Positions 1 through 46,430 are shown, counted from the stretch's first letter. The stretch: 46,430 nt of DNA from Candidatus Methanomethylophilaceae archaeon (GCA_944320495.1 CALUHR010000010.1:1-46430); one strand, 5' to 3'. Made by a program: numbers and translations. Notes: generated by a model not told the origin, from the sequence alone.

Positions 1-103
1 CAGCTGTAAGCTGACTTTCCTTGACCTTTCCATTCTCAAGCAGGAACAACAACATGTTCATCACATGTCTCTCTGAAAGGACTGTTTGACCGCTACCGCT
101 CAC
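1..103 (-). CDS. Winged-helix DNA-binding protein, N-terminal part (runs off the left edge)
   Basis: GTG at 103 follows an in-frame TAG. Reads MSGSGQTVLSERHVMNMLLFLLENGKVKESQLTA, resembling the start of small archaeal wHTH regulators. Not in the ORF track. Confidence 0.5.
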   Translation of the reverse strand, partial: MSGSGQTVLSERHVMNMLLFLLENGKVKESQLTA

Positions 104-189
104 ATTCTATCAACCGTGTTTTATTCAGATATCAATTTTTATCCATTTTTGTAGACTTATACAAAAATAAATATATTTATATCAGTACA

Positions 190-209
190 TATCTACATTA
201 TTGTAGATA
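190..209. promoter_or_regulatory. Inverted repeat, candidate operator between divergent regulators
   Basis: TATCTACA-TTAT-TGTAGATA: 8-bp perfect arms with a 4-nt spacer. Related TGTAGA/CGTAGA half-sites lie near 150 and 223. Confidence 0.5.
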
Positions 210-241
210 AAATAGCGACTTTCGTAGACAGCAAGAGGATC

Positions 242-364
242 ATGAAAGCGAGCAGGGTTGCTCTTTCTGATGAGGTCAAGAACAGACTGGATGTCGATGA
301 GGGCGACACGGTGTTTTTCATCGAAGAAAACGGAAGGATCTATCTAAAGAAAGCAGAGGCTTGA
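242..364 (+). CDS. AbrB/MazE/SpoVT-family small DNA-binding protein
   Basis: MKASRVALSDEVKNRLDVDEGDTVFFIEENGRIYLKKAEA fits the AbrB pattern. The frame is open upstream (IVDKIATFVDSKRI), so the true start may be a non-ATG codon near 197-203. Confidence 0.7.
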   Translation: MKASRVALSDEVKNRLDVDEGDTVFFIEENGRIYLKKAEA

Positions 365-383
365 ACGCAGATTGAGAAAACAA

Positions 384-417
384 GGGTGCGGCTCACCGTG
401 GAAAGTACGCCGCACCC
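384..417. terminator. GC-rich hairpin downstream of the AbrB-like gene
   Basis: GGGTGCGGC (384-392) and GCCGCACCC (409-417) form a 9-bp stem. Confidence 0.4.
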
Positions 418-712
418 ACTAACAAAAAGTTGATGCTGCATGGAAAAGGACGGATTCAAGAGGTTCGGAAGGAAGAACTGTGTTTCCTAATTCCCAGGTC
501 CTGTTCATCTATTACTTGATCGTTCAAAAAACTCGCGCATCCTTCGTGAGGTTTTTTCTATTTGAATATATATCAACCAGCAAAGCTGGTTGATTATAAT
601 TCAAAGAACCAGAAAGATGAGGAGTCCGCCCTGATCGGGAAACGATGGGGAAACGCCTCGACCCGGCTGCGCCAACAGCCTGTCGAGGGGTCGGGGCGGA
701 CGGCCAAACAAG

Positions 713-1012
713 ATGGCTGCCATGGGCAGGAACGCAGTACAGGGTAAAAGGGATTGGAATGTCGACAACAGATCCGAGGGCGCCTTCGAGGAGGCCCTCG
801 ACGAGATGCTGAAACCTCTCGGTGAACAGATTGGCGTGAAGTTCTCGAACCATACGCTGAGAAGGACTTTCGGACGCACGATGTACCGTTCCAGTGTGGA
901 GGTGGCCACAATCTCGAAGATGATGGGTCACGAATCCATTGATCAGACACTGAAGTACATCGGGGTTGACTTGGACGACATGTGCAGTGCGATGAAGGCA
1001 TTTGCACTGTGA
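713..1012 (+). pseudogene. Truncated tyrosine recombinase/integrase (C-terminal catalytic third only)
   Basis: NHTLRRTFGR (HxxR box) and MMGHESIDQTLKYI (GH...Y nucleophile) are present. An in-frame TGA at 632-634 leaves no N-terminal domain or box I Arg. Confidence 0.8.
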
Positions 1013-1116
1013 AAACATCAAATGCTTTGGCATACGAAATGAAGGAGTAAGGTTAAAATGGATGTACAAAAGTGTGAATTGAGGGGTCAGGCTGAGAAAT
1101 CTGGCTGTACCATGAG

Positions 1117-1189
1117 TGGGCCCGCCCGGATTTGAACCGGAGTCAATGGCTCCCGAAGCCACAAGGATACCAAGCTACCCCACGGGCCC
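1117..1189 (-). tRNA. tRNA-Pro (anticodon CGG)
   Basis: GGGCCCG acceptor stem, anticodon arm GTGGC-TTCGGGA-GCCAT, T-loop GTTCAAATC. No encoded CCA. Confidence 0.95.
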
Positions 1190-1214
1190 ACTGGAACGCC
1201 CCAACGAATCCCCC

Positions 1215-1222
1215 GATAAAAG
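1215..1222 (-). promoter_or_regulatory. TATA box of tRNA-Pro
   Basis: CTTTTATC on the minus strand, about 27-33 nt upstream of the tRNA 5' end. Confidence 0.5.
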
Positions 1223-1320
1223 GGTTTGCCTGGACCTTCGATAAACCCATTGGAGACACGAAATCCTTTAATCATAGTTTAAGATACATAATGTATCTTA
1301 ATGAAGGGGGATACGGAACC

Positions 1321-1860
1321 ATGAGGATTGTCGTCATCGAAGGGAGCCCGCACAGAGACGGTTCGTCGAACATGCTTGCCCGCGAGTTCATCCGCGGAGC
1401 GGAGGGAGCAGGACATACCGTGAAGGTGTTCGACGCCGCCCATTCGAAGATAGGGCCGTGCAGGGGCTGCGATGTCTGCGGGATGAGCGGACCATGCGTC
1501 CAAAAGGATGACATGACCGCGATAAGGGAGGCCCTGTTGGATTCCGACATGGTCGTCTTCGTCACACCTCTCTACTACTTCGGCATGTCCGCCCAGATTA
1601 AGGCGGTAGTCGACCGCTTCTACGCCTTCAACGGACAGCTGATGTCAAAGCATCTCAGGGCTGCCCTAATATGTACGGCATGGAACAACGACGACTGGAC
1701 CATGAAGGACGTGTCCTCCCACTACGAGACGATCTGCAGATACCTCGGATTCGAAGATGTCGGGCAGGTTCTCGCAGTAGGATGCGGCACCCCGGGGATG
1801 ACCGAACGCTCCCCGTTCATGAGGGAGGCCTTCGAGCTAGGAAGCGGCCTGAGGGAGTGA
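1321..1860 (+). CDS. Flavodoxin-family/iron-sulfur flavoprotein (NADPH-dependent FMN reductase-like)
   Basis: MRIVVIEGSPHRDGSS start, CRGCDVC...C cluster motif, FVTPLYY. ATG 1321 chosen over the ORF-track start, which overlaps the tRNA. Confidence 0.88.
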   Translation: MRIVVIEGSPHRDGSSNMLAREFIRGAEGAGHTVKVFDAAHSKIGPCRGCDVCGMSGPCVQKDDMTAIREALLDSDMVVFVTPLYYFGMSAQIKAVVDRFYAFNGQLMSKHLRAALICTAWNNDDWTMKDVSSHYETICRYLGFEDVGQVLAVGCGTPGMTERSPFMREAFELGSGLRE

Positions 1861-1866
1861 GAACAC

Positions 1867-2757
1867 ATGTGCCAGACGACCTGCGCGGATGTCGATCGCA
1901 CCGTCGTGTCCGGCAGGACCTTGGACGACGAGCGCACCCTCTACGGGCTGTCGAACGCCGTGGTCGAGGGGTGCGCCTTCGCCGGTCCCGCCGACGGGGA
2001 GTCGGCCCTCAAGGAGTGCAGGGACATCGAGGTGCGCGATTGCCACTTCGACCTCCGCTACCCTCTCTGGCACGCCAATGGGTTCTCCATGAGCTGCTGC
2101 ACCATGTCCGCGACATGTCGTGCGGCGCTCTGGTACGACCACGACGGGACAGTACGCGACAGTAAGCTCGGAGGGCCCAAGGCCCTGCGGGAGTGCTCGG
2201 ATGTCGCCCTGGAGGGCTGCGGAATATCCTCTCCGGAGTTCGGCTGGAAATGCCACGGAGTCGTGATGAGGGACTGCAGACTCGAGTCGGAGTACCCGTT
2301 CCTGGACTGCGAGAACCTGACGATCGAAGGATTGAGGATGCGTGCGAAGTACTCGTTCCAGTATGTCCGCGGAGCTGTCGTCATGGACTCGGAGCTGGAC
2401 ACGAAGGACGCCTTCTGGCACAGCAAGGATGTGACCGTCGAGGACTGTGTCCTCAAGGGGGAGTACCTCGGCTGGTACTCGGAGAACCTCACCCTCGTGA
2501 GGTGCCGCGTATCCGGGACCCAGCCCCTGTGCTACTGCAGGAACCTCAGACTGATCGACTGCACGATGGATGGAGCCGACCTGGCGTTCGAGCGCTCCGA
2601 CGTCCAGGCCGATGTCCGCGGCCGCATCGATTCGGTGAAGAACCCGCTCTCCGGATGGATCCATGCGGACAGCATCGGCGAGATCGTCTATGACGGCACC
2701 GTGGACTGCGGATGCGAGATCCGCACCGGGAAGGAGACGAATCCATTGTTTGTCTGA
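1867..2757 (+). CDS. DUF3737-family beta-helix protein
   Basis: DERTLYG, ESALKECRDI, FDLRYPLWH, SKDAFWH, GEYLGWYS and QPLCYC motifs are typical of the family. Confidence 0.85.
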   Translation: MCQTTCADVDRTVVSGRTLDDERTLYGLSNAVVEGCAFAGPADGESALKECRDIEVRDCHFDLRYPLWHANGFSMSCCTMSATCRAALWYDHDGTVRDSKLGGPKALRECSDVALEGCGISSPEFGWKCHGVVMRDCRLESEYPFLDCENLTIEGLRMRAKYSFQYVRGAVVMDSELDTKDAFWHSKDVTVEDCVLKGEYLGWYSENLTLVRCRVSGTQPLCYCRNLRLIDCTMDGADLAFERSDVQADVRGRIDSVKNPLSGWIHADSIGEIVYDGTVDCGCEIRTGKETNPLFV

Positions 2758-2871
2758 TGGCAACCGTCATCCGATGACGGGAAATGCCGCCTCGGACCGC
2801 CCCTTTCCATAGCCAGACACTCGTGGTTTACATCAGCAACCCTCTTATACCAACAGCAGTTCTTTCATAGC

Positions 2872-3873
2872 ATGGATTTCGCACTGACGTCCTGCCCGTA
2901 TTGCGGGAGGGCGGTCGATTCCAGCGACCCGGCGAGATACGTGTGCCAGAGTTGCGGCAAGTACATCTACCGCGACCGCTCGGACACATTCTCGTTCATC
3001 CGTCCCAGCGAGATAGAGGACCGCTTCAGGGACATATTCTCAGCGGTCGCGGACGGGAACGACAGGAAGGCCATGGACATCGCCAACGACCTCGTGGAGA
3101 GCACAGAAGATGCCGACCACGACAGCTTCTTCGTCCGCGGCTACGTCAATGCGATCAAGGGAGAGGACGGTAAGGCCCTCGCCGATTGGAAGAAGGGCTG
3201 GGAGCTCCTCTCCAACGACAAGAACCTGGACGCCTACATCTGCCTGGTATCCAGAGCCATCGCATCCATGATCCTCTACAAGGAGCGCGAGTTCATCGAG
3301 TTCAGCGTGGTCGGCCACGTGGACAGACTCTGCGACGACATCGACGGCAGCACCGGCATGTCCTGCAAATCCTTCGTCTACTATTCGATCCTCGAGAACT
3401 GCCTGGACCTGGCAAAGGAGATGGATGAGGACGAGAGGAAGGTCCTCAGGGACGTCATACCCAACCTCTTCAGACGCGCCGTCGCCTATCAGCGCAACTA
3501 CTGGCGCCTCGCCGAGGTCATCGACTGGTACCTCCACTTCATCGATTTCCACGAGGAGACCTACGAGGACGACGACAACGAGGTCCCCCACATCTACTAT
3601 CTGGTGGGCAAGACCTTCGAGGAGCACATCTCGAGGATGACCGACGAGGATAGGATCAGGATCTTCGACCGCTGGGACGACAAGTCCCTGAGGGAGAACA
3701 TCGAGCCGCTCCTGGACGCCATGGTCGGACCCAAAAGGAACGGTATCCTCGCAATGATCCGCGGCAAGAAGGAGGGACAGGAGGGCTCCAACATCGATAC
3801 GATGATCCACACCTATGTGGACAAGTGCCTCCTCATCGACTCCCCGGCCGAGGAGCCCCGCACATCCGAGTGA
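2872..3873 (+). CDS. Hypothetical protein with N-terminal Zn ribbon and helical (TPR-like) region
   Basis: CPYCG...CQSCG followed by a helical region. Typical host codon usage. Confidence 0.7.
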   Translation: MDFALTSCPYCGRAVDSSDPARYVCQSCGKYIYRDRSDTFSFIRPSEIEDRFRDIFSAVADGNDRKAMDIANDLVESTEDADHDSFFVRGYVNAIKGEDGKALADWKKGWELLSNDKNLDAYICLVSRAIASMILYKEREFIEFSVVGHVDRLCDDIDGSTGMSCKSFVYYSILENCLDLAKEMDEDERKVLRDVIPNLFRRAVAYQRNYWRLAEVIDWYLHFIDFHEETYEDDDNEVPHIYYLVGKTFEEHISRMTDEDRIRIFDRWDDKSLRENIEPLLDAMVGPKRNGILAMIRGKKEGQEGSNIDTMIHTYVDKCLLIDSPAEEPRTSE

Positions 3874-3874
3874 T

Positions 3875-4435
3875 TCACAGGAATCCGGTGTGCTCCAGCA
3901 GGATCTTCAGTCCTATCAGCACCAGGATCACGCCGCCGAACACCTCGGCGATGGATCCGAACCTCTGGCCCACGTAGCTGCCGGCCTTCACGCCGACGGC
4001 GCTTATCGCGAAGGTCACAACACCAATGATCAGCGCTGGAACGGCTATGGAGCCCTCTGTCATGGCGAAGGTTATCCCGACCGCCAGCGCATCTATGCTA
4101 GTGGCGATCGCCAGAGGCAGCATCGCCCTGACACCGACATCCGCGTCCACGGACTCCTCCTCGCCGGAGAGGCCCTCGCGAACCATGTTGAGACCTATGA
4201 TCGCCAGAAGGATGAACGCGATCCAGTGGTCGTAGTCGGAGATGAGGTCGTACATCGCGGTGCCCAGGAAGAACCCGATGACCGGCATCAGCGCCTGGAA
4301 CGCCCCGAACCACAGACCGATGATGAGTATGTGACGGACGGACGGCTCCCTCAGCGAAAGGCCCTTGCACACGGACACCGCGAGGGCATCCATCGCCAGC
4401 CCGACCGCAATGAGGAACACCGACAGAACATCCAT
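3875..4435 (-). CDS. mntP: Manganese efflux pump MntP
   Basis: IAVGLAMDALAVS, FGAFQALMP and LAIATSIDALAVG signatures. Confidence 0.92.
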   Translation of the reverse strand: MDVLSVFLIAVGLAMDALAVSVCKGLSLREPSVRHILIIGLWFGAFQALMPVIGFFLGTAMYDLISDYDHWIAFILLAIIGLNMVREGLSGEEESVDADVGVRAMLPLAIATSIDALAVGITFAMTEGSIAVPALIIGVVTFAISAVGVKAGSYVGQRFGSIAEVFGGVILVLIGLKILLEHTGFL

Positions 4436-4469
4436 GCCGACCCGTACCGACAGCCCGTAGTTAATGGAA

Positions 4470-5387
4470 TCGGAAATCGTCCAGCCTGAACGATTCCCTC
4501 CCGCGGGAGTCGACTATCCTATCGCGGGGCATCACCGCGCCCCAGAGGAGCTCAGAGTCGTCGCAGTAGAGCCTCGTCCTGCGCTCCGCCGGGGTGGAAC
4601 GGTTGGCGTAGCAGTAGGCGCAGTCGTGGCCGCAGGTGTCGTACTCGCCGATGTCGATGGCACGGACGCATAGGCATCCGTCCCTCACGGGCGCATCCAG
4701 CGTCTCGTACGGCACGTCGAGGGAGCGCATCATGGCCGCGTCGATGCACCCGCGTCTCTGTATCCCGTATGATGACAGGTCCCTCCTCGGACAGCAGCAG
4801 CTCAGGGTCATCTCGTTCTCGCGGGCGGTCTCGGAGGCCATCCTCAGGAACGCGTCAGCCTCCGCGGCCGTCGGACCGCGGTACAGGTCCCCGGCCTTCG
4901 AGGCCCTACCATACATGTCCACGAAGCTGAACACGCACCTGTCCGTCCAGCGGGACGCCTCGCGGCACATCATGCGGAACTTCCGCTCGTGGTACGCCGC
5001 ATCCATGCCCTTCCCGTAGAGCACCGGGTCGTACCTCCAGACCATCCTGTCCCTGCCTATCCTCTCGGCTATGCGGGCGCAGCAGTCGCTGATGTCGGCC
5101 TTGAAGGGCACACCCGGCTCTATCGCCCTGCCGTACGGCGTCAGCGTGACCTGGAAGACGTACATGTGGCCCATCGAACCGATCTCCCTCAGGTACGGCT
5201 CCATCGGGCGGGGATCCTTCGTCATGAAGACGATGCAGTCCACGTTGCGCCTGCTGAGGTCGACCCTGAGGAGCGACGTCCTCGAGACGGGGTTCCGTAC
5301 CAGGCAGGAGCCCTCCCTGAGACGGGCCATCATCCACCGTGGATGGAAGGCAGGGATGTCGGTGCGGCGGCTGGCACAGATGATCAT
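4470..5387 (-). CDS. DUF1848-family protein (C-terminal Fe-S motif, SPL-like)
   Basis: MIICASRRTDIPAF start, WRYDP, YDTCGHDCAYCYA. First in-frame CGA at 4470-4472 follows RLDDF; standard TAA at 4461. Confidence 0.88.
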
Positions 5388-5463
5388 CGGTACTCGGAGT
5401 TGATCATCGGTGATAACCCTGGCGACGGCAGGGTTATACGGGCGTCCTGCTACTCTGGCCCCG

Positions 5464-5937
5464 ATGAGGGGCCCCTGCATTCACTCGTTCATCACGCTGA
5501 TCGGAAGCATGAGCGTCACCGAGGACGGTGAGGGACGCGTAACGGCGCTGTACCTGCCGAACCAGAACCTCCCGGCGATGGAGGAGTGCGAGACGGAGGT
5601 CCTCTCCGAGGCCGCCGGGCAGGTCAACGAGTACCTCTCCGGCAGGAGAAGGTCCTTCGACCTGCCACTCCTTATCGATGGGAGCGAGTTCAGGCGCTCG
5701 GTCCTCGGGGCACTTGTCGACATACCCTACGGGGAAGTCAGGACCTACGGGCAGATCGCCGAGACAGTGGGATCGCCGAGGGCTTACCGCGCCGTCGGGA
5801 CCGCCTGCGCGGAGAACATGATCCCGATAATCATCCCCTGTCACCGCGTCGTCCCCAGCTCCGGGGGTGTGGGCAACTACGCCGGCGGATCGGCGCTCAA
5901 GACCAGACTGATAGAGCTCGAGAGGGAGAACGCGTGA
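5464..5937 (+). CDS. ogt: Methylated-DNA-protein-cysteine methyltransferase
   Basis: IPYGEVRTYGQIA, RAVGTAC and IIPCHRVV active-site motif. Confidence 0.92.
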   Translation: MRGPCIHSFITLIGSMSVTEDGEGRVTALYLPNQNLPAMEECETEVLSEAAGQVNEYLSGRRRSFDLPLLIDGSEFRRSVLGALVDIPYGEVRTYGQIAETVGSPRAYRAVGTACAENMIPIIIPCHRVVPSSGGVGNYAGGSALKTRLIELERENA

Positions 5938-6620
5938 CATCCTATGGCGAGGAGGTCCGCAGGCTCGCGGATCCCAAGCTGGCGGAGTTCAACTCCAAGC
6001 TGAACCCCGGGAAGGAGGGTGTGATCGGCGTCAGGATGCCCCAACTGAGAGCCCTGGCCAAGAGGATCGTCAAGGAGGACTGGAGAGGCTTTCTCGATGA
6101 GACCCCGGGATCCTTCGAGGAGGAGGTCCTGCGCGGCATCGTGATCGCCACGGCCCCCGTGGACACGGAGGAGAGGATCCGCCTCTCCGAGGATTTCCAG
6201 CACTACATCGACAACTGGGCGACCTGCGACTGCTTCTGCCAGTCGTGGAGATTCCCCGGGAGGGATTCAGACATGGTGTGGGACTACTTCGCGTCCAAGA
6301 TCGGAACCGGCGAGGAGTTCCCGATGCGCGTGTCCGTCGTGGCGAGGATGTCGCTCTTCAAGGACAGGGACAGGATGCTCCTGCTCGCCGAGGACATAGA
6401 GTCCCACGACCATCCCGGCTACTACTACAGGATGGGCGCCGCATGGGCGGCGTCCGTGATATACGTCAGATTCCCGGACATCGGCATGTCGATGCTCGAA
6501 TCCGGGAGGATGGAGACGTGGACCCACAACAAGACGATCCAGAAGATCTGCGAGTCCCTCCGGGTGACCGATGGGGACCGGTCCGAGGTGCGGGCCCTCA
6601 GGCGCCGCAGAGCTCCCTGA
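5934..6620 (+). CDS. DNA alkylation repair enzyme (AlkD-like)
   Basis: GTG start in a GTGA overlap with ogt. GVRMPQLRALAK, IDNWATCD, YYRMGAAW, HNKTIQKICES. Confidence 0.85.
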   Translation: MTSYGEEVRRLADPKLAEFNSKLNPGKEGVIGVRMPQLRALAKRIVKEDWRGFLDETPGSFEEEVLRGIVIATAPVDTEERIRLSEDFQHYIDNWATCDCFCQSWRFPGRDSDMVWDYFASKIGTGEEFPMRVSVVARMSLFKDRDRMLLLAEDIESHDHPGYYYRMGAAWAASVIYVRFPDIGMSMLESGRMETWTHNKTIQKICESLRVTDGDRSEVRALRRRRAP

Positions 6621-7173
6621 CCAGCCTCTCGATCTCGTCGGCGTTCTCGTTCCCGACGCGGGCGCCCTTGCGCTCGAGCCAGGTCCATCCCCTGCGCTCG
6701 CACTCATCCTTGAACTTCGGGGAGGTGACGGCAATGAGCTTCCCGTCTGCGATGTCCCCGCGGTCCAGGAACATCTGGAACATGTCGTTCGGGACGCACA
6801 AGATGACCTTGTCGAACGGCTTGGTCAGGAATGAGGTCTGCTCGATGAAGCCCTTGGCCTCCTCGGCCGCCTCGTAGCCTGCCTTGTCCGACATGACGTC
6901 GGGGTAGTCGACGATCTGGTAGTTGCCTGGGACGAACCCGTACTTCGTGGTGATGACCCCGAACGATACGTCCACGAGCTTCGCACCGCCGGGAAATGTG
7001 GCGGTGTCCAGCCTCTTCACCAGGTTCTTCACCTCGGTCACGCGGCCTCCGAATATGTCGAAGGCGGTGGCCAGACGGTTCTTCACCAGGAATACGGTCG
7101 AATCGTTTGTGACGATCAGGATCCTCTTGCCGATCCTCGCCTCCACGAAGAGCTTGGTCTCGGGACAGGACAT
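6598..7173 (-). CDS. Conserved hypothetical protein directly downstream of hypD
   Basis: 191-aa ORF with strong host codon usage. Start abuts the hypD stop with a 0-nt gap. Confidence 0.7.
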   Translation of the reverse strand: MSCPETKLFVEARIGKRILIVTNDSTVFLVKNRLATAFDIFGGRVTEVKNLVKRLDTATFPGGAKLVDVSFGVITTKYGFVPGNYQIVDYPDVMSDKAGYEAAEEAKGFIEQTSFLTKPFDKVILCVPNDMFQMFLDRGDIADGKLIAVTSPKFKDECERRGWTWLERKGARVGNENADEIERLVRELCGA

Positions 7174-8262
7174 TCAGTTCACCTTCGGTCCGAGACGGTA
7201 GGCGATCGAGCAGTTGCCCTCGGCGGAGACCATGCACGGCCCCATGGGGTTCATCGGCTTGCAGACCTTCCCGAAGAGGGGGCACTGCTCCGACCTTATG
7301 AGCCCGCGCAGGACGTCTCCGCACCTGCATCCCTTGGCCTCCTCCTCGACCTCCGGGGTCTTGGCGAGGATGTCCTCGTGCACCTTGGTGGCGTCGTGGG
7401 CCTCGAACTCAGGCCTGAGGGCCAGGGCGCTCTTGGGGATCACCGGGAACCCGCGCCAGGAGCGGTCGACGGGTACGAAGGTCTCGTCCATGAGCTTCAG
7501 CGCCTTCGGGTTGCCCTCCGGGCGGACCAGACGGGTGTACTCGTTCTCGACCTCGGTCCTGCCCTCCTTGATCTGCTTGCAGAGCATGTAGCAGGACATG
7601 AGGATGTCCAGCGGCTCGAAGCCTGCGATGACCTGAGGGACGTGGTGCTTCTCGGACACGGGCTCGAACATGTGCGTGCCGGTGATGACGGCCACATGGC
7701 CGGGCATGATGAACCCGTCGATCCTGCTCTCGCCGAGCTGGAAGAGGGTCTCGATGATCGGAGGGCAGATCCTGTGGCAGCTGTAGACGCTGAAGTTCTC
7801 GGGGCAGTCGTCCCTGTGCAGGGGCACGCAGGTGGACGGGGCGGTTGTCTCGAAACCGACGCCGACGAACACCAGTGGCTTGTCGGGTTGGTCCCTCGCC
7901 ATCTTGACCGCGTCGTCTATCGAGTATACTATGCGCACGTCGGCGCCGTCGGCTTTGGCGGAGAAGAGGGATCCCGCGGTGGTGGGCACGCGCATCATGT
8001 CGCCGAAGGCGGTGACGGTGACGCCGTTCCTCGCCAGGGTTATGGCGTCGGCGATCTCGTGGCTGGTGGTGACGCACACGGGGCATCCGGGGCCCTGGGC
8101 GATGGTGACTCCGACATCGTTCAGCATCTCCTCGAGGCCGAAGCGGACGATGGTGTCCTGGTGCGTTCCGCATATGTGCATCAGGCGGACGTCGACGTCC
8201 AGCCTCCCGATCCCCTCCAGGATCTTCTTCGCGGTCTCCTCGTCCCTGTACTTGAACTCCAT
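7174..8262 (-). CDS. hypD: [NiFe]-hydrogenase maturation protein HypD
   Basis: MHICGTH, GPGCPVCVT, GFETTAP and CPLFGKVC...GPCMVSAEGNC motifs. Confidence 0.96.
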   Translation of the reverse strand: MEFKYRDEETAKKILEGIGRLDVDVRLMHICGTHQDTIVRFGLEEMLNDVGVTIAQGPGCPVCVTTSHEIADAITLARNGVTVTAFGDMMRVPTTAGSLFSAKADGADVRIVYSIDDAVKMARDQPDKPLVFVGVGFETTAPSTCVPLHRDDCPENFSVYSCHRICPPIIETLFQLGESRIDGFIMPGHVAVITGTHMFEPVSEKHHVPQVIAGFEPLDILMSCYMLCKQIKEGRTEVENEYTRLVRPEGNPKALKLMDETFVPVDRSWRGFPVIPKSALALRPEFEAHDATKVHEDILAKTPEVEEEAKGCRCGDVLRGLIRSEQCPLFGKVCKPMNPMGPCMVSAEGNCSIAYRLGPKVN

Positions 8263-8642
8263 CGCTCGACCTCCTCGATGTCCATGCACTTGACGGTGCA
8301 CTCCATGCCCTTCACGACCTCGATCTGACCACCGCACTCCGGGCATGCCAGCACCGGGACGGAATGGGTCTCGTAGTCCGGGTCCGTCAGCATCCTCGCA
8401 GGTCCGTTGTACCCGCAGGACGGGCAGCGGACCTCCACGGGGATGTGCTCTATCACGAGCTCGGAACCCTCGAGGATCGTGCCGGTGGTGACTATGCCGT
8501 AGGCGAACGTCATCTGCTCCTCGCCGAGGTTGGTGAGGTCGCCGATGCAGACGGTGACAGAATTCACCTTCTCGATGTTGTACTTGGACAGCTCGTCTAT
8601 CACGGCGTCCACGATGCCTGTCACGACCGACACTTCGTGCAT
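8262..8642 (-). CDS. hypA: Hydrogenase nickel incorporation protein HypA
   Basis: MHEVS start, CPSC and CPEC Zn motifs. Domain ends DIEEVE, then CGA (8262-8264) overlapping the hypD ATG. Standard stop at 8181. Confidence 0.93.
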
Positions 8643-8705
8643 GGGGTCGGTATCCTGGGACGTGACTTTAACCTTCACACTTCGGGGACCGATGGTAACC
8701 GCCGT

Positions 8706-9374
8706 TCACTTGCGGCCGAGGACCTCGGAGCCGTGATCGCACCATTGGGAGACTGGGCATCTCTCGCAGTGCGGGTGGTTCGGCAGGCAGACGACCTGGC
8801 CGTGCCTCACCAGGTACCTGTTGATGTCCGACCACCTCTCCCTAGGGGTGATGTCCATCAGGGCGAACTCGGTCTCCTCGGGGGTCCTGGTATGCACCAG
8901 ACCCATCAGGTTGGCGATGCGGTGGACGTGGGTGTCCACGCACACGGATGGTATGTTCATCGCATACGAGCGGACGCAGGCGGCGGTCTTGCGGCCGACC
9001 ATCGGGAGACTGACCAGCTCCTCGGTGCTCTCCGGGACCCTTCCCCCGAACTCGTCCCTGAGCTTGATGCAGCACCTGACGATGGCGTCGGCCTTCTGCT
9101 TCGGGAATCCTGCGGGGCGGATCAGCTCCGCCACCTCAGCAGGGTCCGCGCCCGCGATGGCGTCTATGGAATCGTATCTGTGGAACAGGTTGTCGGACGC
9201 CTTGCGCGTGTTGTCGTCCCTCGTGCGCTGCGACAGTATCGTGGCGATGAGGACGTGGAAGGGGTCCGCGGGCCACTCCGGGTTCAGACCCTCCGAGTTG
9301 CGGCCAGGATACGCTCCGCCCAGGTACTCCCCCGAGAGCGTGTCGAGAATCGGGACGATCTGTCCGCCATCCAT
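8706..9374 (-). CDS. nth: Endonuclease III (HhH-GPD, 4Fe-4S)
   Basis: LIATILSQRT, LPMVGRKTA, VDTHVHRI and CLPNHPHCERCPVSQWC motifs. Confidence 0.93.
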   Translation of the reverse strand: MDGGQIVPILDTLSGEYLGGAYPGRNSEGLNPEWPADPFHVLIATILSQRTRDDNTRKASDNLFHRYDSIDAIAGADPAEVAELIRPAGFPKQKADAIVRCCIKLRDEFGGRVPESTEELVSLPMVGRKTAACVRSYAMNIPSVCVDTHVHRIANLMGLVHTRTPEETEFALMDITPRERWSDINRYLVRHGQVVCLPNHPHCERCPVSQWCDHGSEVLGRK

Positions 9375-10609
9375 CTCAGGACCCCCTCCGCCATGCGGAA
9401 AGAACCGGTCACCAGGACGTTGTCGTCCCCTCTGCCGTCCAGCGCGGCCTCCATGGCCTCGCCTATGGTCCGGAACACGCCGTCCACCCTGCCATGCCTG
9501 CGCACGGTCTCTGCCAGATCCCCGCAGGGGAGCGCCCTGGGCGAATCGGGCTGGGTGACGTATATCGCGGAGCACATGGGGGCCAGCTCGGACACGACGC
9601 CATCGGCGTCCTTGTCGTTCAGCATGCCGATCACGAGCACGACGCTGCCGTAGATCTCCTCTATGTCGGAGCGAAGGCAGCGGGCACCGTCCACCGTGTG
9701 CGTCACATCGACGATCACCGGATCGGCCAAGAGCTTCTGCATCCTGCAGGGCCATGCCACCGTGGCAAGGCCGTCGGCCACATGAGGCGCGATGCGCCCC
9801 TCGTAATCCGAGAGCAGCCTGACACCCTCCATCGCCAGCGCGGCGTTCCTCGCCTGGAACCTGCCCGGCAGACCGACCTCGAAGAGTTCGCCGTTGTACT
9901 CCATCATCACCGACGCGGGACCGTTGGAGACGATGTCCACATCATCGGCTGCGATGCGCCTAATCGGGCATCCGACCTCGGCGGCATGCCTCTCGAGAAC
10001 GGAGAAAACCTCGTCGCCGTTCATCGTGACGCAGGGCACTCCGGGCTTCATGATGCCTGCCTTCTCCGACGCTATCTCACCGATGGTGCTGCCCAGGAAG
10101 GCGATGTGCTCCATGCCGATGTTGTTGATGACAGTGACCTCGGGGGATATGACGTTGGTCGAGTCCAGACGCCCGCCCATGCCCACCTCCATCACAGCCA
10201 TCTCCGCGCCCACCGTGCGGAAGAAGACGAGGGCGGCGGCGGTGAGGACCTCGAAGCTTGTGCACTCGACGCCCTCGCCCCTCATGGCCTCAGCGGCCTC
10301 CCTCACGACGCCCATGACCTGCTCCAGGTCCCTCTCGTCGATGTCGGAGCCGCAGAACCTGATGCATTCAGTGATGCTGAGGATCTCCGGAGACGTGAAG
10401 GCGCCTACGGCGAATCCGGACTCCCTAAGGATGGATTCGATCATGGCGCTCACAGAGCCCTTTCCGTCGGTCCCGGCCACATGGACGAACCTGATGCCGT
10501 CCTGAGGTCTGCCGAGGCGCTCCAGCAGTTCCTCCTCGGTCTCGAGGCCGAGCCTGATCCCCCTCTTCGACAATCCGCCGTACCAAAGCATGTTCGGCCC
10601 TAGAGACAT
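9350..10609 (-). CDS. folC: Folylpolyglutamate synthase/dihydrofolate synthase family (Mur-ligase fold)
   Basis: HVAGTDGKGS, EVGMGGRLDSTN, EKAGIMK, WPCRMQ, LVTGSF. First CGA at 9350-9352; standard stop at 9284. Confidence 0.88.
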
Positions 10610-10663
10610 GTTCCCTCCCGCGCCATTACGGCTTTACATAAATGCGTGACGCCATCAGGGGTC

Positions 10664-11530
10664 ATGCACGGGGTGTTCGTCTCCAGCGCGTACCTTCGCG
10701 GACGCAAGTTCGAGGAGCCCTGGGAGATGCTCAGGGACGCCTGCTCCAGGAGAGGCGTGGAACTGCGGAGGATGAGCAACTCCGAACTGGCGGTCCCCGT
10801 GGGGGATCCCGATCTGAAGAGGAGACTCGACGATCCAGATTTCGTGCTGTTCTGGGACAAGGACACCGTCTGCGCGGCGAACCTGGAGATGTGCGGGATG
10901 AGGGTGTTCAATCCCTCCGAGTGCATCCGCGTGTGCGACGACAAGGCCTTGACGCACCTGGCACTTGCTCGCAGGAGGATTCCGTCCATAGAGACTGTTG
11001 TGTGCCCCATGTCCTACGGTGAATGCGACGACCCCGACTTCGTATCGAGTGTGACTACGATCGTCGGATTCCCCATGGTCGCCAAAGACCGCTTCGGGTC
11101 CTTCGGCCAGCAGGTCCGGATGGTCTCGGATGAAAACGAATTGATGTGTCTGATATCCGGGCCGTACGTCCCCAGGATCCTGCAGCCGTACATCGAGTGC
11201 GGCGGCCACGACGTGAGGGTGGAGGTGGTCGGCGGGAGGCCGATAGCGGCCATGTCCAGGACCGCCCCTCCGGGAGACTTCAGATCCAACGCGTCCATCG
11301 GCGGGACCCTGGCCCGCCATGAGCCGGACAGCGAGGAATCCGAACTCGCCATCCGCGCCTGCGAGGCGGTGGGAGCGGATTTCGCCGGCGTGGACATAAT
11401 CCGCACTTCGAACGGGCCTGTGGTCTGTGAGGTGAACTCCAACGCCCACATCCGGAACCTTCTGGACTGCACCGGGATCAACGCGGCGGACGCCATCGTC
11501 GACCATGTTATATCGGAGGTGCGCGGACGA
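10664..11530 (+). CDS. RimK-family ATP-grasp ligase 1
   Basis: CDDKALTHLAL, FGSFGQQV, DFRSNASIGG, GVDI, EVNSNA. Domain ends HVISEVRG, then CGA at 11528-11530. Standard stop at 11680. Confidence 0.88.
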
Positions 11531-12309
11531 GGACCTGCTGGATCGTCTACGACCGCCGGGACCTGGTTAAGAACACGTTCTTCGCCGAGAGGCTGGCCGG
11601 ACACGGGCGCGACCTCGGGATGGACGTCAGGGCCGTCACGACGGACGACGTGCCTCCGGGGGCCCCGGACTGCGCGGTGAACCGCAGCAGGGACTGGGAG
11701 TTGGCGGAGAGGCTGGAATCCATGGGAACGGTGGTCTTCAACAACTCCGGGACCTGCCGGATCTGCAACGACAAGCTCCTCACATACGAGCTCGCCGACG
11801 AACTCGGCATCCCGCACATGCCCGTATCCGTCCTCGGGAGGCCCCTGCCCCCAGGACCACCCTGGGTGGTCAAATCCCGCGGCGGACACGGCGGCACCGA
11901 GGTCATGCTCGCCCGCGACGAGGGGGAGGTCGCCGACATCGTCGGCAGGATCCCGTCGCCGATCATCCAGTCCATGGCCGAACCAGGCCGCGACATGCGC
12001 GCATACGCTCTCGGCGACCAGATAATAGGATGCGCCGTGCGCACAAGCAGGAACGATTTCCGCGCCAACCGCTCGCTCGGAGGGAACGCGGAGATGTGCG
12101 AGCCGCCAGATGGTGTGGGGGAGTTCGTGGAGAAGGTCTGCCGCCGCCTCGGTTCTGACCTCGTCGGCGTTGACTTTGTCTTCCAGGACGAAAGGCCGTT
12201 ATTGAATGAGATAGAGGACGCGGTGGGATGCAGGATGCTGTACTCGCTGACAGACCTGGATCCCGCCCGCCTCCTCATGGAAAGGGTTCACTCGAAGATG
12301 TCGCGGTAA
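11527..12309 (+). CDS. RimK-family ATP-grasp ligase 2 (apparent ACG start)
   Basis: CNDKLLTY, KSRGGHGGTEV, DFRANRSLGG, GVDF, NEIED. The coding frame extends back to ACG-AGG-ACC-TGC-TGG at 11527; first ATG is at 11620. Confidence 0.82.
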   Translation, partial: TRTCWIVYDRRDLVKNTFFAERLAGHGRDLGMDVRAVTTDDVPPGAPDCAVNRSRDWELAERLESMGTVVFNNSGTCRICNDKLLTYELADELGIPHMPVSVLGRPLPPGPPWVVKSRGGHGGTEVMLARDEGEVADIVGRIPSPIIQSMAEPGRDMRAYALGDQIIGCAVRTSRNDFRANRSLGGNAEMCEPPDGVGEFVEKVCRRLGSDLVGVDFVFQDERPLLNEIEDAVGCRMLYSLTDLDPARLLMERVHSKMSR

Positions 12310-13082
12310 ATCGAATCGACGAGCTCCGGATATGTCATGCCCTTGCTCTTGGCGACGGCCCTGACCAGGTCCATCGTGCCGGAACCGTACTGGGCGGCCT
12401 TCTTCCTCTTGTCGGCGATGAACGGATAGCCGAGGTCCCTGGCGATCTCCCTGAGGAGCATCTTCCTGGAGTCGGCGTCCTTCGGCTTGAGGTCCTCGAG
12501 GTCCATGGCGTTGACCTGCATGGTCACGAGGGAGTCCATGTACGGGTAGAAGATCTTCTTCCCGAAGTGGTCGGCGACCTTGGTCTCGTGCGGGATCGTG
12601 GAGGTTATGAGCTTGCCGAGGTCCGACTTCCTCATGCGGACCAGCTCGTCATCGGGGAGGCCGACGTACTTGTTGTACCCGTAGAACAGCTCGTCGGAGC
12701 CCTGTCCGCCGATGATGTACTTCTCGTGGACAGTCCTACAGACGAAAAACATGGGCAGCTCGAACGAGAGCGTGAGCGGGGACGAGGTGCCGGTGATAGT
12801 TATCATCTCCCTCAGCCTCGCCTCGATGTTGTCCTCGGTGATGGGTATGTGCAGCCAGGGCAGGCCGAGCTGCTCCGACATCTCCTGAGCCATGACGACG
12901 TCGTAGGACTGGTCCCTGCCGGACGTGTACAGGGTGACGGACCTGGCGTAGTCCTTGGAGATCGCGGCGACGAGACCCGAATCGAGTCCCCCCGAGAACG
13001 CTACGGCTATGTCCTGGTCCTCTACCTCGCTCCTGATGGCGGACACGATGGCCCTCTCCAGATTCTCGAACTCTTCAGACAT
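12288..13082 (-). CDS. Asparagine-synthetase-like protein, synthase domain only
   Basis: AFSGGLDS PP-loop, GQGSDELFYGY, RKKAAQYGSG. No N-terminal glutaminase domain. Confidence 0.85.
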   Translation of the reverse strand: MSEEFENLERAIVSAIRSEVEDQDIAVAFSGGLDSGLVAAISKDYARSVTLYTSGRDQSYDVVMAQEMSEQLGLPWLHIPITEDNIEARLREMITITGTSSPLTLSFELPMFFVCRTVHEKYIIGGQGSDELFYGYNKYVGLPDDELVRMRKSDLGKLITSTIPHETKVADHFGKKIFYPYMDSLVTMQVNAMDLEDLKPKDADSRKMLLREIARDLGYPFIADKRKKAAQYGSGTMDLVRAVAKSKGMTYPELVDSIYRDIFE

Positions 13083-13229
13083 CGGAGGTTGGTATCGACC
13101 CCCCGCTTTTAAGCTGTATGGCCTGGTGTCCCGATGGGTGCATGCGGGCCTGCCTGGAAACGGGCGTGCGCGTTCAGCGCACACGAATCCGATGTAAAAT
13201 GTTAATACTCCGACCCCGATTGGCACGGC

Positions 13230-13670
13230 ATGGACGGAGTGACGCGCATCGGCGTCTCGTTGGAGCCGGAGCTGCTCAAACAGTTCGACGAATCGATCTC
13301 CAAGAAGGGCTATGTCAGCAGGTCGGAGGCGATCAGGGACCTGGTCCGCGACTCCCTGGCCGAGTCAGAGTGGAAGAACGACGACGAATGGATGGTAGGC
13401 ACCATCGTCATGGTCTACGACCACACCGTCACCTCCGTGGGCGACAAGCTCACCGACATCCAGCACGACCATCAGGGTATGGTCAACACCTCTGTCCATG
13501 TGCACCTGGACCACGACAAGTGCATGGAGATCCTCATCTGCGAGGGGAAGCTCAGAGACCTGAAGAGGTTCTCCGACGAGATAACCTCGATAAAGGGCGT
13601 CCTGCGCGGCAGGCTCACCATGGCCGCGCCCAGCACCGGCAACCTCCACCACGTCGGCCACAGGAACCGA
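13230..13670 (+). CDS. nikR: Nickel-responsive regulator NikR
   Basis: RIGVSL RHH strand, SRSEAIRDL, YDH and HVHLDHDKCME Ni ligands. 146 aa to CGA at 13668-13670; the standard stop at 13922 would give 230 aa. Confidence 0.93.
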
Positions 13671-14210
13671 TCCGTCCTCCAGGCCGTCCACTCCCACGAC
13701 GGCGGCGCTTATCCTGCCGTCGTCCATGCCGAACAGCGATCCCAGGAATCCCGCCGACTCCGGCGACGGGTAGAATATCCAAGGATCCACGCCGGCCGGA
13801 ACGTCCATGTCCAGCCTGGTGGCCCTCATGACCATGCTGGCATCATGTGCGCCAACCCGGTCCGGGAACACCACGAAGTTGTCCGAGAGCCAGAACAGGC
13901 CCTCGATCGCCCTGTAACGTGATTGCAGCGCTAGCGGCACATCGTGACCGATCACGACGCCGCGGTCGTCCACCAACTCCATGCTTATCTCCGATGGTCT
14001 GGAGAACGTCCCGTCGCAGAACAGGACGAACGCGTCCCCCTTGGATGCGCACGTCGCAATCCCCGGGTTCTCGATGCGGATTCCGCAGGAACCGCGAACG
14101 ACCGACGCCTCTATGTCCATCACCCTCTCCAGCACATCACGGGGGATCGGCTCGGCGCGTATGGTCCCGCCCAGCCGCGTCAGCCTGTCGGCGAACTCGC
14201 TCGGAATCAT
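13587..14210 (-). CDS. Hypothetical protein convergent with nikR
   Basis: Coding-like codon usage over about 180 aa. The 3' end is uncertain: first CGA at 13587-13589, standard stop at 13365. Confidence 0.6.
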
Positions 14211-14337
14211 TGGATGGATGATACCTCCGTAGTATAAAATACGTCAGATTCCCCCGAACCACCGGGATCGGGACGATCTCCGGGGCGGCCGCGCAGACGG
14301 CAATGCTTAAATCGGCCTCATCAGTCATACAGCATCG

Positions 14338-16728
14338 ATGAAGAAGCTGATAATCACCGAGAAGGCGAATGCGGCCCGCAGGATCTCGACGATCCTCTCG
14401 GACGGCAAGTCCAGGTCCTCCACATCAGGAGGCGTCACGGTGATTTCCTTCGAGGCCGGAGGGGACGAGTACGACGTAGTCTCCCTGCGCGGCCACATCA
14501 TAGAATTGGATTATCCGGAGGAGTACAACGACTGGAGCGCCACCAACCCGGCGGACCTCGTCCACGCGCCCCAGGTCAAGACCGTGAAGGTCAAGTCCAT
14601 CCTCAACACGATCAGGGACCTCGCGTCCAAGGCCGACGAGATCGTCATCGCGACCGACTACGACCGCGAGGGAGAGCTCATCGGCATGGAGACCATCAAG
14701 GAGATCGGCACCGACCTCTCCAGGGTCAGGAGGGCCAAGTTCAGCGCCCTCACCAAGGGGGAGGTCGAAGCTGCCTTCGCGGACCTCACCGAACCGAACG
14801 AGAGACTTGCGGACGCCGCCGAGGCCAGGCAGATCATCGACCTGTCCTGGGGCGCTGTCCTCACCAGGCTCATATCGCTATCGTCCGGACAGGTCGGCAG
14901 GAACTTCATGTCCGTCGGCAGGGTCCAGAGCCCCACGCTCAAGCTGCTCGTCGACAGGCACGAGGAGATCGAGAGCTTCGTCCCGAAGCCCTACTGGGAC
15001 ATCATCGGGAAGTTCGGCATGCTCGCCTTCAAGGGGGAGCACTCCGGGAACCCGTTCTGGGACAGGGACGAGGCCGACGCCATACTCGCCGTCGTCGAGA
15101 ACGCCAAGTTCGGAACGGTAGCCACCTACGAGGTGGAGACCAAGGAGGAGTACAGGCCCGCCCCCTTCGACACCACGCAGATGCAGGTCGAGGCGAACAA
15201 GATCGGGATCCCCCCGACCACCGCGATGAAGCTCGCGGAGGACCTCTACACCGGCGGATACATCTCGTACCCCCGTACGGAGAACACCGAGTACCCCAAG
15301 AGCCTCTCGCTGCGCTCGGTCCTGGAGAAGCTGAAAGAGGGTTCGTTCAAATCCGAGGCAGAGGAGATCCTCGCCCAGGAGAAGATCGTCCCGTCCCGCG
15401 GGAAGAGGAGGACCACCGACCACCCGCCCATATACCCGACGGCCGGGGCGTCCCCGGAGAAGATGAAGGGCGACAAGTGGAAGCTCTACGAGCTCATCGT
15501 CAGGAGGTTCCTGGCGACCGTAGCCCCCAACGCGGAAGCGGAGGTCACCAAGTGCACCCTCGACGTCATGGGCGAGTCGTTCTCCGCCGAGGGATACGTA
15601 CTCAAGAAGAAGGGCTGGAAGAAGTACTACGGGAAGTACCTCAAGGCCAACGACGCCCGCCTGCCCCCGATGAAGGTCGGGGACGAGATCGAGATAAGGT
15701 CCATGACCCTCGTCGAGTCGGCAACCAAGCCCCCCTACAGATACAACCAGGGATCGCTCATCCAGGAGATGGACAGGCTCCAGCTCGGTACCAAGTCCAC
15801 CAGGCACGACATCATCGGCAAGCTGTACTCCAGGAACTACGTACAGGGCAACTACATGATCCCGACCCCCAGCGGCATAGCGCTCACCAAGGCGCTGGAG
15901 AACCACGGAGGGGGCATCACCGAGCCGGACATGACCGCGAAGCTCGAGGCGGACATGATCAGCATCAGCGAGGGCGACAGGACCCTCGACTCCGTCGTGA
16001 AGGAGTCACAGGACATGCTCTACAGCGTGGCCCTGAGGATCTCCGAGGACTCGGAGGAGATCGGCAACGAGATCAAGGCCGCCCTCCACTCCCAGCAGCA
16101 CATCGGCATATGCCCCACCTGCGGGAACAACCTCTCCATCAAGCGCTCCAAGAACGGGAACTTCATCGGATGCGACGGGTACCCGGAATGCAAGCGCGCA
16201 TACCCCATGCCCAGGGGCGCCCTCGTGCAGACCACCGACACCGTCTGCCCCGTGTGCGGACTGCCCCAGTTGAGGATCATCAGGAAGGGCATGCCCCCGT
16301 CGGTTCAGTGCATCGACCCGAAGTGCACCAGCAACACGGAGAAGAACGACCTCGGACCATGCCCCACCTGCGGGAACGGCAGGATCAGGGTCATGTACTC
16401 CAAGGCCGGCAAGCGCTTCGCAGGATGCTCCGAGTGGCCGGCGTGCACCCAGACCTACCCGCTCAGACCCAGAGGCAGCATCGCCTACTCCGGAAGGCAG
16501 TGCTCCATCTGCAAGGCGCCGATCGTGGTCCTCGGCAACTCCGAGGAGTGCATCAACCCCGACTGCCCCGGACGCAAGAAGTCCAAGGCTACATCCGAGG
16601 AAGGCGAGCAGGCAGAGGTCCCGTCGAAGGAGGCGAAGCCCGCGGCCAAGAGGAAGACGGCCACCGTCCGCAAGCCCACCAAGTCCAAGGCGGCGAAGAA
16701 GAAGACGGAGCCGTCCGAGACGGAGTGA
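14338..16728 (+). CDS. topA: DNA topoisomerase I (type IA) with C-terminal Zn ribbons and basic tail
   Basis: IITEK, LRGHI, IATDYDREGE, GRVQSPTL, GYISYPRTE, plus several CxxC ribbons. Confidence 0.97.
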   Translation: MKKLIITEKANAARRISTILSDGKSRSSTSGGVTVISFEAGGDEYDVVSLRGHIIELDYPEEYNDWSATNPADLVHAPQVKTVKVKSILNTIRDLASKADEIVIATDYDREGELIGMETIKEIGTDLSRVRRAKFSALTKGEVEAAFADLTEPNERLADAAEARQIIDLSWGAVLTRLISLSSGQVGRNFMSVGRVQSPTLKLLVDRHEEIESFVPKPYWDIIGKFGMLAFKGEHSGNPFWDRDEADAILAVVENAKFGTVATYEVETKEEYRPAPFDTTQMQVEANKIGIPPTTAMKLAEDLYTGGYISYPRTENTEYPKSLSLRSVLEKLKEGSFKSEAEEILAQEKIVPSRGKRRTTDHPPIYPTAGASPEKMKGDKWKLYELIVRRFLATVAPNAEAEVTKCTLDVMGESFSAEGYVLKKKGWKKYYGKYLKANDARLPPMKVGDEIEIRSMTLVESATKPPYRYNQGSLIQEMDRLQLGTKSTRHDIIGKLYSRNYVQGNYMIPTPSGIALTKALENHGGGITEPDMTAKLEADMISISEGDRTLDSVVKESQDMLYSVALRISEDSEEIGNEIKAALHSQQHIGICPTCGNNLSIKRSKNGNFIGCDGYPECKRAYPMPRGALVQTTDTVCPVCGLPQLRIIRKGMPPSVQCIDPKCTSNTEKNDLGPCPTCGNGRIRVMYSKAGKRFAGCSEWPACTQTYPLRPRGSIAYSGRQCSICKAPIVVLGNSEECINPDCPGRKKSKATSEEGEQAEVPSKEAKPAAKRKTATVRKPTKSKAAKKKTEPSETE

Positions 16729-16819
16729 TCCGACCTTCCGAGAAGGGATCCCTCGAGGGGGAGAAGGGTGTTACGAATAGATTGATTCGTAATATTTCTG
16801 TGATGCTTCAAATAATGGA

Positions 16820-17005
16820 TCGGAGAAGGAGCCCATCGGGTTCCTCGATGCCGTTGAAGTGATCGTTCATGGCATCGATCTCGCGAGAGATCCTTGCATT
16901 CCGGCAAGTGGAACATTCGAGCTCTTTGCCGAGGCCGAGCCTGAGACGCATCTCCGCGCGGTCGAGGACGACGATCCTCCCGCACTCGCAGTAGACGCTC
17001 ATCAT
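16820..17005 (-). CDS. Small Zn-binding hypothetical protein
   Basis: MMSVYCECG...LECSTCRNARI. First CGA at 16820-16822; standard TGA at 16808. Confidence 0.6.
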
Positions 17006-17382
17006 CGATGACTCTGCGATCGTATCCAGCGGTCTCAGATAACCGCGGCGCGGAAGATAGCTACCGCTGTACGAATCTTCTGTTGCCTTCAATCCTCTCC
17101 CCCGAGATTAAGCTGTTCTACGGACGCATACCATCCATCCGTCGGCATCCGTAGTCGCATTCATCCTCTAACCAGAGTCCGCATATAAGCCTTCCGAGAC
17201 GGTCCGACACGTCAAGGATTAACGCCGTGAAAAATGTCGATTCCGCAGTGGAAACATAGGTTTCCCGAAGAACAATCTTTAAATATGTAAGATACACGCC
17301 GTCAGCTGCCCCCAGAACGGGGAATTGGACGTTTTTTGATATTGGATACACCTCCCGGCGCACTGGCCGGGAGGCCGCCCCA

Positions 17383-18651
17383 TCAGAGGCGGAACTTGGA
17401 GATGCCGGGGAAGACGGCACGGGAGCCGAGGTCCTCCTCGATCCTCAGGAGCCTGTTGTACTTCGCCGTGCGCTCGCCGCGGGCGGGGGCCCCGGTCTTG
17501 ATCTCGCCGCTGCCCCATCCGACGGACAGGTCGGCGATGGTCGTGTCCTCGGACTCTCCGGACCTGTGGGAGACGACCACGTTGTAACCGTTGGCGAAGC
17601 TCATCGCCGCGGCCTCGCCGGCCTCGGTGACGGTCCCGATCTGGTTGACCTTCAGAAGGAGGGCGTTGGCCGCTCCTGCCTCGATTCCGCGGCTGAGGCG
17701 CTTGCTGTTGGTGACGAACAGGTCATCGCCGACGATCTGCACCTTGCTGCCGATCTTCCTGGTGAGCTCGGCGGTGGTCTCGAAGTCGTCCTCGAAGAAC
17801 GGGTCCTCGATGCTGATCAGAGGGTGGTCGTTGACGAGGGAGACGTAGTGGTCAGCGAGCTCCCCAGCGGAGAGGTCCATACCGTCCACGTTGTACACGC
17901 CGTCCTTGAAGAACTCGGAGGAGGCGGCGTCTATCGCCAGGAACACGTCCTTTCCGGGCGTGTAGCCGGCGTCGGACACGGCATCGGTGATGGTGGTGAG
18001 CGCCTCGTCCACGGTGTCCACCGGGGGCGCGAACCCGCCCTCGTCGCCGATGTTGATGGCGCCGACCCCGTACCTCTCCTTGAGGATGCCCTTGAGACTG
18101 GCATAGACCTCGGCGGACATGCGGAGGCAGTCGGAGAACGTCTTCGCTCCGGCAGGGATGATCATGCACTCCTGGACCCTCAGGTTGCCGCCGGCGTGCT
18201 TCCCGCCGTTGATGATGTTGAGCATTGGCACGGGGAGCGTGACGTGGTCCTTCCCGATGTGCTCGTAGATGGGCACGCCCTCGGCCATGGCCCCGGCCCT
18301 GACGGCCGCCAGGGAGACGGCCACCATGGCGTTTCCGCCGAGATTGGATTTGTTCTCTGTGCCGTCGAGCTCGATCATGACGCGGTCGATGGCCTCCTGG
18401 TCCGAGGGGTCCATGCCCTCGAGGGCCTTGGCGATGGGGCCGCGGACGTTCTCCACGGCCTTCATGACCCCTTTGCCCTTGTACCTGGACTTGTCGCCGT
18501 CCCTGAGCTCCAGGGCCTCCCAGGTGCCGGTGGACGCGCCGGACGGCGCGATGGCGGTGATCCTGTGTCCCTTGACGGTCAGCTCGGCCTCCACCGTGGG
18601 GTTGCCCCTGGAGTCGAGTACCTCCCTTGCCCAGACCTTCTCTATCTTCAT
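17383..18651 (-). CDS. eno: Enolase
   Basis: REVLDSRGNPTVE, APSGASTG, GDEGGF, LLKVNQIG and SHRSGES motifs. Confidence 0.98.
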   Translation of the reverse strand: MKIEKVWAREVLDSRGNPTVEAELTVKGHRITAIAPSGASTGTWEALELRDGDKSRYKGKGVMKAVENVRGPIAKALEGMDPSDQEAIDRVMIELDGTENKSNLGGNAMVAVSLAAVRAGAMAEGVPIYEHIGKDHVTLPVPMLNIINGGKHAGGNLRVQECMIIPAGAKTFSDCLRMSAEVYASLKGILKERYGVGAINIGDEGGFAPPVDTVDEALTTITDAVSDAGYTPGKDVFLAIDAASSEFFKDGVYNVDGMDLSAGELADHYVSLVNDHPLISIEDPFFEDDFETTAELTRKIGSKVQIVGDDLFVTNSKRLSRGIEAGAANALLLKVNQIGTVTEAGEAAAMSFANGYNVVVSHRSGESEDTTIADLSVGWGSGEIKTGAPARGERTAKYNRLLRIEEDLGSRAVFPGISKFRL

Positions 18652-19586
18652 CGTTGTTCCTCCTTGTATTCGATCATGCTGTGAAGGAAAATGTTGCGGT
18701 CCTTGTCGGTAAGCCCTCCGGCGTCAACCGAGACCCCGAAGGTGCACATCTTGGACCTGCCCGACATGAGCTGGTGGAGCATCAGCAGGGACTGGTTCAG
18801 CCCGTCCGCCTCCATCAGGTCCCCGAATGTGTCGAAGACGATGACGGGCCTGGCGTGCGAGTCTATGAACCCGCGTATGCTGGACATGAGCGTCCCGATC
18901 TCCTGGATGCCCAGGGATCCGCCCTTGCCGTTCCCGGAGAGGGAGAGCACCTCCATGTTGCTGTAGGTGAACCTCTCCTTGATGGCCTTCGCCCTGCCGG
19001 TCGTGACTATCATCACATCGTACCAGTCCGGGTCGAAGAGTCCCATGAACCTGTAGATGGCGTCCGGATACTCCTCGAATATGACGTAGGAGCTTCCGAA
19101 GGACACCCCGCGGCTGTCGGGCGAGTCCGAGGACGGCTGGATCCTCTCGCGCTTGTCGCGGCGGAAGAGACGACGCTTGCCGTCCTTCCTCTCCTTGCGC
19201 TTCTTTGTTCCGCGCTCCTCCGCGACCTCCAGGCTCTCGCCCTGGATGCGCTTCACCGCGTCCACCACATCGGACGACTTGAACGGCTTGTCGATGCTTA
19301 CGCGGATGAACGGGTTGTCCGTTGGGACTATGTCCCCGGATCCCTTGAGAAGGACGACGCGCATGGCCTGCGGGGTGATCGAAGGATCCATCTGCGCCAG
19401 GACATGGAGACCGTCCTCGCCACCGACCCTGGAGTCCAGGAAGAGGACCTCCGGGAGGAAGGCCGTCATCTTCTCGACCGCCTCGGAGACCGTGCTGGCG
19501 GTGCGGACCGTGTGGCCCTCCCCAGCCAGGATATCCCTTATGATCTCCCTGATGGCTGCGTTGTCGTCGACTATGAGGATCTTCAT
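18651..19586 (-). CDS. Response regulator: receiver domain plus DUF835-like C-terminal domain
   Basis: KILIVDD, phospho-Asp in LFLD, IDKPF, then an alpha/beta output domain. Ends CAA-CGA-TGA overlapping the eno ATG. Confidence 0.8.
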
Positions 19587-19680
19587 ATCGGGCCCCGATG
19601 CCCCATCGGCTTGGACGATATTAGAGTGTCGTCAGCCCCCCAGGGCGCACGGCCATAGCTTACGCTGGATTTCCATTGAC

Positions 19681-19696
19681 CGGCCCGTGAGGGCCG
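19681..19696. terminator. Hairpin next to a U-tract downstream of rpl40e
   Basis: CGGCCC-GTGA-GGGCCG. TTTTTT on the minus strand at 19700-19706. Confidence 0.45.
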
Positions 19697-19727
19697 TAAG
19701 AAAAAACAGTCCGGCGCGAGCGCGGAA

Positions 19728-19877
19728 TCACTGCTTCCTGCTCTCTTTCGCCTTGGGCCTGAGATCGGCGCTTCCGCACTTCCTGCACCTGGCCGCCTTC
19801 TTGGAGTTGGTGGCGTAGCAGTTCATGCAGACGGTCTTGTCGAGGAGCCTGTGCTCTGCCTCTTTGAAGCGTGCCAT
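19728..19877 (-). CDS. rpl40e: 50S ribosomal protein L40e
   Basis: [49 protein letters not shown] (49 aa). Below the ORF-track cutoff. Confidence 0.95.
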
Positions 19878-19947
19878 TCGAAATTCCTCTGGGCCGAGTA
19901 AAAGGACTTCCTATAAAAAGGATGGCTCTCCCCGAAGGGCCTGGCCG

Positions 19948-20883
19948 TCACGGGAAGTGGGCGCGCTGCTTCGCTGCGTCCGCCCACATGCCCGCCTCGG
20001 TGCCCGGGAGCTCGTGGATCACATAGGCTGGGTCCAGGGCCTCCACGATCTCGGCGCAGCGCGGGTCGGAGAAGGGGCTGTGGGTGTCGATGGCACAGAC
20101 GTGACGGTTGGCGTCCGCCAGGAACTCCGGGAAGGGGCAGTCGAGCTCCCTCTCCTCGAACGTCGAACGGTAGCCGTAGGATGCGCTCCAGTGGAGATGG
20201 ACGGCGGACACCCTGTCGGTCATGTCGCGGCTGTATCCGTGCACTATGTCGAGCACCGCGTCCACGGCCTCGGCCTCGGTGGTCACCGGAAGGCAGCTCA
20301 TCAGATGACCAGTATCGAGGCATATCCCCCAGTCCTCGAACTCCAGCTTCGACTCCACCCTCCTGTAGCCGGACTCGTCGTTGAGCCTCATGCCGGGCCA
20401 CCAGAGGTTCTCCAGAACCAGACGGAACGGCGGCTCCCCTCCGGGCATCTGCCCGACCACGGTGTTCAGGAGCTCGCACAGCGCGTCTATGACGTGGGAG
20501 TCGCTGCGGGAGTACCTGCGGTGGAATATCTCGGTCGTATCGGCGTTGCACGCGTGGAACACGCCATGAGCCGGCGACAGCGACGCAGCGACATCGATTG
20601 AGTGTGCGACGTTGGAGAGCAGCTCGGAGCGGTCGTTCCCGTAGGTGTGGTAGAGCGCGTAGCCCTCCGGCATGTCTGGTATGCGGTCCTCCCATGCGGA
20701 GAGCCAGTCCGGAGCGTACGGGAGGTGTACGGTCTCTGCGAGCCCCCTGTAGAACGGGTCCGGCTCGTCGTACGACGTCAGGAGCTCCAGCCCGTCCATC
20801 CCGACGGAGGCTAGCTTGGAGGACGGATCCGGCCCCAGACCGGCCACGTCCTGGTAGACCGAGTACGACAGAAGGTGCCTCAT
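19948..20883 (-). CDS. Xylose-isomerase-like TIM-barrel protein
   Basis: VHLPY, LENLWWPG, CLDTGHL and VHLH metal-ligand pattern. Confidence 0.8.
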   Translation of the reverse strand: MRHLLSYSVYQDVAGLGPDPSSKLASVGMDGLELLTSYDEPDPFYRGLAETVHLPYAPDWLSAWEDRIPDMPEGYALYHTYGNDRSELLSNVAHSIDVAASLSPAHGVFHACNADTTEIFHRRYSRSDSHVIDALCELLNTVVGQMPGGEPPFRLVLENLWWPGMRLNDESGYRRVESKLEFEDWGICLDTGHLMSCLPVTTEAEAVDAVLDIVHGYSRDMTDRVSAVHLHWSASYGYRSTFEERELDCPFPEFLADANRHVCAIDTHSPFSDPRCAEIVEALDPAYVIHELPGTEAGMWADAAKQRAHFP

Positions 20884-20885
20884 GT

Positions 20886-21470
20886 TCAGAACAGCGCCAG
20901 CGCCGCGGACACGGCGGCCTCTATGGCGGAGACCTGGGTCTCGCCGCCGCCGATGATCAGAGCATCGTCCTGGGTAATGCCCGACTCCTTCCTGATCTTG
21001 TAGGCCATGTCCGGCATCCTCTCGTCCATGTTCCAGTCCGGAGGGACCATGAGTACCCCGTCACGAATCACGATGGTGGTGCATCCCTGTCCGCCGACCT
21101 TGATGCCCTCGTCGCGCTGCTCCATGCCGTTGACGACCTTGTCGGCGACTCCGGTCACTAGCACGGCCTGCTGGAACTTCCCGACGACGGATCCCTCCAC
21201 GGTGATGTCGAGGGGGACCATGGGCATCTGGGACAGGAACGACATCCCGGCCTTGGTGATGGTGATGCCAGTCTGCCTGATCTCGATGAAGCCCCACTCC
21301 TTCAGGGTCTCGATGATCCTGCGCATGCTCCCCTCGCCCACACCGACCTCGTCGGCGAGCCTCTTGCGCCCTATGCGCCTGCCGCTGGAGAGAACATGCA
21401 GGGTCCAATAGACGTTGGCGTCGTTGAACCTGAACATAGGACCGTACTGGGGTGCATCCATGATCTTCAT
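20886..21470 (-). CDS. Winged-HTH protein, DUF4443-like
   Basis: IGRKRLADEVGVGEGSMRRIIETL HTH, followed by EQRDEGIKVGGQGCTT. Confidence 0.72.
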   Translation of the reverse strand: MKIMDAPQYGPMFRFNDANVYWTLHVLSSGRRIGRKRLADEVGVGEGSMRRIIETLKEWGFIEIRQTGITITKAGMSFLSQMPMVPLDITVEGSVVGKFQQAVLVTGVADKVVNGMEQRDEGIKVGGQGCTTIVIRDGVLMVPPDWNMDERMPDMAYKIRKESGITQDDALIIGGGETQVSAIEAAVSAALALF

Positions 21471-21579
21471 CGTATCGATTGGATGAACCATCCTGTGGAC
21501 ATTTAAGGTTGATGGATGGGTCTTCGGGCACTTCGTACGACCTGGCGCCGGGCCCGCTGGAGAATGATGGGTGTGGTTC

Positions 21580-21601
21580 GCCCCCGGATCCCTCCGGGGG
21601 C
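21580..21601. terminator. Hairpin downstream of mat
   Basis: GCCCCCGGA-TCCC-TCCGGGGGC, a 9-bp stem 11 nt after the stop. Confidence 0.55.
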
Positions 21602-21612
21602 ATGGTTTGCGA

Positions 21613-22836
21613 TCAGAAGGTGCGGACCTTGCCCTCGATGATCATGTCGCTGACCTTGTCGACGTTGTCGAGCCAGTCGGCGGTGATGGCCTCGGCCTCG
21701 GACTTCCACTTGGCGAGGTTTGGGTTGGTCTCGGCGTCCGGCAGGACGATCTGCACGGAGGCGTTGAGGGGCTCGGAGACGGGCTTGCCGATCTGGGACA
21801 GGAGCCTGACCCTGATCTCGGCCTCGTTGGTGACCTTGGCGGCGACGTCCTCGGCGATGAGCTTGGACATGACGTTGTAGATCTTCCCGATGTGGGTGAT
21901 CGGGTTCTTTCCGGAGGTGGCCTCCATGGACATGGGCCTGTAGGGGGTGATCAGTCCGTTGCACCTGTTGCCCCTGCCGACGGATCCGTCGTCTCCCATC
22001 TCCTGGGACATGCCGGTGCAGGTCAGGTAGTAGACGTTCCTGTCGTAGTCGTCGCCGGTGTTGATCTCGAGCTTGTAGTCGATCTTCTCGTCGCTGATGA
22101 TCTTCAGGGCGTTGTCGTAGACCAGGTCGTAGAGCTGCTCACAGGCGGACTTGTAGTGGGCGGCGTCATCGATGCGCTTGTCGATCATGGCGCAGGCGAT
22201 GGTGGTGGTGACGGTGTTGCCGACCCTGGAGGTCATGACCTTGACGTCCTGACCGGTCTCGGGCAGCTTCTCCTTCATCTTGCCGTTGATGTACTCCTCG
22301 GTCTCGAGGGTGAGCCTGTCGGCGATGGAGTAGGGGGCGTATCCGACACCGAAGGAGGTGTCGTTGGCCAGGTGGCCGGATGCCTTGTAGACGCCTGTGA
22401 GGTCGTCGGATCCCATTCCCAGCTTGGCATCGAGGATGACCTCGGAGTCGACGTCCAGGTTGGGGAAGGTCCTCTTCAGGTACTCCCTGGCGGCCTTGAG
22501 GGCGACGGGCTTGCAGGGCAGGGACTTCATGTCCTCTCCCTCTCCGACATGGGTGGTGGCGCGTCCGACCAGGAGGATGTAGGACGGGTCGATGATGTTG
22601 CCTCCGCCGAACCTCGGGGCGGCCTGACCGGCGGCGATCTGGGTCTCGTCGGTGTTGTGGTGGAGGACGTGTCCGAACTCCTTCTTGTACATCCTGCACA
22701 GGGCGCGGGAGACCTCCTCGGCCAGAGCGTCGGCCACGCTGTCCGGGTGTCCGATTCCTTTGCGCTCGACGATCTCGACGTCCTTCATGGGGACGGGGAC
22801 CTCGTTCAGTCCCTCTACGTAGATGTTCTTTCCCAT
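21613..22836 (-). CDS. mat: Archaeal-type S-adenosylmethionine synthetase
   Basis: VERKGIGHPDSV, HHNTDE, ANDTSFGVG, GQDVKVM, GDDGSVGRGNR and GKNPITHIGKIYN motifs. Confidence 0.97.
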   Translation of the reverse strand: MGKNIYVEGLNEVPVPMKDVEIVERKGIGHPDSVADALAEEVSRALCRMYKKEFGHVLHHNTDETQIAAGQAAPRFGGGNIIDPSYILLVGRATTHVGEGEDMKSLPCKPVALKAAREYLKRTFPNLDVDSEVILDAKLGMGSDDLTGVYKASGHLANDTSFGVGYAPYSIADRLTLETEEYINGKMKEKLPETGQDVKVMTSRVGNTVTTTIACAMIDKRIDDAAHYKSACEQLYDLVYDNALKIISDEKIDYKLEINTGDDYDRNVYYLTCTGMSQEMGDDGSVGRGNRCNGLITPYRPMSMEATSGKNPITHIGKIYNVMSKLIAEDVAAKVTNEAEIRVRLLSQIGKPVSEPLNASVQIVLPDAETNPNLAKWKSEAEAITADWLDNVDKVSDMIIEGKVRTF

Positions 22837-22926
22837 CTCGTTAACCTCTGGGGCTCGGATTATTTCGCTATTAATAAATGAGATTGTCAATAATATTCAT
22901 AAACGAATATCCGTTACACCTCTGGC

Positions 22927-23490
22927 ATGAAGTTCCCCCCGGCATCGGACATCAAGCGCATCAGGAAGTCCATCGACGTCACCCAGATGGAGCTGGCGTC
23001 CGCCTCGGGGATCAGCCAGAGCACCATCGCGAAGATCGAGAGGGGGACGATATCGGCCAGCTACGACACCGTCGTGAGACTGTTCGAGACGCTGGAGGGC
23101 ATGAAGGCAGAATCCCGCAAGGAGATGACCGCAGGGGACGTGGCGTCGGAGAACGTTGTGTCCATCCAGAGCTCCGAGAGGGTCCACCAGGCCTCGGACC
23201 TCATGAGGTCAACCGGGTACTCCCAACTGCCGGTGCTGAACGGGGACGTCTCCGTGGGCAGCATCTCCGAGAGAGGGATCCTGGAGCTGCTCAGGAAGGG
23301 GTCCACCATGGAGCAGCTGGGGATGATGGTCATCTCAGATGTCATGGGCGAGTCTTATCCCGTGGTGACCGACTCCACACCGATCTCCTCGGTCACGTCA
23401 CTCATGGGGAGCAGCGGCGCGGTGCTCGTGTCCAGAAAGGGGAAGATCGTCGGGATGATCACAAACGCGGACATCCTGAAGCTCATATGA
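22927..23490 (+). CDS. XRE-HTH plus tandem CBS-domain transcriptional regulator
   Basis: VTQMELASASGISQSTIAKIERG, followed by two CBS repeats (YSQLPV, GMITNADI). Confidence 0.88.
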   Translation: MKFPPASDIKRIRKSIDVTQMELASASGISQSTIAKIERGTISASYDTVVRLFETLEGMKAESRKEMTAGDVASENVVSIQSSERVHQASDLMRSTGYSQLPVLNGDVSVGSISERGILELLRKGSTMEQLGMMVISDVMGESYPVVTDSTPISSVTSLMGSSGAVLVSRKGKIVGMITNADILKLI

Positions 23491-23580
23491 CCGAAGCCCT
23501 GGAACACGTTCTGATTCTGTGTGGGGCGATGGACCGCGTGACATCTGGAGGGACCCGACCCCCGTTCGATCCTGGAAACC

Positions 23581-23727
23581 TAAAACTCTTGAAAACAATG
23601 GCTGGTTTCTTGCTAAAACTCTTGAAAATAACAGTTGATTTTAGTCTACAATCCTTGATTTTTCTGTCTCGAAAAGATATAAAACTCTTGAAAAACTTAT
23701 ACTGAAACTGCCTAAACATTTGGAAGG
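23581..23727. repeat. 33-bp-period direct repeat array (TAAAACTCTTGAAAA)
   Basis: Exact 15-mers at 23581, 23614 and 23680. Degenerate copies (9/15 matches) at 23647 and 23713. Confidence 0.85.
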
Positions 23728-23739
23728 AAGGTAGCTGGA

Positions 23740-25134
23740 TTGCGCAGGAAGATAACCCGGAGGTTAGAGGAGTGGAAGACCTCAGGAGACAGGAAGAAAT
23801 GCCTGATGGTCCGTGGCGCGAGGCAGATCGGCAAGACGTACTCCGTCGAGGAGTTCGCGAAGGAGAACTACGGCCACTACCTCCGCATAGACCTGCATGA
23901 GGATGTGGGGGCCCGCACCATGTTCGACGGCGATCTCGATGCTGGCACAATCATGATGGCCATATCCGCCCGCTACCCCCGCTTCGAGTTCGTGCCCGGG
24001 GATACGCTGCTCTTCCTGGACGAGATCCAGGATTGCCCGAATGCCCGGACCGCACTGAAGTTCCTCTCCCGCAACGAGAACTTCGACATCGTGGCGTCCG
24101 GCTCCCTAATGGGCCTCAAGACGAAGGGCGTGGCCTCGATGCCCGTAGGTTCCGAGGAGAATGTCCAGATGTACCCGATGGACTTCGAGGAGTTCCTCTG
24201 GGCAATGGGCCTCTCGGAAGGCGTCGTGGAGCATGTCAGGGGATGCATCCGCAGGATGGAACCTCTGGAGGACTCCCTCCTGGACTCCATGTACCGCTAC
24301 ATGAGATGGTTCATGATGGTCGGCGGCATGCCAGAGGCCGTCCAGGAGTTCTCGGACACCAGGCTGTTCACCGGCGTCAGACGCATCCAGAAGGACCTGA
24401 TGGAGGGATACGGCGACGACATCGGCAGCTATGCCGAGGGCCGCTACAAGGACCGGGTGAGGAGATGCCTGGATTCCATATCCTCCCAGCTCGCCAGGGA
24501 CAACAAGACGTTCCTCTACTCGGACATGGAGGACAACCCGGACTATGCCGTCGGGAGCAAGTATTTCGAGTACGCCCTCAACTGGCTGAGCGGTGCTGAG
24601 CTCTCGCTCATCTGCGACCGCGTCACCCAACCGCGCCTGCCCCTGGAGGAGAACGCGATCAGACCCGCGTTCAAGCTCTACCTCCTGGATACGGGACTCC
24701 TGCTGTCGATGTACGACGACTCGATCCTTTACGACGTACTCAGCGGCGGCGTGGATGTCAACAAGGGCGCCCTGAGCGAGAACCTCGTCGCCTGCATGCT
24801 GCATTCGCAGGGCAGAAGGCTGTACTACTATCAGGTCTCCGAAAGGGGGAAGGAGAGGATGGAGCTGGATTTCGTGACGGTCATCGGTGGGAAGGTGACC
24901 GCCATAGAGGTGAAATCCGGGAAGAAGCGCGACACCAGGTCCCTGAACAAGGCGATGGAGAGATTCGGCATCGACGGGATCATGTTCGAGACCCGCAACA
25001 TCTTCGTTGACGACAAGGGAGTGAGACACTACCCGCTCTTCGCCGCCTCGTTCATGGATTGCATCGACGTGAGGCCCGAACTGCACGTGGACCTCCCGGA
25101 TGCGGATTCCATCAACGAGCGGTTCGGGAACCGA
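23740..25134 (+). CDS. AAA+ ATPase with DUF4143 C-terminal domain (AAA_14 type)
   Basis: TTG start. GARQIGKT Walker A, LDEIQ Walker B, ASGS, ENLVAC, ELDFV...IEVKSG. First CGA at 25132-25134; standard stop at 25365. Confidence 0.88.
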
Positions 25135-25427
25135 GACCCGGACCGAAATCGACGGCCTCGCACGGACTACCTCCCTCAGGGATCCGGACCGATGGGGATC
25201 GCACCTCCCGTCGTAACTCTGCGCGACCGCGTCCTTCCCATGAGCGCCCTCGGGATCCGGAATCTCCGGCCCGATGACGAACCTGAGGTCCGAGCGGATG
25301 CGGTGCCACTCTCGCTCGGACCTTGGGACGATCTCGACAGGGCCCCTCGGCCAGCATGTTTTTAACGTAAACCAGGATGGCCCGTCACCCATCGGGGAAA
25401 GAGAACCCCCGCATGTGAGGGAATGCG

Positions 25428-28379
25428 ATGATAAAGCAGATCCGCGCGAATTATGACGCCAAGGGCATCGAGAAGGATGTCCAGGCCTACTGGGACGAGA
25501 CCGACACCTACCACAAGACGAAGGAACACCGTGCAGACGGTGAGAGGTTCTACTTTGTCGACGGACCCCCGTACACCACCGGGAAGATCCACCTCGGGAC
25601 GGCGATGAACAAGACCGTCAAGGACATCTTCATCCGCTACTGGAGGATGCGCGGCTACAACGTCCGCGACCAGCCCGGGTTCGACATGCACGGCCTCCCC
25701 ATCGAGGTCAAGGTCGAGAAGAACATCGGCGTGCACTCGAAGAAGGACATCGAGGAGCTGGGCATAGACAAGTTCGTCTCCACCTGCAAGGAGTTCGCCC
25801 TGGGCCTCCACGCAGACATGACCAAGGAGTTCCAGCGCCTGGGCGTGTGGATGGACTGGGAGCACCCCTATCAGACCATCAGGCTCGATTACATCGAATC
25901 CGCCTGGTGGACCCTCCAGCGCGCCTACGACAAGGGTCTGCTGTACCCCGCCAGCAGGGTCGTCACCTGGTGCCCCAGGTGCGAGACCGCGCTCGCGGAA
26001 GCTGAGATTGAATATTGGGACGAGACCGACCCGTCCGTCATGGTCAGGTTCCCTCTCAGGGACGGGACCGGCTCGCTGCTGATCTGGACCACCACCCCCT
26101 GGACCCTCGCCGCGAACATGGCCGTGGCGGTCCACCCGGACTTCGACTACGCCCGCGTGAGGATGAACGGCCAGAAGGGCACCGAGGAGCTCATCATCCT
26201 CGAGTCCCAGGCCGAATACGTCATGCAGAAGGGCGGATACGAGTCCTACGAAATCATCGAGAGGATGAAGGGCAAGGACCTGGAGGGCATGGACTACGTC
26301 CCGCCCTTCCAGCTCGACGCCGCCCCCTCCAGCGAGTGGTCCTGGCGCGTGCTCCTTGCGGACTACGTCGAGAAGGACAACACCGGTCTGGTCCACACCG
26401 CCCCCGGACACGGACCCGATGATTACGAGACGGGAAAGAGATACGGCATCGAGCCCTTCTGTCCCGTCGCCGAGAACGGACGCTACACCGACGAGTTCCC
26501 GCTGATGGCCGGCAAGAAGGTCAAGACCGTCGCCGACGACGTCATCAAGTACCTCGACGAGAAGGGCCTGCTCTACAACTCCAGCAAGATCAAGCACCGC
26601 TACGGCCACTGCTGGAGATGCAAATCCCCCATCATCTACAGGAACACCCGCCAGTGGTTCGTGGCCGTCCCCAAGGTCAAAGACCAGATGCTGGCGGAGA
26701 TCGACAGGGTCCGCTGGGACCCGGACTGGGCCGGCGAAGCGAGGGAGAAGAACTGGGTCGAGGGCGCCCGCGAATGGTGCATCTCCAGGCAGAGGTACTG
26801 GGGAATCCCCATGCCCGTCTGGGAGTGCCAGTGCGGGCACCGCAGGGTCGTCGGCCAGTACGAGGAGCTCAAGGAGGGCGATGGTTACACCGACGGCATG
26901 GACACCCACCGCCCCTGGATCGACGGCGTCACCTTCAAGTGCCCCGAGTGCGGCGGCACCATGCACCGTGTCCCGGATGTGCTCGATGTCTGGTTCGATT
27001 CGGGTGTGGCAGCATGGGCGTCCCTCGGATACCCCCACAGGAAGGAGGAGTTCGACAAGTGGTGGCCATGCAGGTTCATCGTGGAGGCCCACGACCAGAC
27101 CCGCGGCTGGTTCTACTCCCAGCTCGGCGCAGGAGTCATCTCCTTCGACCGTGCGCCCTACGACGAGGTCATGATGCACGGATGGGTGCTGGACCCCAAG
27201 GGCCAGAAGATGTCCAAGTCCCTCGGGAACGTCATCGAGCCCCTGGAGCTGATCGACCAGGTCGGCGCCGACTCCCTCAGATACTATCTGATCAAGAGCA
27301 ACGCCCCGTGGGAGGACACCGCCTTCCAGAAGGACGGGCCCAAGAACGCCAGGAAGGTCCTCAACACCTACTGGAACGTGGTGAACTTCGCGTCCACCTA
27401 CATGCTCATCGACGGGTACGACCCGGACGCGCACTCCGTGAAGGACATGTACGCCAGCCTCAGGGATGAGGACCGCTGGATGATCTCCCGCACCGAGAGG
27501 ATGAAGGCCGACGCCACGACGTACCTCGAGTCCAGGGAGCTCCACAAGCTCGCCAGGATGCTGGAGGACTACATCATGGAGGACCTCTCCCGCTGGTACG
27601 TCTGCCTGGTAAGGGACCGCTCCTGGTCAGAGGACGCGGACATGGAGGCGGACAAGAACGCCTCGTACTTCACCCTGTACTATGCGATCATGAACACCGC
27701 GCTCGTGCTCGCCCCGATTGCCCCGTACATCGCCGAGGAGGTCTACCAGCACATGGGAGGGAAGCTCCAGAGCGTGCACATGGAGGACTGGCCGGTCTGC
27801 GACGAGTCCCTCCTCGATGACGGCGTCGAGCACAGCATGTCCCTCGTCAGGGGCATCGTGGACATCGTCGCCGCCGAGAGGGCCAAGATGGGCTCCAAGC
27901 TCAGGTGGCCCCTGCTGCAGGTCTTCGTCCGTGGCAACGACGCCGAAGTGAACAGGATGGTCAAGCGCTTCGAGTCCGTGCTCTGCGACCAGGCTAACAC
28001 CAAGCGCGTCGTGTTCCTCGGCAAGGACGAGATACCCTCTACCGAGACCGAGCTCCAGCCCGTGGAGTTCGACGAGGGCACCCTGTTCATCGACTTCAGC
28101 ATCACGCCGGAGATCGAGGCCGAGGGATACGCGAGGGAGCTCATCCGCAGGATCCAGCAGATGCGCAAGGACCTGAAGCTCAACGTCGAGCAGTTCATCG
28201 ACTGCCAGGTGGCGGCCGAGGACAGGCTCATGGGACTCTTCGACACCTGGAAGGACCACATCGCCAACGAGGTCCGCGCCAGGAACCTGGTGTTCACATC
28301 CGAACCGAAGGGCGCCGAGGTCAAGGCCTGGGACGTCACCGGCAAGGAGATCACCATCGCCGTCACCCCTCTGGAGTGA
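25428..28379 (+). CDS. ileS: Isoleucine-tRNA ligase
   Basis: DGPPYTTGKIHLGT, WTTTPWTL, WCISRQRYWG and KMSKSLGN motifs. Confidence 0.98.
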   Translation: MIKQIRANYDAKGIEKDVQAYWDETDTYHKTKEHRADGERFYFVDGPPYTTGKIHLGTAMNKTVKDIFIRYWRMRGYNVRDQPGFDMHGLPIEVKVEKNIGVHSKKDIEELGIDKFVSTCKEFALGLHADMTKEFQRLGVWMDWEHPYQTIRLDYIESAWWTLQRAYDKGLLYPASRVVTWCPRCETALAEAEIEYWDETDPSVMVRFPLRDGTGSLLIWTTTPWTLAANMAVAVHPDFDYARVRMNGQKGTEELIILESQAEYVMQKGGYESYEIIERMKGKDLEGMDYVPPFQLDAAPSSEWSWRVLLADYVEKDNTGLVHTAPGHGPDDYETGKRYGIEPFCPVAENGRYTDEFPLMAGKKVKTVADDVIKYLDEKGLLYNSSKIKHRYGHCWRCKSPIIYRNTRQWFVAVPKVKDQMLAEIDRVRWDPDWAGEAREKNWVEGAREWCISRQRYWGIPMPVWECQCGHRRVVGQYEELKEGDGYTDGMDTHRPWIDGVTFKCPECGGTMHRVPDVLDVWFDSGVAAWASLGYPHRKEEFDKWWPCRFIVEAHDQTRGWFYSQLGAGVISFDRAPYDEVMMHGWVLDPKGQKMSKSLGNVIEPLELIDQVGADSLRYYLIKSNAPWEDTAFQKDGPKNARKVLNTYWNVVNFASTYMLIDGYDPDAHSVKDMYASLRDEDRWMISRTERMKADATTYLESRELHKLARMLEDYIMEDLSRWYVCLVRDRSWSEDADMEADKNASYFTLYYAIMNTALVLAPIAPYIAEEVYQHMGGKLQSVHMEDWPVCDESLLDDGVEHSMSLVRGIVDIVAAERAKMGSKLRWPLLQVFVRGNDAEVNRMVKRFESVLCDQANTKRVVFLGKDEIPSTETELQPVEFDEGTLFIDFSITPEIEAEGYARELIRRIQQMRKDLKLNVEQFIDCQVAAEDRLMGLFDTWKDHIANEVRARNLVFTSEPKGAEVKAWDVTGKEITIAVTPLE

Positions 28380-28388
28380 GGACACAAA

Positions 28389-28408
28389 GGGGCCCCGGAA
28401 GGGGTCCC
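28389..28408 (+). terminator. Hairpin after ileS
   Basis: GGGGCCCC-GGAA-GGGGTCCC. Confidence 0.55.
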
Positions 28409-29019
28409 ACCTTCAACCTTCGATTGTATCGTATTGATTGTTTTTTGGTACAATCACTACGTTTTTCTATACGATATCATCACGATATGTCTCATACATA
28501 TCGTATAATGCATGCATAATCGGACTGCTTCATCACCTTTCGTTTGAGGATGCGATTTCGGAACAATGGTCGCTAGACACACTGCAACGATGCTCGCGAC
28601 CATTGAGGTGACCCCCGAACCGAGTCACTTGATGGAGACAATAATGTCACAGAAAGCAAGAATCAGGGGCTGCACAAAGCTCCCACCAATCCTCCAAATA
28701 GTTCGGCCCATGGTAGAACCACTCAAGTGAACGCATAAGCACGCACTGAAACCACTTGTACCGTCGTAAGACATCAATTATTATAATGCAATCGTATTCA
28801 TTGATCTGGATGTATCTTCAATCATAACACGGATAAAAATCAATATCAATTTTGATATCAAATGCATTATAAGAATACCAAAATTTGATTTTCGAACATT
28901 ATTTCCCCGACCGTCGAAGAGTCTGGTGTACAAAATTGAATCTTAATCCCATGGATCCGCACATAGACTGGATTTCAGAACTGTGGGCATCCGCCCCCGT
29001 CCGATGAGGACCCGGAACC

Positions 29020-29448
29020 TCGCATCTCCACCCTGGTCCTCAGCCCCATTATCCCCACGGAGATGGACATCCTCGTCCCCTCCGCGAACTCGGCCTCCAG
29101 ACCGTCCGTGTAGATGCTGTGCCTCACGTCCACCCTGTGCTTCCCGGGAGACACCCTGACACGGTGTGTCCCGCCTGTCACCCTCAGAGATTCCTCTCCG
29201 TCGAACGAGACTGCGAACGGCTGGCCCTTGCCCGTTACGGTCACCAGCACAGAGACCATCCCGTCGTCATGCTCACAATCCGTCAGGCCCTCGCCCTCCA
29301 CCACGGGTTCCGAGACTCCGGGATCTGAGAGGTCGACATCATCCCTTCTCAGGACGAACCCGCAGTTGATGCAGTAGCACTGCATCCGATCGGTATTGAA
29401 GACCGTCCTCAGGGAGCAATTCGGACAAGTGAGCTCGACATAGGCCAT
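29020..29448 (-). CDS. Hypothetical protein with N-terminal Zn ribbon and C-terminal beta domain
   Basis: MAYVELTCPNC...CINCG. First CGA at 29020-29022 follows RTRVEM; standard stop at 28975. Confidence 0.65.
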
Positions 29449-29523
29449 GCCTGCTGCATAGGGATGCGAGCCTATAACCGTAACACCGAAAGGCATGCCG
29501 TTCCGTGCATCCATCTCCTTCCC

Positions 29524-29856
29524 ATGCGCAAGGTGAGAATCACCGTCCTGAGAACGATGCTGCTGGAAGATCTGGCGGCGGAGTACGGTCGCGAGGGACT
29601 CGGCAAATGCCCCTTCCTGAAGGAGGGACAGGTGTTCTACGCGGACTACGCCAAGCCGGAGGGCCTGTGCGACGAGGCGTGGAAGGCCATCTACCAGTAC
29701 GTGTTCGCCCTGGCCCACTTCGAGGGAGACGAGGTTTTCTACGGCGGGAGCTGGATTGACAAACCCGGAGTGGCAATATGCAGCTGCAACGACGGGTTGA
29801 GGCCGGTCATATTCAAGCTGGAGAGGACCGACGAGGAGGTCCCTCCAGACTCCTGA
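29524..29856 (+). CDS. TIGR04076-family protein
   Basis: MRKVRITVLR, CPFLKEGQVF, KPEGLCDEAWKAI and CSCNDGLRPVIFKLER motifs. Confidence 0.85.
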   Translation: MRKVRITVLRTMLLEDLAAEYGREGLGKCPFLKEGQVFYADYAKPEGLCDEAWKAIYQYVFALAHFEGDEVFYGGSWIDKPGVAICSCNDGLRPVIFKLERTDEEVPPDS

Positions 29857-30062
29857 ACGTAATCACCCGAGGGACCACCTGCCCCTCCACCCTCCGACCC
29901 TTCTCGATATGCCCGAACCTTCATCAGATTGGTCTCGCTGACTATACGGCTCTATGGACCTCAGTACCTCTGTCATGGGATCCATGGTCATCGCATCATC
30001 GTCGCGGATGGGATCGCATATCCGTCCGACATGGTCGGCTCTCTCGGACAGGACGGTATAGA

Positions 30063-30280
30063 GCGTAAAGTGACGGTCACCTATTCCGGCTTGTCGTTCC
30101 CCTCTATGACAGGGGGATCCAGTCCGATATCGCGACAGATCGCGGACATGTTACGAACACCGGCCCCTGCCTGTTCGGCCTTGCCTATCATCCTGAGCAT
30201 CCTGGACTCGCTCTCGTTCCTCGAATCGCTGGTGTGTCCGATCCCGCCATGTCCACATGTGTGCAGAAGCGACCGGATCC
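30063..30280 (-). pseudogene. Remnant of a RecG_C/HATPase_c_4-type domain
   Basis: SDSRNESESRMLRMIGKAEQAGAGVRNMSAICRDIGLDPPVIEGNDKPE*VTVTL resembles the S.PRN....LR.IG..E..GSG pattern. Internal TAG at 30081-30083 and an upstream TGA. Confidence 0.55.
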
Positions 30281-30465
30281 CTCACCGTGAAACGATCCGG
30301 ATTGAGACCCACGACGATGCCGCATCGAACGACTCCGTCTCTCGGTTGAGGCAGCGTCCTTTTTCGATGACCGACCTCCCCATGGTCTTAAAAAGAATCT
30401 AGAACCACATTCGAGATGTTTTGAAATGATTATAAAATGGTTTCAAAGGGTTTGGAGGGTGGTCT

Positions 30466-31242
30466 TCACTTCGAGAGCAGCCTCTGGACGACGCCGACGG
30501 TCCCGTCGACGGTGTCCCTGACGGCCATGTCCTCGGGAGCCACCCAATCGAACGCCTCGTTCTCCTCGTTCAGAACCGGCTCGACGGAGCCGACACGGTA
30601 CAGGAACGGATGGACCTTCCACAGGACATTTCCCTCCCTGACATACACGGGATCGAGACGCGCATCAGGCTCGGACACCGCGATTCCGGTCTCCTCCATG
30701 ATCTCGCGCGAGGCGGCATCCACGGGGTCCTCGTCCCCCTCGACCCTGCCGGCCACCAGGGACCAGCGTCCGGGGAATGAATGGCAGGATGCGGGACGCC
30801 TGAGCATCAGCACCCTCCCGTCGGAGACGACGGCGGATGACACGGACTCGTGCATCTCCACGCCCTCGATGTCCACCGCGCCTGATGCCGCATCCACTGT
30901 GACGACGTCCCCGTCCTCGAACATGGACACACTCGGCACGGAGTCGACCATCGGGATCGACGATATCACCGCGCCGGTGGCCACGATCGTCTCTGCGGAC
31001 TCGTTTATCACGGCGGCCGGAGCGCAACCGTGGACCATCAGGTCGTACATCACGAAGGAGCCTACGGTGCTGCCCTTGCCACGGGGGAACACCAGGACCT
31101 TCCCCTTAACGTTCCCTCCGTTCCCGACGCGGAGCTCTCCGGTGGAGCCGTCCACGCCTCCGAGGAAGCTCAGTGGCTCGTCCAGCCTCAGCACCTCACC
31201 GGTGGCCTTCCCTGGGGATATGGTGCGTCCCTCGAACCTCAC
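30466..31242 (-). CDS. AcnX small (swivel, DUF126) subunit fused to a Nudix hydrolase
   Basis: GTG start in a GTGA overlap. LSFLGGVD, LVFPRGKGSTVGS, TGAVISSIP, then the full Nudix box GRVEGDEDPVDAASREIMEETGI. Confidence 0.88.
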   Translation of the reverse strand: MRFEGRTISPGKATGEVLRLDEPLSFLGGVDGSTGELRVGNGGNVKGKVLVFPRGKGSTVGSFVMYDLMVHGCAPAAVINESAETIVATGAVISSIPMVDSVPSVSMFEDGDVVTVDAASGAVDIEGVEMHESVSSAVVSDGRVLMLRRPASCHSFPGRWSLVAGRVEGDEDPVDAASREIMEETGIAVSEPDARLDPVYVREGNVLWKVHPFLYRVGSVEPVLNEENEAFDWVAPEDMAVRDTVDGTVGVVQRLLSK

Positions 31243-32414
31243 ATGACCACCTCCAGCAGAGCCGATACGTCGCGGACCATGGCCTTCTGGGAGCACAGCG
31301 TGGGCAGATAGTTCCCCGCCTTGGCGGAGTTGGTGCCGGTGCGCTGGAAGGCACCCTCTATGGGGGCCACGACCATGCATGTGTCGGCAAGCACGGGTCC
31401 GAACTCCTCCATGATCCTCACATCCTCTGGACACCTGGCGCGGACCTCTTCGGAGGTGCAGAACCATATCTCCACGTCGTCCCTGACCTTCTTCTTGCCC
31501 TTGAGGAACGATGCGATCTGGTGCATCTCCTTCTCGGTGAGGTGCGGGCATCCCAGGGCGATTAGCTGCACGTCGTCGACGGTGTTCAGCTTGTCGTACG
31601 CCGCCTCGAGCTCCTTCTCCCCTATGGGGATGACCTCCAGGTCGGACACGTCGAAAGACCCTGCCTCCGGCGTCACGCCCTCGGCGTGCCAGAGCGCGAC
31701 CGACCCGGCGGCGGCCATCGCCGCGCTGAGGGTCTTGGCCTCCTCCAGCTCTGGGGAGATGCCCCTGAAGTAGGGTATCCCGGAGCCCATGGCCATTCCG
31801 ACGGCCTGTCCCAGCAGCGAGTACGAGAACACCGAGCCGTCGATGTCGGCCTCGATGACCTTGGTCGGTCTCCTCTTCTCGTCGAGATGGAGTCCGTAGT
31901 TCGCGGTCTTCCCGAGGATGGCGGCAGCCAGCGCACCGGGACCGCCCTCGCGGTTGGTCCTCGCGCCGATGTAGGAGTTCACGAACGAAAGGGCGGACGA
32001 CTCCGCCCACGCCACATGGTCCCCGAATGAGGGCACGTTCGCTCCGGTATACGGGGTGCAGGAACAGGTCTTCTGCACGCCCATCTGCCCGTAGAGATCG
32101 ATGATCCTGAGCTGCTTCTCGGCGAACTCCGGCGTGATGTGCATCTCGCGCCAGCGCTCCCTATCCATGCCCACGGGGTTGAGGGTGGACGGCACGCTCA
32201 CCCTGGCACCTCCGGCGGCCATGTCCTCGAGATACTTCAGGCCCCCGTCCCCGATAGTCTTGTACGACGCACCGGAGAGGTGCGCGGATGTGATGTCGAT
32301 GAGGTCCTCCGCCCCGTATATCTTGCCCAGGGCGGTGACGAGCTCCATGGCCTTCTGCATGCCCTCGCCGCTCTCGCCATTGAGGATTGCCTCCTCCTCC
32401 CTCGTTAGATCCAT
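31239..32414 (-). CDS. Aconitase X catalytic (DUF521) subunit, phosphomevalonate dehydratase large subunit-like
   Basis: AHLSGASY, TCSCTPY, AWAESSA, ARTNREGGP, LGCPH, DTCMVV and TNSAKA motifs. Confidence 0.92.
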   Translation of the reverse strand: MDLTREEEAILNGESGEGMQKAMELVTALGKIYGAEDLIDITSAHLSGASYKTIGDGGLKYLEDMAAGGARVSVPSTLNPVGMDRERWREMHITPEFAEKQLRIIDLYGQMGVQKTCSCTPYTGANVPSFGDHVAWAESSALSFVNSYIGARTNREGGPGALAAAILGKTANYGLHLDEKRRPTKVIEADIDGSVFSYSLLGQAVGMAMGSGIPYFRGISPELEEAKTLSAAMAAAGSVALWHAEGVTPEAGSFDVSDLEVIPIGEKELEAAYDKLNTVDDVQLIALGCPHLTEKEMHQIASFLKGKKKVRDDVEIWFCTSEEVRARCPEDVRIMEEFGPVLADTCMVVAPIEGAFQRTGTNSAKAGNYLPTLCSQKAMVRDVSALLEVVM

Positions 32415-32459
32415 GGCGGACGGATTGTGATGGACCTATTAAGGTTGCATCGGTTGTCC

Positions 32460-32828
32460 TCGCAGGAGTGCCAGATACCTTCCGCCGATGGCTCCCGCCA
32501 CACAGAGGACGGAGTTCATCAGTATGTTCGCCCCGGCCTTCCCCCACGCCTCGTCGCAGAGGAGATTGACGGTGTCTATCGAGAAGGTGGACATCGTCGT
32601 GAACGCGCCGAAGAACCCGGTGAACACCATCGTCTTCACCGGCCCGTCGGCGTATATCCCGTAGCGGAACATGAGGAACGACGCGAGGCAGCATCCGACG
32701 ATGTTGACGATGAACGTCGCCCAGGGGAACCCCGTCTCCACGGTGCGGTAGACGCAGAACCTTGACAGGGCGCCGAGCGCCCCTCCGAGCGCGACCGCCC
32801 CGAACGTCACCGCAGTGCCGGGATCCAT
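32460..32828 (-). CDS. crcB: Fluoride channel FluC/CrcB
   Basis: GGALGALSRF, FPWATFIVNIVGC, TGFFGAFTTMSTF. First CGA at 32460-32462; standard TAA at 32439. Confidence 0.9.
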
Positions 32829-32912
32829 GCATCACCGCATCCGGAACTTGGAGATAACGATACCGATTGCAATTCGCTCCCCATTTAATTACCATAAGGA
32901 CAATACACCCCC

Positions 32913-33863
32913 ATGGACACCACACCCGCCATCGAGGCGGTCGGTCTGACCAAGATGTACGGCAGCTTCGCCGCCATCTCGGACGTCAACCTGACCGTGA
33001 GGCGCGGGGAGTTTATGGGTCTCCTCGGTCCCAACGGGGCCGGGAAGAGCACCACCCTGAAAGCGATTACCGGCCTTCTCAAACCCACATCTGGCAGTGT
33101 CAGGATATCCGGCATCGACATCAGGGAGCACAGCAAGGCCATGCAGCACGTCGGCTGCGTGATCGAGACCCCCGAACCCTACCCCGGCTTCACACCGGCA
33201 GAGATCATGCAATACGTGGCCCGCATGTACGGGCTGGATTCCCGCGAGACGGCCATCCGCGCGAGGGATGCGTTGGAGACCGTCAAGATGTGGGAATGGC
33301 GCGACAAGAAGGTCGGTGGCTTCTCCAAGGGCATGAGGCAGAGGGTCGTCCTCGCCCAGGCCCTTCTCCCCAACCCGGACACCATCATCCTGGACGAGCC
33401 GACATCCGGACTCGATCCCAGAGGGATGATCGAGATCAGGCAGTCACTCGCCGCCCTCAAGAACCGCGACAGGAGCCTCCTAATCAGCACCCACATCCTG
33501 TCCGAGGTCTCGGAGCTCTGCGGCTCCGTCGCCATGATCAGGGACGGGAGGGTCATCACCCAGGGCGACGTCTCCACGCTCATCCACGGTGTCGGAGGGC
33601 GCCAGATCAGCCTGGAAATCAGGACCGTCGCGCCGTTCACCTCGCAGATCGTGAAGAACATCGAGGGCTGCCAGGGCGTAAGCTCCACCGAGCACATGGG
33701 CGACTGCTCCCTCAGGGTCACATTCACCGGCACCCCCGAGCAGCAGGCCCACCTCACCGAGACGGTGTTCAGGAGCGGGCTCGGAGTGCTGGCGATGAAC
33801 GAGAAGGGGGCCAATCTCGAATCGCTCTACATGGAGCTCACCGAGGGGGATGAGGTGAAATGA
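32913..33863 (+). CDS. ABC transporter ATP-binding protein (ABC-2 exporter type)
   Basis: GPNGAGKST, FSKGMRQR, LDEPTSGLD and STHIL motifs. Confidence 0.93.
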   Translation: MDTTPAIEAVGLTKMYGSFAAISDVNLTVRRGEFMGLLGPNGAGKSTTLKAITGLLKPTSGSVRISGIDIREHSKAMQHVGCVIETPEPYPGFTPAEIMQYVARMYGLDSRETAIRARDALETVKMWEWRDKKVGGFSKGMRQRVVLAQALLPNPDTIILDEPTSGLDPRGMIEIRQSLAALKNRDRSLLISTHILSEVSELCGSVAMIRDGRVITQGDVSTLIHGVGGRQISLEIRTVAPFTSQIVKNIEGCQGVSSTEHMGDCSLRVTFTGTPEQQAHLTETVFRSGLGVLAMNEKGANLESLYMELTEGDEVK

Positions 33864-35020
33864 GCCTCGACAGAGTCGGCGGAAGGTACTCCGACCCCGC
33901 CCCGCAGGAGGAGGAGCCCAAGAAGAAGAGAAAGCAGGAAGAACAGGCCGAGAGGCCCAAACCCCGCACCGTCGAGCTCCCCCGGAGGGAGCCCGTGGCT
34001 GAGGCACCCATAAGTGTCTCCATCGACACGAGCCAGCCCCCGGAGAGGAGGATGGAGGGACAGCCTGAGCAATCAGTGGAGCCGAAGAAGGCGCGCAAGA
34101 TCTCCCTCTCGAAGAAGAGGGACGACGCCGTCGACGAGGGACGTCTCGGAACCTGGGCCGACACGGGATACCACGCATCCGACGCGGAGGCCCATAGAGA
34201 CGTCCGCTACAAGGGAGCATCCCCCGTCGGCAGGATAATCGGCGTATTCATGGCCCAGATGAAGCTGTTCGCCAAGAGCAAGTGGATGTTCGTGATGATG
34301 TTCGCTGCCGTGCTCATCCCGGTCGTGATGACGCTCCTGCCCTCGGACCTCCTGGACATGCTGATGTCCCAGTGCGGCATCTCGACGAAGTACGTCGGAA
34401 TGATCCTTTGCTTCATACCCCTGATGGTCTCGTTCTTTACCGCGGTCCTCTGCGGGACCCAGATGCCCAACGAGTTCAAGGACCGCACCGCGTACATGAG
34501 CATCCCGCTCCCGGTGAGCAGGATCGAGTTCTACATCGGGAAGTACCTGGCCGGGTTCGTCCTCTGCCTCGGAGTCTTCCTCATGGCCTTCGGATTCGCC
34601 GTTCTCATGGGCATGATGGAGTACGACGAGTTCTTCAGCGACATGATCAGTAGGGCGCTCGTCTACACAGTCGTGGCGATCTTCGCCTATTCCGCCACCG
34701 CCTACTGCATCGGCACCTTCATGAGACGCGGCTCCGCGCTGGTCCCGCTGATGCTCATGTTCGTCATACTCCCGGCGGTGTTCCTGTACCTCGGACTCAA
34801 GTTCGAGATCGACTGGGTCTTCAACATGCCCTGCTTCCTGCCAGACGCCATCCTCGCATCCCTCGGATCACCGATGACCGTCTCGCTCCTGGGGATGTTC
34901 TCCATGGTCGGAGGTGGATCGTACTTCGACGACATGGGCCTGATGGTCCTGATCGGCGTCGCCTGGGGCGTGCTGTTCCTCGTGATAGGGGCGCTCAAGA
35001 TGAACAGGAGGGAGATGTGA
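33860..35020 (+). CDS. ABC-2 type permease with a long hydrophilic N-terminal extension
   Basis: ATGA overlap with the ATPase gene. About 125 charged residues, then about 6 TM segments with EFKDRTAYMSIPLPVSR. Confidence 0.82.
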   Translation: MSLDRVGGRYSDPAPQEEEPKKKRKQEEQAERPKPRTVELPRREPVAEAPISVSIDTSQPPERRMEGQPEQSVEPKKARKISLSKKRDDAVDEGRLGTWADTGYHASDAEAHRDVRYKGASPVGRIIGVFMAQMKLFAKSKWMFVMMFAAVLIPVVMTLLPSDLLDMLMSQCGISTKYVGMILCFIPLMVSFFTAVLCGTQMPNEFKDRTAYMSIPLPVSRIEFYIGKYLAGFVLCLGVFLMAFGFAVLMGMMEYDEFFSDMISRALVYTVVAIFAYSATAYCIGTFMRRGSALVPLMLMFVILPAVFLYLGLKFEIDWVFNMPCFLPDAILASLGSPMTVSLLGMFSMVGGGSYFDDMGLMVLIGVAWGVLFLVIGALKMNRREM

Positions 35021-35814
35021 TGAATGCGAAGATTGCAGCTATCGCCATGGCGCTCGTCGTAACCGTGTGCCTGGTGCCCGCGACGGCGGACGACTCCGAG
35101 GCCGACGGCACCGACACCTTCCGCATGGGAGCGTACCTGTTCGGAGGGGAGCTGACCATACCCGCGGACATCGGCAACTACCTCGAGCCGGAGTCGCTGT
35201 TCGACGAGGACCGCATCTACCTCCTCGAGGGGTCCGAGAACTACGAGAGGATGATGGAATACATCGACGACGTCACCGACGACGACCCGGCCAACGACAG
35301 GGACGTCTCCATAACATCCGATGACAGGGCCATCATCCCGTCCCACCCCGGCGAGACGATGCTCATCTGCTACACGGACACATACGAGTGGTACAACTGG
35401 GTCTACTTCATCGACCAGAGCACCCCGACGGAGTTGCTGGCCGAGCCCTACGGGGAGACCGCCTACACCGTGAAGCAGGGGGACACCCTCATCATAACGG
35501 TGGACAGGATCGAGGCGTCGTTCGGCGACACGAACCCGCACGTCGTGTACTGGCCCTCGGAGTACGGCAACTACTACGGCAAGCCCGTCTACGCCGGCCA
35601 GACAACGGAGATACAAGCTGTCTCCACGACCTCCTACGTCATCGGCCTGGATGACGACACCGCCCCGCTCTACCTCGATGTGACCGTCACGATCACCGGC
35701 GACAGCGAGCCCAACGGATCCGCCACGATGTTCGCGGCGATCTGCTTCGTCATAGCGGCGCTGACAATCGCGCTCCTGGCGTACGCCGCGATGAAGCCCA
35801 AGTGGGCCAAGTGA
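35020..35814 (+). CDS. Secreted, C-terminally membrane-anchored hypothetical protein
   Basis: Signal-peptide-like N-terminus, acidic body, C-terminal TM followed by KPKWAK. TGATG overlap with the permease. Confidence 0.7.
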   Translation: MNAKIAAIAMALVVTVCLVPATADDSEADGTDTFRMGAYLFGGELTIPADIGNYLEPESLFDEDRIYLLEGSENYERMMEYIDDVTDDDPANDRDVSITSDDRAIIPSHPGETMLICYTDTYEWYNWVYFIDQSTPTELLAEPYGETAYTVKQGDTLIITVDRIEASFGDTNPHVVYWPSEYGNYYGKPVYAGQTTEIQAVSTTSYVIGLDDDTAPLYLDVTVTITGDSEPNGSATMFAAICFVIAALTIALLAYAAMKPKWAK

Positions 35815-35823
35815 GAGCAAAAC

Positions 35824-35841
35824 GGACCCCTCCGGGGGTCC
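35824..35841. terminator. Hairpin between convergent operons
   Basis: GGACCCC-TCCG-GGGGTCC. Confidence 0.55.
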
Positions 35842-35850
35842 TTTCCCTCT

Positions 35851-38091
35851 TCAGCTGTTCATCCTGCGGGTCATCGCCACGACCACGAACGTGGCCGCGA
35901 TCGACACGCCGAGCATGACCATCAGATAGATCGGCGTCGAATCTATGGAGTCGGCCTTAATCCATCTGGCCTCGAGCACCATGCTCTCGGTCACCGGTTC
36001 GGAGAAGTCATACTCCCTCCCGTCGAGCTCCCAGCCTAGGAAGGAGTACCCGAACTTCGACGGGGTGAACGGGTCCACGGTCTGGTCCTGATTGGCCATG
36101 TTGATGTTCACGGTAACAGGGCTCTCGCCCAGGCCGATGTCGAACACCACCAGATGGTAGGTGGAGTATCTCGGGAACCCCTCGTCGACGTCGATGTACA
36201 TGTCGTCTATGATCGGCACGATGGTGATGTCGCCGTTGTAGAACCCCACCTCGGTGACCCCATCCTGCATGGACGGGTCCTTGGAGTAGAAAACGCTCCT
36301 CTTGTGGTCCCAAGTGATCACCAGCTGCCCGCCGGCAACCTGGAAGGACCTCTCCCCGGTGACGGACATGTCATAGTGCACCACGGGAACCCCGTCATTG
36401 CCGGAGACCCTCGAATCGAAGTCCGCAAGAATGACCCCGAGCCTCGCGCACCCGTCGAAGGGACTCGGTCCGAACGAGACCTCCTCGGCTCCCACGGACA
36501 GAATCTCCAACGACCAGCAGTAGGAGAACGCACGGCTGCCGAACTCCGCGCAGGAGATGAACGAGACCTCCTCCAGCGCAGTACAGTAGGAGAGGGCGCG
36601 GGCGCCCACCGACGTGACTCCGTCGGCGATTACCCTCTTGAGACCGGCGCAGTACTCGAACGCGCCGTCGGCGATGGTCATCGACCCGTCTATCGTGAGA
36701 TCCTCCAGCGCGCCGGTTCCAGAACCGGAGAAGTCCAGGCTCGACACGGTGCAGCGGAGACCGTGGAAATGCAGCGTCCCGCTCAGGGTCGCGGCCTTCT
36801 CCGTGCCGGAGTACCCGGTCACAGTGACTTCCAGCGGCTCTATATCGCCGACCACCTCGTCGTCCTTGCCGGTAGGCAGGGAGACTGGGATCGCATCCCA
36901 TACGCCGACGGACGTCATCGCACGAAGGTCGCCGTATGTGAGCGTCCCCACGCCCATGGGCAGGAACCTGGCGCTGACGCCGTCTCCCACCGTGAGCGTA
37001 AAGTACCCGTCCCCCGAGGTGTACTCCAGATTCGTGACGACCATGTCCTCCTGGACGATGTCCCATGAGCCGTAGAGTTCGTAGGTGAGCCTGATCCCGC
37101 CGGTCGGATTGGTAACAGCGGCGGACTCCATCCCCAGGGACGAATAGGTTATGGAGCTGGCCTTGGCATCCTCGAGGATGTTGAACGTCACCTCGGACCT
37201 GCCGAGCACATCCACCACGTAGACGACGTCGGCGTCGTTCAGATTCACCCTGGTCACGTCCTCGAGGTCCCCTTCCAGCTTGATGATGCCTGACGCATGG
37301 CCAGGGGGGCAGATGTGGACCGTCCCGCCGTCGTCGGAGAGGAGCAGCCCGTCGACCACACTGTAGAGGTCGCTGCCTGTGGCGGAGATCGTGGAGAGCT
37401 TGGTGCAACCTGTGAAGGCGGTAGCATCTACCGACGCCTTCCCGATGTCCACCGTCGAGAGATTGGTGCATCTGGAGAATGCCTCCGCGCCGATGGACGT
37501 TAGCGAACCTGAGTTGGAGAACGCCCGGAGGGATATGCAACCCGTGAACGCACCGTATCCTATCGTCTTGAGCGTGCCTGTGGTCACGGTCGTCAGGGTG
37601 ATGCATCCGGAGAAAGTGCCAGAGGCGAGATCCGTCGCCTCCCCACCGAAGGAGACCGTGGTCACCCTGAGGGAAGTGAACGCTCCGGAATCGGCCGTGA
37701 TGTTGCCGTTGATCACCAGGGACATCCCGCTGCCGAATATGTCGTCCGGCGTGTACTTGGATATGTCCTCGAGGGGATCCTCGCCGACAATCACCCTGGT
37801 GAGCTTCCAGTCGCCCCAGGATGCCACCGTTGAACCGCGGGTGATGCTCCCGATGGACCCTCCGCCTATGTTGAGGACCCCTCCGGAATAGCTCCAGGAT
37901 GCGGATCCGCTGCCGGTGTCGCAGGTCCCGTATGCCGTGTAGTCGTCGCCAAGGTCATCCGCCGGAGACTCCTCGGCATCAGTCTCGCCGTCCCCGGATG
38001 CGTTGCCGTCGGCGGCTGTGGAATCATAGGGGACCGTCGCCAACAGCAGGACGGCGACGAACGCCATGAGGGCCAGGATGCGTGCTTTCAC
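35851..38091 (-). CDS. BspA-like leucine-rich-repeat surface protein with InlB-B/Flg_new-like repeat and C-terminal anchor
   Basis: GTG start with signal peptide. AFxxCxxL repeats (AFTGCISL, AFSRCTNL, AFEYCAGL, AFSYCWSL), GYSFLGW...YDFSEPVTESMVLEARW, C-terminal TM plus TRR. Confidence 0.85.
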   Translation of the reverse strand: MKARILALMAFVAVLLLATVPYDSTAADGNASGDGETDAEESPADDLGDDYTAYGTCDTGSGSASWSYSGGVLNIGGGSIGSITRGSTVASWGDWKLTRVIVGEDPLEDISKYTPDDIFGSGMSLVINGNITADSGAFTSLRVTTVSFGGEATDLASGTFSGCITLTTVTTGTLKTIGYGAFTGCISLRAFSNSGSLTSIGAEAFSRCTNLSTVDIGKASVDATAFTGCTKLSTISATGSDLYSVVDGLLLSDDGGTVHICPPGHASGIIKLEGDLEDVTRVNLNDADVVYVVDVLGRSEVTFNILEDAKASSITYSSLGMESAAVTNPTGGIRLTYELYGSWDIVQEDMVVTNLEYTSGDGYFTLTVGDGVSARFLPMGVGTLTYGDLRAMTSVGVWDAIPVSLPTGKDDEVVGDIEPLEVTVTGYSGTEKAATLSGTLHFHGLRCTVSSLDFSGSGTGALEDLTIDGSMTIADGAFEYCAGLKRVIADGVTSVGARALSYCTALEEVSFISCAEFGSRAFSYCWSLEILSVGAEEVSFGPSPFDGCARLGVILADFDSRVSGNDGVPVVHYDMSVTGERSFQVAGGQLVITWDHKRSVFYSKDPSMQDGVTEVGFYNGDITIVPIIDDMYIDVDEGFPRYSTYHLVVFDIGLGESPVTVNINMANQDQTVDPFTPSKFGYSFLGWELDGREYDFSEPVTESMVLEARWIKADSIDSTPIYLMVMLGVSIAATFVVVAMTRRMNS

Positions 38092-38092
38092 A

Positions 38093-39271
38093 TCGCTCCC
38101 TCCATGGTCCGACGATGCGAGGTCCGGTGTCCTCGTCGTCATCGTCGTCGATGATCACGTCCCCACTCTCGTAATCATCGTAGTCGTCGAAATCCGGGGC
38201 CGGGCCTATCATGGCACGCTCCTCCTCCTGAGGAGCGTCGTTCCAATCGTCGTCGACGATCAGCTCCCCGTCGTCGTAGTCATCGTAATCATCGAAATCG
38301 GGCACCGGCGGGAGCATGGCGCGCTCCTCCTCTTCCTGCGGTGCCTCCTGCGCCTCGAACTCGCCGTCGATGTAGACGTCGTCGTCCAGGCAGCGGAGCC
38401 TGTGCTCCCTGTACCCGCGCATCTCCAGGATAGTGGCACCGAGCTCGCGGGTCATCGCCCAGTACTGGTCCTCGGCGGTGAGCGCGCGGTATCCGGTGGC
38501 GCGCCATCCGCCGTTGAACGATTTGATCGCGACACCGCTGCCCGATGAACCGAGGCTGATGCCGATCCAGTCCTTGGTGGTGTTGGACAGCATGTACAGC
38601 ACGGAGCCCATCACGAACACGATGGCCCCCAGGATACCGAGCGGTATGCAAACCGACGACGGGTCGCCGTGGACCATCAGGTCTGTCGGGACCGAGAACG
38701 CCGCATCCGCGGCTATGTCCGCCTCCGCTCTCGCCTCGCCCAGCGCCAGCCCTTCGTAGTAGGCTTCCCCGTACTCGCCGGAGTTAGGCGACTGCTGGGG
38801 GTAGAAGTCATAGCCATATGGTATCGTATGTGAGACCTCGCCGTTCTGCACGGCCTCGAGGTACGTGGTGAAGTATCCGAACTCGACACCGTCGTTGAAT
38901 CCCTGCTTGTAGTCGCCGTCGGTGTCGAACTCCCCCGACTCGTACAGCGCCACGTAGGGCGCAAACATCAGCAGGAAACCGATCACTACGAACGCTATCG
39001 GCAGCCTGAGGTCCCTGCCGAACTTGGACATCATCGACGAGACCGACGATATAGAGGAGAGCGACGTCTCCTGCCTGTGGACGGCGGCGCCCTCCGCCGC
39101 CTCGATCTCGAATATGACACGCCTGTTGGTAACGGTGAGGACTCCCTCGGACTCGACGCTGCCGGGGAGCGGTATGACCGTCCCTAGAATGAGAGCGACA
39201 CGGTCCACTGCGGTGCAAGGGTATCTGCGGACGACGCGCTCGCCCTCGGCCATGACCGTCCGGTCTGTCAT
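38093..39271 (-). CDS. Membrane protein with PH-like N-terminus and acidic repeated tail
   Basis: EGERVVRRY...VTNRRVI, two TM segments, D/E-rich tail. First CGA at 38093-38095; standard stop at 38024. Confidence 0.7.
38146..38345 (-). repeat. Internal tandem duplication encoding two acidic ~33-aa units
   Basis: APQEEEERAMLPPVPDFDDYDDYDDGELIVDDD and APQEEERAMIGPAPDFDDYDDYESGDVIIDDD. Confidence 0.75.
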
Positions 39272-39897
39272 TCGTCCTTCCAGTCGGGGATGCACGCGTC
39301 TCCGCGGGACTGCACGTCCAGCACGAGTGCGCCGATCTCCCTGGCCATCCTTTCGAACTCCTGGTCCGGGACCATGTAGAACGAGAGGGTCTCCTCCTCG
39401 TGGGGACTGAGGCCCGACACGTGGATGCCCCCGTCGGAGGACTGGGTGTTGACCTTCATCAGCATCAGAGGGCGGACCTTCATGATCGCGGGGATGAATA
39501 TCGCCACACCGAAGGCTATGAGCGCCACCCCGGGGACCGCGAACACTGTGTCCCCAGCCATGAGCGCCATGACGGTCACGACCACTCCGACTATCATCAG
39601 CAGGAGCGGGAACAGCGACCTGCGCTGGGTCTCGGCCTGCAGGAACTCCATGGACGCGATCCTGTCGATGAACGCCTCCTGGGAGTGCATCGACGGCATG
39701 TCTGTGCGCCTGGAGGGCTGCTTGGACTCCGCGAAGTAGATCACGCGCCTGTTGGTCACGGTGACCGTGCATTCCGTCTCCGGGCTGCGCTTGGCGATCC
39801 CGAACGCCTCCAAGGTGCTGTCGGAGGACGTGAAGTCCACCTTCGCGCACCTGTAGGTCCTGATGACCTTCTCGCCTTCCGCTAGGAATATCCCCAA
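39268..39897 (-). CDS. Membrane protein with PH-like N-terminus (paralogue of the downstream gene)
   Basis: TTG start. EGEKVIRTY...VTNRRVI, TM hairpin. ATGA overlap with the next gene. Confidence 0.7.
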   Translation of the reverse strand: MGIFLAEGEKVIRTYRCAKVDFTSSDSTLEAFGIAKRSPETECTVTVTNRRVIYFAESKQPSRRTDMPSMHSQEAFIDRIASMEFLQAETQRRSLFPLLLMIVGVVVTVMALMAGDTVFAVPGVALIAFGVAIFIPAIMKVRPLMLMKVNTQSSDGGIHVSGLSPHEEETLSFYMVPDQEFERMAREIGALVLDVQSRGDACIPDWKDE

Positions 39898-39947
39898 TGT
39901 CTCACCCCTGGCTCTGGACCCCGTACATCACCTTCGTATTAATGCGC

Positions 39948-41198
39948 TCGCGCGCGAACTATCGCGCCCGCGAGGGCATCGATCTCCACCTGGGTCTGCT
40001 CTCCGGTGGCCATGTTCCTCAGGGTCACGCAGCCCTCCTCGAGCTCCCTGGCGCCGACGATCACCGCGTACCTGGCGCGGGCCGAGGACGCGAACTTCAG
40101 CGCCTTGGCCATCTTCCTGTCCATGAAGTCGATGTCCGCGGACACGCCGGCCGTCCTCAGCGAGGCGGCGATTTCGGCGGCCTTCACGCGGACGTCGTCG
40201 GACACGCAGAGCACGTAGGCGTCGATGCCGTCGAAGTCGTAGGAGGAGCCCTCCTTCTCTAGTGCCAGCAGGGCCCTGTCGAAGCCGACGGCGAAGCCTG
40301 TGGAGAACACCTTCTCGCCACCGAAGAGTTCGGAGAGCGTGTAGGACCCTCCACCGCAGATCTGCTTCTCGGCTCCGAGCGCCGGGGCCTCCGCCTCGAA
40401 CACCATGCCGGTGTAGTAGTCGAGACCGCGAACGACGCCCAGATCGATCTCCAGGTCCCTGACGCCCATGGCGTCCAGGTAGGAGACGACCTGCCTGAGC
40501 CAGTCCCCGGCCTCTCCTGGAACCCTGTCCAGGACCTCGGTGCCGCCGACGGTCTCCGTGAGCTCGAACAGCGCCTCCATGTCCGCATCGGAGACGCCCA
40601 TGTCCGCCAGGATCGGCCTGGCCTCGTCGTACAGCTTCTTGTCCAGCTTCTGGAGGACCTCGGCGGTCCTCTCCTTGGGCACGCCGATGTCCGCGATCCT
40701 CTGCCTGAGGACGCCGATGTGGCCTATGCGAAGGCGGTAGTCCTTCAGACCCAGCGATTTCAGCATGGCGGACGCGGTGGCGATGGCCTCCGCATCGGTC
40801 TGCGGGGTGGCGCTGCCGATGATCTCCGCACCGAACTGGAAGAACTCTCTGTACCTGCCGCTCTGGGGGCGCTCGTACCTGAAGCACTGGCCGAAGTAGA
40901 ACACCTTGATCGGCTTCGGCTCGTTGCTCATGTTGTTGACGAACATCCTGATGACCGGCGCGGTCATCTCCGGGCGGAGGGCGATGGAGCGGTCGCCCTT
41001 GTCCTTGAACTCGTAGAGCTCCTTGAGGACGTTGGGGCCGGATCTGAGGATGAAAAGCTCCGAATCCTCGAAGATCGGGGTCTCGACCTCCCTGAACCCG
41101 AAGGTCCTGGCCGTCTCCCTGAGCTTTCCTTCGTAGAACCTGCGCCTCTCCATCTCATCGGGCAGGAAGTCCCTGGTCCCGCGCGGACACTGAATCAT
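39948..41198 (-). CDS. hisS: Histidine-tRNA ligase
   Basis: PRGTRDFLP, LRPEMTAP, FRYERPQSGRYREFFQ, VRGLDYYTG. First CGA at 39948-39950; standard TAA at 39939. Confidence 0.97.
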
Positions 41199-41280
41199 GT
41201 GGCTTTCGATACCGAGGACCCATATAACAACTGTCCTCGGCGGGCGATACGGCATATAGCCGCCACGCGATTACAGTGAC

Positions 41281-43155
41281 ATGGACGCCAGGACCGTGGC
41301 CGGGAAGTCCCTCTTCTTCATCCTCATATGCGCGTTCGTCACGGCGTTCTCCCGTGTGTTCGGCCCGGAGAACAACCTCGTCGGCGTCATCATCCTGGTC
41401 CTGGCGCTGACCATGCTGTCGCGGGACCTGTCTGTCCGGCCGGTGTGGAACCTCGGGGTGATGACGGCCTGCGTCCTGGCCATGGGACTGTTCTCCTTCG
41501 CATCGGTTTGGCTCGGGAATCCGCTGGTGGGCGCCGTGCTGAACTTCGCCTTCGTCTTCGGGGCCTGCTTCTACGCGATGCACGACCTGAACTCCCCGAT
41601 GCACTTCCCGTTCCTGCTAGGATACGCGTTCATGCTCTCGGTCCCGGTGGCCGCGGAGGACCTCCCGCTGAGGCTGCTGGCACTCATCGTTGGCGCGGTG
41701 TTCGTAGTCGGGCTGAACGTCCTATCCCATCACGTCTCCAAGGGCAGGAGGGAGCACGAGGGCATCGTGTCGATATGCGACGAGGTCTCCTCGATCTGCG
41801 TGTCCGCCAGGGCCGGTGCGTCCCCATCGACCGACAAGCTCGACGCGCTCTGCGCCAGGATGGACGGCTACCTCTACGAGAGGCTGAAGTCCAGGTTCCT
41901 TTCCAGACCGGGGGACCGCAGGATGCTGGACGTCATCGTCTCCCTTCAGGTGATCGGCTCCGCCGCCGCCCTCCGGGAGCGGGACCCGGAGACCCTCGAC
42001 TCGCTATCCGACATCATGGCGAGGATGTCCTCGTTCCAGAAGGGGGAGGACATGCAGCCCCTCCTCGACGCGATAGACTCCTTCCTCGTCGACTGTCCGG
42101 ACGCCGACCCCGAGGCGCGCTCCGCCCTCAGGCTCCTGAGGGACCAGCTGTGGAGGATGGCGTTCAGCACCTCCGAGGGGAGCTTCGACGAGGCCGACAT
42201 CCCCGCGTCCTTCAGGATCGGGACCGTCCTCAGGGAGAGCCTCCGCCTGGACTCGGCGAGGTTCACGTTCTCCTTCCGCATGGCGCTGGTGTTCTCGCTG
42301 TGCGCGTTCGTCTGGCAGGGCTGGGGCGACGAGAACGCCAAGGCGCTGGTGTTCACGACCATAGCCATGGTCCAGCCCTATCTCGAGGGGACCGCCAGGC
42401 GCACGGCCTTGCGCCTGGTCGGGACCGTCGCCGGGATAGCCGCGGCGATACTGTCGCTGGTGATCGCCGGAGGCGACCTGGCGGTGCTCACCGTCATCAT
42501 GCTGGTGGCTAACTACGTGTTCACGGTGATGTCCCCGCTCAGATACGACGTCATGATGGCCTTCGTCACCCTGTCGTCGCTCCTCACCGCGATGATGACC
42601 AACCCGCCGGAGACGATCCTCACCGAGAGGGTCGCCTTCGTGTTCGCCGGCGTGCTCATAGCCAGCGCCGCGAACCGTATCATCCTGCCCTACCGCCTGG
42701 CCGACGAGAACGTCGAGCTCTGCGGGAGGTATCTGGGCATCGTCAGGGACCTCATCGGGCGCCTCGGCGAGTCCCTGGACGGACGCCAGGACCGCCTGGC
42801 GGAGACCGCCCTCGTGCTCAGGGCCTCCACAGTGTCGTCCAAGATCAGGACCAATGTCACCGGAAACCCGGACCTCCCGACCAAGGTCCTCCTCTCCCGC
42901 CTCGACAGGCTGACCGTCGGCATCCGGCTGCTGTCCGGCTCGCTGACCACCGCCGGCTCGGAGTGCAGGGGGATCGTCGGAGGCATGGTGTCCTCATTCG
43001 ACCCGGATTCCCGCGACGGGGTGGAGGCTCCGGACACCTCAGGCCTCGAACCGAAGGAGGCCGACATGGTCCGCGAGACCGCCGGGATCCTGGACGGATA
43101 CCTCCGCGGCTCCGCCCTTTACGATACGATGTCATCCGGCGCCCGTCAGCTATAA
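41281..43155 (+). CDS. FUSC/aromatic-acid-exporter family membrane protein
   Basis: N-terminal TM bundle, helical linker, second TM block (FSFRMALV, VQPY, RLVGTVAG, ERVAFV). Confidence 0.8.
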   Translation: MDARTVAGKSLFFILICAFVTAFSRVFGPENNLVGVIILVLALTMLSRDLSVRPVWNLGVMTACVLAMGLFSFASVWLGNPLVGAVLNFAFVFGACFYAMHDLNSPMHFPFLLGYAFMLSVPVAAEDLPLRLLALIVGAVFVVGLNVLSHHVSKGRREHEGIVSICDEVSSICVSARAGASPSTDKLDALCARMDGYLYERLKSRFLSRPGDRRMLDVIVSLQVIGSAAALRERDPETLDSLSDIMARMSSFQKGEDMQPLLDAIDSFLVDCPDADPEARSALRLLRDQLWRMAFSTSEGSFDEADIPASFRIGTVLRESLRLDSARFTFSFRMALVFSLCAFVWQGWGDENAKALVFTTIAMVQPYLEGTARRTALRLVGTVAGIAAAILSLVIAGGDLAVLTVIMLVANYVFTVMSPLRYDVMMAFVTLSSLLTAMMTNPPETILTERVAFVFAGVLIASAANRIILPYRLADENVELCGRYLGIVRDLIGRLGESLDGRQDRLAETALVLRASTVSSKIRTNVTGNPDLPTKVLLSRLDRLTVGIRLLSGSLTTAGSECRGIVGGMVSSFDPDSRDGVEAPDTSGLEPKEADMVRETAGILDGYLRGSALYDTMSSGARQL

Positions 43156-43181
43156 CGCCACGGACGCCGATTCCGACCCTC

Positions 43182-44687
43182 ATGAGCACATTGTTCCTCG
43201 GCGGAGACATCATAACCATGACCGACAGGACGGCGGAGGCCGTCGTCGCCGAGGACGGCAGGATCGTCGCCGTCGGGAAGGCGGACGAGCTGAGAGCCAG
43301 ATACCCGGGTGCGGAGGTCCGCGATCTCGGCGGGAGGACCCTCATGCCCGGGTTCGTCGACGCCCACGGGCACTTCGCGGCATACGCCATGTCCCTGTTG
43401 CAACTCTCCCTTAGGGACGCACGCGACATGCGCACGCTCCTGGATTCCATATCGGAGAGACGCGCCTCCACACCCGAGGGCGGATGGGTGGATGCCCGCG
43501 ACTACGACCCCTCGAAGCTGTCGGAACACCGTGATCCCACACTCGAGGAGCTGGACTCCGCCTGCCCCGACCGGCCGCTGTGCCTGCATCACGTCTCCGG
43601 GCATCTGGGTCTGTTCAACTCCGTTGCCATGAGAACGCTCGGTCTTGACTCCTGCCGCCTCGAGGAGGGACCGTTCATCTCGGCCATCCAGGGCATACCG
43701 ATGGGGTCCCCCGAGGAGGTCCACCGCGCGTTCCTGGAGGCCCAGGAGCGCTTCGCCTCCTACGGCATCACCACCGCCCAGGAGGCGCTGATCAAGAGGG
43801 AGATGGTCCCCCTCGTCAGTCCTCTGATGGACTCCCCCGAGTTCTGGATCGACATCCTGGGCTTCGCCGACGCGGCGCACCGCGTCGAGGTCATGGACAT
43901 GCTCGGCATACCCGCCGGGGAGTGGCACGGTCATCTGAAGGTCAAGGGCGTCAAGGTCCTACTGGACGGTTCCCCCCAGGGAGGGACCGCATGGATGGCC
44001 GAGCCCTACCTGGACGGACACAACGGCTCCGCCACCACCGATCCGATCGATCTGCGCAGGTACCTGAGGGATGCTGCGGTGCTGGGGCTCGAGGTAGCCG
44101 TCCACTGCAACGGCGACGCCGCATGCAGGGAGCTTGTGGATGCCGTCGAGGAGGTCAGTCGCGACACCGGCCTGGAGCAGCACGTGGTGATGATACACGC
44201 CCAGTTCCTGACCTCGGACCTCATGGATCGCATGAAGGCCGTCGACATGGAGCCCTCCTTCTTCGTATCCCACTCGTGGTACTGGGGCGACCTCTATGTA
44301 GAGCTCTTCGGACGCGACCGCGCCGACCGCCTCAGCCCCTGCGGCACCGCCCTGTCCAAGGGTATGAGGATCACGATCCATCAGGACGAGCCGGTCCTGG
44401 AGCCGTGGCCGATGGACGCCGTCTTCTGCGCCGTGAACAGGAGGACCGAGGGAGGGGACGTCCGCGGCGAGGACGAGCGGATCGGCATAATGGACGCCCT
44501 GAGGGCTGTCACAGTCGACTCGGCTGGACAGAACCGCGAGGGAGGCATCGGGACCATCGAGGAAGGGGGCTGGGCCGACCTCGTAATCCTGGACAGGAAC
44601 CCACTCAGATGCGCCCCGTCAGAGCTCAGGGAGGTGACCGTCCTGGAGACGATCAAGCGCGGAAAGACCGTGTACATAAGGGACCGA
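43182..44687 (+). CDS. Amidohydrolase 3 (YtcJ-like) metal-dependent hydrolase
   Basis: LMPGFVDAHGH, KVLLDGSPQGGTAWM, HCNGDAA, IHAQ, HQDEP, ADLVILD, ETIKRGKTVY. First CGA at 44685-44687; standard stop at 44789. Confidence 0.9.
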
Positions 44688-44766
44688 TTACGGATCGAAC
44701 GAAGAGCTCGGTTGAACTCAATCAACCGCTCCATCGGCCAAAGCAGGGCATTGGAGGACGCGATTG

Positions 44767-44900
44767 TCGTCTCACCAGGGCATCGTTGACCGAGACCCTG
44801 CCGTACTCCATGTCCTCGATTGCCGAAACTGGCACCTCGGAGCGCTCCGTCAGCTGACCTGTGCTTAATCCCTCGGCTTGCGGACCTGCCTGTTTTTAAT
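44767..44900 (-). pseudogene. Possible frameshifted XRE-HTH remnant
   Basis: IKNRQVRKPR joined by a frameshift to GLSTGQLTERSEVPVSAIEDMEYGRVSVNDALVR gives an XRE-HTH-like pattern. No clean start. Confidence 0.3.
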
Positions 44901-45176
44901 CGGAATCGCGAGCCGGCACACGATGCTGAGACCGTTCAGTCCGAGGATTTGGGACCGCCTGTATCGAAAATGTCCGTTCATATACCCGCTGCGATACTGG
45001 TTGGAGGACCATTCATTGTCCGTATCCGGTGATTCGGCTCGGCATAGTCCCGAATCGAAGTCGTTGTGCCGGTTGTCGTATCCTAGGAGCGACCCTCGAG
45101 CCTGTACTGGGACCGTGATAGAGCGCGAGGATGCGCATACGGACAACCTGCAACTCAGCAAAAATGGGAAAATGAG

Positions 45177-45249
45177 TGCGGACGCCGGGATTCGAACCCG
45201 AGTTCTAACCTTGGCAAGGTTAAGTGATAACCAGCTACACTACGTCCAC
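45177..45249 (-). tRNA. tRNA-Gly (anticodon GCC)
   Basis: GTGGACG/CGTCCGC acceptor stem, anticodon arm TAACC-TTGCCAA-GGTTA, T-loop GTTCGAATC. No encoded CCA. Confidence 0.95.
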
Positions 45250-45276
45250 ACGGGCAGACTGTGGATTCTCTCATCC

Positions 45277-45285
45277 GATATAAAG
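45277..45285 (-). promoter_or_regulatory. TATA box of tRNA-Gly
   Basis: CTTTATATC on the minus strand, about 28-36 nt upstream of the tRNA 5' end. Confidence 0.55.
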
Positions 45286-45426
45286 GTTGCTACGAGACGA
45301 ATGGGGAGCCGCGCCACGCTCCCTCTTCAATCTTTTTTATATCCTTATATAAGAGCACCTGGTACGGTCCAGCGAAGAAGGTTGTCTGAGTCGGTCTCAG
45401 GCAGGTTTCGGATCGAGTGATATCCG

Positions 45427-46430
45427 ATGATTTCCAAATTCACAGACATAGGCATCCCCGAGGATGTCGCCAAGGCCATGGACGACATGGGATGGGTCGA
45501 GCCCACCCCGATCCAGGTCAACTCCGTCCCCCTCGGACTCCAGGGGATCGACATGTTCGCGCAGGCGCAGACCGGTACCGGCAAGACCGGGGCCTACGGT
45601 TCCATCGTACTCGGCACGATCGAGGCCGGACGCAAGGTGCCGTCCGCCATCGTCCTCGTCCCCACCAGGGAGCTGGCCAACCAGGTCTCCGAGGAGCTCT
45701 CCAAGCTCGCCAAGTACTCCGGGCACGTGTGCCTCCCCATCTACGGCGGAGCGAGCATCGAGGGTCAGATTAAGAAGCTCGAGAAGGGCTGCGACATCGT
45801 CGCCGGAACCCCCGGGAGGGTCAGGGACATGATTACCAGGAAGGTCCTCAACCTCTCCGAGATCACCACTCTGGTCCTCGATGAGGCGGACAGGATGCTC
45901 GACATGGGCTTCATCGATGACATCGAGTTCATCCTCAAAGCCATGCCGTCGAACCACCACACCATGCTGTTCTCCGCCACCATGCAGGAGAACGTCAAGC
46001 AGCTGGCGTTCGACTATATGAGGAACCCCAAGGAGGTCTCCGTCTCCCAGGACGAGGTCGTCCTGGACCTGACCAAGCAGTACTACATCTCCGTCGGCAG
46101 GAGGAACAAGTCCTGGGCCCTGTGCAGGATCCTGGACCTGGACAAGCCGAAGGCAATCATCTTCTGCCAGACCAAGAAGATGGTCGACGTCCTCGAGGAG
46201 AGGCTCACCAGCCTGGACTACAAGGTCGAGGCCATCCACGGCGACATGCCCCAGAGCAAGAGGGAGAAGGTCATGTCCGACTTCAGGGAGGACAAGACCG
46301 ACGTCCTCATCGCCACCGACGTCGCCGCCAGGGGACTGGACATCGACGACATCACGTACGTCATCAACTACGACATGCCCGACGACATCGACACCTACAT
46401 CCACCGCATCGGAAGGACCGGCAGGGCCGG
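45427..46430 (+). CDS. DEAD-box RNA helicase (partial, runs off the right edge)
   Basis: Q motif PTPIQ, AQTGTGKT, PTRELA, TPGR, DEADRM, SAT, ARGLD and HRIGRTGRA. Confidence 0.95.
   Translation, partial: MISKFTDIGIPEDVAKAMDDMGWVEPTPIQVNSVPLGLQGIDMFAQAQTGTGKTGAYGSIVLGTIEAGRKVPSAIVLVPTRELANQVSEELSKLAKYSGHVCLPIYGGASIEGQIKKLEKGCDIVAGTPGRVRDMITRKVLNLSEITTLVLDEADRMLDMGFIDDIEFILKAMPSNHHTMLFSATMQENVKQLAFDYMRNPKEVSVSQDEVVLDLTKQYYISVGRRNKSWALCRILDLDKPKAIIFCQTKKMVDVLEERLTSLDYKVEAIHGDMPQSKREKVMSDFREDKTDVLIATDVAARGLDIDDITYVINYDMPDDIDTYIHRIGRTGRA

Follow-up and report, generated by a model that had tools for sequence, protein, structure and literature searches.

Genes of the window and their CGA codons

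The window, the whole stretch of 46,430 nucleotides analysed here, comes from a Candidatus Methanomethylophilaceae archaeon and contains 14 sites at which a preliminary description had proposed that CGA acts as a stop codon. An in-frame CGA was confirmed at 14 of the 14 coordinates and on the strands given, and 13 of the sites are real gene ends, as judged by the ends of Pfam domains, the length of NikR and the stops of orthologues. Pfam domains at these sites finish a few residues before the CGA. Five genomes of the same genus carry TGA, TAA or CGA at the CGA position, and the tails that follow are not conserved. As had also been described, the protein bodies of the window are free of internal CGA; the remaining in-frame CGAs lie upstream of the Pfam domains, where ORFs are over-extended at the 5' end.

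The nikR gene (13230..13670, plus strand) encodes a protein of 146 aa in which NikR_C ends at residue 131 and the CGA (13668-13670) is codon 147, matching the modal length of public NikR homologues (146 aa). The 83-codon tail contains 4 further CGAs. TGA occupies the CGA position in G002 and G013, and the tails in G009, G010 and G018 are mutually unrelated. Opposite nikR and its tail lies the remaining site, 13587 on the minus strand, previously listed as an ambiguous gene end: its open reading frame (13365..14210) is an antisense shadow of nikR rather than a gene, and its apparent conservation mirrors that of nikR.

In hypA (8262..8678, minus strand), the domain ends at residue 133 (profile matched to 111/112) and the CGA (8262-8264) follows at 138 with a 26-codon tail; TGA is found exactly there in G002, G010 and G013. 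Similarly, the CRCB profile (102/103) runs to residue 116 of CrcB (32460..32828, minus strand), whose CGA at 123 (32460-32462; 6-codon tail) is replaced by TGA in G002, G009 and G018 and by TAA in G013, and is kept as CGA in G010. The RimK profile (187/188) extends to residue 287 of a rimK-like ATP-grasp gene (10646..11530, plus strand), and its CGA at 295 (11528-11530; 49-codon tail) is TGA at the same position in G013. A small zinc-ribbon protein (16820..17092, minus strand; CGA 16820-16822; 3-codon tail) is 100% identical across its last 60 residues to that of G018, which has TGA at the CGA position, as does G010. For an acidic membrane protein (38093..39271, minus strand; CGA 38093-38095; 22-codon tail), TGA stands at the CGA position in G018 and one codon later in G013. 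The CGA of a response-regulator receiver protein with a Response_reg domain (18651..19586, minus strand; CGA 18651-18653) is immediately followed by TGA (18648-18650); G009 and G010 have TGA in its place, and G018 has CGA then TGA.

A DUF1848 gene (4470..5387, minus strand), with the Pfam domain at residues 33-292, reaches its CGA at 4470-4472, two codons ahead of a TAA at 4461-4463; the position is TAA in G013 and CGA in G009, G010 and G018. Mur_ligase_C ends at residue 404 of a folC-like Mur ligase (9350..10609, minus strand) and the CGA (9350-9352; 21-codon tail) is at 420, with CGA at that position in G009, G013 and G018 as well, and TGA within about 2 residues in G002. In HisS (39948..41255, minus strand), HGTP_anticodon ends at residue 432 and the CGA (39948-39950) is at 436, followed by a 2-codon tail and TAA; relatives have TGA 1-5 residues away, and G018 has CGA. 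The domains of an AAA_14/DUF4143 ATPase (23740..25134, plus strand) finish at residue 394, ahead of a CGA (25132-25134) and a 76-codon tail with 3 further CGAs; here G018 carries another Arg codon with CGA 4 codons later, and G002 and G013 have TGA nearby. The Amidohydro_3 profile (472/472) extends to residue 571 of an amidohydrolase (43182..44687, plus strand) with its CGA at 575 (44685-44687) and one further CGA in a 33-codon tail; the CGA of G018 is 2 codons earlier. The weakest of the 13 sites is that of a second zinc-ribbon protein (29020..29718, minus strand; CGA 29020-29022; 14-codon tail), for which no Pfam family was matched; its CGA position is CGA in G018 too.

CGA along genes and between orthologues

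Across the G000 genome, 171 of 1048 well-scored genes, about 1 in 6, have a CGA ahead of the standard stop; gene calls came from a simple ORF model in which junk tails, if long, depress the score. As predicted from the window, CGA is depleted centrally genome-wide, far beyond chance: by decile along ORFs, the in-frame codons are distributed as.365,.157,.063,.036,.008,.007,.016,.03,.064 and.253, against about.05-.09 for other rare codons across the central deciles. Gene centres contain in-frame CGA at a frequency of about 0.27 per 1000 codons, largely through artefacts of over-extended ORFs. Each of the 20 best-scoring mid-ORF CGAs (20/20) separates the Pfam domains of two neighbouring in-frame genes, as between Pelota and HMGL, NifH and a NifD-like gene, SNO and Sel1, or at the end of MtmB. 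Codon log-odds drop from +0.47 to -0.44 per codon, and GC3 from 0.87 to 0.62, past the first 3'-side CGA; no comparable downstream fall in either was found with control codons. CGA is thus purged from gene bodies and stands where protein, Pfam domain and coding statistics all stop.

The effect depends on reading frame, as the preliminary description had maintained, and is therefore translational: the central half of genes holds 113 CGAs in frame 0 against 4349 in frame 1 and 16080 in frame 2, or about 20,000 out of frame. Restriction-site avoidance was ruled out because out-of-frame CGA is so abundant. We also rejected frameshifting at CGA, of the kind in the human mitochondrial -1 model, as the flanks yield no stop in either shifted frame. 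CGG in G000 still encodes Arg.

Alignment of C-termini with those of sister genomes placed CGA opposite TGA and TAA stops, as had been predicted. At 332 positions aligned with stops of G008, a complete sister genome, G000 has TGA 228 times, CGA 38 times, TAA and TAG 3 times each, and every remaining codon at most 8 times; among other codons one step from TGA, GGA occurs 4 times, AGA and TGC once each and TGG not at all. TGA and CGA are swapped even among genomes that are about 97% identical. CGA is interchangeable with TGA and TAA between orthologues, and it coincides with the ends of protein families.

In an outgroup family, CGA occurs at 1.08 per 1000 codons and is spread evenly along genes; its central frequency in G008, a member of the genus, is 0.01 per 1000. 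Genes ending at CGA make up 16% in G000 (61.6% GC) and 1% in G008 (53.5% GC; 10/1012 genes), a two-genome comparison consistent with the earlier suggestion that GC pressure converts TGA to CGA. Codons known to be unassigned, such as CGG in Mycoplasma capricolum and AGA in Micrococcus luteus, are essentially unused in any in-frame position and are read by no tRNA. G008 comes close to this state for CGA; in G000 the codon stands at orthologous stops and its tRNA exists.

The arginine tRNA, the release factor and the remaining sense CGAs

Loss of tRNA-Arg(UCG) had been predicted, but the gene is present in G000 (G000:C13:413317-413390) and in all 19 of the 19 genus genomes searched, G000 included. 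The search combined blastn with the G000 tRNA, ARAGORN on the whole of G008 and a repeat search that used the G008 tRNA; a second tRNA(UCG) type in G008, G015 and G007 had been missed by blastn with the G000 tRNA. Compensatory changes at 10 pairs, with acceptor and T stems 100% paired, indicate structural selection and therefore a maintained gene. The anticodon arm is nevertheless aberrant: of the 17 distinct sequences, 13 have a broken 31-39 pair and the others a broken 27-43 pair together with C33. Most species of the genus thus have an anticodon stem of only 4 bp, and the rest have C33 instead of the universal U33. The outgroup tRNA-Arg(UCG) is canonical; strict pattern matching for it gave no useful result.

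aRF1 is encoded by a single gene. Its NIKS and YxCxxxF motifs, which had been recommended for inspection, are both intact with no visible alteration that would account for tolerance of C at the first codon position, and genus-specific substitutions flank them (S to A ahead of SNIKS, and R to M where the human protein has R68). Counting residues in the translation, with the human eRF1 offset as a check, gives Y122-R123-C124 in this protein; we take R123 to be the equivalent of the yeast L123 position, and it is common to outgroups that read CGA normally. All 17 of the 17 genus copies of the aRF1 gene contain exactly one in-frame CGA, early in the ORF. In 16 of them it falls on the Arg of SIA(A/S)-R-LKT and is flanked without exception as NCT-CGA-CTN, and in G005 it lies at a different early Arg. 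The 12 outgroup genes (12/12) have CGC, CGT, CGG, AGA or AGG at the SIA(A/S)-R-LKT Arg.

A test for alignments (HSPs) spanning CGA returned 59 apparently internal codons, which we set aside for the most part as HSPs running through subject stops or shadow frames of conserved genes. The survivors were the conserved codons in aRF1 and ribosomal protein L18e, one accessory flavodoxin-like gene, whose internal CGA fits poorly with termination, and one antisense ORF. CGA is thus absent from conserved internal positions with two exceptions found, both at Arg; the aRF1 codon is genus-specific and that of rpL18e is older than the genus. These two codons contradict the earlier claim that CGA never falls at a conserved Arg, and they make CGA look dual or leaky rather than cleanly reassigned. 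Likewise, a maintained tRNA-Arg(UCG) and a CGA inside the essential L18e gene imply that CGA is still readable as Arg and that termination is incomplete. In keeping with leakiness, the next standard stop follows CGA at a median distance of 13 codons, against 28.5 for TGA (Mann-Whitney p = 3e-9), a comparison that may be biased because long junk tails lower the ORF score. Leakiness also agrees with the use of CGA by codon-bias quartile, where genes ending at CGA fall from 24.8% in the lowest to 5.7% in the highest.

Possible mechanism and known systems

Together, these sequence comparisons indicate that CGA is very probably an extra, leaky stop codon in G000 and its genus. We consider it likely that in this genus of the Methanomethylophilaceae (order Methanomassiliicoccales) CGA is mainly a termination signal, beside TGA and TAA, through the action of aRF1 and a weakened tRNA. 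UGA and CGA differ in the first base alone, and aRF1 would release the peptide at CGA, outcompeting the cognate tRNA-Arg(UCG) because the latter is kept only in weakened form. That aRF1 would recognise CGA has indirect support in the conserved in-frame CGA of its own gene. That tRNA would still be required for the two conserved internal CGAs in L18e and aRF1. In GC-rich lineages such as G000, T-to-C changes would turn TGA stops into CGA stops almost neutrally. Of the mechanism first proposed, termination at CGA and GC pressure are thus supported, whereas tRNA loss, altered aRF1 motifs and strict absence from conserved Arg positions are not.

The most serious competitor, which we nonetheless regard as unlikely, is that CGA is effectively unassigned, a hungry codon with a weak tRNA at which stalled ribosomes are resolved by aPelota, ABCE1 and peptidyl-tRNA hydrolase rather than by aRF1. 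The protein would still end at CGA. The aberrant anticodon arm, the unchanged decoding motifs of aRF1, the presence of Pelota in G000 and the avoidance of CGA by strongly codon-biased genes all fit such stalling, but ending 16% of genes by rescue would be slow and expensive, and both the gain of a single in-frame CGA by aRF1 and its genus-wide retention would be left unaccounted for.

Termination by aRF1 also has to be weighed against accounts that leave the standard code intact. C-to-U editing of the mRNA would need one base change to produce UGA, the commonest stop codon, and terminal CGAs do show a weak context bias (56% have C at -1 and 56% have T at +4). We judge it very improbable because an editing enzyme is blind to reading frame and would meet about 20,000 out-of-frame CGAs in gene centres, and because no strict motif was found in the flanks of terminal CGAs, where the +4/+5 bias is partly due to overlapping ATG starts; moreover, aRF1 and L18e would be destroyed unless their CGAs were spared. 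Less probable still is that CGA is ordinary Arg throughout, with stop-codon loss tolerated and the tails translated. The existence of the cognate tRNA and the alignment of two internal CGAs with Arg agree with it, but it implies that 1 in 6 proteins bears a random extension, some exceeding 80 residues, leaves the purge of internal CGA unaccounted for, and fails on both the alignment of CGA alone with stops and the flips between TGA and CGA in nearly identical genomes. An assembly or base-calling artefact in which T is read as C is the least credible of all: we found no point in its favour, the effect is frame-specific, and the same CGA sites appear both in complete genomes and in genomes that other projects assembled independently.

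We found no published description of CGA as a stop in this genus in the literature, and to our knowledge it is established as one for no free-living organism. Sense-to-stop changes are known from organelles, namely AGA/AGG in vertebrate mitochondria, UCA in Scenedesmus mitochondria and UUA in Thraustochytrium mitochondria. As in those, an amino-acid codon, here too an arginine codon, is gone from within genes and is found where they end; unlike in those, the genome is cellular, free-living and about 1.8 Mb in size, hundreds of its genes are affected, the cognate tRNA persists and sense reading is kept at two conserved sites.

Bacterial prfB carries a programmed in-frame UGA through which RF2 regulates its own synthesis, with rescue by a +1 frameshift. 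The aRF1 gene similarly carries one early, conserved copy of the very codon at which the factor would terminate, and this genus-specific CGA suggests an RF2-like autoregulation. Synthesis of aRF1 would depend on readthrough of its own termination codon, creating a feedback loop; unlike in prfB, tRNA-Arg(UCG) would provide the rescue by simple readthrough. We know of no archaeal case of prfB-type autoregulation.

Ambiguous codes are known from the stop codons of Condylostoma and Parduczia and from Blastocrithidia, where UGA is read by a tRNA-Trp with a 4-bp anticodon stem. As there, one codon would have two outcomes set by tRNA and release factor, with an altered anticodon stem involved, but theirs are stops that gained sense, and here a stop reading is added to a sense codon. 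In the archaeal Code 34, UAG encodes pyrrolysine (bioRxiv 10.1101/2024.09.30.615893), and the same clade reads TAG in this way. More tentatively, with nearly as good a prospect of holding as of failing, we propose that a genus-wide fourth stop codon, CGA, with a dual meaning conferred by the weakened tRNA-Arg(UCG) and self-control of aRF1 through its in-frame CGA, may sit atop this TAG-pyrrolysine code.

The possibility that CGA is a stop in some archaea was also raised for two assemblies from hydrothermal vents, in which CGG encodes Trp and HMM domains lack CGA (Melnykov 2026, bioRxiv 10.64898/2026.04.02.715157). Those genomes have about 50% GC, tRNA-UCG was not found, CGG is reassigned and the meaning of CGA was left open by the author; here, in contrast, CGG is Arg, tRNA-UCG is present and the alignment of CGA to stops is seen directly. 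In yeast, eRF1/eRF3 releases peptide at CGA in competition with the tRNA, an L123R mutant enhances this, and a lone CGA in the place of a stop is read as one to a detectable degree (Wada and Ito 2018, PMC7379694). The codon and the proposed contest between a poor tRNA-Arg and a class-1 release factor are the same; in yeast, termination at CGA is a weak side reaction on reporters (PMC7379694), whereas here it is apparently a fixed, genome-wide way of ending genes.

If true, the genus would provide the first case of a cellular genome with a sense-to-stop change, the direction of code change thought hardest, as well as the first archaeal circuit of release-factor autoregulation. The two extremes of a gradient, with about 1% and 16% of genes ending at CGA, would be extant in one genus, and the sharing of one codon by a release factor and a tRNA would become testable. 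The clade is also the source of widely used PylRS/tRNA-Pyl tools, and peculiarities of its decoding are relevant to genetic-code engineering. Under standard-code annotation, about 1 in 6 proteins in these genomes would carry a junk C-terminal tail or a fusion to a neighbour; public NikR entries of 161-362 aa, against a true length of 146 aa, illustrate this.

CGA at gene ends in the window and the genome

The assembly that holds the window (contig C10) is archaeal (1.77 Mb, 14 contigs, 61.6% GC), and its relatives are metagenome-assembled genomes from gut, rumen and faeces. The preliminary description proposed that the arginine codon CGA acts as a stop codon; the pattern of CGA at gene ends behind this proposal was confirmed by the window sites, genome-wide statistics and orthologues. 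All 14 in-frame CGAs proposed as gene ends were present on the strands assigned to them, and 13 held up as gene ends; the other, at 13587, belongs to a non-genic ORF on the strand opposite nikR. Pfam domains stopped a few residues upstream of CGA at window gene ends, and the sequence 3' of each CGA resembled out-of-frame DNA. The claim that window protein bodies lack CGA also stood, as the other in-frame CGAs fell where ORFs had been over-extended at the 5' side, ahead of the Pfam domain. The modal length of public NikR homologues is exactly 146 aa, so the CGA of nikR falls at codon 147.

Some minor features of the window were also recorded. In public protein clusters, NikR entries from the clade run to 161-362 aa versus the modal 146 aa (window gene 13230-13922); the excess length is probably an artefact of annotation with the standard code, which reads through CGA. 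The 281-aa shadow ORF antisense to nikR (13365-14210, minus strand) was rejected as a conserved gene, since its conservation in relatives merely mirrors nikR; it illustrates how commonly long shadow ORFs arise at 62% GC. Genes for tRNA-Pro(CGG) (1116-1189, minus strand) and tRNA-Gly(GCC) (45176-45249, minus strand) were ordinary in appearance.

Among 1380 genes called by a simple ORF and codon-usage model, in-frame CGA followed a strongly U-shaped distribution along ORFs, with 36.5% in the first decile, 25.3% in the last and 0.7-1.6% in each central decile; other rare codons had about 5-9% per central decile. The triplet as such was not avoided, since the central half of genes held 113 CGAs in frame 0, 4349 in frame 1 and 16080 in frame 2. 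Across the first 3'-side CGA, codon log-odds per codon fell from +0.47 to -0.44 and GC3 from 0.87 to 0.62, whereas for seven control codons given the same test coding potential carried on past the codon. CGA was reached ahead of a standard stop in 171 of 1048 well-scored genes (16%), the remainder ending at TGA (828), TAA (36) or TAG (13). When the 20 best-scoring ORFs with a mid-ORF CGA were searched against Pfam, the codon lay between the domains of adjoining in-frame genes or straight after the last domain in every case: the Pelota domain ended at residue 431, with CGA at 432 and an HMGL-like gene next; a NifH-like gene had CGA at about residue 301, with a NifD-like gene next; and the SNO and MtmB domains ended at 398 and 217, with CGA at 402 and 220, respectively.

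A genome search gave a same-genus sample of at least 18 species, two complete genomes among them, and outgroup genomes were taken from other families of the order. As predicted, CGA positions matched TGA or TAA in relatives. Five same-genus genomes had these codons at the window CGA positions of hypA, nikR, rimK, crcB, DUF1848 and the genes for the small Zn, receiver and acidic membrane proteins. Where relatives also had CGA, upstream sequence was highly conserved and the downstream tails, which run to the next standard stop, were mutually unrelated. Even G018, a same-genus genome with ~97% identical HisS, had TGA opposite CGA at three sites, with CGA at the remaining sites. In 332 C-termini aligned through the last residue with the complete sister genome G008, the stops of G008 were opposite TGA 228 times, CGA 38, TAA three and TAG three times in this genome (G000), and other codons at most eight times each; the other one-step neighbours of TGA were scarce (GGA 4, AGA 1, TGC 1, TGG 0).

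In an outgroup genome of 41.5% GC, CGA made up 1.08 per 1000 codons and its use was even over the length of genes. G008 (53.5% GC) had central CGA at 0.01 per 1000 and ended 10 of 1012 genes at CGA; as G008 is likewise CGA-poor and the outgroup is not, the whole genus shares the purge. The move of CGA to gene ends goes with the higher GC of the G000 lineage. Among hisS genes of other Methanomethylophilaceae (loci L143-L172), those with at least 70% identity had only three in-frame CGAs in ~12,000 codons, of which at least the one in G016 is C-terminal; some of these genes come from records titled Methanogranum, Methanoplasma and Methanarcanum, and more distant relatives had 0-9 CGAs each. Judging from this small hisS sample, the purge may not be confined to the genus.

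Retained internal CGAs and tRNA-Arg(UCG)

We screened for internal CGAs by whole-genome comparison of G000 and G008. The prediction that CGA would never occupy a conserved arginine failed at two clean sites, in rpL18e and aRF1, where both genomes have CGA. Of 28 genomes spanning the whole order, 27 have CGA at codon 30 of rpL18e (G000:C13:191557-191913, minus strand, locus L416, outside the window), within an invariant ATC TGG CGA GA motif whose adjacent synonymous sites are variable. This codon probably reflects an RNA-level constraint older than the purge, and may be what obliges the genus to retain tRNA-Arg(UCG).

That tRNA had been predicted to be lost; instead, ARAGORN located its gene (G000:C13:413317-413390), whose GGATA D-loop, C35 and G36 are features of the Arg type, and the gene was present in every genus member searched. 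An 18-sequence alignment showed compensatory changes at 10 of 21 pairs and acceptor and T stems that were 100% paired, indicating that the gene is maintained by selection. The anticodon arm was abnormal throughout the genus: a 31-39 mismatch leaves a 4-bp stem in thirteen species, G000 included, and in G008, G007, G005 and G015 C33 replaces the universal U33, together with a 27-43 mismatch. The outgroup tRNA has five Watson-Crick anticodon-stem pairs and U33. The genus tRNA thus looks like a weakened yet functional decoder.

An accessory flavodoxin-like gene of patchy distribution across the genus (G000:C8:55331-55840, plus strand; L434:501-1007) has just one internal CGA, at residue 119, within a conserved GKxxxPFCTxEGSG motif where the aligned outgroup residue is Val; either the gene is a pseudogene or this CGA is read through.

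aRF1 and the reading of CGA

G000 has one aRF1 gene (G000:C2:85936-87165, minus strand, locus L223), whose identity was confirmed against solved structures, plus Pelota. In all 17 genus copies of aRF1, CGA occurs in frame just once within the protein; in 16 it encodes the Arg of SIA(A/S)-R-LKT (residue 78, equivalent to human R81), whereas G005 has Lys there and its sole CGA at another early Arg. In those 16 the flanks are invariably NCT-CGA-CTN, though the NCT codon type is disfavoured in genus genomes. In 12 of 12 outgroup copies the residue-78 Arg is CGC, CGT, CGG, AGA or AGG. This new gain and conservation of a codon otherwise purged is the strongest sign, if an indirect one, of a functional link between aRF1 and CGA. 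We infer that aRF1 mediates termination at CGA and that it regulates itself: when plentiful, aRF1 would stop its own translation at codon 78, and when scarce it would let the codon be read as Arg.

The NIKS and YxCxxxF motifs of aRF1, checked for change, were both intact. Changes specific to the genus were S to A just ahead of SNIKS and, where human eRF1 has R68, R to M. Where other genus members and outgroups have GTE, which corresponds in archaea to the GTS decoding motif of eukaryotes, G000 and G018 have STE. Arg occupies the x of YxC (Y122-R123-C124, counted from the translation and checked by the human eRF1 offset) and is presumably the equivalent of yeast L123. Being common to outgroups, it at most predisposes aRF1 to reading CGA. 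Yeast eRF1/eRF3 competes with tRNA at CGA and frees peptides there, even at a single CGA in the stop position, and L123R boosts this release (Wada and Ito, PMC7379694).

The next in-frame standard stop lay a median of 13 codons after CGA (25% within 3) versus 28.5 after TGA (12% within 3; Mann-Whitney p 3e-9), a comparison biased somewhat as gene scoring may favour short tails. By codon-bias quartile, the share of genes ended by CGA was 24.8% in the lowest and 5.7% in the highest. Closer backup stops and avoidance in high-bias genes are apparent signs of leakiness. Terminal CGAs had C at -1 and T at +4 in 56% each, partly because of overlapping ATG starts; the aRF1 CGA is flanked by T (-1) and C (+4).

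Together, these comparative data strongly support CGA as a functional, leaky terminator. If CGA were plain Arg and the tails were translated, neither the purge nor the CGA-specific match to stops could be explained. C-to-U editing is unlikely, as the reading frame is invisible to an editing enzyme, and an assembly artefact is ruled out by the recurrence of CGA sites across independent assemblies. Stalling followed by rescue, without catalysis by aRF1, would also end proteins at CGA; it leaves the CGA codon of aRF1 unexplained, and we consider it possible but much less likely than termination by aRF1. A literature search found no published description of a CGA stop in Methanomassiliicoccales; a 2026 preprint on two unrelated archaea from vents raises, without test, the possibility that CGA is a stop there (Melnykov, bioRxiv 10.64898/2026.04.02.715157), and the 'Code 34' preprint on the same clade does not mention CGA (bioRxiv 10.1101/2024.09.30.615893).

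TAG ended just 13 of the 1048 good genes. The genome has a pylT homologue (G000:C9:68685-68755) with 87.5% identity to G008 tRNA-Pyl, and ORF L242 (G000:C3:56760-57908) covers MtmB in its C-terminal half only (profile positions 234-450 of 450), as expected with a putative in-frame TAG interruption of the usual kind. These three features fit the use of TAG for pyrrolysine reported for the clade.
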